IMG/VR virus record: IMGVR_UViG_3300033571_009591 | Location: 20,216-84,215 of that record | Direction: 5' to 3' (one strand) | DNA length: 64,000 bases | Source: a virus | In this document: positions 1-64,000 of the stretch, piece after piece | Numbering within the stretch: position 1 is the stretch's first letter | Layout of the letters: every line of letters starts with the position of its first letter | Program-made: the position numbers and the translations under genes | Notes under the pieces: model-generated | What the model was told of the DNA's origin: nothing | What the model saw: the letters and a program-made list of their open reading frames with translations, nothing else | Database searches by the model: none

Positions 1-125
1 GAAGCCAGCGGCAAAAAAGAAGACCAAGTAACAACAACTTTGGTAAGTCCCCGTCCCAGGTAAAACATATCCAAAATATATCTCTGGGGCGGGGCTTATC
101 ATTCGAAGGGTAGCAAAAAGTAAAA

Positions 126-1034
126 ATGTCTGAAACGGTTCCATACGGCGGCAAGGAAGAGGAAGACCCAAGTCTTTCCCTACCTGACATTTCCATCCCC
201 TATGACTTGCGGCCAGACCTTTCCGACCTCGGAATGATTGAGCATGAGCGCGGCGTCTGTGAAGATACCTACGAAAACCGCGCCGCTCTCAGAAGAGCAC
301 ATTTAAATTGGGACCCCGTCTATGATCAGATGGGTGCGCCAACGGGCTTGATAGTGGCACGGTCAGAAGAAGCGATGAAAGAACGGCGAGTGATGTCGTT
401 GGCGGAAAAGCGTCCGCTTCTCCTGGACCCAACTAGCAACAACTCAGATTATTTAACGGGCCTCGACCTGATGCTTGAAGATTCAGCGGTGAAGGTAACG
501 CCACCTTGGGTTATCGGCGCGACTAAGGCTTGGCTTGAGGAACAGCGTAACGGCGGCCCGAAGAGTCCACGGCGTGCCCCTGCTAGTCTACCACACCGTT
601 GTCGAATTGTCAAGACGGACGGTATCCGCTGCATGCTCTGGACATCGGGACGGGTTAAAGATGACGGCTTGTGCCGCGTCCATCTACGAACAACTAGACG
701 GCCTGGAGCTGACATCGAGCGAGCGCGAGCGAAGCTGGTTCAGTCCGCCCCATACGCGGTTGATGTTTTGGAAGACATTATGGAGAACGGCCAGAGCGAA
801 CCCGCTCGCCTCAAAGCCGCTACAGAAATCCTTGACCGTGCTGGTGTGAGAGGCGGCGTGGAGATGGACATAGGTGTTGATGTCCAAGTTCGCTCAGCCG
901 CTGAGATTGTCAACGAAAGATTACAACGGCTTGCCCTAGGAGCAATTCACGCAGCGGCTAGGTTGCCAGATGCCCTAGTTGTTGATGCCGACCCTGTAAT
1001 TGAAGATTCAACTACTACCGAGGAGATAGCATGA
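126..1034 (+). CDS. probable terminase small subunit / Zn-finger DNA-packaging protein
   Basis: C-x8-C-x13-C-x2-H finger (RCRIVKTDGIRC...LCRVH) followed by the helical motif AVDVLEDIM...RLKAATEILDRAG typical of actinophage small terminases. Confidence 0.55.
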   Translation: MSETVPYGGKEEEDPSLSLPDISIPYDLRPDLSDLGMIEHERGVCEDTYENRAALRRAHLNWDPVYDQMGAPTGLIVARSEEAMKERRVMSLAEKRPLLLDPTSNNSDYLTGLDLMLEDSAVKVTPPWVIGATKAWLEEQRNGGPKSPRRAPASLPHRCRIVKTDGIRCMLWTSGRVKDDGLCRVHLRTTRRPGADIERARAKLVQSAPYAVDVLEDIMENGQSEPARLKAATEILDRAGVRGGVEMDIGVDVQVRSAAEIVNERLQRLALGAIHAAARLPDALVVDADPVIEDSTTTEEIA

Positions 1035-1201
1035 CTACGGACAACAATATCCAACTAATGACAGCGGAAGTAGAAAGACTTACCAATGCCATCAAACTAA
1101 GCAAGAACCGTGAAGAACATATACAACTGACAACGGAAGCAAATGAAGCAGCCTCAATACTGTCAGCGCTTATAGAGCACTCTCAAATTGGAAAAGAATA
1201 A
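1031..1201 (+). CDS. hypothetical protein (56 aa)
   Basis: AGGAG RBS, ATG overlaps previous stop (ATGA). Confidence 0.45.
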   Translation: MTTDNNIQLMTAEVERLTNAIKLSKNREEHIQLTTEANEAASILSALIEHSQIGKE

Positions 1202-1213
1202 AACAAACGCCAA

Positions 1214-1309
1214 ATGAAAAAAGAACTAAAGGATTGTTTCTGGTGCGGCGAGACTTATGGAGCCGACACAAAGAACTGTCCCAACTGCGCAACAAAGACG
1301 GACAGCTGA
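1214..1309 (+). CDS. small Zn-ribbon protein
   Basis: CxxC...CxxC in 31 aa (CFWC, CPNC). Confidence 0.35.
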   Translation: MKKELKDCFWCGETYGADTKNCPNCATKTDS

Positions 1310-1488
1310 GCTAGCGGCCAGAGTTCCTGAGTTGTTTCTAGTTGAACGGGCATCACAGCTTTCTGCAGTAGATTATTGTTCATAATGTATTACGGTTAGT
1401 ACAACCTTAGAATTAACCCTATACACAACGGCCTGCCTAATGGACGCCTGATTTGCATCAACGGCCTGACGGATGTACTCTGCGATTC

Positions 1489-1627
1489 TTGCTAGATGAC
1501 GGTCAACATAGAGGTTTCTGGGTTAATGATTTTCCCTTGTGATCTATGAAGGACGGTCATCACGGAGTTCTAGGTCGGAACCGCCACTTTCTCTCCTAGT
1601 CGTACCTGCCGTCATCTAGCTCCTTTT
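1489..1627 (+). ncRNA. candidate structured small RNA
   Basis: TTGCAT-17-TACTCT (1453-1481) upstream; 12-bp closing stem GCTAGATGACGG (1491-1502)/CCGTCATCTAGC (1609-1620); inner CATAGA/TCTATG stem; no ORF. Confidence 0.5.
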
Positions 1628-2038
1628 AAAATTAACGGCGTGCCCAGAGCTCAGCGGCCCGCCCACATCCAAACAACTTCTTGAAGCCGACAGCGATCCA
1701 CTGGAGGTGGGACGCCAGGTATCACTTCCAAACAACTTCTTTTAAAACGGTAGCTACCGCAGCTGATTTAGCAAAAAGTAAAAACGGCTTGCAGCTGTAA
1801 GCGGCCCGCCAGGAACCGCGAGTTGTTTGTAGTTTCATATGGCGGCCAGACAAACCTCCGCCTACACCTCCTCCACCTCCACCTGCAACAAAAAATTTAA
1901 CGGCGTGCTAGACTCCGCTTTGCGACTTCAGTCGCAAAGTGAACTACAGACAACTTAACAACTTTGGATAGCGGCCTGGTAGCTGCACGGTTGCAAAAAG
2001 TAAAAGCGGCCTGGTAGAAGCGCCCGATATATAACGGT

Positions 2039-2302
2039 GTGTCTTCGTTGACAGTAAGCCAACGGTGCCTTAAAGTAGTGGGCATGCTAGTGGAGTTGTA
2101 TGTACTCAGCCGTGTAGTCAAAGCCAGGAAAGCGCGACAAGCATTAGCGGATGCTGAAGAGTACGAAGACGATGACGGATATCGCTATCCTGCCTACTTC
2201 CACTGTCGACGGTGTAAGAACCAGATGGACAAGATGCGCATCGAAGAACAACTTCAGGGATGGAAGAGGACTGGTGACGGTGGAGAAGAAATTCTCGATT
2301 GA
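2039..2302 (+). CDS. hypothetical protein, N-terminal hydrophobic segment (true start probably ~2084)
   Basis: ORF track; CxxC near C-terminus. Confidence 0.4.
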   Translation: MSSLTVSQRCLKVVGMLVELYVLSRVVKARKARQALADAEEYEDDDGYRYPAYFHCRRCKNQMDKMRIEEQLQGWKRTGDGGEEILD

Positions 2303-2477
2303 TGCAAGAGGAGTCCCATCGCCGGTCTGCCCCAATTGCGGATGCATGCTCTTAAGAATTACAGTTCAGTTCGAATTAGATAATTATGAAATTTCTGGAT
2401 ACCTATTAGATGACGCTGAGTGTTCGTCATGCGGATGCCTCATTACCGCCCCCACTCCCATCGACCACATTAGTTAG
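2151..2477 (+). CDS. Zn-ribbon protein (true start probably ~2274)
   Basis: CPNCG...CSSCG motifs in C-terminal part. Confidence 0.5.
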   Translation: MLKSTKTMTDIAILPTSTVDGVRTRWTRCASKNNFRDGRGLVTVEKKFSIDARGVPSPVCPNCGCMLLRITVQFELDNYEISGYLLDDAECSSCGCLITAPTPIDHIS

Positions 2478-2544
2478 TTAACTTGACAACACGTCAATGG
2501 TGTACTAGTATGTATACATACCAATAGGACTAGAAGGGGATCAG

Positions 2545-2724
2545 ATGAATTACAAGGGAGTAGAGGTAAAGACTTTTATCTCATGCTACGAATGCCGAGA
2601 AGTTATTAGTAACTCCAAAAATGAAAAGGAAGTTACTTATCCTGACGGTTACCTTTACGCGGTTTGCGTAAAGTGCGCAGACTCTTTAAGTACACATCTG
2701 GATTTGACACTACCAAAAAAATAG
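2545..2724 (+). CDS. small Zn-binding hypothetical protein
   Basis: promoter 2483, GAAGGGGA RBS, CYEC...CVKC. Confidence 0.6.
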   Translation: MNYKGVEVKTFISCYECREVISNSKNEKEVTYPDGYLYAVCVKCADSLSTHLDLTLPKK

Positions 2725-2762
2725 TTATACTTGGAATACACACTCAAGCAAAGGGGATATAA

Positions 2763-2942
2763 ATGAATACAACTACTCAAGTAACAGCATTACCTCAGTG
2801 CGATATCTGCACGGGACAAACTGCTAAGTACGATGCAATGACATCTAGAGGTCCATGGGCCTACATGTGTCAAGAATGTTTTGGGGACTACGGCGTGGGC
2901 CTTGGTCTTGGAAGAGGACAGGAGTTATTACTATGCAAGTAA
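2763..2942 (+). CDS. conserved small phage protein
   Basis: promoter 2704, AAGGGG RBS; CDIC...WAYMCQEC...GVGLGLGRGQ motif. Confidence 0.65.
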   Translation: MNTTTQVTALPQCDICTGQTAKYDAMTSRGPWAYMCQECFGDYGVGLGLGRGQELLLCK

Positions 2943-3181
2943 AAGATTTGATTAACGCACTTACAGAGTACTACAAACCAACTGATGAACTTGTAGTACT
3001 TTTCTACAGCAAAGATGAATTCGCTTTTGATGATGATGAGGAACTGGTCCTCACTGATGAAGGCTGGAACGAGATTGTAAAAGTCATGCACGAAAAGGGT
3101 GGCTTGGATTCTCCCGACCAATACATTACAGATTACATTAGGGACTTAGCAGGCGAGCACGGCGAGGAACGGGGAGAGTAA
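2933..3181 (+). CDS. hypothetical protein, paralog of 12261..12491
   Basis: MQVKDLINAL..Y.PTDELVV resembles MKVRELVSQL..Y.PDDEIIV. Confidence 0.65.
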   Translation: MQVKDLINALTEYYKPTDELVVLFYSKDEFAFDDDEELVLTDEGWNEIVKVMHEKGGLDSPDQYITDYIRDLAGEHGEERGE

Positions 3182-3387
3182 TGAAAGTTAAAATTAGTCT
3201 TGAACAGATCATAGATATAGATGATGCCATGTCTAACGATATAGGGTTTGAAATGTACGGCCCTAAAGATATGAGCACTGAAGATAAAGTGGATTATCTA
3301 ATGGCTCGCTTTGCTGAAGATATAGACACTATGGTTAAGTACGATGAAGTGTTAGGCAACATCTCTATAGAATATATAGAGGATTAA
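3181..3387 (+). CDS. hypothetical acidic protein
   Basis: GGGGAG RBS, TAATG coupling. Confidence 0.6.
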   Translation: MKVKISLEQIIDIDDAMSNDIGFEMYGPKDMSTEDKVDYLMARFAEDIDTMVKYDEVLGNISIEYIED

Positions 3388-3980
3388 ATGTTGACCTGTA
3401 ACTGGTGCGGTGACGAGATGAAGGCAGGCGTGTACGAGATACACAGATGCCTACAAGACGGTGAAGCCGAAACGGCTAGCGCTGAGTAAGTAAAAGATTC
3501 GTACACCAATTCCATTGTGGGTTACTGGTAGACGAAGTACGGCAAGACGGCGTGTCCATAACGGGCACGCTTTTTTGTTGCCCGAAAACTGAAGTCGCCC
3601 TATAACCTGGAACGGGCAAGCGAAGTTGTTTGTAGTTATGCAGTGATCGGATGCATTTAGCAAAAAGTAAAAAACGGCCTGGATACCTGGATGCTGTCGA
3701 ACAACGTTGAGTTGTTTGTAGTTGTGAAACGGATCTTAGCTGGACTGAACGAAACGGCAAGGTTGAGTGGCCTCGACTCAACTTGACTGACGGCATGCCT
3801 TAGTGCTAGTATGTACCCATGAACAAGAAAGACGCACTCAACGGACTCCTTCGCATGAAGGGACGCTTTGTGCTGAACCAAAGTCCGAAGGTCTTTGCGG
3901 ACAAGAGGACAAAGCGAAACCGCACGCGCTCTGACAAGAAGCGCCGTGCCCTAGATGAACAGGAATAGGAAAAAGTAAAA

Positions 3981-4142
3981 ATGTCACACACATACTTTGC
4001 CGTTGACGGGTCTTACGGAAACGGAGTAGACATCCTCGTTGTTGATACTTCGAGTTGGACGGAAGCGGATTGGGACGCGGTTGATGAAGCCAGCGACTCT
4101 GAAAGAATTGAAGTTGCTCGTAACTTGACAATCAAGAAATAA
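3981..4142 (+). CDS. hypothetical protein (53 aa)
   Basis: ATG directly after motif A G-variant (AGGAAAAAGTAAAAATG). Confidence 0.55.
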   Translation: MSHTYFAVDGSYGNGVDILVVDTSSWTEADWDAVDEASDSERIEVARNLTIKK

Positions 4143-4204
4143 AATGAGATACTTGGTTGTTGAACAGTTATTAAACAAAACTAGGGGAATAGGAAAAAGT
4201 AAAA

Positions 4205-4468
4205 ATGGAAAAATACCAAATAATCGAAGAACGCTGGAACGCTGGGTACTACGCTCAACTTGAAGGCGCAACAATCCTAAAGTTTTTAGGAACTGAACCT
4301 GAGTTTGCGAGTCGAGGATTTCCAAGATTTTCCGCAAAACTAAAAAATGGTGAAGTAGTCGAACTTGTTTTATCTCAAGATGAAGAAGGTAATGGTGGGG
4401 GATTTATGTTCGGTCTTCCTGACTACACACTTCCCGAGTTTCGTACTGACTTGACAGAATCAAAATAA
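4205..4468 (+). CDS. hypothetical protein
   Basis: promoter 4125, RBS; SQDEEGNGGG motif. Confidence 0.65.
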   Translation: MEKYQIIEERWNAGYYAQLEGATILKFLGTEPEFASRGFPRFSAKLKNGEVVELVLSQDEEGNGGGFMFGLPDYTLPEFRTDLTESK

Positions 4469-4509
4469 AATGCGATAATTCGCTAACAACAACAAAAGGG
4501 GGAAAACAA

Positions 4510-4698
4510 ATGGTAGTAATTGGATATAACGTTAAGTTCTTAAATTGGATGTCATTACACAACAGTTACAATTTTGTAAGTCTTGAAGTCGCAACAGAGT
4601 TCTGTAAGAAATACGAGCGATTCGGCTATACATCAGAGATCAACACAATTTGGGCGCAAGAATCTGTAAGCCCTTCAGTCGAAATTTCGGTGGCATAA
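4510..4698 (+). CDS. hypothetical protein
   Basis: promoter 4451, AAGGGGG RBS. Confidence 0.6.
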   Translation: MVVIGYNVKFLNWMSLHNSYNFVSLEVATEFCKKYERFGYTSEINTIWAQESVSPSVEISVA

Positions 4699-4952
4699 TG
4701 ACTACAAAAGCAAAGTGCTTGGCATTAGCCGAACAACACGGCATTGAGATTGAAGTAAGCAAAAACTATGATTATGAGTATAGCCTCTCAGTACCGAAGG
4801 GTTATCAACTCGAGGATTTTGATGGTGCCAGAAGTGGACTTTCAATGTGCGACATACCATCAGCCAAAGAACTCTGGAAAGATATTTACTCTGACTTAAA
4901 CACAATGATTAACTATAAGCCTTGGCATAAAGTTTCACAAGGTTGGGAGTAA
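4698..4952 (+). CDS. hypothetical protein
   Basis: TAATG coupling, internal start MTTKAK of ORF 4650..4952. Confidence 0.6.
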   Translation: MTTKAKCLALAEQHGIEIEVSKNYDYEYSLSVPKGYQLEDFDGARSGLSMCDIPSAKELWKDIYSDLNTMINYKPWHKVSQGWE

Positions 4953-5320
4953 TCATCATGATTACAACAATAATCGCAGGAACTTTTCTTGGGGATTGGC
5001 AACCAGCCTCGGAAGATTGGTTTGCTAGTGCTGAACAAGGAACAGAGGACGCTAGTTGGATTGACCTAATCAACAAACTCTATGATGCTCCACAAATAAA
5101 AAGTGGAAAAGGATTTAGAGTAAAAGTTGAACTTACTGAAAACGAGGCTGAACTTCTCAAAGGAGAGGCAAAGTATCGTATGGAGTATTGGTCTTTGATG
5201 TATCAAGATTGTAAAGCAGATATAGATAGGAACGCCCACACCTGCGCCAAAAAACTTTACCTAAGTTTAGGTGGGGTTGTTACAGAAAAAATGTCTAGAC
5301 AAATGGGCATTAAAGTTTGA
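4943..5320 (+). CDS. hypothetical protein (start probably 4958)
   Basis: ORF track, GGGAG RBS. Confidence 0.6.
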   Translation: MGVIIMITTIIAGTFLGDWQPASEDWFASAEQGTEDASWIDLINKLYDAPQIKSGKGFRVKVELTENEAELLKGEAKYRMEYWSLMYQDCKADIDRNAHTCAKKLYLSLGGVVTEKMSRQMGIKV

Positions 5321-5515
5321 TTTGACAGAAACAAAATAAAGTTTTATACTTGGAGCTAACAAACTAAAAAGGGGAAATAAATGATTACAGTTACAAGCCA
5401 TCAGTTAAAGATCTGTATCGAAGCCTTGAAAATGGCAGAGGCTACAGAAAAAAATGACTCGAAGTTTGGGTCAGTTCTTGACGACCTACTACTCAAGACA
5501 GGAGAGTGATAACAA

Positions 5516-6184
5516 ATGCCAAACTGGGTTTTTAACGACCTTCACATTGAGGGAAGCAAAGAGGCTATACAAAAAGTAAAAGCGCAACTCAATGCGCCAT
5601 ACACTAGGAACACCACAGAGGGAGAAGAAGTTATTTACAGTAATCCTGTAATCTCTTTCTTAAACATAGTTCGACCACCCGAAGACAAGATGGACGAATA
5701 CGAAGGCGTACATGGTTACAAAGATGGCGAGAAGCAAGGGCAAGGCGAGTTCAACTGGTACAACTTTAATAATCGCGAGTGGGGAACAAAGTGGGATGTC
5801 GCAGTTCATGATGGCGAGAAGCACTCAGACACTCAACTCAACCAAGAAGAAGAAACCAAACTTCACTACTACTTCCAAACTGCGTGGTCACCACCACTTC
5901 CAGTAATCGAAGCCCTCTCACTTCAGCACCCTGAACTAGAAATAACTTTGAGGTATGAAGAAGAGCAGGGCTGGGGTGGAGAAATCTACTGGGATAAAAC
6001 TGGCTCGACTATTGTCGAAGAGTGGGACATACCTGACTCTCACGCAGATTATGTTAAGAAAGATGATGTTGATGGCTGTGTCTGCTCTAGAGAAGAAGAT
6101 ACAGATGAGTGGTATGACGATTGCCCCGGCAAAAAAACTATCATTGAACTTCACGCCAAGCGTGATGTGGTTCAACTCAAATAA
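5516..6184 (+). CDS. DUF1281/YubB ferredoxin-like family protein
   Basis: MPNW..N.L.I.G, WY.FN..EWGTKWD, F.TAWSPP signature motifs. Confidence 0.8.
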   Translation: MPNWVFNDLHIEGSKEAIQKVKAQLNAPYTRNTTEGEEVIYSNPVISFLNIVRPPEDKMDEYEGVHGYKDGEKQGQGEFNWYNFNNREWGTKWDVAVHDGEKHSDTQLNQEEETKLHYYFQTAWSPPLPVIEALSLQHPELEITLRYEEEQGWGGEIYWDKTGSTIVEEWDIPDSHADYVKKDDVDGCVCSREEDTDEWYDDCPGKKTIIELHAKRDVVQLK

Positions 6185-6273
6185 AAATCCTTAGCAAAAA
6201 GTAAAAATAAATGGATTTGACAATCCATAAAAAACCTTTATACTTGAACCAACACCTAAGAAAGGGGAAGCAA

Positions 6274-6501
6274 ATGGAAATGAAATCAAAATCGTTTCTT
6301 GTTACTGTTTATTATCGAGGTAGTGATTTAGTCGCTGACACTAATCAAAGTGATTATGACTACGACCTCTCTACTAGCAAAGTAATTCGTGACCACCTAG
6401 AGGAGATTAACGAGGACACTAGCATTGTTGATGTTGCCATTGACACTAACTATCCTCGTATTCTAGAAGTTATGGACAGACAGATAAACGACCCTCTATA
6501 A
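6274..6501 (+). CDS. hypothetical protein
   Basis: promoter 6217, AAAGGGG RBS before ATG 6274. Confidence 0.6.
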   Translation: MEMKSKSFLVTVYYRGSDLVADTNQSDYDYDLSTSKVIRDHLEEINEDTSIVDVAIDTNYPRILEVMDRQINDPL

Positions 6502-6565
6502 AAGGATTTGACAATCTGTAAAAAAGTGCTAGACTCAGATCAACACCTACAGAAAGGGGAACAAA

Positions 6566-6931
6566 ATGGGAGACAGAGCAGTAGTTGGATTTAAGGCAAA
6601 TGCTGAAAGTCCAGTTATTTATCTTTATTCACATTGGGCAGGTTCAGACATGGACTTCCTATTAGCACAGGCACTAGAAAAGGCAGAGCCTCGTTGGAGT
6701 GACTCAGACTATGCGACTCGTATAGTTATTTCACACTTGATTTCAGATGATTGGAAATCACTAACAGGCTGGGGTATCTCAGTAAATACTTTCGCTTACC
6801 CTGACTATCAGACAATTAAGGTAGTCGAGTGGAGTGAGGGGATTGTTTCTGAACGCCTCACAGATAGCCCTGACACAGTAATTCATACAGACACCTTCGC
6901 AGATTTCGTATCAGCGAAACAGAAAGTCTAA
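6566..6931 (+). CDS. conserved phage early protein
   Basis: MGDRA...IYLYSHWAG motif; promoter 6508. Confidence 0.7.
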   Translation: MGDRAVVGFKANAESPVIYLYSHWAGSDMDFLLAQALEKAEPRWSDSDYATRIVISHLISDDWKSLTGWGISVNTFAYPDYQTIKVVEWSEGIVSERLTDSPDTVIHTDTFADFVSAKQKV

Positions 6932-7035
6932 GACACGCACGATTGAGTGGGCTAGATGGATTTGACACTAGCCACTCTATCGTGTTAAACTCAGCCCAGC
7001 AAGAACCCAAGACACAATGACAAGGAGAACACCCA

Positions 7036-7497
7036 ATGTTAGACAAAGAAAAGAAAGTTCAAGGCATAGCAGTTTATGCTGAGTTTCGTCGAGCAGGTCA
7101 AACAATGCAGTTAATTGTTACACCTGACGCATACACAACAGAAGGCAATTTAGTTCCAATGACTTTAATTCGCCGAATTGTTACCAAAGAAACACCTAAG
7201 AAACAATGGAAGAATTCAACTCTTCGTGGACTAGACCTTAATGAAATTATTTCAGAAAAAAGAACTGTATCTGACTCAGACAAAAATGAGTTCACAGAGA
7301 AGCGCATGCGACATGCTATTCATTTCTTTGATCAAATTATTAGTCAAGGTTGGACTATCGAGCAGAAACCAATTCTCGTTGAGGTATCACGCCACGACGC
7401 AGATGATTTAATTAAAGGCAAGACACCAAACAAAATAATCTATCGCGTTCACATTTCTCGTAAAGCCTTAGGCTTTCCTGAATTAGTGGCTGCGTAA
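7036..7497 (+). CDS. hypothetical protein, first gene of AAA/VWA operon
   Basis: promoter 6962, AAGGAG RBS. Confidence 0.7.
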   Translation: MLDKEKKVQGIAVYAEFRRAGQTMQLIVTPDAYTTEGNLVPMTLIRRIVTKETPKKQWKNSTLRGLDLNEIISEKRTVSDSDKNEFTEKRMRHAIHFFDQIISQGWTIEQKPILVEVSRHDADDLIKGKTPNKIIYRVHISRKALGFPELVAA

Positions 7498-7511
7498 GGG
7501 GGGATATAAAA

Positions 7512-8567
7512 ATGGAAAATCTTAAAGAGCGTTTCGACGCACTCACACCAAATCTAACACCAACACTATGGGATACCATTGTGGATGTTGCCTCACAAGG
7601 AGTCAATGAAAACGCAGGGCTAATCCTTAATGGAAGTGTTCTTCCACAAGGTCGTTATGTTGAACGCGCACTTGGCGCAGACAGAGCCCCACGCAAATCT
7701 AAGATGGCTATGGCAGGTGGCATTGTGGAAAATCTCGAAGGCGAAGAGCAATACCTTCGACCAAATGGCACACCATACTTCTCTCGTTTATGGGGAGAGC
7801 ATAGAGATGTAGAAACTTTGCGCAAAGCAAGAAGCGCAACTGCGATTTCTAATTCAACAGGTAAAGGCTCTGCTATGTATCCTTTACTTTATGGCGCACC
7901 CGGTTGCGGAAAAACTGCCCTTATTGAAGCAGCGTATGGAACTAATGTTCGTACTTTGCTAGGTAATGGAGATGTTGAAGCAGCAGACATGATTGGTTCT
8001 TATGTTCAAACTCCAAGTGGAAACTTTGAGTGGGTAGATGGTGACCTAGTGAAGGCTGCGGAAAATGGCGAAGTTTATTTCATTGACGAAATTGGTTTGA
8101 TTGACCCTAAGGTTCTCGCACTCGTGTATGGACTTATGGATGGTCGTCGTGAATTAACTATCACTACAAATCCTGAGCGAGGAACTATCAAGGCTCATCC
8201 TGATTTCTTCGTAGTAGCAGCGACAAATCCAAACGCACCCGGCGTTCGTTTATCTGAGGCGTTGCTATCTCGTTTCACACTTCAAGCAGAAATGACAACA
8301 GATTGGAATCTCGCTCGCAAATTAGGAGTACCAACAATTGTTGTAACTGCTGCTCAGAATCTTTATCGTAAGCAGATGAACAAGGAAGGCATTTCTTGGT
8401 CACCACAAATGCGCGAACTTCTAGCGTTTCGTGACATAGCAGAAACCTTTGGAACTGCGTTCGCACTTTCAAATCTAATCGCTGCTGCTCCACAGAACGA
8501 CAGAGCAAGTGTGGCTGATGTTCTTTCCCGTGCCTTTGGGGAAGAGATGAAGCCAGCCAAAATCTAA
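7512..8567 (+). CDS. MoxR/CbbQ/CobS-like AAA+ ATPase
   Basis: Walker A GAPGCGKT, Walker B YFIDE, ATNP sensor, LLSRF arginine finger. Confidence 0.9.
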   Translation: MENLKERFDALTPNLTPTLWDTIVDVASQGVNENAGLILNGSVLPQGRYVERALGADRAPRKSKMAMAGGIVENLEGEEQYLRPNGTPYFSRLWGEHRDVETLRKARSATAISNSTGKGSAMYPLLYGAPGCGKTALIEAAYGTNVRTLLGNGDVEAADMIGSYVQTPSGNFEWVDGDLVKAAENGEVYFIDEIGLIDPKVLALVYGLMDGRRELTITTNPERGTIKAHPDFFVVAATNPNAPGVRLSEALLSRFTLQAEMTTDWNLARKLGVPTIVVTAAQNLYRKQMNKEGISWSPQMRELLAFRDIAETFGTAFALSNLIAAAPQNDRASVADVLSRAFGEEMKPAKI

Positions 8568-8738
8568 GGACACCCCCGTCCTAGATTGAGGTGAGGGGTC
8601 GAGGGTTGAGCGTGGTTCTTGGGTGTCCTACGCTCCCCTCGACACTTCCAAAATGGATTTGACAATAGAAAATTAAAATGAAATAATTGCTTTATTAGGT
8701 CGGAAGCCTAGTAACTAAAAAGAAAAGGGGTAAGAAAA

Positions 8739-10517
8739 ATGCGTCACTTAAAAACAGGTGAAACAAGAGCAGAGGCAACTCCAACAGAGTGGCTAAGAGC
8801 AGGACGCACGATTGGCGAACTAGCCAACAAATGGTCTTTGCGTAACGACATTGTTGCGTATGTAGGGCCGGGAGCAGGTGGGCAAGCCCCTGCGTGTTTC
8901 GCTCCAACAACTGCCGAGGTTGAAGTTAATGTTGATATTGCTTTCGGATTTGGCGTAAAGCCCGAAGAGGTCGAGCGACTTAACGAACGCAAAGTTCAAT
9001 ACGAATTCCCAAAGGGAACTGGCGCAATTATGCACGAGGCATTTCATGCTCGCTACTCTCGCTGGTCTATGCCTGAGGCATACAAAGAATTAAAGTCTGA
9101 CGAATATCAAGCACTTATCCTATTAGAGGAAAGTCGTATCGAGTTTCAGGGATTGAAGTCAATGCCTACTGCTCGTCCTTTCCTTCGCTCATGCGCTATG
9201 GAAATTGTAATTGGTGATGTTAAAGAAGATATGGAAAAACAAACTCCAACAAAATCACTAACAAATTTAATTGGTTTAGTTCACGCAAGAATTGACGCAG
9301 GTATTCTTGAAGAGCATGAAGTCGCAGTAATAATGGAATTAGTTGAAAACCAAATTCCAGCAGATGTAGTAACTCAACTACGAACAATTGCTCTATCTGC
9401 TCAAGCGCACGAACTTCACGAAGACGCTACTGAACTTTATCCACTAGCGATTGAGTGGGCGCGTATTGTTCGTGAACTCGCTAAAGAGCGTGGAGATGAA
9501 GAAGGTAATAATCCAGTAGGCGAAGCCTTGAAGAAACTTATGAGTGATGTTCTCGACGCTATGGAAGAAGCAAGTGATGAAATCTCTGCGACTAACTTTG
9601 GCGAACTAGCAGATCAAGAACAATCTGAGGATTGGAAAGATGAAGTCAAAGGCAAAGCAGAGGACGCGAAAGAGAAAGAAGAAAATCGCGAAATCGCAAA
9701 AGATGTATTTAGTAAATCTACTGGGGCAGGTTCAACAAAAAGCAGTAGTAGATTAGTAGATACTCGCAGCCCTAACGCAGACGAGTTAGTCGCAGCAGTA
9801 ACTATTGGTCAATGGTTAGAGAAGGCAAAGTATCGCGAGCGCGACGAACACGAGGTTGCCAGTATTCTCCCACCCGGACGACTTCGCACACGAGCCATTG
9901 TTCAAAACGCAGCATTGAAATCTCGTGGAGTGAACCAGCAAGTCGAGGCGTTTCGTCGCACAGTTCGTAAGCACACAGACGACCCAACACTTCATGTCGG
10001 AGTTATGGTGGACATTTCAGGTTCAATGGGTTCAGCCATGCAACCAATGGCAACAACTGCGTGGGTTATGTCTGAGGCAGTAAATCGTATTCAAGGTGAG
10101 TGCGCTATGGTCTATTTCGGAAATGATGTATTCCCTACTCTCAAAGCAGGGCAACGACTTAAAGAAGTTTCTATTTACTCTGCCCCTGATGGCACAGAGA
10201 AATTTGCTAAAGCGTTCTCGGCACTTGATGGCGCGTTGAACTTACTTCACGGAAATGGCGCACGATTGCTCGTCATAGTTTCAGATGGTCAATACACTTC
10301 GGAAGAAACTCGGAAGGCTGAGGAAATTGTTGCGAAGTGTAAAGAGGCTGGCGTAGCAATTCTGTGGTTGCCATTTGATAATGGACAGGGCGCGGATAGA
10401 TTGGCTGCCAACTATGCGGAAGTAATCCGAGAGATTACAAACCCAGCACAGGCTGCCGAAACTATTGGTAGAGCAGCAGAGCGTGTCATGACAAGGATTG
10501 GGCAACGAGTGGCATAA
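8739..10517 (+). CDS. CobT-like VWA protein with N-terminal HExxH metallopeptidase-like domain
   Basis: HEAFH and LEESRIE; MIDAS DISGSM and SDG; follows AAA+ gene. Confidence 0.85.
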   Translation: MRHLKTGETRAEATPTEWLRAGRTIGELANKWSLRNDIVAYVGPGAGGQAPACFAPTTAEVEVNVDIAFGFGVKPEEVERLNERKVQYEFPKGTGAIMHEAFHARYSRWSMPEAYKELKSDEYQALILLEESRIEFQGLKSMPTARPFLRSCAMEIVIGDVKEDMEKQTPTKSLTNLIGLVHARIDAGILEEHEVAVIMELVENQIPADVVTQLRTIALSAQAHELHEDATELYPLAIEWARIVRELAKERGDEEGNNPVGEALKKLMSDVLDAMEEASDEISATNFGELADQEQSEDWKDEVKGKAEDAKEKEENREIAKDVFSKSTGAGSTKSSSRLVDTRSPNADELVAAVTIGQWLEKAKYRERDEHEVASILPPGRLRTRAIVQNAALKSRGVNQQVEAFRRTVRKHTDDPTLHVGVMVDISGSMGSAMQPMATTAWVMSEAVNRIQGECAMVYFGNDVFPTLKAGQRLKEVSIYSAPDGTEKFAKAFSALDGALNLLHGNGARLLVIVSDGQYTSEETRKAEEIVAKCKEAGVAILWLPFDNGQGADRLAANYAEVIREITNPAQAAETIGRAAERVMTRIGQRVA

Positions 10518-10655
10518 TTCGGTTTGGGTGGTCGGTAGATTGCTCAAAGACTTTCAGTTCGGGTGCGTCCTTCCAACGCTTTCCCACCAGAACCGAACGG
10601 AGAGTAAAGTGGGCAGAGTCCCTTAACCCCCTTTCGGGACTCTGCTCACACTTTA
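10518..10655 (+). ncRNA. structured 3' element / candidate sRNA with anti-SD loop
   Basis: TTCGGTT..GGTGG/CCACC..AACCGAA stem, then GCAGAGTCCC-TTAACCCCCTTTC-GGGACTCTGC hairpin. Confidence 0.45.
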
Positions 10656-10700
10656 ACAAAAAGTAAAAACGACAAATGACGAAATGACAAGGGGAAAGAA

Positions 10701-11132
10701 ATGACAGATGAACCGAAAGTAAAAAGGCATGTTATTGAGACAGACCTCGATAGAACAGACGCGGTGTTTTACACAGGCGAAGGTCTTATTGCCACAGTTA
10801 CATACAAAGGCTTTCATGTTGATGTTTATTGTGACGGCGTAACCCACGCAGAACTTTTAGACCAGCCTAACGGCTACCCTGTTTCAAGACTATCCTCTGC
10901 CTCAGATTTTATTAGTGCGGGGCTTAGTACGGATGACGCTATTAGTTTGGCGGTAGAGCAAGAAATACTCATATTCATAAACAACTCGTGGTTCGACTTG
11001 TATTGCGAAGGCGAACACTTAGACATTGTGTGCCACACAATAGGCGACGCCATAGACTCAGCAAAGACTTATGTCGAAGAACAGTATTTTGATGAACAAG
11101 AGTTGATGAAAGAACTTGACACGGCTAGTTAA
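10701..11132 (+). CDS. hypothetical protein
   Basis: AAGGGG RBS; NNSWFD motif. Confidence 0.7.
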   Translation: MTDEPKVKRHVIETDLDRTDAVFYTGEGLIATVTYKGFHVDVYCDGVTHAELLDQPNGYPVSRLSSASDFISAGLSTDDAISLAVEQEILIFINNSWFDLYCEGEHLDIVCHTIGDAIDSAKTYVEEQYFDEQELMKELDTAS

Positions 11133-11173
11133 TTTTGGTAAACTAACGGCAACAGAAAGAAAGGGGAAAACAA

Positions 11174-11689
11174 ATGCACACATGTCACATACTTTTAGTT
11201 GAAGCGGATAATGCCGAAGAGGCGTTGGATTATGTACGCTCTCAACTTAACGGCGAAGACCCATACCCAACTTGGTCTGATTGGCACGAAGTTGGCGGGC
11301 GTTGGTCTGGATTATTTCAAGGCTGGGACGATACAAAAGATGTTCTTGGCTATGCGGACAACCCAACACTAGCCGAAGACATCCTAAAACAATTCTCGGA
11401 CTTCAGGCTCGCGGAAATGAAGCGGTACAAAGAGCAACTGGACGAAGCGGACTTTTCACTAGACAAAGTTCTAGCCGACTACAAAATAAACGACAACAAG
11501 GCGAACTTTGAGAACGGCATGAATTTATGGCGTATGCAAAAACTAATGCAGACACTTCAAGATGATTGGACTTCCGATAGCGGTGTGTTCGACCTTCAAG
11601 AAGGAACGGCAAGTCTTACATACTTTAAGGAACGATTGACGGCTCGCCCCGAGAAACAATTTTTAGTCCCAGTAGATTTTCACTTCTAA
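11174..11689 (+). CDS. conserved phage protein (WSDWHEVGGRW...VDFH)
   Basis: promoter 11116; recurring phage motif DW..GGRW and C-terminal VDFH. Confidence 0.75.
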   Translation: MHTCHILLVEADNAEEALDYVRSQLNGEDPYPTWSDWHEVGGRWSGLFQGWDDTKDVLGYADNPTLAEDILKQFSDFRLAEMKRYKEQLDEADFSLDKVLADYKINDNKANFENGMNLWRMQKLMQTLQDDWTSDSGVFDLQEGTASLTYFKERLTARPEKQFLVPVDFHF

Positions 11690-11785
11690 GAGAAACTCGC
11701 TTTTAGCAAAAAGTAAAAACGGACAAGATTGACACGGCAAGGAAAAATTGTTATTATTGCTTAAACACAACAAAGGGGAAACCAA

Positions 11786-12094
11786 ATGGAATACAAAGAG
11801 ATTACATACCGACTACGGCTTGTTCGTAAAATAAAAGGTTTCACACTACATGAAGTAGAGAAGCACTCGAACGGCGTGATAAATGCGGTTGCCTTAGGTA
11901 GTTGGGAACGAGGAGATAGAAAACCTACATTAGAACGATTGCTTGTTCTTTGTAGTGAAGTCTATAAAGTTCCGCTTTCTGCCGTTGTTAGCGGTAGTCA
12001 TGACGAATTCATAAAGCAAATGCTTACTACGATTTACGCAGACCCTAAAGACCCGAACTTATTAAGTAAATACTTACCAAAGGATAAAAAATGA
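11786..12094 (+). CDS. XRE-family HTH transcriptional regulator
   Basis: LRLVRK.KGFTL...LGSWERGDRKPTLERL. Confidence 0.85.
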   Translation: MEYKEITYRLRLVRKIKGFTLHEVEKHSNGVINAVALGSWERGDRKPTLERLLVLCSEVYKVPLSAVVSGSHDEFIKQMLTTIYADPKDPNLLSKYLPKDKK

Positions 12095-12260
12095 AACCTT
12101 GTATCAAATGCGGTTGGCTAGTCAAAGACGACTTCGGATTATTGAAAGACGAGATGAACGGGTATGTCTGCGACTTCGCAGGAACAACTCCGTTGCCACA
12201 TCAAATAACTTTAGAAAGGAGTTTTGCTTTCGTTGTATAAGCGAATAGCAAAAAGTAAAA

Positions 12261-12491
12261 ATGAAAGTTAGAGAACTTGTAAGTCAGTTGCAATTAAATT
12301 ATCTCCCTGATGATGAAATTATTGTTGCTTACTGGGATAAAGAAACGATAGAAAATTACGGCTCGCCTGAACTTTCTAAAACTCAATGGTCATTAGTTGT
12401 TGATGATTACGAGTCTGGTGAGTGGGGTTGGCAAAGTACGGCTGCCGAGGAATTTGTCGAGATTGCGGAAAGGATTGTCGGAGATGAGTAA
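12261..12491 (+). CDS. hypothetical protein, paralog of 2933..3181
   Basis: ATG directly after motif A. Confidence 0.65.
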   Translation: MKVRELVSQLQLNYLPDDEIIVAYWDKETIENYGSPELSKTQWSLVVDDYESGEWGWQSTAAEEFVEIAERIVGDE

Positions 12492-12648
12492 AACTTGGAA
12501 AGTTACTTTCGTATCCCACTTCGGTACTGAGGTCACCTCGGAAACTCAAAGAGGGGCGCAAGCCCTTGCCTCGGAGTGGTTGGAGAACGAGTACGGTCAC
12601 GATCTTGCTCGAGCCACCGAGATTGAGGTCGAGGAAGTCGAGCAATAG
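12484..12648 (+). CDS. hypothetical protein
   Basis: start MSKTWKV; TAG stop lies inside motif A. Confidence 0.55.
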   Translation: MSKTWKVTFVSHFGTEVTSETQRGAQALASEWLENEYGHDLARATEIEVEEVEQ

Positions 12649-12814
12649 CAAAAAGTAAAAACTAGGGGGGCAAAATTGTGTCCTCTATCACAAAAGATTT
12701 TTTTGGCGACACGCTTAAATGGATTTGACAATAGAAAATTAAAATGAAATAATTGCTTTATCAAGTCAGATACTTGATGAACGACAAAACGACATAGTGA
12801 AGGGAATTGGGCAA

Positions 12815-13201
12815 ATGCCTAGAACCAACATAGAGCAGGAAGTAGTTGTTAAGACAACTATCGCAGTATCAACAACAACAGTTGCGCTAGACGCAACAAA
12901 TGCTAGTGAGTTAATCGCTAAACTTAACTCAATGCGTGACGCTATCAAGGCGCAACAAGACGCAGAGAAGGCTATCAAGGCTGAACTCTACGGACTTATG
13001 GGCTACACACTCGTTAATGATGAGTGGGTCGGAACTGCCGAAGTTGGCACTATCGCAGGTATTACAGTTGCGAAGGTCGCAACAGTAAATGCTACAAAGT
13101 TGAACAAAGAAAAATTGTTCGCTGAAAACCCAAACGCTGAAGCCTTGCTAAAGGCTTACACAGAGCCAGCACCCTACAAGGCTCTAAAGATAGGTAAGTA
13201 A
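12815..13201 (+). CDS. hypothetical protein with coiled coil
   Basis: promoter 12725, AAGGGA RBS, terminator follows. Confidence 0.7.
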   Translation: MPRTNIEQEVVVKTTIAVSTTTVALDATNASELIAKLNSMRDAIKAQQDAEKAIKAELYGLMGYTLVNDEWVGTAEVGTIAGITVAKVATVNATKLNKEKLFAENPNAEALLKAYTEPAPYKALKIGK

Positions 13202-13207
13202 TTCGAG

Positions 13208-13241
13208 AAGCCCTCGCACCGAAAGGTGCGGGGGTTTCTTT
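13208..13241 (+). terminator. intrinsic terminator
   Basis: GCCCTCGCACC-GAAA-GGTGCGGGGGT + T-run. Confidence 0.85.
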
Positions 13242-13290
13242 ACCAAAAATTAAACCAACAACAAAAAGTAAAAAAGGGGAAAAAGAAAAA

Positions 13291-13440
13291 ATGGAAACTG
13301 AAAAAACAGTATGGGCGTCAAGTGTTACAGAGACTATGGTCGCTGAAGCAGGGTTAAACGATAACGAGATAAGTATGCTCGTTGAGTCGCTTAATGACGC
13401 GGTTATGGAAGTCTGCCTTAATTACAACATTACTAACTAA
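13291..13440 (+). CDS. hypothetical protein (49 aa)
   Basis: AAGGGG RBS adjoining motif A. Confidence 0.5.
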   Translation: METEKTVWASSVTETMVAEAGLNDNEISMLVESLNDAVMEVCLNYNITN

Positions 13441-13501
13441 AGGTGATTGACAAAAAAGAATTAAAGTTTTATACTTAGCACTACACAACAAAGGGGGAAA
13501 G

Positions 13502-13717
13502 ATGAGTGAAATGTATAGATGTGTCGTGTGTGATAGCGACAAAGTAAATGAACACCCAAAGATTAAAGATAGTTTTTATGGACTCCAGTACCTATGTGAT
13601 GATGATGAAAAAGGTTGCTGGGATACTTACGAGGGTTGGTATTGCGACACTTGTAAGTTGCTACACGACCACGATACCACTATGGAAAGTGATAACAGTT
13701 GCCAAGTAAAGGACTAA
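13502..13717 (+). CDS. Cys-rich hypothetical protein
   Basis: promoter 13447, RBS. Confidence 0.6.
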   Translation: MSEMYRCVVCDSDKVNEHPKIKDSFYGLQYLCDDDEKGCWDTYEGWYCDTCKLLHDHDTTMESDNSCQVKD

Positions 13718-13792
13718 GGTACTTGACAAACAAGAATTAAAGTTTTATACTTAGCACTACCAACGCACGACTAACTAGAAAAGGGGAAATAA

Positions 13793-14275
13793 ATGACTAC
13801 AACAACAATAGAAAAAGTTACAGTTAAGCAAGCAAGTCAAGCAATAAACCAACTCGCAACAAACTTTATGGAGTCAAACGAGATTGACGCGGACTTACTT
13901 TTGATTGTCACTAAGGGAATTACAACTAATACAATTGCCCACTTACGCGACTACATGCTCGGTATGCCAGCAGATTTTGGCGTAGGGTTTATGATTAATT
14001 TTGCTGAAGCGATTGAAGCACAAACACCTGCGGAGAACTCTTACGCAATTAAAACAATTCTCTCGGCTTTCTATTATGAAAACTTAGACTCTACTAAGGC
14101 TAAGGCAAAGGTTGATGAAGCACTAGCAATTAATCCTTCATACTCACTCGCTCAATTACTCTCACGAGTATTCGGTTCGGGTTGGTCTGCGGAGTCTTTC
14201 GTAAGTATGCGGAGCGAACTTCACCCTAAAGTTATTCTTTCGATTAAAGATGACGCGGAAGTAGAACTTTCATAA
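13793..14275 (+). CDS. DUF4192-like protein (C-terminal part)
   Basis: LRDY..G and AL.INPSYSLAQLL motif of actinobacterial DUF4192. Confidence 0.6.
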   Translation: MTTTTIEKVTVKQASQAINQLATNFMESNEIDADLLLIVTKGITTNTIAHLRDYMLGMPADFGVGFMINFAEAIEAQTPAENSYAIKTILSAFYYENLDSTKAKAKVDEALAINPSYSLAQLLSRVFGSGWSAESFVSMRSELHPKVILSIKDDAEVELS

Positions 14276-14282
14276 GTAAGAG

Positions 14283-14313
14283 AAGCCCCGCAGAAATGCG
14301 GGGTTTTTCTTTT
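14283..14313 (+). terminator. intrinsic terminator (CCCCGCAGAAATGCGGGG family)
   Basis: near-identical hairpins at 14629, 15545, 18131 and 27298(-). Confidence 0.85.
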
Positions 14314-14392
14314 CCCCGACACGCAGGTTAGGATTTGCTATTTTGATTTTGATAGGATACAATTAAGTTATCAAAACAAGGGGGTGAAATAA

Positions 14393-14614
14393 ATGTTAAG
14401 TTTCGGAGATTATGTAAATGGTCTTAATGACAACGCATGTTGTCAATGCGGACGCAAGGTGGGTAAGAGTCCTAAGTGGGTTCATCTATCTATCTTTGGT
14501 TCGATACTCCACCCCGCGAGTGACGCGGACGGAGGAACGCAATCACAGGGGTTTTGGCCGGTGGGGAGCGAGTGCGCCAAAGCGTTCGACCCTGCGGTGC
14601 TAGTAAAAAACTAA
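14393..14614 (+). CDS. small Cys-containing phage protein
   Basis: CCQCGR...WPVGSECAK; promoter 14335; terminator 14629. Confidence 0.7.
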   Translation: MLSFGDYVNGLNDNACCQCGRKVGKSPKWVHLSIFGSILHPASDADGGTQSQGFWPVGSECAKAFDPAVLVKN

Positions 14615-14782
14615 ATAGAAGTAAAAAGAACCCTCGCAGAAATGCGGGGGTTCTTTTTTTTAGGTTTAGCAAAAAGTAAAAATAGCACCAAGATCGCTAG
14701 TGCGGTGCTGGACTTCCAAACAACTTTCATAGTTACCAAAACCTTAGCAAAAGAAGTGTTAAGACAAAACGGACATTTTGCT

Positions 14783-14798
14783 TGTGATGTATGTCACA
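14783..14798. promoter_or_regulatory. CRP/GlxR-type site
   Basis: perfect TGTGA-TGTATG-TCACA upstream of the 14885 cassette. Confidence 0.6.
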
Positions 14799-14884
14799 AA
14801 ATATTTTTTAGATTTTTGATTGACTTTTGTCCCTCTAATTCGTCTTACATAATAGAAGGATAAAAAATAACTAAGGGGGAAAAA

Positions 14885-15097
14885 ATGTACGATTACACAG
14901 ATTACTTAGAGAGTAAATACGCCATGCCAGCCGGCCCAAAGCGTATAGCCCGACCAAACCTAACTACGATTGTGAAGCCTCGCAAGGTCGCACCAGCCCG
15001 CTACTGCGAGTGCGGTCAAAAGTTATCTATTGCCAACGAAGGCGTTGCTTGCTTTATCTGTACGCGGAAAAAAGATAAAGAAAAGAGAAAGAAATAA
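14885..15097 (+). CDS. Zn-finger hypothetical protein
   Basis: CECG...CFIC; AAGGGGG RBS. Confidence 0.65.
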   Translation: MYDYTDYLESKYAMPAGPKRIARPNLTTIVKPRKVAPARYCECGQKLSIANEGVACFICTRKKDKEKRKK

Positions 15098-15297
15098 GTT
15101 ATAGGTATTTGACTTACTTATAGAAAAATGCTACAATTACGACAACAACAACTTATAGGGGGTAAATAAATGTCAGACGCGGTTATCAAACACTTAGGCT
15201 TATACGCCAATGGGAAAGTTGTTCCTATTTGCGGAGAGTGCGAGAAGGCACTCACACCCGAGGATCTCGGGTATGGACACGATTGTGAGGTTAAGTA

Positions 15298-15531
15298 ATG
15301 GATACGATCTCAATGAGTTATCACTTGCGGGGAAATTTCTATCCACCGCTACCACTTGATTACGCTGAACCTGCCGTTAAAGCATGGGAGTTGTATCAAG
15401 AGGAAAACTATGATGCGGTAGTCGTACTACCTGCAAGCATAGAGCCCCACCCCGCTACTGCCGTAAAGACAGAGGCCGGCTGGGAAATAACTGCAAGCGA
15501 GTTGGTGCGGATACTTAGATTAGATCGATAA
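15298..15531 (+). CDS. hypothetical protein
   Basis: HLRGNFYPP motif; terminator 15545. Confidence 0.65.
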   Translation: MDTISMSYHLRGNFYPPLPLDYAEPAVKAWELYQEENYDAVVVLPASIEPHPATAVKTEAGWEITASELVRILRLDR

Positions 15532-15787
15532 GTTAAACTAAAAGAGCCCCGTCAGAAATGGCGGGGTTTCTTATTTCCCCCTACAAACAACTTTTTGATC
15601 CGTACTATCTACTAATGCAATTTTTACTTTTTGCTAATGCAGGTTTTTTTTTGCAGCTGACCAGTTCCCGACTTACAAACAACTTTCTGACCTACGCTTT
15701 TTTATTTGGGCGACACGCTGATTTAGATTTGACAATCTGTAAAAAACCTTTATACTTAGACTTACAACCAAACAAAGGGGGAACAAA

Positions 15788-16027
15788 ATGAAAAAGTTTA
15801 TCTTGGTAAAGAAGTCTGACGGAGAACGCGGACAAAATGGCAAGAAGAAGATTTACGAAATTGTTCAAGAAGGAACTCGCGTTGTGATGATGTGGGGTAA
15901 GGCAGAAGAACTTAAGAAGCAAGAAAATGTCAAGACCTTCCAAACAGAACAACAGGCTTACTGGTTCGCACTTGATAAGCAATGGGAGAAGCAGAACAAG
16001 GGTTACGAGTTAGTAGCCTCTCTCTAA
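15788..16027 (+). CDS. stand-alone WGR-domain protein
   Basis: KKIYEI...MWGK...Q..KTF...A...EK.NKGY pattern. Confidence 0.75.
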   Translation: MKKFILVKKSDGERGQNGKKKIYEIVQEGTRVVMMWGKAEELKKQENVKTFQTEQQAYWFALDKQWEKQNKGYELVASL

Positions 16028-16123
16028 GATGTGGGGAAGCCCCACCGAAAGGTGGGGTTATCCAACACTTGACTTTACTTAGGTAAAGTGCTAAACTTAC
16101 GACAACAAAAGAAAAGGGAAAAA

Positions 16124-16438
16124 ATGAAAAACTTAGAACTGGTCAGAGAAAGAGTAAGCGAGGCTAAGGCTATCGCTTGGGATACCTGCCACAAGATTTA
16201 TGTCCTTATGGATGATGAGCAGGTAGAACTAATGCGCAAGTATCAGTATGACGACCTTATTACAAAAGAAAAAATGACAACTGATGAAATGGTAGACACC
16301 TTAGAAGATTGGTTCGGGGCGTCTTGCAGTCTTAGATTTATTGAAGCAGTAAGCACTAATCACGAAAACCCGAACGCGGGTTTTGAGTCGCTCATTGGTC
16401 AAGGTGAAGATGAGGATTATTATGACGACGAAAACTAA
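16124..16438 (+). CDS. hypothetical protein
   Basis: promoter 16069; AIAWDTCHKIY motif. Confidence 0.7.
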   Translation: MKNLELVRERVSEAKAIAWDTCHKIYVLMDDEQVELMRKYQYDDLITKEKMTTDEMVDTLEDWFGASCSLRFIEAVSTNHENPNAGFESLIGQGEDEDYYDDEN

Positions 16439-16814
16439 AAAACCACCACGCTATCTCTATCACGCAACTGCGGTTTGTAACCAAGAGGGCATTGAGAAAG
16501 AAGGACTTCGTGCTGGTTTCGGAGAAGTCTATGCGAGCGAGAGCGAAGATGATTGTCTAGCCTTTATGGGATTTCGGTTAATGTCACACTTTCACTTTAG
16601 TAAAAAAGGTGAAGAGCCTGTGTTTGTAGAACACGACAGATTACTTGTTTATGAGATTGACACAAAGGTTACTGGGAAAAGTAAATGGGAAGTTGGAACA
16701 GACCACAACCCTGAGTTTTTTGGTAACGCAACTTCATGGGTTCACTTTGGTTCGATAGAACGAGGAGCGATTGTTCGCTGCATTGAGTTCGCTCCACAGG
16801 TTAGCAAAAAGTAA
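16422..16814 (+). CDS. ADP-ribosyltransferase-fold protein (Tpt1/KptA-like)
   Basis: YLYHAT...GIEKEGL...VYAS...VYEID pattern. Confidence 0.6.
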   Translation: MTTKTKKPPRYLYHATAVCNQEGIEKEGLRAGFGEVYASESEDDCLAFMGFRLMSHFHFSKKGEEPVFVEHDRLLVYEIDTKVTGKSKWEVGTDHNPEFFGNATSWVHFGSIERGAIVRCIEFAPQVSKK

Positions 16815-16892
16815 AAACTGCGGTGATGCGGGTGCTTGACAAAAAACAACTCGCATGAGATACTTACACTACAAAGAAAGGGGGTCGCTCAA

Positions 16893-17150
16893 ATGAGTGA
16901 CAAAGAAACAATAGCAATAGAGATAGATGTTGAAGAAGGTGCTTTCCTTAACATGGGGTTAGCACTATTACTAGAGATGTTAGGTAACGACATTGAAAAT
17001 TGGGAGAACAAGAAAGAGTCCTCTATGGACAAATTGTTCTTCCTCATGGATACAAAGGTAGGAGTCGCAAGCCTATGGCGCAAGATTCTTATCACAATGG
17101 GAGCAAGCCCTGAAGACATTGCTGAACACTTAGAGAGTGCGGGTGAGTGA
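16893..17150 (+). CDS. hypothetical protein
   Basis: promoter 16836, AAGGGGG RBS. Confidence 0.65.
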   Translation: MSDKETIAIEIDVEEGAFLNMGLALLLEMLGNDIENWENKKESSMDKLFFLMDTKVGVASLWRKILITMGASPEDIAEHLESAGE

Positions 17151-17151
17151 T

Positions 17152-17376
17152 ATGGCTGAGCACCATTACATAATTAAGTTTGATGATGTTACTAAGGTAT
17201 GGTCACATGACACAGATTCCGAAGAAGTGCGGTTTGTTGATGGCACTATCTATGATGAAGCAGAGCAAGCGTGGTTCGTACCATACCAAGGTGATGGACA
17301 ATTCTACCGAAACGCTGATGAGATTGACGAGCGACTATCAACAGTTATAGACCTACTAGAAGGGTTGAAAAAATAA
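17152..17376 (+). CDS. hypothetical protein
   Basis: operon-coupled ORF. Confidence 0.6.
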   Translation: MAEHHYIIKFDDVTKVWSHDTDSEEVRFVDGTIYDEAEQAWFVPYQGDGQFYRNADEIDERLSTVIDLLEGLKK

Positions 17377-17606
17377 TGGACGAGATTCTTTTAAGTCGAA
17401 CAGTTATGTTCGTAGGTGACTACTTTACTTTGATGACGACAGTTGTCCTTGACGAGAAGTTGCGGAACGACGATGAAGGTGACAACGATTTCGCAGTTAG
17501 AGTTGCCTCAGTTTTTATGAATGAATACTACGGATTTGATGTAGAGGCAGTATCTAATAACATTGGAGTTGTTGATGATGATGGAGAGGTAGTTGAAGAT
17601 GAGTAA
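17376..17606 (+). CDS. hypothetical acidic protein
   Basis: TAATG coupling. Confidence 0.6.
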   Translation: MDEILLSRTVMFVGDYFTLMTTVVLDEKLRNDDEGDNDFAVRVASVFMNEYYGFDVEAVSNNIGVVDDDGEVVEDE

Positions 17607-17949
17607 TCTCACACTTGACATGCTTTCTAATTTAGTTGATGACATTACAAATGGAAGTTTAGATGGTCAGTTGGATTCGATTAGTAAAGCAGTAGAGCAG
17701 AGAAAGAAAGACATTCGTAGTGGAACGACCATTGACGATTTTAGAGTTGGAGATGTTGTGACCATTAACGAGCGTTGCGGAACTAAGTACCTTATTGGAG
17801 AACGAGGCACAGTTGTCGGGATTCGTAGGACTAAGATAACAATTCAGTTTGAGAACCCGAAGGGTAGGTTCGTGCGGAAGAACGCAGATGGAACTACCTA
17901 TTCTTCAGATGTTGTAGTGCCAGTAGAAATTGTTGATAGAAAAAAGTAA
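17593..17949 (+). CDS. SH3/KOW-like hypothetical protein
   Basis: FRVGDVV...GERGTVVGIRRTKITIQF. Confidence 0.6.
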   Translation: MKMSNLTLDMLSNLVDDITNGSLDGQLDSISKAVEQRKKDIRSGTTIDDFRVGDVVTINERCGTKYLIGERGTVVGIRRTKITIQFENPKGRFVRKNADGTTYSSDVVVPVEIVDRKK

Positions 17950-17976
17950 AAGAGAAGGAAATGCGGTAAAGTATTA

Positions 17977-18083
17977 TCACCTCGGCAAATAGGCAACCCC
18001 TTCGCCTCCGCCGAGATGAGAGTGGGCTCACCCTTCCACTCCGCCAACTTCTCTCTTTAACCCCTTTTAGATGAGAAGTTGGT
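17977..18083 (+). ncRNA. candidate three-hairpin sRNA with C-rich anti-SD loops
   Basis: loops AACCCCTTC (17995-18003), GCTCACCCTT (18026-35), TTAACCCCTTTT (18057-68) on three consecutive stems. Confidence 0.6.
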
Positions 18084-18203
18084 GTAGTAGGGTGCTTGAC
18101 TTTCTATAAGAAGTTTGATAAAATACAAACAAGCCTCGCATGAAAATGCGGGGCTTTGTTTTTTCCCTAATCACTAGTATGAAATGACGATACGATTTTA
18201 TAC

Positions 18204-18449
18204 ATGAAGATTGTTGATAAGGATTACCACCCAAATGGCTCAGCCAATCCTTTTGTTGTTGCTATCGTAGATAGTCCTGAAGAAGGGGACACGAAACTAG
18301 TAATAATGTTTGAGGATTATGATTATGTTGCGGTATTATCACTTGACTATCTTGTTCGTGATGAAGACATCTCTGTAAAATTCAATGGACATCACGGGGA
18401 CAAGTACGAAAAACTTCGTAACGATCTCTGGGATGACTTTGCTGGATAG
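18204..18449 (+). CDS. hypothetical protein
   Basis: ORF track; TAG stop inside motif A. Confidence 0.6.
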   Translation: MKIVDKDYHPNGSANPFVVAIVDSPEEGDTKLVIMFEDYDYVAVLSLDYLVRDEDISVKFNGHHGDKYEKLRNDLWDDFAG

Positions 18450-18479
18450 CAAAAAGTAAAAACTAAGGGTGGGGGTGAA

Positions 18480-19049
18480 ATGACAACTGTTGCAGCGGTG
18501 CAGGGTGAAGGCTGGGTTGTTGTTGGTTACGACTCTAGAGTCACGGAAAACCAAGAGAAGATATTTACTTTGGCTAAAGACAATGGCAAAGTAGTTAAGA
18601 ATGGAAATTACTTACTAGGCGCGGCCGGCGACATGAGAGCCATCAACTTACTCAGTTATGTCTTTAAGCCACCTGTTATTAATCCAACAACTTATGGCGT
18701 CAGGTTGGATAAGTTTATGACTGCAGTTTTTATTCCTGAACTCAAGAAATGTTTTGAGGAAGCCTCATACTCCAAAGATGGGGAGATGGAGTCCCAAGTG
18801 ATGGTTGTGGTCAATGGGACTATTTACGAGATAGGAAATGACTTTTCGTGGGCACATGATGAGTCAGGTATCTACTCAATAGGTTCGGGTGGCGACTACG
18901 CCATCAGCGCGTTGCTTGCCACATTCGAAACACGCAAGAGAACTATTGGAACTGCGAAGGCACTTGTGCGTCAAGCAATAACTATTGCCTCGAAGTTAGA
19001 CCCAAACACTGCACCGCCCATCTACATACAAGTACAGCACTTCGGTTAA
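18480..19049 (+). CDS. HslV/proteasome beta-type Ntn-hydrolase
   Basis: N-terminal (M)TTVAA nucleophile, DSRVT, K, GAAGD, SIGSGG.YA. Confidence 0.85.
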   Translation: MTTVAAVQGEGWVVVGYDSRVTENQEKIFTLAKDNGKVVKNGNYLLGAAGDMRAINLLSYVFKPPVINPTTYGVRLDKFMTAVFIPELKKCFEEASYSKDGEMESQVMVVVNGTIYEIGNDFSWAHDESGIYSIGSGGDYAISALLATFETRKRTIGTAKALVRQAITIASKLDPNTAPPIYIQVQHFG

Positions 19050-19169
19050 ATTTTTACTTTTTGCTGTTTAGCTCTGCAGCCGGCGTTCACTGGAAGCCAA
19101 CTACAAACAACTTCGTGATGTCTGCTACAAGGACTTGACATGTCACCTTCGTTAATATATACTTATGCT

Positions 19170-19257
19170 ATTCAGTAAGGGGGAAGTCGCTGGTCACCTG
19201 AACGACCTGAAACCTAGGGGGTCGGAAACAATACGACTCCCTTACTGAATCTTTTTT
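19170..19257 (+). ncRNA. candidate promoter-driven small RNA
   Basis: TTGACA-17-TATACT (19135-19163); predicted +1 at the start of 12-bp stem ATTCAGTAAGGG/CCCTTACTGAAT; T-run follows; no ORF. Confidence 0.6.
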
Positions 19258-19324
19258 GACATTACGAAATTGATGTACTAGAGTAACTAACACAAGGACA
19301 CAAAGACAAAGGGAGAAAAGATAT

Positions 19325-20209
19325 ATGAAAAGACTAATACTAATAGTCGCACTTGTAGCGTCATCGCTAACACCTGCGCATGCTCAACCAACTCAAACTA
19401 TTGCGGTGATTGACTCAGGAGTCAATACTGCGTTATTTAATAATATTGTTACAGAGGTATGTATTCTTGAATACTCCAACTGCGCTAATGGAAAGCCTTT
19501 CATGGAAGGTAAGGGTGCGGCTCATACAGGAGTGACAACTAATGCTGCGCTTAATCATGCGACTGGAATGATATCTATTATCAACAAAGTGAACCCTTCA
19601 GTAAATATTATTCCAATTCGTATTATTGGAATTACTGATAAAGGTAACCCATTTATTTACTCAAACAATGCGGTGAAGTTAGCACTCGACTGGGTTGTTG
19701 CTAACCACGCTAAATACAATATTACTGCGGTATCCGTATCGCAGGGTAAAGTTTTTGCTGGATGTAGAGTCCCTGATGGAACTGCCAATGCGGTAGCAAC
19801 ACTAAAGGCTAACAATGTTGCCGTAATTGGTGCGACAGGTAATGCTAGTAATCGAAAAGAGATGGACTCGATTGCCTGCCTACCTGATGTAATCTCGGTA
19901 GGGGCAACAGACAACCCTGATAAGGGAACTAGCGGAATTGCTTACGACCCTAAGGCAAAGCCATATATTGCTCGATACAGTAATGGTAATGCTCAGACAA
20001 GTTTTTACTTGAACGCTAGATGGTATGTACTTCAGAGTAATGGAACTCAGAAGTTTACAGTCGGAACTTCCAACTCAACTGCCTCACTCGCTGGACTATG
20101 GACGCTGAATAGGAAGTCAAGCGTTGCGGAAACGCAAGCAACTCTCAACTCTTTAGCAACAACTGCGAGTAACGAGTGGCTAACAGGAAAGTATCTTCAG
20201 ATTCCATAA
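19325..20209 (+). CDS. secreted subtilisin-like (S8) serine protease
   Basis: signal peptide ending AHA; IAVIDSG (Asp), NHATGM (His), ATGN oxyanion, GTSNS (Ser). Confidence 0.85.
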   Translation: MKRLILIVALVASSLTPAHAQPTQTIAVIDSGVNTALFNNIVTEVCILEYSNCANGKPFMEGKGAAHTGVTTNAALNHATGMISIINKVNPSVNIIPIRIIGITDKGNPFIYSNNAVKLALDWVVANHAKYNITAVSVSQGKVFAGCRVPDGTANAVATLKANNVAVIGATGNASNRKEMDSIACLPDVISVGATDNPDKGTSGIAYDPKAKPYIARYSNGNAQTSFYLNARWYVLQSNGTQKFTVGTSNSTASLAGLWTLNRKSSVAETQATLNSLATTASNEWLTGKYLQIP

Positions 20210-20520
20210 CCTAACCCCTTAGGAAAAAGTAAAAATAGATGCCCCCTCCCCCGAGGGGGTTTTCTATTGTTGCGGTGCTTGACTTTCTACAAAAAAGTGC
20301 TAAACTTAGATCAACAAAACGAAAGGGGAAAGTAAATGGAACTAGAAGTAGAATTGGCTCAATGTACGCGGTGTGAGGATGAAGTTGATGCGAGCACACT
20401 AATGGCTTATGGCGATTGGGAATTGTGTGAGATATGCCAGGACGACATTTAATATCAAGTATTGACTTTCTAAAAAATTATTTTTATACTTACGCTACTT
20501 AATAAGAAAAGGGGAACACA

Positions 20521-20985
20521 ATGAAAGATACACACGAGATTGTAAAGTGTAAGAATTGCTTAAAAGATACCGAATACTCTTCATATGAAGTCTACGAAGC
20601 AATATGCTTAAAGTGCCAGAAGCAAGTGGTGGTATTAGAAAGCGATTGCGTGTGCGCAGATGAAGATGGTCCAGACTATGGTGAGTGCTTCGGTTGCTAT
20701 GATGATGCTAAAGATAATCTTAAGTATCTAATCAACGCTTGGGTAGATGCTCAAGGTAAAGAATTTTCTGAAGTCCGTATAGATGGAACGGGAATGGGAT
20801 GGCAACGCCAGAGTGGTTATGCCCATACGGACATAGATGATATTGCTCATGCCCTCGCACTTCGCGGTGACTTCCGTATTATCTTTACTTTAGAAAATGG
20901 CGAACTAACTGCGACTCGATCATCTCATGATGAACCTACGGGAGCGCACTTCACCTTCACGCCAAGCGACACGCCAAGCGAGTAA
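20521..20985 (+). CDS. Cys-rich hypothetical protein
   Basis: promoter 20462; MGWQRQSG and SHDEPTG motifs. Confidence 0.7.
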   Translation: MKDTHEIVKCKNCLKDTEYSSYEVYEAICLKCQKQVVVLESDCVCADEDGPDYGECFGCYDDAKDNLKYLINAWVDAQGKEFSEVRIDGTGMGWQRQSGYAHTDIDDIAHALALRGDFRIIFTLENGELTATRSSHDEPTGAHFTFTPSDTPSE

Positions 20986-21340
20986 GGTTGCGTATATTGA
21001 TTGACTATGTTATGCTTACTCCATAACAATAACGAAGGGGGAATAAAATGATCTGCTCAAGTTGCTCGATAAGAGGTATCCGTGTTTGCTACCATATCGC
21101 GGTAAGTAAAGATGAACTTTACACGGAATATCTCGAAGATTAAATAGTAATTAAAAGCCCCCACCAAGTGTGGGGGTTTTTCTTTGCCGCGATGCATTTA
21201 GCAAAAAGTAAAAATTCAACAGCTGCGGTTGTCAGCTGCGCAACTGCAAACAACTTCGCCACTTCCGCTTACTACCTACTAATACTTGACTTTCTATAAA
21301 AAAGTAGTAGACTTAGGTTAACAAAACGAAAGGGGAAAAA

Positions 21341-21766
21341 ATGTTAATTTCACCAAAGCAACTCGCGTTCGCGGGACGCCTTGCCAACGAACGCGGAGTC
21401 GCGCTCGCTACTGATTTTTCTACTTGGTCAATGAACCAAGCAAGCGAGGAAATTGCTCGCCTACTCGCAATGCCAAAGGTTGGCGTACGCGTACTTCCTG
21501 AAGGTATCTACTTCAAGGATGGGATTGTCTACAAGGTTCAAGTGTCTGGTGCTGGACGCTCATACGCAAAGGTCTTGCGTGAAAAGGGTGGGTTCGAGTA
21601 CGACAATACTGCCATCAAGAATCTTTCCATCGAGGATAAGATTACGATTGAGCAGGCTAAGGCATATGGCGTTCAGTATGGCGTCTGCGTTGTCTGCGGA
21701 GCGTTGCTTACGGACGCAAAGAGTGTGGCAGCAGGGATTGGGCCGGTGTGCGGTAAGCGCATCTAA
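21341..21766 (+). CDS. DUF6011-like Zn-finger protein
   Basis: CVVCGALLTDAKSVAAGIGPVC; promoter 21286; terminator 21779. Confidence 0.75.
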   Translation: MLISPKQLAFAGRLANERGVALATDFSTWSMNQASEEIARLLAMPKVGVRVLPEGIYFKDGIVYKVQVSGAGRSYAKVLREKGGFEYDNTAIKNLSIEDKITIEQAKAYGVQYGVCVVCGALLTDAKSVAAGIGPVCGKRI

Positions 21767-22211
21767 GTATTAAAAGTTAAGCCCCTCGCATACGCGGGGG
21801 GTTTTTCTTTGCTCACTACAAACAACTTCGTTCAGATCTAGCTGCGTGCGGTATGTTTTTACTTTTTGCTAAATATCTCTGCATTTTTGAGATGCGTCTG
21901 AGAGAACTACAAACAACTTCATTACAATAAACGGTAGTACCTCTCGTCCAAAATGCGGTTTGCTTACTAAAATAGTAAGTAGAACCTAGAGAAAGGGAGA
22001 GAGATGAGCAGAGATAAGAGCGAGGTAGAGTGCGCTGGGTGTAGTCAGGTAATGCTGAGTCAGAAAAAGACTATTGACACTTCGTGGCATTATGACAAGA
22101 GGACAGGCGACCTATGGCACTTGGAGTGCTGGGAAGCCTTCAGGGCTTGGTTTGACTTTCCTGACCTTTAATGATAGACTCGCGCTAACTAAATAGAAAG
22201 GGGGGTTAGTC

Positions 22212-22724
22212 ATGGAAAACCTAGACAACCTCGCAGTAATAGATGAGAGCGTGGAAGCACCGCGCTACGAGATTGAGTATCCACAAGAGTTGTGGTCTGA
22301 AGTCTTAGAAGGATTGTGGATTGGTGGAACAGATGACAATGACATCTACGACCAATTAGAGAAGCCAATGATTAGGCGAGAGCATTTCGATACGGTCTTT
22401 ACGGCGTATGCGTGGGCTAATCCTGTGGATTGGTTTGTCAAAGAAATTCGTTATGGTTTTTGGGATAGCCATGTTCAAGGTGAAGCAGGGTTTAATCCTG
22501 CGGAGTTAGATGACATAGCCTCAATGGCGTATGCGGATTGGAAAAAGGGTAAGAAGGTTTTATTCCGTTGCCAAGCAGGGCTTAATCGTTCGAGCCTATG
22601 TGCCGCTTTGGTGTTAATGAAAGACGGCTATACGGCAGATGACGCTATCGCCCTTATTCGTGAGAAGCGAAGTAAGTACGCACTATTTAATAAGACTTTC
22701 GTAGATTACCTGAGAAGCCTGTAA
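22212..22724 (+). CDS. dual-specificity/tyrosine protein phosphatase
   Basis: CX5R loop CQAGLNRS; GLWIGG; AIALIREKR. Confidence 0.85.
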   Translation: MENLDNLAVIDESVEAPRYEIEYPQELWSEVLEGLWIGGTDDNDIYDQLEKPMIRREHFDTVFTAYAWANPVDWFVKEIRYGFWDSHVQGEAGFNPAELDDIASMAYADWKKGKKVLFRCQAGLNRSSLCAALVLMKDGYTADDAIALIREKRSKYALFNKTFVDYLRSL

Positions 22725-22821
22725 GCGACACGCCGAAGGTCAGGAAGGTTTGACTTATGTCAGGAAGGTCTGTATTATTAAGGTATTAACAAAAGTTGTT
22801 AATAAGAAAAGGGGTAGAAAA

Positions 22822-22977
22822 ATGAAAACAGAAGCGAAGTTCATCAGACGCCGTATCGCAGTTGCCGTTATATTTTTCGCTATGTTCGGTTGGGCGTTAG
22901 ACGCTACAACACCTGAAATGTGTAAAGTACCTGTGGAGCAGATGAACCAATACTGTATAGATTTAATCTACCCATAA
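22822..22977 (+). CDS. small membrane protein
   Basis: RRRIAVAVIFF TM; promoter 22750. Confidence 0.6.
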   Translation: MKTEAKFIRRRIAVAVIFFAMFGWALDATTPEMCKVPVEQMNQYCIDLIYP

Positions 22978-23133
22978 TCGAAAGGGGAATAAAAATGAAA
23001 TGTTTAACTTGCGGAACTACTGAAGGCATAGTGTATTCAGGCGTAGATGCTTTCTGCCTCGGAGTAGAAACAGAAAAGATTTGCTACTCGTGCGCTAATG
23101 CGGTTGCCTCACAAAAGAGGTTGGAGTCAGCCA

Positions 23134-23367
23134 ATGAAGGTAACTAAAAAAGGAAAGGCTTTCCTCAAAGAGAGAGAAAGAACTAGCCCACTTCGTGCGG
23201 AGTTTTTACTTAAGTTTGCCTTCATGAGTGACGAACAGTTTTGGAAGTGGTCTGAACTAAAGACAACTGCCGAAGCAAGAGCGTTTATGGAAGCAATACC
23301 AATGCCTCCAATGAGGACAAACAAAATGTTTATCGAACTAGAAAAACAGGAAGGTAGCAAAAAGTAA
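23134..23367 (+). CDS. hypothetical protein
   Basis: stop inside motif A (GSKK*). Confidence 0.55.
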   Translation: MKVTKKGKAFLKERERTSPLRAEFLLKFAFMSDEQFWKWSELKTTAEARAFMEAIPMPPMRTNKMFIELEKQEGSKK

Positions 23368-23518
23368 AAATGACACTAGACACGGGAACTTTAGTCGCAA
23401 TAATGATCGCACTTGCAGGCTCATGTACGGTGATGATTATTTCTATTCGCAGAATTGGCGATCTAGAAAGACAGAACAGATTTCTACGCAACCAACTAAA
23501 AACGAAAGCAGGTAAGTA

Positions 23519-23707
23519 ATGGATGACACAACTCAGGTAGTACTACCCGACAACTGCGGGTTTTCATGTCAGTTCGAGTGGATTGAGGTTTCCTCAAACT
23601 TCTTTAATGTTTCTGTCTATACGCCTGCGCTTATCGCTGGCTTGGCTGGGTATTTGATTTACCGAGTTATTAAGAAGAGCAAGAAGAGTCCATTTGAGAA
23701 AAAGTAA
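23519..23707 (+). CDS. small membrane protein
   Basis: TM segment then basic tail. Confidence 0.55.
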   Translation: MDDTTQVVLPDNCGFSCQFEWIEVSSNFFNVSVYTPALIAGLAGYLIYRVIKKSKKSPFEKK

Positions 23708-23888
23708 AAACATAGAGGCAGACGCTTCTAAACTCTATGACTCAGGATTGTCCATAGACAATGTTGCTTTGGAGTTAGATGTTTGCTACCGAACAGCAAG
23801 AAGGGCTATTAAGAACGCTGGCGTCACACTTCGTGACCCCTCTGCCCGCCTGAAAGGGCGTACAAGCCCTAAGAGAAAGAAGGGTTAA
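23694..23888 (+). CDS. small HTH protein
   Basis: LYDSGLSIDNVALELDVCYRTARRAIKNAGVTLR. Confidence 0.7.
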   Translation: MRKSKNIEADASKLYDSGLSIDNVALELDVCYRTARRAIKNAGVTLRDPSARLKGRTSPKRKKG

Positions 23889-24184
23889 ATGAACAACCTT
23901 AGTATAGTTTGGACAGCCGTGGTAGCCGTTGTAGCAGGTCTAGCGTCAATTCTAGCCTCTATCGCTGGTAACGACTCGTTGTCTATAAGTTTCGGTCTGT
24001 GTGCGGTTGCTTCGTCAATGCTCGCAAGCCGAGAACGCTAAGCCGTTCCTTAGCACCGAAAGACTCACTAACAACCTTCCCCGTTGGTGAGTCTTTCTTT
24101 TGGTGTGTCACTTGCTTTAATTTTTTAATACTGTTAGTATTTGCCTTATCAGGGGAACAGCCCCTAAATATCGAAAGGTAAAAA

Positions 24185-24394
24185 ATGACCACTTACAAGC
24201 GCGTTGCGATTACAGAAAATGCTAAAGGTTTCTCATTTGACCTAGTTACAGAAAACTGGTTACGCCCAAATTCATATTCAAAAAATGCTCAAACAATGCT
24301 TACACTTGACCAAATTAAGTCAGTCATTACTTACTACTGTAACTACAGAAATGTGGAAGTCATCAATGGCATTATGTATCTTGGAAAGGTGTAA
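24185..24394 (+). CDS. hypothetical protein
   Basis: promoter 24112, RBS. Confidence 0.6.
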   Translation: MTTYKRVAITENAKGFSFDLVTENWLRPNSYSKNAQTMLTLDQIKSVITYYCNYRNVEVINGIMYLGKV

Positions 24395-24694
24395 AAATGA
24401 CAAAAGGTACAAATCCGACAAAAGTTCAAATCATTTACATAAATTGCTGGAAGTGCGGGATTTCAATGTCCTTGCCTGAAAAAGATTACTATCACGGCGC
24501 AAGTTGCGGGAAGTGCTGACAAAAAGGCTACTTTCCTGACCTCTCTGTGCTAAAGTATTACCTATGAATGACGAAAGACGACTTGAAAGGTAAGTAATAC
24601 CTCCTCCCCAATGAGGGTGGCTGAGTTGGCTAGTACAGCAACCAACTGCGGTTAGTTGAACGCAGAGTCCATGTCCCCAAACAAAGGAATACCA

Positions 24695-25291
24695 ATGAAT
24701 ACAGTTCCTAATAAAACTGTCGAACAAATAATCAGCGTAGCCATTGCGGTTGTGTTGGTTTCTTGTTTCTCGAGTTATGTTCAAACTTCGAGCGCAGATG
24801 TAGTAACAAATAAAGTAACGAAGGCTCAACTGGCTGAAGAGATTGCTGTACATGAACAAAAGATTAAAGAACTTCAACTCAAGAGGTTTGCAGAACAACG
24901 AACACCATTTACAGATGAAGAACTAGCCCAGATGCTTTACGCAGTTGGCTTCGAGGGCAAGGCTCTCCGAGTTGCTTGGGCAGTTGTAAAGAAAGAGTCC
25001 AACGGACGACCACTAGCCTTTAATGGCAACACCCGTACTGGCGATAGTTCATACGGTATCTTCCAAATCAACATGATTGGTGGATTAGGCGTAGACCGCC
25101 GAGAAAAGTATGACTTAAAAACAAATAGAGAATTATTCGACCCTGTTGTTAATGCTGAGATTGCGCTTCACATGACGAACGAAGGTGAGAACTGGAGTTC
25201 TTGGAAAGTTGGAAGCGGGTATAATGGTAGAGATCAAGCCCGTTTCTTAGACTGGTACAAGAAATTTCCAGAAGGAGTAAACCTCTCATGA
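24695..25291 (+). CDS. lytic transglycosylase / lysozyme-like (SLT) protein with N-terminal anchor
   Basis: AVVKKESNG catalytic Glu, SYGIFQIN, LFDPVVN, WSSW. Confidence 0.85.
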   Translation: MNTVPNKTVEQIISVAIAVVLVSCFSSYVQTSSADVVTNKVTKAQLAEEIAVHEQKIKELQLKRFAEQRTPFTDEELAQMLYAVGFEGKALRVAWAVVKKESNGRPLAFNGNTRTGDSSYGIFQINMIGGLGVDRREKYDLKTNRELFDPVVNAEIALHMTNEGENWSSWKVGSGYNGRDQARFLDWYKKFPEGVNLS

Positions 25292-25794
25292 CTGAAGAAG
25301 TAAACCCAATTCAAGGTCAAGTAGTTCCGACACCCGCCGAGTGGGTTGCTGAGCCACGCCATGAAGAACCTGTGGTTCCCGTTGAGGAACCTAAGGTTGA
25401 AGAAGTAGTTGTTGTTGTTGAACCAACACCAGAAGTTGTTGTTGAACCAACGCCGCCAGCTGCCAAAGAGCCAGTAGCAAAAAGTAAAAATGAAGAGCCT
25501 GTTGCAGCGGCAGCTCCAGCTCATGGCTTAGATGAAAAAGTTGTTCATACATCAGCCTTGGTTTTCAAGTCTAATTCTCACAATTCTGTATCAGTTGGTT
25601 TGGTACAAGAACGCTTAGTTGAGATGGGATTTGTCGATGCCAGTTCAGACAAGTACGGATGGCTATGCGAAGGAACAATGAAAGCCCTCGCTGAGTTTGC
25701 TAACATAAGTGTGGAAGAAGTTAATCTCAAGGACGCTTCAGTCATTGAAGCGTTGTTTGCGGGTACACAAGTTAAGGTCATTGACTGTAAGTAA
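25288..25794 (+). CDS. Pro/Glu-rich protein with peptidoglycan-binding-like domain
   Basis: VGLVQERLVEMGF...DKYG...TMKALAEF. Confidence 0.6.
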   Translation: MTEEVNPIQGQVVPTPAEWVAEPRHEEPVVPVEEPKVEEVVVVVEPTPEVVVEPTPPAAKEPVAKSKNEEPVAAAAPAHGLDEKVVHTSALVFKSNSHNSVSVGLVQERLVEMGFVDASSDKYGWLCEGTMKALAEFANISVEEVNLKDASVIEALFAGTQVKVIDCK

Positions 25795-25892
25795 TTCATA
25801 ATCAGCGTCCAGTCCCTCGTCTAAAATTGAGGGGCTGGGCGCTTTTTACTTTTTGCTAAGCGCTTTCGTGTGGAACATGGAAGGACGACACA

Positions 25893-26183
25893 ATGGCAAA
25901 GAAAACAATAACGGAAGATGAGCGTGAGAATGCTTTCCTAGAGAAGGCAAAGATGCTTATTGGTCGTGTAGTCGCGGTGTTCGCTGCGTCTGGATTGTCT
26001 GTAGTTGGTGCGGGTTCTCTCTTTGGTATCGAAGTGTGGAAGTCTATTGCGCTCGCTGGAGGTTTGGGTGTCGCTACTGTTGTAGAGGCTTTGTCCCGCG
26101 CCTATCTAGCGGACGGGAAACTTACTACCTCCGAGATTAACGATGCGTTTCGCTTAGTTGATAAGAAGAAGGCTGACGACTAA
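25893..26183 (+). CDS. holin-like membrane protein
   Basis: two TM segments, DGKLT..EIN C-terminus. Confidence 0.55.
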   Translation: MAKKTITEDERENAFLEKAKMLIGRVVAVFAASGLSVVGAGSLFGIEVWKSIALAGGLGVATVVEALSRAYLADGKLTTSEINDAFRLVDKKKADD

Positions 26184-26194
26184 TACGGATTGTC

Positions 26195-26234
26195 AAAAAA
26201 GAAACCCCCTAGTTTTCACTAGGGGGTTTTCTTT
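26195..26234. terminator. bidirectional terminator between convergent early arms
   Basis: A-run AAACCCCCTAGT-TTTC-ACTAGGGGGTTT T-run. Confidence 0.85.
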
Positions 26235-26241
26235 AATTAGT

Positions 26242-26865
26242 TTAGGAAGTTGCCCTGCGGTTAGAGGCTTTGATTTGCGTATAGACACTAGAGCCACCAT
26301 TTGAAGTCTTATACCCATACCGAACAAGTCTGAAGACAAGTCCCGAAGTGGTAACTCCAAGTAACTTACCGAGTCTGTACATAGAAACCCCATGTACTGT
26401 GTGCGCTTCGTTGAGCAAGTAGGAATACTCTTCGGCTTCAGCGCGGTAGCGCGGTGAGTTTGAGCGAACCTTCTCTGCTATTGGCTTGAGTTCTTTGAGC
26501 CTTGCTAGTAGTTCAGCGGGAGGCAAGGCATGAATAGTCAATGAAGACTTAGGCTCATGCTTTGGAACCTCTGGAATTACTAGAGTTGGAGGTACAGGCT
26601 CTGCGGTGTGCTTGCCTATAATAATTCTTACCATCTCATTTGATAGCCCTGCCGATTTAGCAATGCTGACATGTGTCCACCCTGCGTGTACTAGCGCAAT
26701 GATGTAATCATTTCGCAAGTTTTTTAAGTTGCTTTTAGCCAATGCGGTGAAGTTGTTTGTAACCTCTTCAGGTAGTTGAACATTAGCAACCTTGTTCATG
26801 CCTGCGCGTTTGTAGTAGTTTTTACTTTTTGCTAACTGTGTTTCTTCGATTGTCGTTGTTGTCAT
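26242..26865 (-). CDS. tandem-HTH DNA-binding protein (paralog of 28227..28727)
   Basis: ALVHAGWTHVSIAKSAGLSNEMVR and HGVSMYRLGKLLGVTTSGL helix-turn-helix patterns. Confidence 0.75.
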   Translation of the reverse strand: MTTTTIEETQLAKSKNYYKRAGMNKVANVQLPEEVTNNFTALAKSNLKNLRNDYIIALVHAGWTHVSIAKSAGLSNEMVRIIIGKHTAEPVPPTLVIPEVPKHEPKSSLTIHALPPAELLARLKELKPIAEKVRSNSPRYRAEAEEYSYLLNEAHTVHGVSMYRLGKLLGVTTSGLVFRLVRYGYKTSNGGSSVYTQIKASNRRATS

Positions 26866-26886
26866 TTGTTATCTGTCCTTTGTCTT

Positions 26887-27219
26887 TTATAGTCCGAATA
26901 GTTTTCGTAGTTTGTTTGCGGTGGCTTCGTCAAGTCCAAGGGTTGAACCTTCTTCATCTACTCCACCCGTGAAGATTACATTTCCTTTAATTGAGTCTGT
27001 CTTTCCGAAAAACTCTTCCCATAAGTCTGTTGCTAGTGAGTTGAATGGTAAGCCGATTAGTTTGCCTTCTTCGTTACACCACATGGTAAGCGTTGGGTTT
27101 AGGTCTACGGCTTCTATCCATCCACCTACTGCTTCTTGAAGTTGCTTTAGTTGTGAACCCTGCTCTGCTAGGTCTACCTCCACCGCGACTCCATCTGTAT
27201 TTAACTTAATTGCTAACAT
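26887..27219 (-). CDS. DUF3846 family protein
   Basis: LQEAVGGWIE...NEEGKL.GLPFN..AT...I.GNV. Confidence 0.85.
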   Translation of the reverse strand: MLAIKLNTDGVAVEVDLAEQGSQLKQLQEAVGGWIEAVDLNPTLTMWCNEEGKLIGLPFNSLATDLWEEFFGKTDSIKGNVIFTGGVDEEGSTLGLDEATANKLRKLFGL

Positions 27220-27335
27220 TTGTCTGCCCCTCTTTCTTTGTTGTTATGCCGTAAGTTTAGTACTAGTGTTTTCATTTGTCAAACTATCTTACATAAGAAA
27301 ACCCCCGCATTTCTGCGGGGGCTTGTCTGTGAGTT

Positions 27336-27503
27336 TTAGTTAGTTGCCCAGAAGTCTTCTACTGCGAAGTTCTCGACCTTACTCACCTTGCGGTTTCGCT
27401 TGTTCATCTTGCGGTCTTGCTTGATTGTGTCAATTACGAAAGGTGAAGCGATTAGTAGGACACCTGTGAAGTAAGCGATAAATACTGCTGTATCTGATGA
27501 CAT
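27336..27503 (-). CDS. small membrane protein
   Basis: minus-strand promoter 27570, AGGGGA RBS, terminator 27298-27325. Confidence 0.6.
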   Translation of the reverse strand: MSSDTAVFIAYFTGVLLIASPFVIDTIKQDRKMNKRNRKVSKVENFAVEDFWATN

Positions 27504-27595
27504 TTTATTTCCCCTGTTCTGTAAGCACCCCTTGTGCTTATGAGATAAGTTTATCAAACTGTAGGCTAGTGTCAAGTATTATCAAGCGTTTTCTT

Positions 27596-27611
27596 TGTGA
27601 TGTCTGTCACA
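27596..27611. promoter_or_regulatory. CRP/GlxR-type site
   Basis: perfect TGTGA-TGTCTG-TCACA centred about -62 of the leftward promoter. Confidence 0.6.
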
Positions 27612-27640
27612 CAGATTGCTAGGCGATTACTAGATATCTG

Positions 27641-28028
27641 ACCAATCACGACCAGTTACGACCAGTCATCTAGTAGAAGTTGTCTGTAGTTCATAGACCT
27701 ACTACCTATCAGCCAAGACCTATGTTACTCATTAGTAACCTACTCACTAGTAACTTACTCATCTTTTAGGTTAGTTCTTATATTAGTTTTTAGGTTACTC
27801 CCCAGTAACTTACTTATTTTTTATGTCACTATTTAATAACTTGCCCCCTACTAAATTACCCACTAATAAATTATCTATTAGTAGTCATTTACTTGCCTAC
27901 CCCCACCCACCAGTAGGCTACTCACTAGTAGATATTATTTCTCATAAGTTACTAATGAGTATTTTTTATATATTTTTTAAAATTCAATTTTTATCTTTTT
28001 TAGAAAAATTTAAAGTATTTAAATCTTA
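27641..28028. repeat. AT-rich array of TTACT-N4-AGTAA palindromes (ori/terminus-like)
   Basis: 27724, 27740, 27794, 27856, 27903, 27918, 27948; three 10-bp ACCARTYAY repeats at 27641-27670; A/T tract 27961-28028. Confidence 0.7.
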
Positions 28029-28226
28029 GTTGGCTATCGAAAAGGTAGAAGTCAGCAAAAAGTAAAATCTCCGGAAACGATTAAGAAACGCTCTAAAACT
28101 ATGCAAAGCCGTCTCGCAGGCCAAAAGCAAAAAACGGTACTGTTCATATGTTTTAACGCTTCGTCCAATGCTTCCGCTGCTTCAATATCCACTGTACGCC
28201 TTTGAAAAAGACTGTACGATAAGCCA

Positions 28227-28727
28227 GTGAAACATAGCCAGAAATTGCCAGACGACGAAGTTCGTTTTATTTCTGCCATGCCTCCAGAACTTATTCCAGG
28301 ACGCCTCCGCGCCCTCTGGGAAGCAGGCTGGTCTCTGGGAGTTATTGCTAAATCCCTCAAACCTGTCCGCCCAAAGTCCACAGTTCATTTCTGGGTTAAA
28401 AACGCCGCTAATCAGGAGCAAACACGAACAATTCCCTCTCCTCCAGCTAAATCTTTAACTTCTTCCGCTCCGCTTGCCTCTTCTCCTCGTATGCGTAGCA
28501 TCTCTCCAGAGGTTCCTCTTGATATGGTCGCTCATATTGGCCAGTTGGCAGAGTTGTCGAAACGTTACAGGTCTAAAACTCCTTCCTCTAGTCCCCTAGC
28601 GCAGGCAAATAGAGAACTTACAGAGATTGCCCTAGACCTTTATCACCGAGGAGTCCCCGCAGCCTCTATTGCTCAGGCCGCAGGAGTTACTTATCGTGCT
28701 ATGGCAAGGAGGATTGCTAATGGCTAA
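28227..28727 (+). CDS. tandem-HTH DNA-binding protein (paralog of 26242..26865)
   Basis: ALWEAGWSLGVIAKSL...KSTVHFW and RGVPAASIAQAAGVTYRAM. Confidence 0.75.
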   Translation: MKHSQKLPDDEVRFISAMPPELIPGRLRALWEAGWSLGVIAKSLKPVRPKSTVHFWVKNAANQEQTRTIPSPPAKSLTSSAPLASSPRMRSISPEVPLDMVAHIGQLAELSKRYRSKTPSSSPLAQANRELTEIALDLYHRGVPAASIAQAAGVTYRAMARRIANG

Positions 28728-29046
28728 GTCCGCGAGCAGTGAAGACCTTGTTGTAGCAGTCTGGGCTAATCCAAAGAAGCAAAAGGGACGCCCTAACGCC
28801 CGCACCCTTGAGACTCTTATCTCTGAGTCATCAATTCATCCTATTGCGATGTCTTTAGCCTCTTTGAAAGCAATTCAATCTTGGAAAAGCTGTCCAGTAG
28901 CAACAACTTCTATAGAAATAGACTTTTTGTTGACTCCAGAGATATCTAATAGAGAAAATCCTATTCTCATTCCGATATCTTTAGCCAAATCCTATCTGGG
29001 TTGGCAAGAATTCTATGTTTCACCGATACATGCGGAGAATAAGTGA
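28720..29046 (+). CDS. hypothetical protein
   Basis: AGGAGG RBS, overlap with previous stop. Confidence 0.65.
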   Translation: MAKSASSEDLVVAVWANPKKQKGRPNARTLETLISESSIHPIAMSLASLKAIQSWKSCPVATTSIEIDFLLTPEISNRENPILIPISLAKSYLGWQEFYVSPIHAENK

Positions 29047-29405
29047 GAATCAGAGCAGATGTTTTTCCAGCAGTGCTCACGATTGCTGACTCAGGCTCTC
29101 TAGAGGATATAAATGAACTACTTCCACGAGGTGGTGCGCCTAAGGGGGCTAGAAAGTTAGACAGATGTAGGATTATTGCTACCGAGGAAAAAATTATGGT
29201 TGTTGTTGACGACCCTTCTGGCCCAAAACTTATCTTTAGTGAAAATATAACCTTCTACTCTAAGGAAGAGAAGGTTCATAGGGTGATTACCGAGTCTGGA
29301 AAGATGATTGCTTTCCGAAAAGACGAAAATTGCGGATGTGGCTCACGCCTACGCAGTTGGAGCCTATATGGAAGCATTTTAATGTCACAAACGGACGGAG
29401 AATGA
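29043..29405 (+). CDS. hypothetical protein (CGCGSRLR motif)
   Basis: GTGA coupling. Confidence 0.7.
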   Translation: MRIRADVFPAVLTIADSGSLEDINELLPRGGAPKGARKLDRCRIIATEEKIMVVVDDPSGPKLIFSENITFYSKEEKVHRVITESGKMIAFRKDENCGCGSRLRSWSLYGSILMSQTDGE

Positions 29406-29692
29406 TGACAACGCTAGAGTTTTTAATTATGGGATTGGCTACATACAGAATCACTAGGCTAATTATTCGTGATGAATTACTAGCAAGACCTCGTAATTTC
29501 TTCTGGAAGAAGTTCCCTCCAGAGAAGTCTTTACTAGGGTATCTTCTGACTTGCCCTTGGTGTATAAGCATTTGGGTCGCATCAATTCTTCAGATATCTA
29601 GTATCATTAATCCAGAAGCCACGTATGTAGTCGAGATAATTTTTGCTCTATCTGCAATCGCTGGCCTGTTAACTGCACATGAAGAGCGGTAG
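29402..29692 (+). CDS. DUF1360 membrane protein
   Basis: ATYRITRLI.RDE...LGYLLTCPWCISIW; sits before portal. Confidence 0.8.
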   Translation: MMTTLEFLIMGLATYRITRLIIRDELLARPRNFFWKKFPPEKSLLGYLLTCPWCISIWVASILQISSIINPEATYVVEIIFALSAIAGLLTAHEER

Positions 29693-29730
29693 CCCCTCAT
29701 GTTCCGTAACAACGACGAGGAGTTAGATCA

Positions 29731-31494
29731 GTGAGCGTATTTAAGCGCAGCGAACCAAACAATGACTCTACCCCCGTCTCCGTGCCAAAAAAGAAATCTG
29801 CTCCTAAGAAAAAAAATCAGTCGAAGCAGACAACTCGTTCTCGCACACAATCTAGAATTCCTCAGGCTGCTCCGATAATTAGTGGAGCCGCATCTGTATT
29901 TTTATCTCAGTCAAATCAAGCTCAAGCAGTTCCATATAACCAACCTCGCTCTCTTACAGCAGCGGCGGTACAGGTAAAATTAAATGACAAAGGTGAATCA
30001 GAGCAATTTAGAAATCGCCGCTCTGCTGCTTCAAGCGCGTGGCAAGCAGAAGCATGGGAATACTACGACGCAATTGGTGAAATCAAGTACGCATTCAATC
30101 TTGTTGCATCAGTTGTATCACGAATCAGAATTTTTCCAGCAGTAATTGATGATCCTTCTCAGGCTCCAACATCAGTACGTTCTTCAACAACTTTAGATAA
30201 ACAACTATCTGCTGCAGCAGAGCGAGCACTTGCTCGTCTTGATTCTGCATACGGTGGACAAGCTGGACTCCTCCGAGATGCTGCACTCAACCTCTCAGTG
30301 GCTGGCGAATGTTATCTAGTGCAGATGCCAGAGCGTAAGGGCTCAGGTATTCCAGAGTCTTGGGATATTCGTTCTGTAGATGAAGTAGTTATAGATGCTC
30401 GTGGCGGATACAACGTAGTAAGTCGCCGTGAGCAGACAACTGGTGGCGGAAATACAGGACCAGCAACTCATTTAGGTAACAGCGCATTTGTTGGTCGCAT
30501 CTGGCGCTCACATCCACGCTTTTCTGATGAATCAGATTCTTCAATACGCGGTCTTTTAGACCTTTGCGCAGAGCTACTTCTTCTTAACAGAACATTCCGT
30601 GCGACTGCTCGCTCTCGCTTAAATGCTGGCGCACTTTATCTTCCAGATGGTTTATCAGTTGCTGCACAAGGCGACCCAGATTATCCGTATGAAGATGGAG
30701 ATGGTCAAACAGATCCTGGTTTCACAGCAGAAGAAGCAGAAGATGAGTTTGAAGATCAACTCATTGATGCGATGACAACTCCGATTCGTGATGAAGAGTC
30801 TGCATCCGCTGTTGTTCCACTTATTATTCGCGGACCTGCTGAACTTGGCGACAAGATTAAGCAGTTTAAGTTCGAACGTTCATTTGACCCAGCACTTGCA
30901 CAACGCGCAGACCGTGTTCTAGAACGCATCCTTCAGGGACTAGATGTTCCTAAGGATGTTGTTACAGGTCTTGCTAACGTTAAGTATTCAAACGCTTTAC
31001 AGATTGACGAAGGACTTTACAAAGCGCACATTGAGCCTTTGATGCTTCTTATTGTTGATGCTCTAACAATTGTTTACTTGCGTCCATACTTAATTGCTCA
31101 AGGCTATTCACCTGCAGATGTTGACCGCATTGTTGTTTGGTATGACCCATCAGCAGTTGCTACTCGCAATGACCGCGCAACTGATGCTGATGCTGGCTTT
31201 GATCGTGGCGCCGTTTCATACGAGACATGGCGTCGCGCTCATGGTTTCTCAAACGCAGATGCTCCTACATCAAACGAAATCGCAATTCGTATGTTGTTCG
31301 AGAAGGGTGCAATCACCCCAGAACTTACAGAATCAATGCTTGCAACTGTTGCCCCAGAGATGATGGAAGCAGTTCGCAATGCTCAGCAAGCAGCATCTGT
31401 TGCTCCGCTTCCACCAGGGCTTGAAGATATTCTCAAGGGAGCTACAGCAACCCCTGAGGCACCAGCAGAGCCTGCTCCAGGAACAGAGCAATAA
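29731..31494 (+). CDS. portal protein
   Basis: WQAEAWEYYDAIGEIKY, NLSVAGECYL, RIWRSHP, actinophage portal pattern; first large head gene. Confidence 0.85.
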   Translation: MSVFKRSEPNNDSTPVSVPKKKSAPKKKNQSKQTTRSRTQSRIPQAAPIISGAASVFLSQSNQAQAVPYNQPRSLTAAAVQVKLNDKGESEQFRNRRSAASSAWQAEAWEYYDAIGEIKYAFNLVASVVSRIRIFPAVIDDPSQAPTSVRSSTTLDKQLSAAAERALARLDSAYGGQAGLLRDAALNLSVAGECYLVQMPERKGSGIPESWDIRSVDEVVIDARGGYNVVSRREQTTGGGNTGPATHLGNSAFVGRIWRSHPRFSDESDSSIRGLLDLCAELLLLNRTFRATARSRLNAGALYLPDGLSVAAQGDPDYPYEDGDGQTDPGFTAEEAEDEFEDQLIDAMTTPIRDEESASAVVPLIIRGPAELGDKIKQFKFERSFDPALAQRADRVLERILQGLDVPKDVVTGLANVKYSNALQIDEGLYKAHIEPLMLLIVDALTIVYLRPYLIAQGYSPADVDRIVVWYDPSAVATRNDRATDADAGFDRGAVSYETWRRAHGFSNADAPTSNEIAIRMLFEKGAITPELTESMLATVAPEMMEAVRNAQQAASVAPLPPGLEDILKGATATPEAPAEPAPGTEQ

Positions 31495-33014
31495 TGGCTG
31501 ATATTAACGGCTGCCCTCCTGCTACACAGGACATTGCAATTAATCTTACTAACCGTAAGAAGGCAATTGATACTGCGATGTATGGCCCGCTTAATCCTGC
31601 GGAACCAAACGAAGAATATTGGAATGCACTTGGTCAAGAATGGAATGTAGATGCAGAAACTGCAAAGAAACAACGTTGCGGTAATTGCGCTGTCTTTATT
31701 CAGACTCCAGAGATGCTTTCTTGTATTGAAAAAGGTTTAACAGATAACACAGACGAGTTTGATTCAATTAACGAGGCTGGCGAACTCGGCTACTGCGAAA
31801 TCTTTGATTTTAAATGCGCATCAGCACGCACCTGCCGCGCCTGGGTTGCTGGTGGCCCAGTAACTGCAGCAGCGATAGACCTTATTAGTGATGTAGAACC
31901 AATGACAGCAGCGCAAGGTCCCTGCTGGGATGGATACAAGCAAGTAGGTATGAAGAAAGGCAAAGACGGAAAGATGGTTCCTAACTGTGTACCTGTTGAT
32001 GCTTCAGATTCTACAGAGTTTGCAAGTAAAGATAGAACTATTGCCCAAACTCCTGCTCCTAAAAAAGATAAAATAAAAGGCTCTAGCAAAAATAAAAAAG
32101 GTTCAGCATCTGGAACTAGAAAAGTTGTATTTAGTAAGGCAACAGAGAATACACTTTCTGCCAAAGTCAAAGAGCACAATGAAAAAGCACCAGCAGGTAG
32201 AAAAGCCTCTTTAGGAATGCTTAAGGCTGTATATCGCCGTGGCGCAGGAGCATTTTCTACATCTCACCGTCCTGGTATGAACCGCAATCAGTGGGCTATG
32301 GGTCGTGTTAACGCTTTCCTTAAACTTCTTAAATCAGGTAAGCCAACAAACTCTGCCTACACAACAGATAATGATTTACTACCAGCTAAACACCCTCGTT
32401 CAACAAAAAGAGATAACTCAATCACCGCCTCTGCTGGTTTAGTTCCAGAAGAGTCAGACCTAGCTAATGCTCTCGTCGAAATCGCCGAGAAGTATGGAAA
32501 GTTTAATGAAGATGCCACAGGAATTTGGGCAGGATATGTCTCAGCCGAAGAGAATAAGTACAAGGGAATCGGAGTCAAGTGCTCTTCTTGCGTTTTATAC
32601 ATGGGCAATGGCTCGTGCAGAATCATCGAACAAGAAGTCGAAGACGAAGGTAAATGTCGTTTTGCGGTTATTCCAGATGGGGTCGTTGATGTCGGAGTTC
32701 TCGAAGGCGAAAAACTTGGAAACGAAAATCGACTAAGAGAAGAAACTCTGCAGGAGTATCGTTTTGAACAAGAATTATCTGTCTCTCTAGGCAGTAGAGA
32801 AGATTACGATTCTCCAGAAGATGCCATACTTGCTATGGCAGAGTTTTCTGGAGCAGGGTATGAAGCAGAAGATGCAATTAGAGCGTCTTGGCTTCGTGCA
32901 GTTCGTGCGGGTGGAGACCCGTTTAGAAGAGCATCTCTATTAGCATTACATGGAGAACTCAGTCTTGACTCAGATTTACTACCAAGTTCAGAAGAAGAAG
33001 AGGATGACAACTAA
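31494..33014 (+). CDS. multi-domain head-associated protein
   Basis: CPPATQDIAINL..CGNC; CWDGYKQVGMK..VPNCVP; LKAVYRRGAGAF..QWAMGRVNAF; HiPIP-like CSSC..C..C. Confidence 0.7.
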   Translation: MADINGCPPATQDIAINLTNRKKAIDTAMYGPLNPAEPNEEYWNALGQEWNVDAETAKKQRCGNCAVFIQTPEMLSCIEKGLTDNTDEFDSINEAGELGYCEIFDFKCASARTCRAWVAGGPVTAAAIDLISDVEPMTAAQGPCWDGYKQVGMKKGKDGKMVPNCVPVDASDSTEFASKDRTIAQTPAPKKDKIKGSSKNKKGSASGTRKVVFSKATENTLSAKVKEHNEKAPAGRKASLGMLKAVYRRGAGAFSTSHRPGMNRNQWAMGRVNAFLKLLKSGKPTNSAYTTDNDLLPAKHPRSTKRDNSITASAGLVPEESDLANALVEIAEKYGKFNEDATGIWAGYVSAEENKYKGIGVKCSSCVLYMGNGSCRIIEQEVEDEGKCRFAVIPDGVVDVGVLEGEKLGNENRLREETLQEYRFEQELSVSLGSREDYDSPEDAILAMAEFSGAGYEAEDAIRASWLRAVRAGGDPFRRASLLALHGELSLDSDLLPSSEEEEDDN

Positions 33015-36000
33015 TGAGCCGTATTCGCCGCTTAAGCCAAGTAATTTCTGAAGAGGGTCGCCGTGCATTGGCATCTCAGCAGGCATCACGTATTCGCGAC
33101 ACCGCTTTTGGAATTGTCGACGAAGCAAACTTAAACGCATCTACGAGTCGTAAGATTACAAAGAAGGCTGCCTTCACAGTTGTACTTCGCTCATTACAAT
33201 CAACACGCAATCTTCCATTCTCACTTCGCGAGCACATGGCTATTAAAGAGCTTTCTCAATACATCACTCTTGCTCAAAGCGATAAATCTAACTCTCTTAC
33301 TCTTTCTAACACAGACCTTCTACCAGTTTCACACCCACGTTCTACCCGCAACCACGCAATGACTGCTTCTGCTCTTCTGGAAGCTCGCGCACGCTGGGTT
33401 GCAGATGACCCTCGCATTGTTGATGGGTACGCAAAAACAATTATTGCTTCTGCTCTTACATCTAAATATGCATCTGTAGAACATGTCTACTACAACTCTA
33501 TTCTTTCTAGCCTTCCTCAGGGCGTAGTTCCTGCAGAGGTTATTGTTGCTGCTAGTAATCCATTCTCAGGTGGAAACTCAAGTGCGGAGCGCTCACTTCG
33601 TGCTCGTTTACAGCGTCGTGACCGCTACGGTAGATTCGCATTTATGGGCGGCGGACTCAGCGCTCTCGTTCGTAGAAGCAATGGCAGAGTTTATAACCTT
33701 GTAGGTCGCCCAATCATTGATGGACCTAACGGCGATGACATTCAGATGGAACTTCCTGATGGAAGAATTGTAAACATTCCCGCATCAAAGGGTATGTTTA
33801 TTAAGGCTGTTATTAATCCTACTCCAGATGGATACAGTAAAGACACTGCAAAGACAGCAACAACGGGAAACATCATTAATGAAGAAGATTTGGTTTTTGT
33901 AGACGCACCTAAGGGATGGAGCAAGACTGGCACCAATACTTGGAGTGCTGAAGATGGTTGGAGCATTGAAAAAGGCAGAGATAAAAATGGCTTCTTCCAA
34001 TATGAGATTAAAGATCCTGCTGGAAAAACAGTAGGGACTAGTAGCGGAGATTGGGAAGATGCTTTAGACAGTATTGCAGAAAAGAAAGAAGGAAAGAAAG
34101 CTGTCCTTCCTTCAGATAACATAAACAACATTGTTCCAAAAAAGGCTCCTGTAGAAATTGGTGGTAACGGAGAAGGACCTAAGCCTCCAAAACCTTTCGA
34201 GTTTAAATACCCTGAAGGCGCAGTTAAAATTAAAATTGATGAGTCATACGAGCCTGAAGGTCGTAATGAGGAAGAAAGCCCAGATTTTACAGATGACCCT
34301 GTAGAACTCGGTCAGAAGTTTGACCCTAGAGATTTAATTCAAGCTTTAGAGCAAGGTGTTATTCCTCAAAATAAGGGAGAGAACGCTATTGGTTATGGTG
34401 TTCTTCGCTTTAACGGTGGAGATGAGTACGTCCCTGTACAAGCAATTTATAACGCACTTGATGAAGCAGGAGAAGATGCTCCTTTAGAACTCGCACGTAT
34501 TTATGATAAAGGTTTAGGAAACAACAGTAACGAAAACGCTCTTAAGGATAACCGTAAAGGCATCGCACGACTTGATCAATCAAAGCCAGATGTTGCAGAG
34601 TCATTTGAGCGCACTGTTTCTATGAATCCAGATGAGGTTCCAGCAACTAAAACACCAAAGTTTAGTGAAGCAGAGATGAATGAATCTTCACTTCCTCCAG
34701 TTCTTGAGGGTCTATCAGAGGCGGAGATGAGGCAGTTCATGGAAACAGGAGACCACACTCCTTATCTTCCAGAAAATGAATCAATTGATATGCCAGAGGG
34801 CTATAACAGTCTTGACCCTTCACCTTTTTCTTCTTGGCGTGAAGTAACTGCTGATACACCAGATGCAGTTCTTCCAGAAGGTTTTAGCGATAACCCAGTA
34901 TTTCTTGCTCAGTCAATTGACAGGCAGAGTCTAGAAACAGAGCTTCGTCGTTCTATTGAACCAGACTCTGCAACACCAGGATATGCAAACATTTCACTTC
35001 AAGATGAAGATGGCGAAGAGTTTGTTGCTAACGTTCCAGGAGAAGCAGTGCGTGATGCGCTTCAACTTCAGGGCGTAGATACAAATGAACTTATCAAAAG
35101 CATTGCTGATGAAGGTTTTGCTGGTCAGGAAGATCAGATAATCATGGACCCACCAAAAGATGGTGGTCAAGATATTAAAGATGTAGATAAAGCATTAGAT
35201 TTCTTAGATAAGCACATGGATGATATGGGCACTACTGAAGATGCCGCGATGGGCATCTCTCAAGCGCAGGAGCACCTTAAGGAAGCAAAGAAGGACCTTG
35301 AAAATGGAGATATAAAGTCTGCTATTTCATCTCTTGAAGATGCGTTTAACTTAATGGATGGCCTAGAAAGACCAAGCGAAGGCATCTTCCCTAACGGTGA
35401 GAACTCCGCTGAAGCTGTAGACGTTGTAAATAAACTAATTACTCGCCTACAAGAAGCAGATACTTCTAAAACATCAGGAGAGAAGTCAGTTGTAGAGAAG
35501 AAGCCAATGAATGCTTACGAGCGTTTGATGGCAGAAAATAAGGCAGCAGAGGACGCTGTTAAAGAGCGTAAAGCAAAACTTGATAAAGATGCTCAAGACC
35601 GAGTTGATGATATGGGACGACCTATCCCTGAAGGCTGGGGATTTACAACAAAGAACAAGCCTAACTTCGGTCAACTAGATAGACCAGATAACTATTTCAA
35701 TGTCTATGGAAATAACAATTTTGAAGCATCAGTAGATTCTGAAGGAAAGATTCTTGTTAAGGACCGTAACGGTCTTGTCCCAGATAAGTCTTACGATAAC
35801 TGGGAAGACCTACAAGCAGACCTAGCAAACCAGAAGGCAGAATACTCTTCTGCTGCTCGTGCGCGTGTAGCAGAGATTGCAAAAGGATATGGATATTCCG
35901 ATGAGCAGATTGCTTCATTTGATTCAATGTCCCAGCAAGAACTTGCTGACTTCTTTGCTAACCCAGACAATCACACACCTGCCTACGCTGACGCACTTGT

Positions 36001-39000
36001 TGATTGGGTTAACTCATTTGCAGTGGATTTACCTAACCCTCAGCAAAAAGCACGTTGGGCTCAGATGGCAAAAGATGAAAAGATTCTTGCCCAGGCAGGA
36101 GATGCTCCTTCTAAGAGCGTAGAAGACCTTTTGATTGAAAAGCCTGCATTAGATAAACTTGTTTCAGAGATTAATAAGAAGGATGGATACGAGGCTAACG
36201 GTCTTAACTTCCGAATTAATACAGGAGCATTTGGTGTTAAAGATGACAACATTGAAGTAACTCCAATTAATTGGGAGCCAGGAGACCCTATCGTTGCTCG
36301 TATTGATATGGATGGTGAAATCGATTGGGAGAATGACGCTCAATTCGATAAGTATGCCAACGATATGAATGAAGCACTAAATGGTTTAAATACACCTGAA
36401 GAAATTAATGACGAGGCTTTATTAGATCGTCGTCTAGCTGGAGAGTCACTTGATGTAGTTGCCGAAGACTTAGGGATCTCTCGTGAAGAAGTTCGCCGCC
36501 GCGAGATGAATGCACTGCGTAAGCGTAGAGAAGCAAATCCAGAAGCACCTCTTGCACCTACAGGTTTAGATAAGCCTGAAAATAAAGAAGCAATTGCCGC
36601 ATTTAATAGACAATATGTAAAAGAGTTGCTAGATCAAGAAGAAGCACGAGCAGACGAGCTACAAGCAGAAGGCGATGGCATGCCTCGCGGTGATGCGCAA
36701 GGAATTGCTGAAGCAGAGATGAAGATTATGTATGGCAAGACTGCTGGTGAAGCTCTTGATGAACTTCCTCGCGAGGAGGCATTGAGAGTTCTTAGAGAAA
36801 GACAACACGAGTTTGATAAAGATGTAGTACCAGATATTTCTGAACCACCTACACAATCAAATGTTGTTCTTGCTGTTGATGTAAATAGTCCTAATCTTCA
36901 AGAAGAAATTCAATCTGCAATTGACAAGGGTCAAAAAATTGCCTTTTCCTATAATGGAAAAGAAAGAGTTGTTCTTCCAAAGGGAATTTGGACTAACCCG
37001 AAGAACGGAAACGTCAACCTTCGTGCTATAGAAGATGGAACTGATGGAGGACTAAAAGTCTTTACGTTGAACAAGATGGAGATGGCCGCTCCGCCTCCTC
37101 CTCGTAATACAACTAAGCCTAAAGAACTTAGTGAAGGCGATAAGGCTGTTATCAAGAACAACGCTTTTGTAGAAGAAAATGCTGGCTCACTGCAACCTAT
37201 AGCAGCAGAAGATGTTCAAGTTGGTGACTTCATTTGGAACGCATTCCATGGTCGCTATGAAGAGGTTCTCTCCAATAAGTACGCAGGAGTTATGAACCGT
37301 ATGGAGATGGAAGTCTTTAACGTTAAAAATGGACAAAGAGAAATCCGTTATTTTGAAATGGATTCTCCACTTCGCAATGTTCGTCGTCCTGGTGTTGAAG
37401 ATCAAGCAGAACCAATTCCATCTGCAAAAGCAGCACCTCGCGGAGGAAAGCGCAATGTAATTAAGCGTAAAGCACCTTCCGAGCGAGTTGTCGCTAAAGA
37501 AGGACGTCAAATGGGCGGAAACTTTGAAAAAGAAGGTTTCTATAGAGACATGAACGGTGTAGCACTTGTTCCTGGTGATGTAGTTATACATAGAGACCCT
37601 TCCCCTGGTAAAGGCGGTAAGTGGAAGCGTGGAGTTGTAAAACTTCGTATTGGTGCACAGGTTGAAGAAGGTAAGAAAGCTGGAGCAGTCGGCCGTAAAG
37701 GTATTGCCTATCTTGATTACTTAATTGTTCAATGGGAAGGCGAAGATGTTGAAGCAGCGCTTAACCAAGGTGGTCGTCAAGTAAAGGCTAAGAACCTTGT
37801 TAAGTTTGACGGAAGTGTTGACGGAATGGTTATGCCAGAGTTCCGTGGAGGAAATGTAAAACCTAATACTCCAGCAAATCCTGCTGCCCCTGCTAAGCCA
37901 AATGTTCGTCCTGGAGTACCAGAAAAGATTTACAATAATAAGTTCCAAGATAAAAACGGTGGAAACTTTGAAATTAATCTTATTAAAATAGATGACGTAT
38001 ATGAAGGCGCTCTTATTGATAGAAACGTAGCAGAAGATCCTCAGGACGCTAGAGTTCAGATTGTTGTCAGAGATAAAGATAAAAAAGTTGCAATGAATGC
38101 GTTAGCAGATGCTCGTGACATCATTAAGGATGCTGCCAACGGCCAAGAAGCTTTGCCAGATATTCCTAATCTTGATGGAGAATTTCTTGGAGATGAAAAT
38201 TTAAAACCTACTCAAGCTTTAGAACAAGGAAGACTTCTAGACACTCCTGAGGGTAGACCTGCCGCACCTGCTGGTCCAGGTATGCCTAAGCCTGTTTATA
38301 AGGCAGAGGTCGAAGATGAAAAAGGTAACAACTTTAAAATTAGTGTAATAAAAATTGATGACATGTATGAGGCTGCAGTATTTAATGAAAGTGGCGACCT
38401 TAATGCAGTTATTGCTAAAAATACTTCACTTGCTGAAGTACAAGGAGTAGTTGGGCGTTTTATTGGTGATGTCGCTGAGTCTAATGATGGAGACAAAGTT
38501 ATCCGTCTTTATGGAAATATCCCAGAGCCTGTTGAACTTGTATTAGATAAAGACAATATTACAAACGAAAACTTAAATGCAGCGCTAAAAGACGTACAGG
38601 CGCGTCTATCAGAGGGTCCTAATGACTGGAGGATTAGAGAAGCACAAAGGGCTGTAGAAAAGCTCATCAAAGATTTAGATAATGGCATAGACCCTATGTC
38701 GTTAAGCATAACGCGCCTTGGTCAAATCTTTACTGGATTGGGAGCCTCTTCAAATGCTTCTTATATTGAACTTGCCAAAAAACTAAAACCTATATTCCAA
38801 GTAATTATAAAAAAACAGAGAGAAAAACAGGTTCCAAATAGAAAAGCAAATCTTAATAAACCTGACCCTGTAGCTTTGGCTAACGAACGTGTACTAGCGG
38901 GAGAAAATATTGTAGATGCTCCAAATGTAAAAGATATTTTTACAAAAGATGATGTCTTTGCTGCTAATCCATTTCTTGAACCTTTCAAGGAAGAGTTACA

Positions 39001-40093
39001 AGGCTTCTTTGCTCCCGCGCAAGGACAACCTCTTGCTAAACTCAGCGCCCCTGCGCGTCAAGCGTTAAATCAATATCTTTCTGGTTCTATTCGTGATGTT
39101 AAAGTGCTTAAAGGATCAACTCCCGAGCAAACAGACAGCAACATTAGAGAAGTAGCAGACTTTATTCTTGCTTTAAGAAAAGAAGAGCTTGCCTATTCTC
39201 CAAATAGAGACAATATTGATGTTGCACAGGCGTTAAAAGGTATGGACCCTGAGAAAATTTTTAAATATGGAAACGAAGAGGCAACTCAGGAATTTGTTCC
39301 ACTAATTATTGACGGTGTTGATACTGGTTTTCTTATGAAACTTAATGAAAGAGGTGTTAATGCAGGAAATGGTAATAACTTCTGGCTTATTGACACTAAT
39401 TCAGGTCAAAAGTTAATCATTAAAAGAGAAACTATTAAAGGTAGATCAGATGCAGAAGTATGGTCAGCAAAACTACTTAATGCTTTAGGTGTCAGAGGCG
39501 TCTCCCACGTTGAACGTCATCCTAAAGATAAAGATATTCTTTTTGTAGCTTTTGCTGGAGATAATTTAGATTTAAAAACAACTCCAAACGTATATGATGT
39601 AGTTAGAAATGACCTTAATTTGTATGCTGAAAAAACAGCAGCAAGAGCAAAAGTTGCGGATCTCATTGGAATGATGATTTTTGATGGTGTTGCTTCTAAT
39701 ACTGACCGTCACGAAGAGAACTTCCTTGCAGCAGAGACTCCTAGAAACGGTGTTGCTGGAAATGGACATGAAGATTTACAACTTCTTCCAATTGACCACG
39801 GTTATGCGCATCGTTTGTCTCGTCGTAGAGGTGCTATATATGACCCAGAAACATTACTTCGGACAAATGGATATGCTACATCTCGTTTAATCTATCAAGA
39901 ACTTGTCAAATCGATTGGTGGAAGAGCTACACACCATCTTGTAGACTTAACTGTACAGCAAGCAATACAAGAACTTAAGAGAGATAATGGTGGAATAGAT
40001 TCCACTGTATTAAAAGAAGTAATAGCTCAGCTAGAAGTTTTAAGAGGAATAACCCCTGAGAAGTGGGCTAAATTTATGAAAGCGAGGGAGTAA
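33014..40093 (+). CDS. giant head-operon protein with sigma4-like HTH, WYL-like and C-terminal HipA/PI3-PI4-kinase-like domains
   Basis: GESLDVVAEDLGISREEVRRREMNAL; IQSAIDKGQKIAFSY...FTLNKM; IIKRE...EVWS, FDGVASNTDRHEENFL, LLPIDHG. Confidence 0.75.
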   Translation: MSRIRRLSQVISEEGRRALASQQASRIRDTAFGIVDEANLNASTSRKITKKAAFTVVLRSLQSTRNLPFSLREHMAIKELSQYITLAQSDKSNSLTLSNTDLLPVSHPRSTRNHAMTASALLEARARWVADDPRIVDGYAKTIIASALTSKYASVEHVYYNSILSSLPQGVVPAEVIVAASNPFSGGNSSAERSLRARLQRRDRYGRFAFMGGGLSALVRRSNGRVYNLVGRPIIDGPNGDDIQMELPDGRIVNIPASKGMFIKAVINPTPDGYSKDTAKTATTGNIINEEDLVFVDAPKGWSKTGTNTWSAEDGWSIEKGRDKNGFFQYEIKDPAGKTVGTSSGDWEDALDSIAEKKEGKKAVLPSDNINNIVPKKAPVEIGGNGEGPKPPKPFEFKYPEGAVKIKIDESYEPEGRNEEESPDFTDDPVELGQKFDPRDLIQALEQGVIPQNKGENAIGYGVLRFNGGDEYVPVQAIYNALDEAGEDAPLELARIYDKGLGNNSNENALKDNRKGIARLDQSKPDVAESFERTVSMNPDEVPATKTPKFSEAEMNESSLPPVLEGLSEAEMRQFMETGDHTPYLPENESIDMPEGYNSLDPSPFSSWREVTADTPDAVLPEGFSDNPVFLAQSIDRQSLETELRRSIEPDSATPGYANISLQDEDGEEFVANVPGEAVRDALQLQGVDTNELIKSIADEGFAGQEDQIIMDPPKDGGQDIKDVDKALDFLDKHMDDMGTTEDAAMGISQAQEHLKEAKKDLENGDIKSAISSLEDAFNLMDGLERPSEGIFPNGENSAEAVDVVNKLITRLQEADTSKTSGEKSVVEKKPMNAYERLMAENKAAEDAVKERKAKLDKDAQDRVDDMGRPIPEGWGFTTKNKPNFGQLDRPDNYFNVYGNNNFEASVDSEGKILVKDRNGLVPDKSYDNWEDLQADLANQKAEYSSAARARVAEIAKGYGYSDEQIASFDSMSQQELADFFANPDNHTPAYADALVDWVNSFAVDLPNPQQKARWAQMAKDEKILAQAGDAPSKSVEDLLIEKPALDKLVSEINKKDGYEANGLNFRINTGAFGVKDDNIEVTPINWEPGDPIVARIDMDGEIDWENDAQFDKYANDMNEALNGLNTPEEINDEALLDRRLAGESLDVVAEDLGISREEVRRREMNALRKRREANPEAPLAPTGLDKPENKEAIAAFNRQYVKELLDQEEARADELQAEGDGMPRGDAQGIAEAEMKIMYGKTAGEALDELPREEALRVLRERQHEFDKDVVPDISEPPTQSNVVLAVDVNSPNLQEEIQSAIDKGQKIAFSYNGKERVVLPKGIWTNPKNGNVNLRAIEDGTDGGLKVFTLNKMEMAAPPPPRNTTKPKELSEGDKAVIKNNAFVEENAGSLQPIAAEDVQVGDFIWNAFHGRYEEVLSNKYAGVMNRMEMEVFNVKNGQREIRYFEMDSPLRNVRRPGVEDQAEPIPSAKAAPRGGKRNVIKRKAPSERVVAKEGRQMGGNFEKEGFYRDMNGVALVPGDVVIHRDPSPGKGGKWKRGVVKLRIGAQVEEGKKAGAVGRKGIAYLDYLIVQWEGEDVEAALNQGGRQVKAKNLVKFDGSVDGMVMPEFRGGNVKPNTPANPAAPAKPNVRPGVPEKIYNNKFQDKNGGNFEINLIKIDDVYEGALIDRNVAEDPQDARVQIVVRDKDKKVAMNALADARDIIKDAANGQEALPDIPNLDGEFLGDENLKPTQALEQGRLLDTPEGRPAAPAGPGMPKPVYKAEVEDEKGNNFKISVIKIDDMYEAAVFNESGDLNAVIAKNTSLAEVQGVVGRFIGDVAESNDGDKVIRLYGNIPEPVELVLDKDNITNENLNAALKDVQARLSEGPNDWRIREAQRAVEKLIKDLDNGIDPMSLSITRLGQIFTGLGASSNASYIELAKKLKPIFQVIIKKQREKQVPNRKANLNKPDPVALANERVLAGENIVDAPNVKDIFTKDDVFAANPFLEPFKEELQGFFAPAQGQPLAKLSAPARQALNQYLSGSIRDVKVLKGSTPEQTDSNIREVADFILALRKEELAYSPNRDNIDVAQALKGMDPEKIFKYGNEEATQEFVPLIIDGVDTGFLMKLNERGVNAGNGNNFWLIDTNSGQKLIIKRETIKGRSDAEVWSAKLLNALGVRGVSHVERHPKDKDILFVAFAGDNLDLKTTPNVYDVVRNDLNLYAEKTAARAKVADLIGMMIFDGVASNTDRHEENFLAAETPRNGVAGNGHEDLQLLPIDHGYAHRLSRRRGAIYDPETLLRTNGYATSRLIYQELVKSIGGRATHHLVDLTVQQAIQELKRDNGGIDSTVLKEVIAQLEVLRGITPEKWAKFMKARE

Positions 40094-40094
40094 A

Positions 40095-40523
40095 ATGAAA
40101 GTTTCAATATATAGAGTGTATCCAGTCAGGTTTGATAACGACCCAGTTAACCCTGAAGAACATTTATTTTCAGTGATTGCTACCGAATCTAGTGCAGCAT
40201 ACGCAGTTCCCCCTGAAAATGATCTAAATCAAGAACGTATTGAAATGATTATTCAGATGTTTAAAGATAGTGATATAAATATACCTACTACCCCCGAAGG
40301 CTGGGTAAATTTAGCATTAGATAATATGAACTATGTTACCGCTATCTCGGTTGATGCTTCCAAATATGAAAATATTAAAGATGCTATTTTTGATGAAAGT
40401 AACGCTGCAGAAGTAGCTGCGAATATAAGAAAAGAGCAACATAAACTAAATAAAGAAGCAATGGACTCTCTAGGTATCTCATCACTAGGTAGTCTAATGG
40501 ATGATATAGAGGAAGGTATATAA
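40095..40523 (+). CDS. acidic hypothetical protein (possible immunity/partner)
   Basis: directly downstream of kinase domain. Confidence 0.6.
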   Translation: MKVSIYRVYPVRFDNDPVNPEEHLFSVIATESSAAYAVPPENDLNQERIEMIIQMFKDSDINIPTTPEGWVNLALDNMNYVTAISVDASKYENIKDAIFDESNAAEVAANIRKEQHKLNKEAMDSLGISSLGSLMDDIEEGI

Positions 40524-40524
40524 C

Positions 40525-40824
40525 ATGGCCTTTACACCAGATAAACCAGAAGATCCTAAGGATTTAGTCTGTCATTACGATAGCGATATCGACCAAGCGG
40601 CTATCCTTACTTACGAGTCAGATGATGGCTTCTTCTATCGTGATAACTTTGAGTGGAAAGAAATTACTCCAGAAGACGACTGGGAGTTGGATTTTGATGG
40701 TTTAATTAGAGTATATATCGACCCCGCCTTTATTGCCGTCTATGACGAAGCCGAAAAGCAAGACTTGGCTATTCCGATTGATGAAGTAATGAAGTACGAG
40801 TCAGTTGGTCCAGAGACGGAGTAA
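40525..40824 (+). CDS. acidic hypothetical protein
   Basis: GAGG RBS, coupled. Confidence 0.65.
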   Translation: MAFTPDKPEDPKDLVCHYDSDIDQAAILTYESDDGFFYRDNFEWKEITPEDDWELDFDGLIRVYIDPAFIAVYDEAEKQDLAIPIDEVMKYESVGPETE

Positions 40825-40826
40825 AA

Positions 40827-43800
40827 GTGCTATTTATTGGTCGTAGTGGCGATGAGATCCTATTTTCCGCAGGGGAATTAGCAGTAGTTGTCGACGAGAA
40901 AAGAAAATTAGTTTCTTCCGTAGGTAGTTCAGAGGTTCTAGTTGCCTCTTTTACTCCCTTTGGCGACCAAACAGCACCAGACTCTGTACCCTTTGAGTTA
41001 GCAGTAGCTGCTACAACAGACTTAGATGTCAAGGTTTTTTCAAATAATGACCGTCTTTATACAATCCCAAAAGCAGTTCAGGCAGAAGCAAAGCGTGCTT
41101 TAGAGTGGCGCAAAAAAGAAAAACGTGGCGGAACACCTGTTGGTTTAAACACTGCTCGTACTCTTGCTAAAGGTGGACAAATTGGAATCCGCAAGGTTCG
41201 CCACATTGCTAAGTACTTTCCACGCCATCAGGTAGATAAAAAAGGTAAGGGCTACGAGCCTGGAGAATCTAACTACCCATCAAATGGTCGTATCGCTTGG
41301 GCACTATGGGGTGGAGATGCTGCAGAGCGTTGGGCATCAGCAATTGTTGACCGTGAAAATAAAAAGGCTCAGTCAAACTCAATTACTGCCTCCTACAACC
41401 ACATTATGGGCGGCTACGAGAGCCCAGGTCGAATTGAGTTCGATGCGTTTATAGAGTCAGAAACACTTCCTATAGAGAGTGCTCCTCAGTTTTATATCCG
41501 AATCCGTTTGGACTCTGGAAAAGTTGACCGTATCTATAAAGTAATTCCAGATGGTGCTTGTTTTGTTTGGGATGACGGTATGTGGGAAGATTTAGGAAAT
41601 GTAAATCACGATTTTGAAACATACGATCGTTCATTAGATGACCCGTATGACAGAACTGTAAAGATGCATGTACCTGTAGATGTTCAAACATCGATCATTC
41701 TTTGCGGAATGTTTGACTCTAACCCATTTGAACCAGTATCAATCTCTCAACTAGCCCCTGAAGAGGCTCAACTCTTTGTTGACCAAGTCAGCGGTGTTGA
41801 CTGGGGTCTTATTGATGCAGTCTTGTTTGATAATACTGACAACTATGTAAGTTTTGAAGATTACTCAGGCAGTTCAATCACCGCAGCCGCTCCTGAAAAG
41901 GGAGACTCTGTAACTTTAAAGTCTACTATTACAGACCAAGATGGAAACTACACACCAGAAGAGCGCTCATCTAAGGCTCGGGGTCAGGTTCGTAATAAGA
42001 ATGGCGAGTTTGCTAAATCTGGTGGCCGTGTAGTTATTGGTGGAAATGCTAAATACTCAGGAACAGTTGAATCTGCAAACTCAGATACACAAACATTAAA
42101 AATTAAACTTGATAACGGAACATTTGTAGATGTTCCAGGAAACACAACAGAACCTGCAGATACTTTTAAACCTATGCCTCAAGTTCAATCAGCATCTTCT
42201 ACCAAACAACTTACCCGTAATATTTTAGGACAACCTCGCACACCTATTGATAGCCCTGTTGCAAACATGCCTAATAAGCTCCCGCAACTAAGAAGCAATC
42301 AAGTAAGTACAATTCTTGCTGACTTCTCTCCTTGGGCTACTGATGCTAGAACAGCTAAATTATCTACTGGTATTGGCTCTAAGGGCGCTAATGAAGACGC
42401 CGAGGTTGCTCGGATAGTAGCGAATAGTAAGGCACCTAATGCTTACAATGACCCATCACTCCGTGCGTTTTTAGAAAAGAGTACAAAAGCACCAAATGGA
42501 GAAACAATTTATCCAAATTCTATTTGGTATCGCCCAGACATATTTGGAGTTAAGCCAGGGGATGTAGATAAGTACAAGGCAACTAGAGACTTAACCCCAT
42601 CTCCAGGAAAAAATCCTGCAAATTGGCTACAACAAAAACCTAAAGGATTCACATCTGCAGCAGAGTCAGCTTCACAGACTAAAGAACTTACTCCAGATAC
42701 TTCAGATGTTCCACCAATTTATATGGCCATCGTTTCTCCTGATGATCCTCAGGCAGTTATGGATTTAGTTTCTTTAATACCTGTATCAACAACTTCTACT
42801 AAACCTATGACATTTATTCGTAAGCCTGGCAAGTGGGAAAAAAACGAACAAGTTCTTAATGACCTAAATAGTCCTACACCCCCACCAGTTGTTGTATTAG
42901 ATGATGAAACACTAGCGACTGTTCTAGAGCAGGTTGATTCAATAGAACCAATGACATCTTCTGGATACGATGAATCAGATATGAAGATTGTTGCTGTAAT
43001 GATTGCGGCAGGCGGGGCTGACAGAAATAAAGGAAACGCTGAGGAGTTACGTCAGTATTGGCTAACTGGTAAAGGCGCGGCAAAGATTCGTTGGGGAACT
43101 GGTGGAGATTGGACACGATGCGTTCGTCAGCTCTCCAAATATATGGGCCCTCGAGCAAAAGGCTATTGCGCACTTCGTCACAAGGAAGCGACTGGTCTTT
43201 GGACTGGCGATAGCAAACACAGACAACTTTTTGGGAAGAAAGGCAGAGCTAAAAACACATTTAGCAGCGACTTCATTGTCTCTTCAGAAGCAGTAATTGC
43301 TTCAGCAACTATTAGAGCAAGAGCAGAAGATGCTCGAATAAGAGTATTCGGTGAACAACCTATCTCAGAAAATAAGGGCGCAAGTTTCTTTATCCCTCTG
43401 GTAATTCCAGAAGGAATTGAGTCAGGAGATGGTCGCAAGTTTGATGCTGGCGCAATTACTATTCGCGACCTTCCTCTCCCATTTCTATGGCAAATCAAGA
43501 CTGGTGAAGGCCATTCAGGATCAGTTGTAGTTGGAACAATTACAAAGATGGAAAGAGTCGAAAACGGTATTGGAAATGCTTATGGGCATTTTGATACTGG
43601 AGAGTATGGAAAAGAAGCGGAAAGATTGGTTCGTGGAGGCTTCATTCGTGGAGTGTCTGCTGACCTAGATATGTTCGAAGCAAAAGAACATGAGAATGCT
43701 GCTAAAGATGATGCTGACGGCAAAGTTGGAGCAGGTAAAATGAAGATAACAAAGGCAAGAGTTATGGCTGTAACCCTTGTACCAAAACCCGCATATCAAG

Positions 43801-46025
43801 AATGCAAGATAGAACTTGTTGACGAGATGGGACTAGAGCAGGAGGAAGAAGTGATTCAAGATGGAGTGTACGTCGAAGGAGTAAATCCTCTCGATGCTTC
43901 AGCACTCATCGCTTGCGGAATGGTAGCTGGAGCAATTCCAGTAACCCCACCTAAAGAGTGGTTTAACAACCCTGGTTTGAAAAAACCAACCGCTCTTACT
44001 GTAACCGATGATGGAAAAGTTTTTGGTCATATTGCCGCTTGGCATGTAGACCATATTGGAATGGCGTTTGGTACTCGCCCTCCTCGTAGCAAGAGTAACT
44101 ATGCATTTTTTCATACAGGAGTTGTTCGCACTGAAGAAGGTGTAGATATGCCTGTAGGTCAATTAACTCTTGCTGGAGGTCACGCAGGACTTGAAGCATC
44201 TGCTCAGGAAGCGGTTCGTCACTATGATGACACAGCATCCGCAGTTGCTGATGTTCATGCGGGAGAAGATGCTTACGGCATCTGGGTATCAGGAGCACTT
44301 CGCCCTGGAACTAGTCCAGAACAGATTCGCTCACTTCGTGCGTCAGCACCATCAGGTGACTGGAGACCTATCAAGGGTGCTTTAGAACTTGTTGCTGTGT
44401 GTCAAGTAAACGTTCCTGGATTCCCTATTGCTCGCGCTCGCGTTGCTTCAGGTCAGGTAATGGCACTTGTTGCTGCTGGAGCAAGTGTTCTTGCTCAACT
44501 AAAGCATGACCCACTTGCAGAACTTCATAACAGAATTGATAAGTTAGAAGCACCACTAGTTGCTGCCGCAGGAGATGCTAGAACTCGTATGCAAGCAATG
44601 ACTGCAGCGATTAAGGCAGAAGAACTTTCAAATAAAGTTAAGGCAGCAAGAAATGAAGACTCCGCATACATGCTTCAAATGCTTGATGATTCAGATGCAG
44701 AACTTGCTGTTATCACACGCAAAGAGCGTATGAAATTGGCAGAGTCAAAGAAGGCTTTGCCAGATGGCTCATTCCCAATTCGTAATGCTAATGACCTTCG
44801 TAATGCTATTCAGGCATACGGACGTTCTAAACCAGGAAAGCGTGGAGCTGTTCGCCGTCATATTGCGAAGATGGCTCGCCAACTTGATAAGAAAGAACTT
44901 ATTCCAGCTAGCTGGAAAGAAGCATCTGATTCAGAGTCCATGGTTGCTAGCCTAAGAGAGCGCATCGCTATTGTTGAATCAGTAGTTGCTGCTGGAGGAT
45001 TAGACCGTAACTCGGGAAACGCTGAAAGGCTTCGTCACTACTGGACAAGAGGTGAAGGAGCCGCCAAAATTCGCTGGGGTACATCTGGCGATTGGAAGCG
45101 TTGCGTAAAGCACTTAGGTAAGTACATGGGAGTCCGTGCAAAGGGCTACTGCCAACTACGCCACAAAGATGCTTTAGGTTTCTACACATCAACTCACGCG
45201 AAGCGTGACAAAAACAGCAAAAATCTTTCTGAAATTCAGGAAAATATAAGCACTTTTGAAACACAGGTTTCAGAAGCTGATATGGCTATGGATATGGAAA
45301 AGATTTATCAGGAAGAAGATGGCGTATTCGAGCCAGACTTTAAACCATCTGATGAAATCATTGTAATTCTTAACGGTGGAGACACTGAAGAAGAAGCAAT
45401 GTCCGTCACAGCGGCGGCAGAAATTTCAGAGAAGGACCTAAAAGGTCTCACTGATGAAGAGTTGGACCTACTAAAAAAAGAAGTTAAGAGCAAGCAGAAG
45501 GCTGAATCAAAGTCAGGAATCTATACACCTAAAACACAACCCCGTGATACCAAGGGGAAATTTCGACAAGTGCTTGCTCGGTTGAAAGTTAATTTAGGTG
45601 ATTCTGGCTCAGATGAGGCGTTGAAAAAGATTGAAGAAGCAGAAAATCTCGATAACGTAGGCGATTACGCTGGTGCAGCCAATGCTGCTGGAGATTTATT
45701 AGGCGTAATCGACAGACTAGATACAGGGGCACTAAATGCCGAGTCTCTAGAGAATGTAAGAACCTCTGCAGGGCAATTAGGTTCGGTTATTGCTAACCTT
45801 CCTTTTGCCTTTGGTCAAGATGCTCAGAAAATTCGCTTTAGCGACATTCCTCCTGCGCTGAGTGATTTGATAGAGAAGATGATTACTCGTGTAGAGGCCA
45901 AGATTGGGCAGAAGGATGCCGATATAGCAACTAAAGACTTAAGAGGCTTTATGGCTGGCTCTGACTACTATAGTCAAAGCGAGATATCTAGTCAAATGTC
46001 TAAGTTACTCCGATTACTTACCTAA
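40827..46025 (+). CDS. capsid maturation protease polyprotein
   Basis: protease-like segment (EGHSGSVVVG...RGVSADLD...VTLVPKPAY) and a second SGDWR...LELVAVCQVNVPGFP domain; duplicated GNAE.LR.YW..G.GAAKIRWGT.GDW.RC domain; DUF6582-like ALPDGSFPI; precedes major capsid. Confidence 0.75.
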   Translation: MLFIGRSGDEILFSAGELAVVVDEKRKLVSSVGSSEVLVASFTPFGDQTAPDSVPFELAVAATTDLDVKVFSNNDRLYTIPKAVQAEAKRALEWRKKEKRGGTPVGLNTARTLAKGGQIGIRKVRHIAKYFPRHQVDKKGKGYEPGESNYPSNGRIAWALWGGDAAERWASAIVDRENKKAQSNSITASYNHIMGGYESPGRIEFDAFIESETLPIESAPQFYIRIRLDSGKVDRIYKVIPDGACFVWDDGMWEDLGNVNHDFETYDRSLDDPYDRTVKMHVPVDVQTSIILCGMFDSNPFEPVSISQLAPEEAQLFVDQVSGVDWGLIDAVLFDNTDNYVSFEDYSGSSITAAAPEKGDSVTLKSTITDQDGNYTPEERSSKARGQVRNKNGEFAKSGGRVVIGGNAKYSGTVESANSDTQTLKIKLDNGTFVDVPGNTTEPADTFKPMPQVQSASSTKQLTRNILGQPRTPIDSPVANMPNKLPQLRSNQVSTILADFSPWATDARTAKLSTGIGSKGANEDAEVARIVANSKAPNAYNDPSLRAFLEKSTKAPNGETIYPNSIWYRPDIFGVKPGDVDKYKATRDLTPSPGKNPANWLQQKPKGFTSAAESASQTKELTPDTSDVPPIYMAIVSPDDPQAVMDLVSLIPVSTTSTKPMTFIRKPGKWEKNEQVLNDLNSPTPPPVVVLDDETLATVLEQVDSIEPMTSSGYDESDMKIVAVMIAAGGADRNKGNAEELRQYWLTGKGAAKIRWGTGGDWTRCVRQLSKYMGPRAKGYCALRHKEATGLWTGDSKHRQLFGKKGRAKNTFSSDFIVSSEAVIASATIRARAEDARIRVFGEQPISENKGASFFIPLVIPEGIESGDGRKFDAGAITIRDLPLPFLWQIKTGEGHSGSVVVGTITKMERVENGIGNAYGHFDTGEYGKEAERLVRGGFIRGVSADLDMFEAKEHENAAKDDADGKVGAGKMKITKARVMAVTLVPKPAYQECKIELVDEMGLEQEEEVIQDGVYVEGVNPLDASALIACGMVAGAIPVTPPKEWFNNPGLKKPTALTVTDDGKVFGHIAAWHVDHIGMAFGTRPPRSKSNYAFFHTGVVRTEEGVDMPVGQLTLAGGHAGLEASAQEAVRHYDDTASAVADVHAGEDAYGIWVSGALRPGTSPEQIRSLRASAPSGDWRPIKGALELVAVCQVNVPGFPIARARVASGQVMALVAAGASVLAQLKHDPLAELHNRIDKLEAPLVAAAGDARTRMQAMTAAIKAEELSNKVKAARNEDSAYMLQMLDDSDAELAVITRKERMKLAESKKALPDGSFPIRNANDLRNAIQAYGRSKPGKRGAVRRHIAKMARQLDKKELIPASWKEASDSESMVASLRERIAIVESVVAAGGLDRNSGNAERLRHYWTRGEGAAKIRWGTSGDWKRCVKHLGKYMGVRAKGYCQLRHKDALGFYTSTHAKRDKNSKNLSEIQENISTFETQVSEADMAMDMEKIYQEEDGVFEPDFKPSDEIIVILNGGDTEEEAMSVTAAAEISEKDLKGLTDEELDLLKKEVKSKQKAESKSGIYTPKTQPRDTKGKFRQVLARLKVNLGDSGSDEALKKIEEAENLDNVGDYAGAANAAGDLLGVIDRLDTGALNAESLENVRTSAGQLGSVIANLPFAFGQDAQKIRFSDIPPALSDLIEKMITRVEAKIGQKDADIATKDLRGFMAGSDYYSQSEISSQMSKLLRLLT

Positions 46026-46197
46026 TCAGATAAAAATCGTACAAAATTAAAAATCACACTATTTGAACTAATGTAGTATCTGTTACTAGGTGGAGTGCCT
46101 CCCGCAGATTAAATGCGTCCTGGAGTCCCTCGGCCCCGATTGATTAGCGAAATGGGTAATAAGACCTATTTAGACTGGCCGTAGGAAAGGACAGTTC

Positions 46198-48306
46198 GTG
46201 GACCGAATTAAAGAACAAGTGGACCAACTTGCCGAGCTAGGTGACGATCAAGTTACTGAACTCCAAAATGAAATCCTTAGTGCATTTGAGTCGGTTGAGA
46301 AGGAAGATCCTACCCCGCAGACAGTTGACGCGATGACGTCGCTTGCCGATATGCTCGATGGAGTTAGAAACGAAGTCAAGCGCCGCGAGGCCGCAGCCGT
46401 AGAACTCGCTCAGCGAGCCTCCGAGGCCGCTTCCCGCGTTTATGGACAAGATGACAAATCAGCAGAAGAAAACATGGATGCTGCACCAGCAGATGCTCCA
46501 GCAGAAGAGGCACCAGCTGCCCCTATGGCTGAAGCTCCAATGGAAAAAGCACCTATTTCCGAAACTCCTGTCCCAGTACTGGAAGAGGAAAAGAAACCAG
46601 AAGCAGCAGGCGCAATGCCAGTTGCTCCTACAGAAACTCCAAAACCAGAAACTGAAGATGAGAAATCTCCTGTTGAAAAAACAGAAGAAGAAAAGGAAAA
46701 GGAAAAGACCATGACTGAAGCGTCTACTACAGCGGGAACAGAAACCGAGTTCTCAACCACAGAAGTTACTCCAGAAGCAGCACCTGCTGCTGTCGAGGAG
46801 ACAGTTGTTGCATCTGTTGAAACAACAGAAGCACCAGCAGCAGTACCAGCCGAAGAAGCACCAGCCGAAGAAGCACCAGCAGCAGAAGCAGAAGCATCAG
46901 TCGATGATGCCGCAGCAGACGCCGCTGTTGCAGATGCAGTTGATGGCTCAGAAGCATCAATTCAAACAACCGAATCAGCTGTGCCAATGGCACAAGAAAT
47001 TATGGAGGCACCCGTGACCGCCGCTGCAGATAACGCAGATAACCTCAACATTGAGGTACCAGCGAGCCACCGCCCTGTAGCACAGGCATCAGTAGCGGCA
47101 GTGGCAATCACTGCAGGTGCTGACATTCCTGGCTACACAGCAGGCTCTTCGCTAGACAACATGAACGTCGTTGCTGAGGCAATGGCAAAGCGTCTACATG
47201 GCCTACGCCGTGTAAACGGTGGAGATGGCGAGCAGCACATTGTTGCTTCTGTATCCACAGCATTCCCAGAGGCTCGCACTCTTACACAAGATGCAGAGTC
47301 AAACTGGAACAAGATTCAAGCAGTGACAGGTCCAGAAGCACTCGTTGCATCTGGTGGCCACTCAACACCATTCGCAGTTAAGTACGACATCTTCGGAATG
47401 GGAACAACAGCACGTCCAGTACGTGATGCTCTTCCTCGTTTCCAAGCTGATCGTGGTGGTATCCGCTTCATTACTCCTCCAAAGCTTGCTGATTACGGCA
47501 ATGCTGTTGGTGTATGGACAAACGCAGTAGATACAACACCAGAGTCTGCTACAAAGTCAAGCCTTACTATCACTTCTGCTTCAGAGAACACCGTCGCAAC
47601 AGACGCTGTAACTCTACAGCTACAGTTTGGTAACTTGATGACACGTGCTTACCCAGAACTCATCGCTCGTCACAACGAGTTGGGTCTGATTCAGCATGCA
47701 CGTGAAGCAGAGCAATACCTTCTTACAAAGATTGGTGATGCTTCAACAGCAGTTACAACTACTTCCCTAATCGGATTTGGTCGTGACTTCTTAGTACAAA
47801 TTGGTCGCGCTGCTGCTGCTTACCGTTCACGTCACCGCCTAGAAGCTGATGCACCACTTCGTGCAATCATTCCTGCTTGGGTAAAAGATGCAATGGCTGC
47901 TGACTTCGCACTAAACATGCCTGGAGACAGCCTTCTAAACGCATACGGTGAAATCGATGGATACGTCGCATCACGCAACGTAAACCTAACTGCTTCACTA
48001 GATGCAACTGTATCTGGTACACAGTCAACAGGAGCTCTTAACGAGTTCGCAGATTCATTCGTTTGGTACCTCTTCTCAGAGGGCTCATTCTTGTTCCTTG
48101 ATGGTGGCACACTTGATCTCGGAATCATCCGTGACTCAAGCCTTGTTGGCACTAACGACTACAAGATGTTCGTTGAAACATTCGAAGGAATTGCTTTCAT
48201 CGGAGTTGAAGCACTGAAGATCACTTCAACCATTTCTGTTAACGGTGTGGCTGCTGCCCTCCGCGACACAACTGGTGCTGCAACTGCTGCTGCGATTGAA
48301 TACTAA
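46198..48306 (+). CDS. major capsid protein with N-terminal acidic scaffold region
   Basis: ~270-aa Ala/Glu/Pro-rich N-terminus; ALVASGG, RDALPRFQADRGGI, LDLGIIRDSSL..NDY. Confidence 0.85.
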   Translation: MDRIKEQVDQLAELGDDQVTELQNEILSAFESVEKEDPTPQTVDAMTSLADMLDGVRNEVKRREAAAVELAQRASEAASRVYGQDDKSAEENMDAAPADAPAEEAPAAPMAEAPMEKAPISETPVPVLEEEKKPEAAGAMPVAPTETPKPETEDEKSPVEKTEEEKEKEKTMTEASTTAGTETEFSTTEVTPEAAPAAVEETVVASVETTEAPAAVPAEEAPAEEAPAAEAEASVDDAAADAAVADAVDGSEASIQTTESAVPMAQEIMEAPVTAAADNADNLNIEVPASHRPVAQASVAAVAITAGADIPGYTAGSSLDNMNVVAEAMAKRLHGLRRVNGGDGEQHIVASVSTAFPEARTLTQDAESNWNKIQAVTGPEALVASGGHSTPFAVKYDIFGMGTTARPVRDALPRFQADRGGIRFITPPKLADYGNAVGVWTNAVDTTPESATKSSLTITSASENTVATDAVTLQLQFGNLMTRAYPELIARHNELGLIQHAREAEQYLLTKIGDASTAVTTTSLIGFGRDFLVQIGRAAAAYRSRHRLEADAPLRAIIPAWVKDAMAADFALNMPGDSLLNAYGEIDGYVASRNVNLTASLDATVSGTQSTGALNEFADSFVWYLFSEGSFLFLDGGTLDLGIIRDSSLVGTNDYKMFVETFEGIAFIGVEALKITSTISVNGVAAALRDTTGAATAAAIEY

Positions 48307-48373
48307 AAAGTATTTAATACAGTAAATATTAGATAACAATAGTTAACGCTCAAGAGATCAAGAGGAGATAAAA

Positions 48374-49258
48374 ATGGCAGCATTTCGTGGGGTTTATACA
48401 GCTCCAGAATTGAAACCTACTCCTTGCGGTCTCTTGAGCGTTGCTAGTGTTATGACGCACACATCCAGCGATTATGATGAACGTTGGGTTCGTGGTTTTG
48501 CATATGAGTTTGACTCGCTTGCTACAACACGTATTCTTACAACCAATGATGACTTAGTTACAGGCGGAGAATTATATGACGCCTCTGACGAGCCTTACTA
48601 TAGAGATTACTCTCCATTCTTCATTGAAGTAGAGATTGCACGTTCAACATTTGGTCTACCTGCACAGGACCGTTTTGCTATCGCACTCAAGCAACTTGAG
48701 GCAGCAACACAAAAGGCAGTCGAATTAGAATTATGGAGTGGAGTTGCTGCTACAGCAGCCACCAATTCAAATGTATTTTTATCAAAACAAGGCGCAGCAA
48801 CTGTCCCCGCTTCTGGAGCACACACTGCCTCTAACGCTCTGTTTCATTTAGAGCAAGCAATAGCAAATTCACCTACAGGCGCAGGAGGAGTTATTCATAT
48901 GACTCGTGATGTAGCCTCAATCCTTGGGTCAAAGATTGTTTATGCCTCAACAGATGGTGGAAAAACAGGTAAGGCAATGACACGTTTAGGGACAGAAGTT
49001 GCTATTGGCTCAGGCTATAGCGGAATTGGCCCATATAGCGTAACTGGAGCTGCACCATCTGCGACAAATCGTTGGATGTATGCGACAGGTCCAGTAGAAG
49101 TACATCTAAGCAAGTCAGAAATCGTAAACGAATCATTGAGCCAAGGAATTAATGCTAACATTAATGACATGGTTATCAAGGCAGTTCGCTCTGCGGCTGT
49201 TTATTTCGACCCATCAATTCATTTTGCAGTGCGGGTAGCAGTACCTGCAACTGTATAA
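48374..49258 (+). CDS. virion structural protein (capsid-associated)
   Basis: position between capsid and tail tube; GLLSVA...RW..G pattern. Confidence 0.6.
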   Translation: MAAFRGVYTAPELKPTPCGLLSVASVMTHTSSDYDERWVRGFAYEFDSLATTRILTTNDDLVTGGELYDASDEPYYRDYSPFFIEVEIARSTFGLPAQDRFAIALKQLEAATQKAVELELWSGVAATAATNSNVFLSKQGAATVPASGAHTASNALFHLEQAIANSPTGAGGVIHMTRDVASILGSKIVYASTDGGKTGKAMTRLGTEVAIGSGYSGIGPYSVTGAAPSATNRWMYATGPVEVHLSKSEIVNESLSQGINANINDMVIKAVRSAAVYFDPSIHFAVRVAVPATV

Positions 49259-49286
49259 GTAAAAACAAACTAAGGAGAATACTGGT

Positions 49287-50333
49287 ATGGCCACTCAGGA
49301 CTACGCAGCAAGCGTCCAAGGTGTGGCGATCCGAGTCACTAGACTGGACGCCTCAGGAAACCTACTCACCGAACCTGGTGATAGTTATACAACCTCGGCG
49401 TTCTTACGTACATCATTTACACCAGAGTATGAAGAAGGCGATGAAATCATCGAGAAGTCCGCAAATGGTGTCATTTGCGTTTCTTACAAGGCGCCAGATA
49501 CTCTTAAGCGCATCACTATGGAACTCGCAATCTGCGATCCAGACCCAGAATTAACAGCACTTCTTTCAGGTGGCTTGCTTCTTCGCAAGAACTTTGGAAC
49601 ATATTCATCAACAGACAACAAGTCTATTGGTTGGGCTGCTCCAGGAGTTGGCGATGACCCTTCAGGTAACGGTGTTGCTATTGAATGCTGGTCATTCGCA
49701 GTTAAGGATGGCAAGCGTGCAACATCACTTCCATACTTCTACTGGATTTTCCCATACGCAAAGCTTCGTCAGTCAGGTGACCGTGTTATTGAGAACGGTC
49801 TTCTTGCTAACACATTCGAAGGCTATGGCCTTGGAAACGTAGAATTCGGTACAGGTCTAGATGGCCGCTGGGAGTTCCCAGTTGCTACAGAGCGTCCATA
49901 TGCTTATGCACGTGATGACTGGGCTCCTACAGGTCTTAAAGGATTCTATCAATGGTTTGATAATAAGGCCGCAGTTATCAACAACAAGGCTCTTACCTCT
50001 AACGTTGCTACTTTAACAACAGCAACAGCTCACGGGTATGAAGTAGGTCAGAGCGTTGTTGTAGCAGGCGTAGATGCGACATTCAACGGTACATTTACAA
50101 TCAATGGAGTACCATCTACTACCACATTCACATATGCTAAGACAGCAACTAACGTAGTAAGTGCTGCAGTTAGCCCAGTTGGTTCAGCAGTTCGTCAACG
50201 TGGATACAAGGCAGTTACAGACTTTACGTCTCAGGGTTCTACAACATCCTACAACGTACCTGGTCAGCAGAGCTATAACGCAGACCTTCCAATTGACTTC
50301 ATTATCGCTTCATCAGAAGATCCATCAGCTTAA
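49287..50333 (+). CDS. major tail (tube) protein with accessory beta domain
   Basis: GVAIRVTRLDASG, PEYEEGDEIIEKSANG..C, ICDPDPEL; terminator follows. Confidence 0.85.
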   Translation: MATQDYAASVQGVAIRVTRLDASGNLLTEPGDSYTTSAFLRTSFTPEYEEGDEIIEKSANGVICVSYKAPDTLKRITMELAICDPDPELTALLSGGLLLRKNFGTYSSTDNKSIGWAAPGVGDDPSGNGVAIECWSFAVKDGKRATSLPYFYWIFPYAKLRQSGDRVIENGLLANTFEGYGLGNVEFGTGLDGRWEFPVATERPYAYARDDWAPTGLKGFYQWFDNKAAVINNKALTSNVATLTTATAHGYEVGQSVVVAGVDATFNGTFTINGVPSTTTFTYAKTATNVVSAAVSPVGSAVRQRGYKAVTDFTSQGSTTSYNVPGQQSYNADLPIDFIIASSEDPSA

Positions 50334-50344
50334 TTAAATAAAAC

Positions 50345-50403
50345 AAAAGGCGGACGACAGGCCAGTCGTGTCATCAGCACACATGGTAGTCGTCCGCTTT
50401 TTG
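50345..50403 (+). terminator. terminator after tail tube gene
   Basis: AAAAGGCGGACGAC...GTCGTCCGCTTTTT. Confidence 0.7.
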
Positions 50404-50419
50404 TATTTAAGGAGGAACA

Positions 50420-51562
50420 GTGGCTAGCAATCTATGGGTAACCGCAGAAGAACTCGGTGCATACGGGGACTCTACATACGCCTATGATGCTTGTAAGACT
50501 GCTTCCTATTTACTGTGGGGAATGTCTGGTCGTAAATACTCTGGAACAACTACTGTAACAGAAAAATATATTTCTTCTTATGACCCATATCTTCGTATGG
50601 GCGCATCGGCAAAGAACTACCAACCTGTATTAGTAGATGGACATGTCGAGAATGTCCGCTCAGATGGTTTTGGTCGGTTTGGCGAACATGATTTTATGGG
50701 AGATGGAACATCTTCTACCTCTCGCTTACGCCTTCGTGGTCGTAAAGTAATTAAGATTCATAATATGCGTGACCAATTCGGCAAAATTATTAGCCCGAGT
50801 AAATACTATCTTTCAGAGCATTCAACAATTATTGCAACTCCAGGAGCCAACTGGTCTTCTTCAAACGTAGAAGTTACATACACTTATGGAACCCCACCTC
50901 CAACTGCTGGCAAGGCTGCTGCTCGTATTCTTGCAATAGAACTAGTTAAGTTGTATGAAGGTGATGACACCTGCGCTCTGCCACAGCGTGTAACATCTGT
51001 TTCTCGTCAAGGTGTTTCTTACACTCTACTTGACAGCCAAGATTTTATTGATGAACTTCGCACTGGTATTTACGCAATTGATTTATTCTTAAAAACATCT
51101 AACCCTGACCGTGCTCGTGCACGTGCTCGAGTATTTTCTCCAGATGTACCTAAAGCCAGAAGAATCACACCTCATTCTCTACTTCTACCAGCAACTGCAT
51201 CTGACCTTCAAGTATTTCCTACAGGTGGAAGTCTTACCCTCTACTTTGATGAAATTGGCGGAGACTTTCTGCTTACACAAAACACTTGGACTATCTTCAT
51301 GTCCGTATCTGACTATACCGAGGCTAAGACAGCAGTTATTGCAAATGCAGTGACTTTAGATGTAGGAGCTGAACTTATCTCTGTGTATGCTCCGTATCAA
51401 GATGTATACGACGTTCTTGGCATTAGAGACCCTGGAACTTATGAAATTTACTGTACAAGACCTAGCCCAGCAAACTCAGCGGTAGAAGAGGTAGTAACTA
51501 TCCTCTCTGCTAACATCTCTATCAGTCTTGCTACAAGAGTAGAACCAATCTACACACCATAA
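50420..51562 (+). CDS. head-to-tail adaptor
   Basis: ASYLLWGMSGRKY, EVTYTYG.PPP, CALPQRVTSVSRQGVSY. Confidence 0.75.
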   Translation: MASNLWVTAEELGAYGDSTYAYDACKTASYLLWGMSGRKYSGTTTVTEKYISSYDPYLRMGASAKNYQPVLVDGHVENVRSDGFGRFGEHDFMGDGTSSTSRLRLRGRKVIKIHNMRDQFGKIISPSKYYLSEHSTIIATPGANWSSSNVEVTYTYGTPPPTAGKAAARILAIELVKLYEGDDTCALPQRVTSVSRQGVSYTLLDSQDFIDELRTGIYAIDLFLKTSNPDRARARARVFSPDVPKARRITPHSLLLPATASDLQVFPTGGSLTLYFDEIGGDFLLTQNTWTIFMSVSDYTEAKTAVIANAVTLDVGAELISVYAPYQDVYDVLGIRDPGTYEIYCTRPSPANSAVEEVVTILSANISISLATRVEPIYTP

Positions 51563-51587
51563 ATATAAAACGACGCATAGGAGTGAC

Positions 51588-52091
51588 ATGATTAATATAA
51601 ATAAAGCAACAGTTAGTAGTAACGCTAAAAACCTTGCCGTTTTTATGCAGGCAGTTCTTGACCAAGTTGTTACATCTTATGCCTCATACAACATGCCACT
51701 TCCTTTTAGAAAATACTGGACATTAGGCGCTCCTGCAGTAGACTGCGAACAAGTTGTAGTCTCTCTTATCCAAATGTATGTAGGTGCTCCAGGAGATGAA
51801 GCAACATCCCCACGTCGATGCTCAGACCCACGCAGTGCGACTATAACTGTTGCTGTCTCTAGACAAGTACCAACAGTTGGACCTAGCGGTAAAGCACCAG
51901 CAGCCGAAACCATTGAATCCTATGCAGAAGTTTCTGCCTACGATGCTTGGATTCTTCTTGACAGCGCTGCTCAGTTAGATACTTGGGAGGCTTCTGGTTT
52001 TGGTCTTGGAGTTATTGCAACTGTTGAAGTCAACGCTCCTGAGGGCGGATATCAAACAGTGACCTTGACACTTACGGCGGCAATTCCATAA
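51588..52091 (+). CDS. tail terminator / neck protein
   Basis: position; PAVDCEQVVV, PEGG motifs. Confidence 0.55.
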   Translation: MININKATVSSNAKNLAVFMQAVLDQVVTSYASYNMPLPFRKYWTLGAPAVDCEQVVVSLIQMYVGAPGDEATSPRRCSDPRSATITVAVSRQVPTVGPSGKAPAAETIESYAEVSAYDAWILLDSAAQLDTWEASGFGLGVIATVEVNAPEGGYQTVTLTLTAAIP

Positions 52092-52474
52092 TGGCTAGAG
52101 TTGTAATTAGAAAAACAGCATATGATTTTGTATTTAATGACCCTAATGGCATGGTTGGAAGACACCTTGCAAAAAAAGGCAAGCGATTAGAAGTTCTAGC
52201 AAAAGCTCAGGTGGGGGTCCGAACAGGGGCACTTAGGGCATCTATCCACATGCGACACTCGCGTGACCCCCGTGGGCAATATGTGATGGTTGGCTCTAGA
52301 CTTAACTACGCATTGATGCATCATGAGGGTACAAAGCCTCATTTAATTGTTGCTGATAAGGCAAAAGTTCTTAGGTTTGTTAAAGGTTCTTCTATTGTCT
52401 ATGCCCACTCGGTCATGCACCCAGGGACAAAAGCTAATAGATATCTCTCAGACAACCTAAGAAAAGTAATGTAA
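52091..52474 (+). CDS. HK97 gp10-like tail completion protein
   Basis: VRTGALRASI, YALMHHEGT, HPGTKANRYL. Confidence 0.75.
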   Translation: MARVVIRKTAYDFVFNDPNGMVGRHLAKKGKRLEVLAKAQVGVRTGALRASIHMRHSRDPRGQYVMVGSRLNYALMHHEGTKPHLIVADKAKVLRFVKGSSIVYAHSVMHPGTKANRYLSDNLRKVM

Positions 52475-52533
52475 AATAACAATATTACTATGTAAATAGT
52501 AAAAAGACATAAGAGAAATGAGGAAAAGGAAAG

Positions 52534-52878
52534 ATGACAAGTAGATTCAAAGATTTTGGAAGTGCCGATGTAGTTGCAGAGCCGCTGTCGTTTAAATTGT
52601 ACGATGAGGATTTTAATTGCAAGACATCGCTTCAAGGAAAAGTACTTTTAGACATGGTTGCTGCTGCATCATCTGATGATGCTGGAGACGCTGCTAATTT
52701 AGTTACAGGATTTTTTGCTAAGGCTCTTACACCTGAAAGCTATACTCGCTTTAATATTCTTCTAGAGTCAGACAAGATTGTTACTGTTGAAACTCTAGGT
52801 GAGATTACATCATGGCTAGTTGAGCAGTACTCAGGCCGTCCCGTGGAGGGGCCAACGGACTCCTTGAGTGGGCAGTAG
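52534..52878 (+). CDS. tail assembly chaperone (G)
   Basis: precedes tape measure; ends WLVEQYSGRP. Confidence 0.75.
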   Translation: MTSRFKDFGSADVVAEPLSFKLYDEDFNCKTSLQGKVLLDMVAAASSDDAGDAANLVTGFFAKALTPESYTRFNILLESDKIVTVETLGEITSWLVEQYSGRPVEGPTDSLSGQ

Positions 52879-53258
52879 ACCATTGGCCTTATGTCAACGG
52901 GAAAGCACTGATGAGCGGCCTACGTCTTGGAGAGATGGACTCGGCAGAAATGCTGGATGTAATACATGTTATCTTTGAAGAAGACTATACAAACGCCACT
53001 AGTGGAGAACAAGTTGACGCAAAAAACAACGTAAGAAAGATTATATATAGAGAGTTTTATGAGAAGAGTTATAACCATGGCTCTTCAAATAAGACAGATT
53101 ATTCAGATTTAGAACCTGAAGAAAGTGGCTACGACTACAGCGATGTAGTTCCTTTTGATCCTGCTAAAGCAGAGAGAAAGCCATTCGTACCTTCTACAGA
53201 TTTTAATCCTGATGCAGCACTACCGTTTGGAAAGACATTAGACGCCCCCATGGGCTAA
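52824..53258 (+). CDS. tail assembly chaperone extension (T; -1 frame)
   Basis: -1 frame open from 52824 (LLEWAVDHWPYVNGKAL) into ORF 52911..53258. Confidence 0.6.
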   Translation, partial: AVLRPSRGGANGLLEWAVDHWPYVNGKALMSGLRLGEMDSAEMLDVIHVIFEEDYTNATSGEQVDAKNNVRKIIYREFYEKSYNHGSSNKTDYSDLEPEESGYDYSDVVPFDPAKAERKPFVPSTDFNPDAALPFGKTLDAPMG

Positions 53259-53278
53259 ACACTAGGAGGTGATGGCTT

Positions 53279-56200
53279 GTGGCAATAGTAGGTGATGCTT
53301 ATGTGATGATACATGCCATCACTTCTGGTCTTGATAAAGATATTAAAGATGCACTTAAGAATGTTGATAAACATGGAAGTGATGCTGGCGATAGAGTCGG
53401 AAGAAACTTTAATAAAGGATTTCAAAAAGGAAGTAAAAAAGGCAGTCCCTTTGGTGATTTTTTTAAAGGAAGTGACGCTGCTGCTGCTAAGTTTTCTAGT
53501 CTTACTAAGGCTGGCTATGCTATTGCTCCACTACTTACTGCTTTAGGTGGAACAATTGGTGTTCTAGGTACAAGCTTAATTTCTTTAGGTTCTATAATTG
53601 GTGCTATTACAGTTCCTGCAATGGCTGTTCTTGGTTCTTCAATGATGTCTCTTGCTCAGGCGGCTGTAACTGTAAAACTAGCATTTGCTGGAGTAGGAAA
53701 AGCTATTGCTGCTGGAAATAAAGCAGCAAAAAAAGGTACTGACAACTCTAAAGCACTTAAAAAAGCAAAAACTGCACTAGAACGTGCAGAAAGAGCTCTT
53801 GGTGAAGCATATGAAGATGCTGCTAAAGCAATTAAAAAAGCAGATGAAGAGTTGCTTGATTCAATGAAAGATCTGCATAAGGCTCGTGAACAGGCTAAAG
53901 AAGATTTAGAACAACTTGGTTTTGATTCCGAAGATGCCGCACTTTCAGAACAGAAAGCTGCTTTAGAGCTAGAAAAAGCTCGTGAAACTCTTGCTCGTGT
54001 TTCAGACCTGCCTCCCAACTCCCGTGCTAGAAAAGAAGCAGAACTTGCTTTTGCTGAGGCTGATCTCAATTATCGCCGTGCAATTGATAAAAACAATGAT
54101 CTTAAAAAGACAGAAGCAAAAAATGCCTTACTTGGTGACACAGTAGAAAAGCAAGTCGAGGGACAGGAAAATGTAGTAAAAGCACTAGAAGCAGTAGATG
54201 ATGCTAAGAAAAATATAGGAGAAACCGAACTTCAAAATGCAAGAGCAATTAGAAGCGCGACAGAGAGTCGAGATGATGCAAAAGATGCATTAAATGATAT
54301 AAAAAACAATACTAATGGTGTTGATGCCTATAAAGATGCCTTAGCTGAATTATCACCAGAAGCTCGTAAATTTGTTAAATACATTGTATCTCTTAAAAAT
54401 GTTTTTAAAGATCTTAAAGCTGCTGCTGGTAAAGACCTCTTCCCTAAACTAGAAAAAGCACTAAGAAACTTTTTTAGACCTGGAAATATAAAAATATTTA
54501 AAGGACTTCTTCAGGAAACTGGTAGTGTTTTAGGAGATGTTGCAATAAAATTCTCTAAAACAGTTACTAAGGGGGAGAATTTAGAAAGACTACAAGGTAT
54601 CTGGAAGACAAATAATAGACTTTTAGGTAAATTTGGAGATGCTGGAAACAATGTTTATGAAGCATTGCTTCTTCTTCTAGAGGCAGCTAAACCTCTTATT
54701 GACGCTTTTGGAGACTGGGTTGTAAACGTAACGGGAGCATGGAAAGAGACTCTTAAAGCAGATAAAGCAACTGGAAAACTTACTAGTAAATTTAAAATTG
54801 CTAAGGGTATTTTTAAAGACTTAGGTAAAATTTTTGGTAATGTTTTTGGCGGACTAGGTAAACTTTTTGAAGCCAATACTGGCCCTGGTAGCGGTGGTCA
54901 AATATTTTTAGACTACTTTAAAAAAATAACAGAAAACTTTAAAAATCTTAAAACTATTGATGGGAAGCCTCTCAAGCAATTTTTTGCAGGAGCCGCAGAA
55001 AATGGAACCAAACTTCTTGACCTTTTAGGTAAAATCCTTGGAGGATTCATTAAGTTGGCAGATGACACTGCTTTAGGTACTTTTTTTGACAATCTTGGGG
55101 AAGCAGTAGACATTCTTAACACTATAGACCTCGGCGGGGCTATGGTTGCTATAAGTGAGTTTGCAATAGAAATTGCAAAATTTGTAAAATTAGTAACAGA
55201 TAGTGGTTCGGTAGAAGTATTTTTTGGTGTTCTCAAGAGCGGCCTAAGTTTCTTAAATAAAATATTAGCCAGTGGTATTGGTCAAGCCCTTCTTAAAGTA
55301 GCTGCTCTTATCTTCCCCTTCCTCTTGGCCCTAGGCACCATTGCTAAAGTTGGAAAATTTGCATTATTAGTAGTTAAAGGAAATCTTGATAAAGTAGCTA
55401 AGGCTTTTAAATTTTTACTTCCTAACTCCGTGTATAAAAAAATAATATCTGGTTTAGACACTATAAAACTAAAAGCCATGTATGCGATGGATAAGGTAAA
55501 GGCTTCAGTTAAAAAAGCTGGCGCAGCGCTTATTAATTTTGGTAAAAAAGCCGTTTCATCAGCTGTAACAGGTATTAAATCTATTGGTACAAATGCCAAA
55601 GCAGCTGGAGTAAAACTTATTGCGATGGGTAAGGCTGCTGCTGGTAAGGCTCTAGGAGGTATTGTAAAGTTTGCTAAAGGCTCTATGATACTTTTAACAA
55701 ACCCTATATTTTTAATATCTGTAGCAATTGTTGCAATAATTGCAGGTCTTGTAATTTTATACAAGAGAAGTGAAAAATTTAGAAAGATTGCTAATAAAGC
55801 CTTTGGTGCAGTAAAAAAGGCTTTAGTAGATGCTCTCAACTGGGCTAAAAAGAATTGGCCTCTACTTCTTGCAATTTTAACTGGTCCTATTGGTCTTCTT
55901 GTTTTCTTTGTAGTTAAGAATTTTGACAAAATAAAAAAGATAGCAGGAAAAGTATGGGATGGACTTAAGTCAGGGCTTTCCAGAGTTTGGGCAGGAGTTC
56001 AGGTAGTTTGGGGTTTAATTATTAAGGGTGTAAAGCTCTCAGTAGCAGCTGTTGGTGCAGTGCTTGGTTTTGTCTGGGATGTATTAAAAACTAGCTTGGA
56101 GTTGGTATGGGCAGGCATTCAGATTGTCTGGGACTTAATTATTGCAGGTGTAAAAGTTTTTATATCAGCCCTAGGTGCAGTACTTGGTTTTGTGTGGGAC

Positions 56201-57106
56201 GTTCTTAAGACTGGATTAGAACTTGCTTGGGCAGGAGTACAGATTGTCTGGGACCTCATTATTGCAGGAGTTAAGATATTTGTAGCATCCCTAAAGGCTG
56301 TAATTGAGTTTATCTGGGATGTATTAAAAACAGGTCTTGAACTTGCTTGGGCAGGTATACAACTAGTTTGGGACTTAATTGTTAAGGGAGTTACAACAGT
56401 CATTGATAGTCTAAAAACTATTCTAGGTGGTGCTTGGAGTGTACTAAAGACTGGTCTTGATACTGTCTGGACTGCAATTAAACTAGTTTGGGACACAATT
56501 GTTAAGGGTGTGTCAGGTTATTTAACAACAGTTAAAACTGCTTTAGGTGGTGCTTGGAGTGTACTAAAGACTGGTCTTGATACTGTCTGGACTGAAATTA
56601 AAGCAGTGTGGACTACTATTATTACTTTTGTTACAGGTATTAAAGCTAAAATAGCAACAGCTGCCTCAGGTATGTGGAATGGGATAAAGGACTCTTTTAA
56701 GAGTGTTATAAACTATATAATTAATGGATGGAATAAACTTCAATTTAAACTTCCAAGCTTTAAAGGATTAACAGTTAAAGGCGTAACAATTATTCCAGCA
56801 TTTGAAGGTCCTTCTCTAGGAGTTCCTAAAATACCAGTACTGTTAGCAAAAGGTGGAGTTATTCGGCCAACTACTGGCGGAACTTTGGCTACAATTGGTG
56901 AAGCAGGCCGCCCAGAGCGCGTAGAGCCTCTTGATGCAGATGGTTTGTCAGTCCGTGACCGAGCAATTATTGCCGAACTTTCTGGTGGCGGAAGTGGGAC
57001 AACAGTAAACATGGTAATCAATCCTTCTGCTGGTATGGATGAGCGTGAATTAGCAGCAATTGTTTCTCGTCAGATTGCATTCCAACTTCGTAGAGGAGCC
57101 GCATAA
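53279..57106 (+). CDS. tape measure protein
   Basis: 1275 aa, coiled coil, hydrophobic segments, 11-residue Trp periodicity; 51-bp direct repeat 56424/56544. Confidence 0.9.
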   Translation: MAIVGDAYVMIHAITSGLDKDIKDALKNVDKHGSDAGDRVGRNFNKGFQKGSKKGSPFGDFFKGSDAAAAKFSSLTKAGYAIAPLLTALGGTIGVLGTSLISLGSIIGAITVPAMAVLGSSMMSLAQAAVTVKLAFAGVGKAIAAGNKAAKKGTDNSKALKKAKTALERAERALGEAYEDAAKAIKKADEELLDSMKDLHKAREQAKEDLEQLGFDSEDAALSEQKAALELEKARETLARVSDLPPNSRARKEAELAFAEADLNYRRAIDKNNDLKKTEAKNALLGDTVEKQVEGQENVVKALEAVDDAKKNIGETELQNARAIRSATESRDDAKDALNDIKNNTNGVDAYKDALAELSPEARKFVKYIVSLKNVFKDLKAAAGKDLFPKLEKALRNFFRPGNIKIFKGLLQETGSVLGDVAIKFSKTVTKGENLERLQGIWKTNNRLLGKFGDAGNNVYEALLLLLEAAKPLIDAFGDWVVNVTGAWKETLKADKATGKLTSKFKIAKGIFKDLGKIFGNVFGGLGKLFEANTGPGSGGQIFLDYFKKITENFKNLKTIDGKPLKQFFAGAAENGTKLLDLLGKILGGFIKLADDTALGTFFDNLGEAVDILNTIDLGGAMVAISEFAIEIAKFVKLVTDSGSVEVFFGVLKSGLSFLNKILASGIGQALLKVAALIFPFLLALGTIAKVGKFALLVVKGNLDKVAKAFKFLLPNSVYKKIISGLDTIKLKAMYAMDKVKASVKKAGAALINFGKKAVSSAVTGIKSIGTNAKAAGVKLIAMGKAAAGKALGGIVKFAKGSMILLTNPIFLISVAIVAIIAGLVILYKRSEKFRKIANKAFGAVKKALVDALNWAKKNWPLLLAILTGPIGLLVFFVVKNFDKIKKIAGKVWDGLKSGLSRVWAGVQVVWGLIIKGVKLSVAAVGAVLGFVWDVLKTSLELVWAGIQIVWDLIIAGVKVFISALGAVLGFVWDVLKTGLELAWAGVQIVWDLIIAGVKIFVASLKAVIEFIWDVLKTGLELAWAGIQLVWDLIVKGVTTVIDSLKTILGGAWSVLKTGLDTVWTAIKLVWDTIVKGVSGYLTTVKTALGGAWSVLKTGLDTVWTEIKAVWTTIITFVTGIKAKIATAASGMWNGIKDSFKSVINYIINGWNKLQFKLPSFKGLTVKGVTIIPAFEGPSLGVPKIPVLLAKGGVIRPTTGGTLATIGEAGRPERVEPLDADGLSVRDRAIIAELSGGGSGTTVNMVINPSAGMDERELAAIVSRQIAFQLRRGAA

Positions 57107-58263
57107 TGACATATACACAGGGTTATAAAAATAATCAAGTAGATTCGTCCTTAACTCCGCTTCCAATCCCGCATCTAACGGGAATGAAGTTGGAGGAAGA
57201 CATTTCCCTTAACGATTTTGTTTTTAATACAATTGATGAATACGGTGTTGTTTGGGTAATTACAGACATTACTGGGTGGTGGCAACCCCCTACACCTGAC
57301 ATGCTTGATATCAAGCGTGGCTGGGGTGATGGTTCTTATGATGTTAAGGGTCGTTGGAATGCTCGAGACATAACTCTTGTAGGTGTGATTCTCTGCCCAG
57401 ACCCTTCCCTTGCTCCTGCTGCTAGGAACCGTCTTATTACAGCAACCAATCTTGTTTATTCTGGAGGCTGGCTTAAGACTAATGAAAACCCAACAAAAGC
57501 CTCTTGGGTACGCCTTAGCGGTGAGGCTCAGTTCGAGTCTGTGTCTGCCCGCGGCCGCATTGAGTTTTCTATTGGTCTTCGTGCTGCTGACCCGCTCAAG
57601 TATGAGTGGAACGATTCTGACCCTGACGGGTATTTTAATTCACAGATTCTTTGTAAGTCCGTAAGCCCTCCTCGTACAGGTTTAGGAACTATTACAAATA
57701 ATGGAAATTTTCCCGTTAGTACATACATAACAGTTACAGGTCCTATTGTAGGGCCAGCAGTAATTTCTAATAACACAAATGAAGAATTTATTACAATTAC
57801 TGGAAGTCTGCGTGGTGCGGTTACTAAAACTATCAACAACAGAGGTATAACAGATTCTTTAGTTACTATTGGAACCACATCGGCACACGGGTTAGTTGAG
57901 GGTGACATAGTTACTATTTCTGGTTTAGGCACTCCATATAATGGTGATCAGGTTGTTACAAGTGTAATTGGAGATGCAGCAACATCTACTCAATTTACTT
58001 ACGAGGCTACTGGAACAAATGTTTCATACGGTTCAGCATCAGGGTCTTTAGCATATGGCCCTGACACTTTAGAAATCGATACTTACAGTAGAAGCGTATA
58101 TTTAAATGGTCAGTATTATGGTGCACGTAGCAAACTAGAGGTATATAACGACTGGGTAACTTTATCCCCTGGAGCAAATATAATTTCTTTCTTTGATGAA
58201 GGTGCAGTCTCGGCATCAGCAGCAAAGATTGATGTTGAATATAGGTCTGGCCACCTCGGTTAA
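57106..58263 (+). CDS. distal tail protein (Dit)
   Basis: DEYGVVW..ITGWW, ARDITLVG, LRAADPLKY, LSPGANII. Confidence 0.8.
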   Translation: MTYTQGYKNNQVDSSLTPLPIPHLTGMKLEEDISLNDFVFNTIDEYGVVWVITDITGWWQPPTPDMLDIKRGWGDGSYDVKGRWNARDITLVGVILCPDPSLAPAARNRLITATNLVYSGGWLKTNENPTKASWVRLSGEAQFESVSARGRIEFSIGLRAADPLKYEWNDSDPDGYFNSQILCKSVSPPRTGLGTITNNGNFPVSTYITVTGPIVGPAVISNNTNEEFITITGSLRGAVTKTINNRGITDSLVTIGTTSAHGLVEGDIVTISGLGTPYNGDQVVTSVIGDAATSTQFTYEATGTNVSYGSASGSLAYGPDTLEIDTYSRSVYLNGQYYGARSKLEVYNDWVTLSPGANIISFFDEGAVSASAAKIDVEYRSGHLG

Positions 58264-58290
58264 TACATTTTACGCAAAGGAAATAATGAC

Positions 58291-60693
58291 ATGGCAAGAA
58301 ATGAAATAGTATTAGCGGAGTACCGCTATTACGTTGTTGACATCTTAACTAATAGTGTTATTACTGAAATCCCTTTTAGTGGTGTTGTTTATGAGCGTGC
58401 TCTAAGTAAGGCTGGAAGTTTTTCTGGTCAAATCCCTGTTATTGAAGCAACTAAAAATTTAAATTTATATGAATCAACTATGCCTGGAAAAACAGCTCTA
58501 TATGTTCTTCGTAATGGCGCCTGTGTTTGGGGAGGGATAATCTGGAGTCGCAGTTACTCTCCTTCTGATAAAAAGTTAACAGTTGATGCTCAAGAATGGA
58601 TTAGCTACCTCTATCATCGTGCTGTTTGGCAGACCTTATTTTATGGTTCTGAGGGCATATTTTGTTTAAAGTATCAAGCCTTAGGGGGAGTTGCAGTTGT
58701 ATATACCGATATAGAGCATGGTTTTCTTGTAGGAGATACGGTTAAAGTTAATTCTTTAAACTCCGCACTTAACGGAACTCATGTGATAACTGCAGTAACT
58801 CCTGCATCGTTTAGCTTCTCAAGTACAGCAAATCTTTCCCTAAGCCCGTCTAGTACAGGCATTGCTAGAACTATTGTCGACTCTTATGATATTACTCGAG
58901 ACATTCTTGGGTGGCTTAGTGATGATTTTGGCTATAATCAATTTGTTAATGACGCTATTAAACCAGCGTCAGAAAACGAATATTCAGTAGTGAATAAAGT
59001 CATGACCTCTGGGTTGGCAACTCTTACTACATCAGTACCTCATGATTTAATAGAGGGACAACTTCTTGAAATTGTAGATGTTGATACAGCTCTTAATGGG
59101 TACCAAACCATCACATCAATACCTTCCTCTACTTCATTCTCTTTCCAAGTTGCTGGAAGTACCGCAAATATTAGTTCTTCATCGGTAACTGGTATAAATA
59201 TATATAATGTAATAACAAAAGCGACTGTAACTAATATATATACTGTAGGAACTAAATCTGCATCTAATAATATTATAACTTTAACTACCACTGTTGCTCA
59301 TGACCTCTCCGTTGGCGATGAGATTGCTATTGAGAGAGTGGATACAGAGTTTAATGGAAGATATACAGTTGCCTCTGTCCCAACCACTACTACTTTTACA
59401 TACATAAAATCAGTAGTAAATATGGCATCCACTCCTGTAGAAGCAGGAGAGCTTTCCTATAAAACAGCAGTTCTTGTTACTTCGGCGGCTCACGGGCTAT
59501 CAAAAAATAAAACAGTTGTAGTAGAAATAAATGACGAAGCATACGATGGAACGTTTGTAGTATCTAAAATAATAAACTCTACAACATTCAGATATAGCTT
59601 ATTTAGCACTCTTAACGATGCTCCTGAAGCGGTAGATGGAGGAATTATTAAGTGGGGCGGAAGAGCGGTTGCTGGGACATATGGATCTTTCTCTGCTAAC
59701 TCTGACCCTGGAATTGGTGTAACCAATCAAATAAGTAATAAATATATTGGTCTTATTCAACAGGTATTTAGAGGATCTGACCTAAGGTACTTTGGAGAAA
59801 TTCTAGAAGATTTTAGTAAAGACATCAATGGTTTTGAATACCGTATTGACTGCGACTTTCAGGATGGACAATTTACAAGAACCTTTAGATTTGTACCATT
59901 TATTCCCCCTCCTAGAAAATCTGTTGTTATTAATAAAGCGCTTACCTCTAATGTTGCCACTTTAACTACAGAAACTGCGCATCTGCTTGAGGTAGGAGAT
60001 GAAATTGTTGTTAGTGAAGTTGGATTATCTTTTGATGGGACAATTATTGTTGAAAGCATACCTACAGCAACTACGTTTACTTATAGGTCTTATAAATTAA
60101 ATGTTCCATCAACATCTTGCTATGGATATATAGGTCTAATACACCCCATAAGTATTTTAGGAGCAGACCAGTACGTTTTTGAGTACCCTGGAAATATTTT
60201 AGAGTTTAAGATTGATGAATCCGCAGAAAACGCTGCTACTAGAATGTGGGTCGGTGGAAACAATCAAGGTCTTGATGGAGAAGCAAGTCAGCCATATGCT
60301 GCAGCAAGTTCTATAGATTTATTAGGAGCAGGGTGGCCAATTCTCGACCAAATTGAATCCAGCTCCAATGATGAAGCAGGGGAGTCAATGCTTTATGACT
60401 ACGCTGAAGAATATCTTTTAGAGGCTAGACCACCAGAGATGACATTTACCATTTCAGTAAATGGTTCTCTATCCCCTGCTGTTGGAGACTATCTTCCAGG
60501 AGACTGGTGCACAATTATTGTTGATGATGAGTTTGTACGAATGCGTCTTGAGAGTAATCTAGAGCCACGCTCTGATGTTATTGTTCGTAAGATTGTTGGA
60601 TATAAGGTGAGCGTCCCAGACTCACCTGCTTTCCCTGAAAAGGTAGACTTAGAACTCGTTAGTGAATTTAAGGAGGATAGACGCAATGCCTAG
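58291..60693 (+). CDS. baseplate hub / Tal-like minor tail protein with inserted repeats
   Basis: LSKAGSFSGQI, CVWGGIIWSR, FEYPGNI, YLPGDWC. Confidence 0.8.
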   Translation: MARNEIVLAEYRYYVVDILTNSVITEIPFSGVVYERALSKAGSFSGQIPVIEATKNLNLYESTMPGKTALYVLRNGACVWGGIIWSRSYSPSDKKLTVDAQEWISYLYHRAVWQTLFYGSEGIFCLKYQALGGVAVVYTDIEHGFLVGDTVKVNSLNSALNGTHVITAVTPASFSFSSTANLSLSPSSTGIARTIVDSYDITRDILGWLSDDFGYNQFVNDAIKPASENEYSVVNKVMTSGLATLTTSVPHDLIEGQLLEIVDVDTALNGYQTITSIPSSTSFSFQVAGSTANISSSSVTGINIYNVITKATVTNIYTVGTKSASNNIITLTTTVAHDLSVGDEIAIERVDTEFNGRYTVASVPTTTTFTYIKSVVNMASTPVEAGELSYKTAVLVTSAAHGLSKNKTVVVEINDEAYDGTFVVSKIINSTTFRYSLFSTLNDAPEAVDGGIIKWGGRAVAGTYGSFSANSDPGIGVTNQISNKYIGLIQQVFRGSDLRYFGEILEDFSKDINGFEYRIDCDFQDGQFTRTFRFVPFIPPPRKSVVINKALTSNVATLTTETAHLLEVGDEIVVSEVGLSFDGTIIVESIPTATTFTYRSYKLNVPSTSCYGYIGLIHPISILGADQYVFEYPGNILEFKIDESAENAATRMWVGGNNQGLDGEASQPYAAASSIDLLGAGWPILDQIESSSNDEAGESMLYDYAEEYLLEARPPEMTFTISVNGSLSPAVGDYLPGDWCTIIVDDEFVRMRLESNLEPRSDVIVRKIVGYKVSVPDSPAFPEKVDLELVSEFKEDRRNA

Positions 60694-62890
60694 TAGACGC
60701 CGTTCTAGAAGTAAAAACTTAGGCACTAACCTTGCTGATGTTCAGCGACGTATGCGCTACCTTGAGCGTCGCCCTGTCCGTACAAAACTTCAATCAAAAG
60801 TTGTTAGAGCTGTGCATATTAAACCAGAAACAATCACTCCTAGCGAAGTTAATTTTGGTACTGTAGTAATTACACCTACAGAACCTACAGACAGTCTTAA
60901 AGAAGGTGCTATTTGGATAAACCCTGATAGTGGAGCAGCCAATGTTTATAGCATTGATTCTGATGCATTTGTAACGATCACTGATGAAAACGCTGTAGAG
61001 GCGTTAACTATTGCACAGGGTAAAAACAAAACTTACGTTCAACCTGCTGAACCAACAGGTGGTACATATTTTGAAGGTGACCTTTGGATTGATACTGATG
61101 ACGGTAATAAACTTTATATCTATAGCGGAACCGCTTGGGTCTCACGGCAAGATACTGCAATTTCAGCAGCACAGACAACTGCAAATGGTAAAAATACAGT
61201 TTACTACTCTACTGCTGAGCCAGGTACTACTTTAAATACTGCTGGAGATATTTGGTGGAAATATGGATTTACTCGATCTGTATCAAATAAGGCTCTAACT
61301 AATAACGTAGCAACGCTCACTACTACTGGTGCTCATGGATTATCTGTCGGTGTTGAAGTAAAAATATCTGGTATTAACTCTACATTTAACGGTACCTACA
61401 CGGTTGCTTCAATACCTACAACAACAACTTTTACATACGCTAGAACAGCAACAAATGTAGCCTCGTCAGCTGTTTCACCTACAGGAACACTTCTCTATTC
61501 GGATGGCATTATTACTGGTCAATGGACAGGAGCAGGTGGGACAAGTTGGACATCTAACACTATTGGAAACTTAGTAATTGCTAATATTGATGCTGGAAAG
61601 ATTACAACAGGCTACCTTGATGTTGCTGGCGCGGTGAGGATTACAACAAGTGCTACAGCATCTGGTACAGGTGGATTTACACCTAGAATAGAAATAAACT
61701 CCAGCGGTTTTTTTGCATACGACGGAGCAGTTGCTACGGTATCTATTACTAACACTGGAACTGCTGTATTTTCTGGAACTGTAAACGCAACAGGTGGAAA
61801 TTTTACAGGTTTTGTTACTGCAGGAACTGCAAGATTTGGCGCGGCAGTTCAGCCTGGTAAAAATGGAATATACATAAATGCTAATAACTATTGGTATGAC
61901 GATGGAACTTTTAAAACAGGGACAGGTACATCTTCAATAACCTATGACGAAACAGGTGCACTAACTATTGGCTCGGGTGCCGCTATCGCAGGAATTACCG
62001 CTTCAGTATTGGCAGCAGGTGCATCAGAAGGTGCAACCGCTCTTCAACCTGGAAACGGTGTTTTAGATAACGGCAGTGATCAAATCACTAGCATTAGTAC
62101 AGCAAGCGGTATAGTGATTGGAACTGACCCAGCAAAATCAGGGAATGAAGCCCGTATTGAGCTTAGAGCCTCGGGTTTTTATGCATACAATGGAACAGAA
62201 CCAACTGTTAGTATATTAGCCAATGGTAATGCGGAATTTAAAGGAACTGTTAAAGCAGGATCTTTTATAGTTGGGACTGATGCATCAACTGTAGTATCAA
62301 ATGCTGCGCAAGGAGAGACTGCTCTTCAACCTGGAAATGGTATTGGAGACAACGCTAGTGACCAGATTACTAGTATCAGTACAGCCCAGGGGATAGTAAT
62401 TGGAACACGGGTTGATGGAACTGGTGCTCGCGTTGAGATGAATTCTACTGGTTTCTACGCATATAATGGTGTATCTGGAACTCCAACTGTCAGTATATTA
62501 AATACTGGTGCAGCAACTTTTACTGGAACTGTTACTGGTTCTAGCTTTTCATCTACAAACTATGCCAGTGGTGCAGGTGTAGCAATAATTTCTCCAACTT
62601 CTGGTATAGATCAAATTTTGTTTAACAAGGATGGCAGTCAGGTTTCTAGTTATTCCGTTGTAGCTAGTGGAGTAGTTATACAGACGGGGGCATCTCAACT
62701 GACAATGACAACTGCAGGGTCTACTCTTTTAACTTCTTCTGGTAATCAACTTTCTTTAGGCTCTAATATGTACTTACTTAGTGGTTCTGGTGGAAATAGG
62801 GCTGGAACAGGAAATATTAGAAATACTTTTGCATCAACAGGCGATCCTTCAGGCGGGTCTGATGGCGATGTTTGGTTAAAGTGGGAATAG
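60686..62890 (+). CDS. tail fibre / tip protein
   Basis: GKNKTY..GDLWIDTDDGNK repeats, IANIDAGKITTG, Gly/Thr-rich, ends GSDGDVWLKW. Confidence 0.8.
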   Translation: MPSRRRSRSKNLGTNLADVQRRMRYLERRPVRTKLQSKVVRAVHIKPETITPSEVNFGTVVITPTEPTDSLKEGAIWINPDSGAANVYSIDSDAFVTITDENAVEALTIAQGKNKTYVQPAEPTGGTYFEGDLWIDTDDGNKLYIYSGTAWVSRQDTAISAAQTTANGKNTVYYSTAEPGTTLNTAGDIWWKYGFTRSVSNKALTNNVATLTTTGAHGLSVGVEVKISGINSTFNGTYTVASIPTTTTFTYARTATNVASSAVSPTGTLLYSDGIITGQWTGAGGTSWTSNTIGNLVIANIDAGKITTGYLDVAGAVRITTSATASGTGGFTPRIEINSSGFFAYDGAVATVSITNTGTAVFSGTVNATGGNFTGFVTAGTARFGAAVQPGKNGIYINANNYWYDDGTFKTGTGTSSITYDETGALTIGSGAAIAGITASVLAAGASEGATALQPGNGVLDNGSDQITSISTASGIVIGTDPAKSGNEARIELRASGFYAYNGTEPTVSILANGNAEFKGTVKAGSFIVGTDASTVVSNAAQGETALQPGNGIGDNASDQITSISTAQGIVIGTRVDGTGARVEMNSTGFYAYNGVSGTPTVSILNTGAATFTGTVTGSSFSSTNYASGAGVAIISPTSGIDQILFNKDGSQVSSYSVVASGVVIQTGASQLTMTTAGSTLLTSSGNQLSLGSNMYLLSGSGGNRAGTGNIRNTFASTGDPSGGSDGDVWLKWE

Positions 62891-62893
62891 TAG

Positions 62894-64000
62894 ATGACAG
62901 CACATGTTAATGTCTCTGGGTGGAGATCTGTAGTAGCTCTTTATGTAAATGTTTCTGGCTGGAAAACAGTTAAAAATGGATATGTAAACGTAGCTGGCAC
63001 ATGGCGCACTTTTTTTACTTCTGTTCTTACCCCCACAATTGCGTCTAGAGTCACAATTTCACGCAGTAACGCAACGTACCCTTCAACTCTTACAGGCACT
63101 AACTTTAGATGGACTAACTCTACGTCCTTAACATACGTCTTTCAAAAATCTTCCGATAACTCTAACTTTGTAGACATAGGCTCTCCTGCTTTTATTGCTA
63201 ACCCTTCAGCTGGCTCTTCAAACACTGTAACCTACGCGCTTACACTTGCAGACATGCCTGCCTACACATCTTACTATCGTTTTGTCGTAACTGCGGTAAA
63301 CTCTACTTACTCTACGTCGGCTACATCTACTAGCACATCTGTATCGGTAAATCGCCCTGCGCCACTTAACACAGTGGCTCCAGTTATTTCTCCTACCTCT
63401 GGAACAGCAGGTGTCACTACCTACAGTGTAGTAAGCAATGGAACATGGAACCCAGAAGACGCAGATGGAATCTACGCGTATCAGTGGCAGTACAACGACC
63501 AAGGCTCTACATTCGTAAGTATTTCTGGAGCAACAAACTCAACCTATTCTCCACCATCTAACTTCTTATCGCTCTACGTGAGCCCTATCCGTTGTCGTGT
63601 AACTGCAACTAATCCTAGTGGCTCTACGGATGCGTTTTCTAACACGGCAACTGTAGCTTCTGCATTTACCGTTCCGACAGCTCCTCTAAATCTTTCACGT
63701 ACATTAGGTAATGGCGGCTCGAAGACATTTACCTGGTCAGCTCCTGCAAATGACGGCGGTACAGCGATTACGTCTTACCAATATAACCTTGACAGCTTAG
63801 GTTGGTTTACTACCTCGTCGAACAGTAGCCAGTCTCTTACCTTAACAGCAGGTGATCACGTTTTTCAGGTGCGCGCTGTAAATGCAGTTGGAGCTGGCGC
63901 AGCTGCGTCTACTGGCTCTTTTAGAGTACCTACTATTAACTCAGGACCGTCTGCAAGTTCGATAACTTCATCAAGCGCAACTATCTCGTGGACGTCTTCT
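62894..64000 (+). CDS. tail fibre / adhesin with Ig-like and fibronectin type III domains (truncated by window end)
   Basis: open frame from ATG 62894 (MTAHVNVSGW...); PLNTVAPVIS..GTW..YAYQWQ; PTAPLNL..TWSAPANDGGTAITSYQY. Confidence 0.8.
   Translation, partial: MTAHVNVSGWRSVVALYVNVSGWKTVKNGYVNVAGTWRTFFTSVLTPTIASRVTISRSNATYPSTLTGTNFRWTNSTSLTYVFQKSSDNSNFVDIGSPAFIANPSAGSSNTVTYALTLADMPAYTSYYRFVVTAVNSTYSTSATSTSTSVSVNRPAPLNTVAPVISPTSGTAGVTTYSVVSNGTWNPEDADGIYAYQWQYNDQGSTFVSISGATNSTYSPPSNFLSLYVSPIRCRVTATNPSGSTDAFSNTATVASAFTVPTAPLNLSRTLGNGGSKTFTWSAPANDGGTAITSYQYNLDSLGWFTTSSNSSQSLTLTAGDHVFQVRAVNAVGAGAAASTGSFRVPTINSGPSASSITSSSATISWTSS

Follow-up and report, generated by a model that had tools for sequence, protein, structure and literature searches.

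Organization of the locus

The window, by which we mean the whole 64,000-nucleotide stretch of virus record IMGVR_UViG_3300033571_009591 analysed here, begins with an open reading frame (ORF), a repeat cluster and a long block of early genes carrying many sigma-70-like promoters (Table 1). The source is an uncultured lake actinophage, and its portal protein matches only actinophages, with 58–62% identity to ~190-kb Microbacterium and Arthrobacter phages. The first ORF has no Pfam family, lies at the first motif A (111–126) and shares 35–38% identity with gene 1 of its cultured relatives, which stands at their left physical end, within the terminal repeat. Ten cultured phage records carry the match, which starts 62–281 bp from the record start and occurs in two places, the far-end copy being confirmed by sequence for Pumpernickel only and resting, for the others, on the two places per record. 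Pumpernickel (NC_073468) has a 19,963-bp terminal repeat (100% identity) with 52 small forward genes, which lie ahead of the terminase and portal genes. By this synteny, the ORF probably marks the left end of a similar repeat, just upstream of it.

Table 1. Features of the window (positions are those of the 64,000-nucleotide stretch)
Feature	Position	Strand	Description
Gene-1 homologue	126–1034	+	35% identity, E 7e-48, to Pumpernickel gp1 (62–985)
Repeat cluster	1035–3770		Few long ORFs; A and B motifs, CGGCCYG repeats, inverted B pairs
Purged early-gene block	3771–27360	+	~51 small genes, almost all on + strand; short palindromes nearly absent
Six GGCC left in block	8866, 14556, 14933, 15474, 18623, 21741		Each overlaps CCGG (GGCCGG or CCGGCC)
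B-A'-B module	15583–15686		AGCT 15655 (GCAGCTG), three TGCA; right half including AGCT kept in G004
A'-linker-B module	19051–19114		AGCT 19070, CTGCAG, GCCGGC; 91% identity over stretch compared, linker invariant
A-linker-B module	21199–21257		CAGCTG-N7-CAGCTG (AGCT 21221, 21234); between terminator and promoter; one mismatch versus G004
B-A'-B module	21818–21920		AGCT 21840 (AGCTGC), AGATCT; AGCT common to G004
CDS with internal motif A (25475–25490)	25288–25794	+	Ala/Pro-rich linker; AGCT 25458, 25512, 25518
Depth break	27345–27374		From Logan contig depths; probable right boundary of direct terminal repeat

Sequencing depth points to where such a repeat would end. Block contigs stand ~1.5–2.2-fold above the DNA to their right in four runs of four studies, each depth being a single mean per Logan contig rather than a copy number and the ratios not being exactly 2. 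In run X1, possibly the source sample, exactly matching contigs have depths of 103.6, 95.5, 88.8 and 95.6 up to 27374 and of 61.4, 56.3 and 50.7 from 27345. Depths left and right of the break are 14.2–20.3 versus 9.4 and 9.1 in X4, 18.5–25.6 versus 11.7–12.6 in X10, and 8.6–16.4 versus 7–8 in X2. Because the comparison spans 14001–34000, the left boundary is placed by synteny alone. We infer that the assembly probably collapsed a ~27-kb direct terminal repeat, running from about window position 50 to 27360, into one copy, and that the block is its early-gene part. Such a repeat, which the preliminary description did not see, would offer a reason why the loss of sites described below is regional.

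Short palindromes are purged from the early-gene block

A reading by eye had suggested that AGCT is depleted from the early region, and exact counts against Markov backgrounds bear this out: nine sites are present in the block where about 83–111 are expected (z = -11.0, the lowest-ranked of all 256 tetramers), and 4000–28200 holds the same nine against 82.2 under a maximal-order background. Their positions (5354, 15655, 19070, 21221, 21234, 21840, 25458, 25512 and 25518) had been given correctly to within 1 base, and ten further sites at 1.3–3.8 kb were likewise found. AGCT is indeed common past 28.2 kb, with 100 sites from 28445 onward, yet this is half of the 202 expected over 28201–64000 under the maximal-order background.

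The depletion reaches well beyond the one word that was first noticed. Over the same interval we count 1 ACGT (53–81 expected), 6–7 GGCC (43–45), 25–26 TGCA (102–103), 19 GATC (62), 1 CCWGG (26) and 1 GGWCC (19.5); GCSGC is purged as well, and GCWGC is not (28 seen, 26.5–38.8 expected). All 6-bp palindromes pooled number 94 against 335 expected, a ratio of 0.28 that becomes 0.32 when the purged cores are left out, whereas non-palindromic hexamers have a ratio of 1.01 and 1000 matched non-palindrome sets span 0.77–1.28. Palindromes also make up five of the six most depleted tetramers. Because the depleted words are palindromes and matched non-palindromic words stay at a ratio of 1.0, the pattern is not an effect of composition, and restriction avoidance, as the preliminary description had proposed, is well supported as its cause.

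The purge forms a plateau with sharp edges and no gradient along the block: a site at 3769 is followed by one at 4529 on the left, and one at 25518 by one at 28102 on the right. Hexamer palindromes are little depleted in the remainder of the 84-kb contig (ratio 0.74–0.97), where a weaker, genome-wide layer affects AGCT, GATC and CATG. TCGA is kept in the block, as in the rest of this genome. CCGG runs in the opposite direction: the block holds 11 sites, and the remaining 57 kb of contig outside the repeat have 1.

To the left, gene 1 and the repeat cluster together have a hexamer-palindrome ratio of 0.96–1.2. The cluster itself is unpurged, with ACGT and CCGG excepted; it holds 10 AGCT (12.6 expected), 12 GGCC (6.6), 14 TGCA (12.7) and 2 ACGT (10.3), and over 126–3770 CGGCCYG and its complement occur 9 times against 0.6 expected. 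That the proposed repeat escapes the purge, ACGT apart, over its first 3.7 kb is a gap in the account that we favour below. By analogy, the cluster may correspond to the injection-stop region of T5.

The purge recurs in relatives with local differences

Three diverged IMG/VR relatives show the same pattern. G001 (125 kb, portal ~75% identical) lacks AGCT, GATC and TCGA throughout; its purge of ACGT, GGCC and TGCA is confined to a motif-A block of 21.6 kb, in which hexamer palindromes number 28 against 295 expected. G003 has three ACGT or GGCC sites between 20203 and 47090. In G000, G001 and G003 alike, the purge stops abruptly at matching architectural landmarks, and in most of 31 tabulated portal loci the DNA upstream of the portal is more depleted of ACGT and GGCC than that downstream. 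There is no purge in cultured Pumpernickel or in metagenome-assembled DSL-LC01, from which we conclude that a repeat alone is not sufficient and that the host's enzymes matter.

The block and the late genes were inherited together, their identity to G004/L092 being 92.1% and 91.5%, respectively. Comparison of sequences also indicates that selection is still acting in the late genes, where 50% of AGCT and 52% of GATC sites are common to relatives versus 70–78% of other palindromes.

Surviving sites gather at motif A

The reported closeness of residual AGCT to the A and B motifs holds up. Of the nine block sites, eight are no more than 30 bp from one of the 22 copies of motif A, where 0.6 are expected. 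The nine fall into about six independent groups, which makes the binomial p of 5.6e-9 too small without removing the effect. TGCA behaves similarly (10 of 26 survivors near motif A, 1.9 expected), and the unpurged words CATG, CTAG, TCGA, GTAC, AATT and TTAA show no clustering there. Away from motif A, the remaining block holds 1 AGCT against 107 expected and 16 TGCA against 97. In the diverged relatives L074 and L051, 7 of 12 and 2 of 4 AGCT, respectively, are near motif A. The linkers had also been described as rich in GGCC and CCWGG, which is true of the repeat cluster only; none of seven GGCC survivors in the block is near motif A.

The A-linker-B modules are almost invariant against ~92%-identical relatives, with which 16 of 17 AGCT of the modules and the 1–3800 stretch are shared, compared with 28 of 56 in the late region. 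Around the copy of motif A inside a coding sequence (Table 1), sites turn over between close relatives: AGCT at 25458 and 25518 are found in this phage only and one at 25469 in G004 only, and relatives lacking AGCT carry TGCA at the orthologous position. Functional constraint does not account for these fast-changing sites.

Three roles had been offered for the AGCT sites of the modules. The suggestion that YAGCTG is a third functional element fits best: six of nine block AGCT stand in GCAGCT or AGCTGC, whereas outside the repeat 20 of 131 do so (p 0.0014), and the modules are nearly invariant, although the element keeps no fixed register to motif A. No result favours the modules as decoys or methylation sensors, and relatives without any AGCT retain 6–9 motif-A cores per 3.9–8.5 kb of DNA upstream of the portal, which shows that motif A can do without AGCT. 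The third role, shielding by a bound protein, is taken up below.

Discussion

On balance, we favour restriction avoidance in the first-entering, early-gene part of a ~27-kb direct terminal repeat as the explanation of the purge; the block would most likely have lost its sites because host restriction enzymes meet it before any other phage DNA. The loss of AGCT is one part of a wider disappearance of short palindromes, the typical form of Type II restriction sites. Because a terminal repeat stands at both genome ends, block DNA would enter the cell first whichever end leads, and because host RNA polymerase would have to read the block before any phage counter-defence, a cut there would be fatal. 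Early products would largely protect the DNA exposed later. Such selection would clear the block of almost all palindromes, with only mild depletion in the remaining genome. Residual AGCT, TGCA and GATC sit chiefly in the conserved A-linker-B modules that separate transcription units, where function would outweigh the cost of a site, and some survivors may also be covered by overlapping methylation (GCAGCT, GGCCGG). A point against this account is that comparison of 38 of the ~51 block proteins with Pfam found no known anti-restriction or T5 A1/A2-like family.

Two further readings concern the survivors. Were a protein bound at the A and B motifs to shield sites within ~30 bp sterically, selection there would be relaxed, and within this distance of motif A the block does hold AGCT (7 seen, 5.4 expected), TGCA (8, 5.5) and GATC (4, 3.2) at unpurged density. 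The turnover of AGCT in the motif-A coding sequence between 92%-identical relatives, its replacement by TGCA and the clustering in L074 and L051 also suit a shield. A shield should, however, spare all words, and in the same flanks ACGT (0 seen, 3.9 expected) and GGCC (0, 3.2) are still absent, as they should not be; nor are any of 19 ACGT survivors across relatives near motif A. Furthermore, sites in the intergenic modules are conserved rather than drifting, 13 of 22 block copies of motif A, mostly those unpaired with B, are flanked over 45 bp by neither AGCT nor TGCA, and the protein would need to be on the DNA at entry, where none is known here. General steric shielding, the part of the preliminary description that these counts contradict, is therefore unlikely. 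Slightly more credible, if still doubtful, is protection of survivors by overlapping methylation, with a putative methylase of GCWGC or CAGCTG type covering AGCT and one of CCGG type covering GGCC. MspI-type methylation would be expected to block HaeIII at GGCCGG, and all six surviving GGCC lie in GGCCGG or CCGGCC versus none of 78 elsewhere in the contig, a context that remains unexplained. The GCAGCT bias and the unpurged state of GCWGC, with CCWGG, GGWCC and GCSGC purged, point the same way, and the phage encodes a PF01555 DNA methylase and a Mom-family protein. Against this, the PF01555 enzyme is closest to CcrM/DpnA-type adenine methylases, and a search of G000, G001, G003 and G004 turned up no C5 methylase. 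TGCA has no such context bias (5 of 25 in the block, 39 of 265 outside), and context alone leaves unexplained why four of six GCAGCT-type sites fall in the modules, a small fraction of the block.

Other accounts would dispense with first entry as the cause of the purge. The block might be of mosaic origin, drawn from another gene pool and exchanged among phages of many hosts, so that its signature is historical rather than positional. Patchy alignments to G001 and G003 show a higher turnover of gene content in the block than among the late genes, and in Logan contigs, compared by eye, the flanks of separate motif-A copies are joined to each other, a hint of cassette shuffling. The near-confinement of CCGG to the block would also suit a separate origin; it is unexplained, and a simple first-entry model does not predict it. 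Yet block and late genes are equally diverged from G004/L092, the purge ends at shared landmarks, and the block follows lineage-wide purges, that of G001 lacking AGCT, GATC and TCGA and that of this phage keeping TCGA; we regard a mosaic origin as quite improbable. Least credible of all is self-avoidance, in which an early phage nuclease would cut host DNA at short palindromes and the phage DNA then present must lack such sites. The idea has been published for T5, as Davison's hypothesis for the A1 protein (10.1101/866236), and this phage has a gene, located elsewhere than in the block, for a GmrSD_C/HNH-like protein. However, dozens of unrelated palindromes are purged, far beyond the recognition of one enzyme, and no nuclease family appeared in the Pfam scan of 38 of ~51 block proteins.

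Avoidance of restriction in a first-entering repeat, the reading we prefer, has its closest known analogue in the first-step-transfer terminal repeat of phage T5. There, cleavage strikes sites in the first-step-transfer region and spares those in other parts of the genome (10.1101/866236; PMC10644984). Tequintaviruses such as T5 and BF23 have a long direct terminal repeat that carries the earliest genes and encloses a repeat-rich untranslated stretch, as is probable here. The present phage differs in belonging to an unrelated phage family with an actinobacterial host, judging by its portal matches, and in the length of its proposed repeat (~27 kb versus ~10 kb). Its purge is class-wide, whereas a few tested sites are absent in T5; its CCGG pattern is reversed; and no A1, A2 or dmp homologues are among 38 of ~51 block proteins, with the proviso that Pfam may hold no A1/A2 models. 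In Autographiviridae (Murciavirus, and T7 with Ocr), it is reported that the first-injected region decides Type I sensitivity, only motifs located there being decisive (PMC12455610). Those phages are podoviruses with transcription-driven entry and short leading regions bearing Type I motifs, whereas here Type II-like palindromes are lost over 23.6 kb in a plateau without gradient.

Cultured homologues of this phage are the ~190-kb Microbacterium and Arthrobacter phages with 20-kb repeats of the Pumpernickel type, which share the portal, gene 1 and, probably, the arrangement of ~52 small forward genes in a repeat upstream of terminase and portal, and differ in that Pumpernickel's repeat shows no palindrome purge.

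Avoidance of restriction sites and palindromes in phages was reportedly described by Sharp in 1986, by Rocha et al. in 2001 and by Rusinov et al. in 2018 (the last as cited in PMC8594841). The likeness to such genome-wide avoidance is plain, as palindromic tetramers and hexamers fall below Markov expectation and non-palindromes do not; the difference is that here the strongest layer occupies one sharp-edged block, superimposed on a weaker layer that extends through the genome.

Loss of palindromes from the early genes

A preliminary description of this DNA had held that AGCT is nearly gone from the early genes and that its survivors sit beside motif A (the 16-mer TAGCAAAAAGTAAAAA) and the partner repeat motif B. 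Exact counting confirms the observation: the positions were right to within one base, and of 121 AGCT sites in the window, 9 fall in 4000-28200 against 82.2 expected under a maximal-order Markov model, compared with 100 against 202 in 28201-64000. Within the purged early-gene stretch at 3771-27360, hereafter the block, no other of the 256 tetramers is as strongly under-represented as AGCT (z = -11.0). Counting motif A with up to two mismatches gives 22 copies, and eight of the nine sites are no more than 30 bp from one, where chance would place 0.6.

The loss affects palindromes as a class (see the table of word counts). The block holds 94 palindromic hexamers where 335 are expected, a ratio of 0.28, or 0.32 without those containing purged tetramer cores, and 27 of the 64 possible words are missing altogether; TTTAAA, for example, occurs 0 times against 14.4 expected, and 48 times against 36.5 elsewhere. 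The ratio for non-palindromic hexamers in the block is 1.01, with matched non-palindrome sets (n = 1000) spread from 0.77 to 1.28. For palindromic hexamers it is 0.74-0.97 in the remaining contig and 0.96-1.2 in the first 3.7 kb, which comprises gene 1 and the repeat cluster. A single RGCY (CviJI-type) specificity is ruled out by AGCC, which is over-represented in the block (89 against 53.7 expected).

Both edges of the purge are sharp. On the left, a final site at 3769 is followed by the next at 4529, and on the right the corresponding sites are 25518 and 28102; between them the profile is a plateau, with no sign of the gradient that transcription-driven entry predicts. The left edge immediately precedes the first sigma-70-like promoter. 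The block's first promoter-like site, TTGACT-18-TAGTAT, is followed 7 bases on by the ATG of a 49-codon basic ORF whose mRNA would apparently be leaderless.

Seen and expected counts (seen/expected) of short words. Expectations for the block are first-order Markov; motif-A flanks are positions within 30 bp of a copy (1364 bp in all), and the rest of the block is 22.7 kb.
Word	Block	Motif-A flanks	Rest of block
AGCT		7/5.4	1/107
TGCA	25/102	8/5.5	16/97
GATC	19/62	4/3.2	15/63
ACGT	1/81	0/3.9	1/79
GGCC	6/45	0/3.2	7/42
CCWGG	1/26		
GGWCC	1/19.5		
GCSGC	6/21.5		

One word, CCGG, reverses the pattern: 11 of its 14 copies in the contig lie inside the block, at 6126-21743, and only one occurs in the 57 kb beyond the proposed repeat. 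This mirror-image distribution is predicted by no published model that we found in the searchable literature. The six GGCC that remain in the block (8866, 14556, 14933, 15474, 18623 and 21741) are without exception GGCCGG or CCGGCC, compared with 0 of 78 elsewhere, 3 of 5 survivors in the close relative G004 and 1 of 2 in the relative G003. The simplest reading is that putative CCGG methylation would cross-protect these sites. No C5 methylase gene was found in four contigs, this phage's and those of its relatives G001, G003 and G004.

Surviving sites and motif A

The preliminary description had proposed that a protein bound at A/B shields adjacent sites, or that the sites are deliberate decoys. 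Its appeal to restriction avoidance stands, but a simple steric shield would be expected to leave none of the five words listed for the motif-A flanks depleted. AGCT, TGCA and GATC do occur there at unpurged density while ACGT and GGCC are absent, which is evidence against such a shield. Among 17 loci carrying motif A, the clustering recurs for AGCT (7 of 12 in L074 and 2 of 4 in L051, both IMG/VR relatives), TGCA and GATC, and was not seen for ACGT or GGCC. Relatives without any AGCT retain motif A. Alignment of 26 copies with 45-bp flanks found no conservation beyond the 16-mer, which sets aside a third motif at a constant distance from motif A. Nor does intergenic DNA tolerate sites in general: non-coding AGCT in the block numbers 6 against 22.2 expected, ACGT 0 against 15.8 and GGCC 0 against 12.8. 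Five of those six AGCT fall in four modules (A-linker-B or B-A'-B arrangements between transcription units), after a terminator and ahead of the promoter that follows. Hairpins in RNA or DNA are rejected as the reason for palindromes in modules: six of seven stretches folded gave z of -0.69 to +1.07, the exception being 1720-1840, an inverted motif-B pair, at -2.7. Surviving hexamer palindromes are weakly enriched near motif A (12 against 6.8 expected, p 0.04).

Of the 17 AGCT found in the modules or at positions 1-3800, 16 are also present in relatives about 92% identical to this phage, whereas for the late genes the figure is 28 of 56. The motif A-linker-motif B stretch is nearly invariant in the three block modules aligned; this conservation indicates that the module sites are under functional constraint. 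The three AGCT around motif A within CDS 25288-25794 differ between close relatives, which looks like local tolerance, not constraint, and keeps a weakened form of the shielding idea alive. Sequence context adds a further distinction, in that 6 of 9 AGCT survivors in the block stand in GCAGCT/AGCTGC, against 20 of 131 sites beyond the repeat (p 0.0014), and the block is not purged of GCWGC. The Mom protein of phage Mu targets the context S-A-S-N-Y; each of the nine survivors matches it on one strand or both, but 78 of the 100 late sites match it as well, making it uninformative as a mark of survival.

Read in reverse complement, motif A is T-rich, and when it follows a hairpin it scores as an intrinsic-terminator tail; a CAGCTG-N7-CAGCTG hairpin with reversed motif A is among the listed terminators, on the minus strand.

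The phage and its proposed terminal repeat

The whole virus contig is 84,215 bp (the window is its bases 20216-84215), with ORFs that continue past each end and a CheckV completeness of 58%. The portal protein shares 74% identity with its counterpart in Actinomycetia phage DSL-LC01 and 58-62% with those of ~190-kb Microbacterium phages, and the sequencing runs containing this stretch are lake or freshwater metagenomes; we therefore regard this as an uncultured lake actinophage. Its G+C content is 43%, related IMG/VR contigs are many, a tRNA scan found none, and a PHROGs search with 10 proteins gave only weak matches or matches to function-unknown families.

Features of the contig. Coordinates are those of the window, except for the left arm, where they are those of L197 (contig 1-20000).
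Feature	Coordinates	Strand	Remarks
PF01555 DNA methylase	L197 3504-4694	-	Nearest to CcrM/DpnA-type adenine methylases; left arm, outside block
GmrSD_C/HNH-like protein	L197 6323-6973	-	Left arm, outside block
Mom-family protein	L197 8555-9196	+	E 9e-43; left arm, outside block
Class I methyltransferase	L197 10580-11368	-	Left arm
Gene 1 homologue	126-1034		35% identity to Pumpernickel gene 1, E 7e-48
Repeat cluster	1316-3676		Extent of the third repeated word CGGCCYG within the cluster at 1035-3770
First sigma-70-like promoter	3783-3812		Just right of left purge edge
49-codon basic ORF	3783-3968		Span includes promoter-like site TTGACT-18-TAGTAT; mRNA would apparently be leaderless
Terminator tail, reversed motif A	21219-21239	-	
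Terminator tail, reversed motif A	25804-25852	+	
AT-rich non-coding array	27500-28100		TACTCACTAGTAACTTACT-like direct repeats
Portal protein	29731-31494		

The cultured phage Pumpernickel (NC_073468) has a terminal repeat of 19,963 bp (100% identity) that lies upstream of terminase and portal and is made up of genes 1-52, each of them small and forward. The homologue of its gene 1 found here also matches nine further cultured Microbacterium/Arthrobacter records, and in all 10 cultured records the match occurs in two copies and begins 62-281 bp into the record. Contig depth steps down by ~1.5-2x at a break at 27345-27374 in four runs. The depth step, the gene-1 synteny and the Pumpernickel repeat together suggest that the block lies in a collapsed direct terminal repeat of ~27 kb. 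We read its extent as roughly 50 to 27360, with depth, compared over 14001-34000, covering the right end only. We dropped IMG/VR contigs ending 1-3 kb upstream of the portal as evidence for the boundary, because short contigs necessarily end near the gene used to find them.

Depth of Logan contigs over 14001-34000 (one mean per contig, not copy numbers).
Run	Block	Right of break	Remarks
X1	103.6, 95.5, 88.8, 95.6 (to 27374)	61.4, 56.3, 50.7 (from 27345)	Exact-match contigs; may be source sample of the virus contig
X4	14.2-20.3	9.4, 9.1	
X10	18.5-25.6	11.7-12.6	
X2	8.6-16.4	7-8	

The AT-rich array lies just beyond the proposed boundary, upstream of the portal-proximal genes, and may mark a site of packaging or replication. 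Contigs of run X1 depart from the reference at motif-A copies 18469, 21873 and 23353, continuing into the flanks of copies 12646, 11704 (inverted) and 111; the stretch in common at these switches is only ~20 nt, and these contigs may come from strains or molecules that have undergone recombination at motif A.

Recurrence in relatives

G001, a 125-kb contig whose portal is ~75% identical, has no AGCT, GATC or TCGA anywhere. Its purge of ACGT, GGCC and TGCA is confined to 21.6 kb, a block that matches the extent of its 26 motif-A cores; this block holds 28 palindromic hexamers against 295 expected, with a GGCC-rich cluster at its left edge. In G003, ACGT and GGCC total 3 in 27 kb (20203-47090). 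Of 80 portal loci, 36 with a usable upstream flank were taken and 31, each with at least 3 kb upstream, were tabulated; in most of these, ACGT and GGCC are more strongly depleted upstream than downstream of the portal. Among the 17 loci carrying motif A, L009 and L011 are not independent cases, since they are closely related to this phage and to each other (portal 98% identical). We looked for a palindrome purge in DSL-LC01 and Pumpernickel and found none.

Identity to the close relatives G004 and L092 is 92.1% in the block and 91.5% in the late genes, and this equal divergence implies that the difference between the two is kept in place and does not stem from recent import. In the late genes (28201-64000), ~92%-identical relatives share 50% of AGCT and 52% of GATC sites, compared with 70-78% of other palindromes, and this faster turnover suggests that weaker selection against AGCT and GATC is ongoing there too.

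Discussion

Our results are probably best explained by restriction avoidance concentrated on the early genes of a long terminal repeat, the part exposed first; the survivors would be kept by the function of the modules and perhaps by overlapping methylation. If so, this uncultured family of lake actinophages records with unusual clarity a rule so far demonstrated experimentally in T5-like and T7-like coliphages, namely that only the DNA entering first needs to lack restriction sites. Palindrome density in metagenome contigs could then directly reveal early regions and terminal-repeat boundaries, and the palindromes that remain could map DNA that is functionally constrained or chemically protected. 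The block would also be expected to encode broad counter-defence guarding the DNA that follows; a Pfam scan of 38 of the ~51 block proteins found no known anti-restriction family.

A more speculative proposal, which we consider unlikely, is that motif A marks small restriction-immune zones in which the adenine palindromes AGCT, TGCA and GATC are protected to within ~30 bp, CCGG and GGCCGG forming a second, repeat-specific methylation layer. The protector recruited to motif A might be a protein that travels in with the phage DNA, or else an adenine-modifying activity tethered there, for which the Mom-family and PF01555 enzymes are examples; such zones would leave GGCC unprotected, as it contains no adenine. 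Palindromic regulatory elements could thereby persist inside an otherwise palindrome-free, first-entering repeat.

No report of a class-wide palindrome purge limited to a terminal repeat turned up in the literature searched, mostly open-access main texts. The closest parallels concern T5, in which EcoRI sites and CRISPR targets are hit only within the first-step-transfer region, in the terminal repeat, and the injection stop signal is inside a large untranslated region rich in repeats and palindromes (10.1101/866236). Two further reports describe BF23 and other Tequintaviruses as resistant to Type I and II systems unless the first-step-transfer region has active sites (PMC10644984), and Type I sensitivity in Murciavirus as set by motifs in the first-injected region (PMC12455610). 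The purge described here fits this rule as an evolutionary footprint. The phage family is different, the block is far longer, and the words lost are palindromes in general. The repeat cluster here has CGGCCYG as a third repeated word (with its complement, 9 seen against 0.6 expected in 126-3770), which accounts for most of the cluster's GGCC. By analogy, the unpurged stretch at 1035-3770 that contains it could be the counterpart of the T5 stop region, and the purged 23.6 kb would be the DNA exposed first, provided that the right end of the repeat leads.

Follow-up and report, generated by a model that had tools for sequence, protein, structure and literature searches.

Between two small genes of a phage genome lies a spacer in which three adjacent hairpins expose C-rich loops. 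The locus raises the question whether this spacer encodes an RNA and, if so, whether that RNA could act on the G-rich ribosome-binding sites (RBS) located in front of part of the phage's own genes.

The locus and its three hairpins

The window analyzed here, 64,000 nucleotides with a GC content of 42.5%, covers bases 20216-84215 of a virus record in IMG/VR (84 kb, 58% complete). The portal protein encoded in it shares 74% identity with its counterpart in Actinomycetia phage DSL-LC01, which comes from lake water, and 58-62% with the portal proteins of large Microbacterium phages; the source is an uncultured freshwater/lake actinobacterial phage. No match to the region was found among 50,697 phage records searched at the nucleotide level, and a tRNA/tmRNA scan found neither type of gene. 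Nearly all ORFs around the RNA are carried by the plus strand. The hairpins are located in a 254-nt spacer (17950-18203), for which the following features were found or predicted:

17593-17949: 118-aa ORF, upstream border of the spacer
17967-17972, plus strand: promoter-like -10 element of the small RNA (sRNA), TAAAGT; TAnnnT is conserved in homologues
17979-18088, plus strand: predicted small RNA of about 105-110 nt, ends placed by the -10 box (5') and by hairpin 3 (3')
17981-18015, plus strand: hairpin 1, outer stem CTCGGC/GCCGAG (17981-17986/18010-18015), inner stem 17991-17994/18004-18007
18020-18041, plus strand: hairpin 2, stem 18020-18026/18035-18041, including GAGTGG/CCACTC (18020-18025/18036-18041)
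18042-18084, plus strand: hairpin 3, core stem CCAACTTCTC/GAGAAGTTGG (18044-18053/18073-18082)
18096-18124, plus strand: strong sigma-70-type promoter of the next transcription unit, TTGACT-17-TAAAAT, 10 of 12 consensus matches, with TG
18131-18165, plus strand: intrinsic terminator directly 3' of that promoter, 11-bp stem and T-run
18204-18449: 81-aa ORF, downstream border of the spacer, followed by an HslV-like protease

The first-pass annotation of this DNA had described three stems with CCC(C)TT loops and had suggested folding and covariation as checks. Stems and loops are present in the sequence at 17981-18084, and the minimum free energy (MFE) fold of 17977-18083 consists of exactly these three hairpins (-44.4 kcal/mol). 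None of 200 dinucleotide shuffles was as stable (shuffle mean -23.1, sd 3.2; z = -6.56). The loop of hairpin 1 is AACCCCUUC (17995-18003) and that of hairpin 2 is CUCACCCU (18027-18034). Hairpin 3 is longer than described before: it adjoins hairpin 2 directly and reaches CGCC.../...GGUG (18042-18084), with CGCCAACUUCUC/GAGAAGUUGGUG as the full long stem and a loop that reads UUAACCCCUUUU and contains AACCCCUUUU at 18059-18068. A long-range fold of the whole spacer, in which loop 2 pairs with AGGGUG (18090-18094), was rejected because the partner is not conserved beyond the closest relatives of the window.

The surroundings of the RNA show several further features. In most lineages the TTGAC box of the next promoter, in the form TTGAC(A/T)-17-TAnnnT, is found 7-8 nt 3' of the RNA. 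A relative, L003 (2342-2680), has a small Cys-rich ORF at about 2398-2620 between the same promoter and terminator; in the window the promoter abuts the terminator because this ORF was lost, and the terminator at 18131-18165 is a remnant of the deleted small gene. The protease downstream is a stand-alone HslV/proteasome-beta-like protein (18480-19049; PHROG 1040, E 1e-23), and the ORF 3' of it (19325-20209) reads from its sequence as a secreted subtilisin-like protease, with no PHROG match. Between the two, at 19135-19262, a consensus promoter (TTGACA-17-TATACT) precedes an RNA of about 85 nt that ends in a T-run and contains no ORF. Nearly all related loci have this RNA, which is ultra-conserved: over 63 nt it shows 100% identity to L012/G001, a lineage in which the HslV protein shares only 60% identity. 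The 5' UAAGGGGGAAG and the 3' CGACUCCCUUA of the RNA pair with each other, and Rfam at E <= 1 holds nothing that matches it.

Conservation, strand and predicted ends of the RNA

Related loci were gathered by protein-anchored and pattern scans of IMG/VR and lake metagenomes. Nineteen distinct homologues were aligned by MAFFT with no structure information, and each of the 19 forms the same three hairpins when folded individually. From this alignment RNAalifold also obtained the three helices, with double changes in 12 of 19 pairs. In the sequence-only alignment 95.0% of cells are paired, compared to 38-45% when the 3' partners are slid, and the compensatory counts were reached by 0 of 500 shuffles. 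For distant members we used a covariance model, R1, which matches the window at 17977-18088 (95.6 bits, E 7.6e-20). It revealed further members, again in front of the 81-aa gene, in lineages that at first appeared to be without the RNA, all on the plus strand and with E values from 6e-6 to 4e-3. Weaker R1 matches with the same layout were found in L053, L054, L051 and L058, and one in G008. L004 and L015 reach only E 0.03-0.05 and were accepted from synteny and fold. Two weak matches, L023(-) and L039(-), were dropped since they do not fold like the family, and two pattern matches, L076 and L093, were dropped as high-GC chance matches.

The resulting 27 distinct homologues from IMG/VR and lake metagenome contigs have 98.5% of cells paired (37-45% in the slid controls) and compensatory changes in 16 of 20 pairs (128 cells), in an alignment that was fitted to the model and leans towards structure. 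The structure is thus kept in the homologues, and all three hairpins contribute: compensatory changes occur in 4/4 modelled pairs of hairpin 1, where 100% of cells are paired, in 5/6 pairs of hairpin 2 and in 7/10 pairs of hairpin 3.

The same alignment allowed the strand to be assigned. On the plus strand the modelled structure contains 36 G.U cells and 8 non-pairs, and the second pair of hairpin 3 is G.U in 18 of the 27 sequences and A-U in nine. Since the G.U cells would become C.A mismatches on the minus strand, the RNA is on the plus strand and a minus-strand RNA was ruled out; single-sequence fold energies do not separate the strands. The RNA contains neither a plus-strand ORF of at least 30 aa nor a conserved ORF. 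A small peptide from the 14-codon ATG frame at 18016 was excluded because this frame is broken by a 1-nt indel in L006. Taken together, these data give good support to the three-hairpin element being a conserved RNA gene and not a chance structure.

The gene appears to belong to a clade of uncultured freshwater actinobacterial phages. Three records that are 92-100% complete carry one copy per genome, and all genuine copies come from contigs with phage genes, either viral or metagenomic. The named or cultured relatives DSL-LC01, Pumpernickel, Big4, Mimi and Sixama gave no R1 match at E <= 0.01 (0/5). An exact-pattern scan of 185,579 species genomes (one per prokaryote species), which diverged copies would escape, returned only the chance match L093.

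All 28 copies examined have a TAnnnT box (27 identified by script and L013 by eye), 3-4 nt before the start of the model and 7-8 nt before hairpin 1. Positions 1, 2 and 6 are invariant and positions 3-5 vary (TAAAGT, TAAAAT, TAGAAT, TAAACT, TAGACT, TAGTAT, TAAGAT, TACACT). A TGn extension is found in 18 of the 28 copies, the window copy being without it, and no -35 box was found upstream. The flanks and even the upstream genes vary among lineages while the box stays. This pattern of variation is that of a -10 element, from which we infer a start near A17979. Hairpin 3 is probably the terminator of the sRNA; a U-run follows it in L015, L053, L054 and L051, and none does in the window.

A sequence of another kind, AAAAAGTAAAA, occurs in 28 exact copies at 115-28067 (0.26 expected), 23 of them on the plus strand. 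It usually lies within TAGCAAAAAGTAAAA(A) and often stands either directly 5' of ATG or some 20 nt upstream of an AAGGGG RBS; the copy at 17941-17951 is located just upstream of the sRNA -10 box. Its use as the -35 element of a phage promoter class was considered and rejected: among the 23 plus-strand copies TAnnnT lies at +15 only in the sRNA copy and at +12 at 3970.

Sequence from the locus is present in RNA libraries. Five RNA-type runs hold 5-15% (shares 0.05-0.15) of the sampled words of a 2.2-kb stretch. One of four metatranscriptomes (X2) yielded a 179-nt contig over 17993-18100, the missing contig cover in X3-X5 being uninformative. The X2 contig passes hairpin 3 and extends 71 nt further, into a promoter region resembling the one in the relative L084. 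Its depth of 11 is no higher than that of the neighbouring gene (15), and contigs of the upstream gene stop at 17921 (X2) and 17954 (X3). Such contigs cannot show transcript ends or strand. The X2 contig demonstrates presence in an RNA library together with read-through or DNA; it is not evidence of a discrete sRNA.

These data bear on two cis-acting explanations. The element could be the structured 3' end of the upstream operon mRNA, serving as a terminator, as a stabiliser or for pairing with the Shine-Dalgarno sequence of the same or neighbouring messages, as in icaR. The report on Staphylococcus aureus icaR describes a UCCCC motif 3' of the stop codon (UCCCCUG in the 3' UTR) that pairs with the mRNA's own Shine-Dalgarno sequence and blocks initiation (PMC3868564). 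In the window the RNA likewise sits immediately 3' of a stop codon and precedes the next promoter, similar loops sit on the operon-end hairpins at 10606-10650 (UUAACCCCCUUUC) and 24067-24103 (AACCUUCCCC), and a single stop-proximal hairpin of DSL-LC01 bears an anti-leader loop. A 3' UTR, however, would not account for a -10-like box at fixed spacing in 28 of 28 copies with differing upstream genes, nor for the small terminator-like hairpin found between the upstream gene and the -10 box in L074, L078 and L070; the gap in X2 contigs between upstream gene and RNA (17922-17992) also argues weakly against it. The promoter-like box lies between the upstream gene and the RNA, and that gene's own RBS is not GGGG-type. 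We consider this explanation rather unlikely. A leader transcribed from the -10 box, acting in cis as a put-like antiterminator on RNA polymerase or as a 5' stabiliser of the downstream message, would agree with the RNA-library contig spanning the RNA through the downstream promoter region and with the missing U-tract after hairpin 3 in the window. Such a leader would be redundant given the strong consensus promoter directly downstream in most lineages and explains neither the conservation of the loops nor their complementarity to RBS, which makes it very improbable.

Other C-rich operon-end structures are present in the window. A second structured intergenic RNA at 10518-10655 (-57.3 kcal/mol, z -4.65) starts with a -10-like CATAAT and contains a 14-bp hairpin with the loop UUAACCCCCUUUC; homologues with 77% identity were found in L075, L080, L087, L095 and L130, and this RNA could be another sRNA with a C-rich loop or else part of a 3' UTR. 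The hairpin at 24067-24103 is a terminator at an operon end, with the C-rich loop AACCUUCCCC.

Loops and ribosome-binding sites across phages

In 26 of the 27 homologues CCCY is found between the outer-stem arms of hairpin 1 (apical loop included); the loops of hairpins 2 and 3 contain it in 21 and 18 of the 27, respectively. The nearest sister lineages of the window have CCUGUCU in loop 3, which is not C-rich. Three C-rich loops, as first described, are therefore a property of the window phage and not a constant of the family. The hairpin 1 loops resemble the 3' tail of 16S rRNA, which we take to be CCUCCUUUCU.

The plus strand of the window contains 30 AAGGGG sites, which define one further feature:

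2534-22987, plus strand: candidate target block, 27 of the 30 AAGGGG sites, most of them 6-10 nt before a start codon

The assignment of ORFs before 29.5 kb as early is based on gene order alone. According to a crude ORF caller, whose start choice favoured G-rich upstream sequence, a GGGG-type Shine-Dalgarno sequence precedes 20 of the 65 ORFs before 29.5 kb (and one of mixed type) and none of the 18 late ORFs. The late ORFs mostly have GGAG/GAGG-type sites (13/18). The statement that nearly all early genes use AAAGGGG was therefore overstated, the share being about a third; the restriction of the GGGG motif to the presumed early block and the prevalence of GGAG-like sites before late genes were borne out.

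The loops had also been proposed to be complementary to this RBS class, and a perfect complement of at least 7 nt is indeed present in 19 of 65 early but 0 of 18 late upstream regions (Fisher p = 0.009). The whole record contains 49 sense-strand sites with a loop complement of at least 7 nt, 24 of which have an ATG 3-12 nt downstream. The complementarity in the window phage is short (7-9 nt) and concerns about 30% of the early ORFs, and any pyrimidine-rich loop is partly complementary to any Shine-Dalgarno sequence.

We compared ten phages, the window and nine further related records, matching the upstream sequences of each against its own loops. Early RBS and loop motifs were as follows:

Window, G004 and G005: early RBS AAAGGGG, loop CCCCUUU
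G001: early RBS GAAAGGGAA, loop UUCCCUUUC
G002: early RBS CUAGGGAG, loop CUCCCUAG
G006: early RBS CGAAGGGAGAA, loop UUCUCCCUUCG
G006-G008: early RBS (C)GAAGGGAGAA, loop UUCUCCCUUC(G)
G009: early RBS GAGAGG, loop CCUCUCU

Every sRNA was then compared with the translation initiation regions (TIR) of every phage in a 10 x 10 matrix, each cell giving the fraction of upstream regions with a complement of at least 7 nt. The diagonal sum of 2.43 was reached by none of 20000 permutations of the sRNA labels, a test that ignores relatedness; given the relatedness among the ten records, the independent loop/RBS shifts number only about 4-5. Related lineages share motifs, and for this reason only 2 of the 10 columns have the phage's own sRNA in first place. 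In the phages' own late genes complements of at least 7 nt occur in 0-6% of cases. The joint shift of loop and early-RBS motifs across ten related phages supports pairing between the two.

DSL-LC01, which has no R1 match, offers a comparable arrangement. It uses AAAGGACAA leaders (AAAGGA, AAGGAC and AGGACA each in 15-16 of 45), and within the 60 kb examined its plus strand contains GTCCTTT only once, in a 15-bp hairpin's loop. This hairpin (L150:10150-10262, record 30150-30262) is stop-proximal, its loop ...UUGUCCUUUA... mirrors the AAAGGACAA early leader, and it is followed by a TTGAGA/TATAAT promoter and a AAAGGACAA-type leader.

The joint changes also bear on two trans-acting explanations. 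The RNA could be a sponge or decoy whose CCCUU loops sequester an RNA-binding protein or nuclease specific for C-rich loops or for the 16S 3' tail, much as CsrB offers GGA loops to CsrA. Several hairpins with one repeated loop motif are the layout of a sponge, and hairpin 1 loops such as UCCCCCCUUUCU in L004 differ at few positions from the presumed 16S tail. A protein decoy, however, does not need lineage-specific loop changes that match RBS changes, and it comes without a candidate protein; we regard it as improbable. Alternatively, the same sRNA could target host mRNAs with G-rich ribosome-binding regions and stand in for a 6C-type RNA of the host, for example by halting replication or division of the host. 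A design with two or more C-rich loops is common to 6C and the phage RNA, and the loops of Mycobacterium tuberculosis 6C act on G-rich 5' UTRs including those of dnaB and panD, and overexpression arrests growth (PMC6486639). Host targeting does not predict that the loops track each phage's own RBS motif, the record has no Rfam 6C match at E <= 10, and the family pattern has no copy in the 185,579 species genomes apart from the high-GC chance match L093. Host targets are judged unlikely.

Relation to known RNAs and possible role

Sequence searches set the RNA apart from known families. An Rfam search had been suggested, and no family matched, 6C included. At gathering thresholds no family was matched by the three-hairpin RNA of the window (the 6C cut-off is 47 bits). 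At E <= 10 the region 17800-18300 gave chance-level hits only, with U12 having the lowest E value (0.0074) and trpB the top score (26 bits), far below the cut-offs. A search of the whole 84-kb record for 6C (RF01066) at E <= 10 was likewise negative; control genomes also stayed below the cut-off, so the sensitivity of this search is doubtful. A survey of full-text literature turned up no account of such a phage sRNA. The sRNA family is new and absent from Rfam, and the proposed mechanism is of a known kind. Since no Rfam model matches, the RNA is likened to 6C and RsaE in mechanism only.

To our knowledge, the phylum of these actinobacterial hosts lacks Hfq. The 6C loops of M. tuberculosis are described as binding the AGGGGGG RBS of panD with no chaperone (PMC6486639). 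6C/B11 (Rfam RF01066) is about 100 nt long, and the conserved C-rich loops of its hairpins pair with G-rich sites on mRNAs, RBS among them. Its two conserved C-rich loops (L2, L3) are a feature also present in the phage RNA, a resemblance of design and not of homology. Unlike 6C, which is a chromosomal gene across Actinobacteria, the new family is phage-encoded, without a host chromosome copy in the exact-pattern genome scan, and its candidate targets are the phage's own genes. It also differs from 6C in having three hairpins, the third terminator-like, and in its CCCCUU/UCCCU loops with a U-rich 3' side like the 16S tail.

A second likeness is that to the UCCC or C-rich-loop sRNAs of Firmicutes (RsaE/RoxS, LhrC, IsrR, SprX/SprY), in which unpaired C-rich loops are reported to mask Shine-Dalgarno regions. 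Some of these sRNAs are carried by prophages, as in the case of S. aureus SprX/SprY. They are unrelated in sequence (no Rfam match) and regulate host genes, whereas the motif of the phage RNA co-varies with a private RBS class in the early block of a lytic-type phage. The icaR case differs in that one mRNA acts on itself, while the phage RNA has its own promoter-like box and many candidate targets. Among phages, T4 RegB and RegA inactivate early messages as a class via their ribosome-binding sites, with RegB cutting GGAG; both are proteins. The c4 antisense RNA of phages P1 and P7 is a phage RNA that masks a phage RBS, unlike the present RNA in acting on one operon through long specific matches instead of a shared RBS dialect.

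Considering these likenesses, we propose that the element is the gene for a trans-acting anti-Shine-Dalgarno sRNA directed against the GGGG class of early messages, a proposal to which we give an even chance. The sRNA would be transcribed from its own -10 promoter (TAAAGT, 17967-17972), starting near 17979, and a transcript of about 105-110 nt would fold into the three hairpins, the long hairpin 3 probably ending it. The loops would expose C-rich sequences resembling the 16S tail (AACCCCUUC, CACCCU and AACCCCUUUU) and pair with the G-rich Shine-Dalgarno variant AAAGGGG(A) of about a third of the presumed early genes and of no late ones. Pairing in the cell would hide the RBS and lower the translation, perhaps also the stability, of the AAAGGGG(A) gene set. 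Late genes of the GGAG type would escape because of a C.A mismatch.

Shut-off of early translation by this sRNA is plausible but unproven. The location of the RNA inside the early block speaks against a shut-off timer, which would need accumulation of the RNA or a distinct promoter class. The missing U-tract after hairpin 3 in the window and a complement that covers only about 30% of the early ORFs also speak against the proposed sRNA.

A broader idea is put forward tentatively, and we lean against it at present: each lineage of lake actinophages might use a private translation channel, in which an early Shine-Dalgarno dialect of its own co-evolves with a mirror-image RNA. The dialects would possibly be AAAGGGG, CUAGGGAG, GAAAGGGAA, CGAAGGGAGAA, GAGAGG and AAAGGACAA, an assignment we hold with equal reserve. 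The mirror RNA, somewhat doubtfully, would be the three-hairpin sRNA or the operon-end hairpins. With the same hesitation, the whole early set might be switched off or metered at the RBS step and GGAG-type late and host messages spared, which would make the RNA a counterpart of T4 RegB.

The joint change of loop and RBS across lineages provides ready natural compensatory mutants. If the pairing is true, it would explain why a block of early genes avoids the canonical GGAGG, and a virus-encoded family would join the C-rich-loop sRNAs of Gram-positive bacteria. A single small RNA together with a private RBS dialect would then allow phages to time the translation of an entire gene class, a control principle that would be simple, portable and orthogonal.
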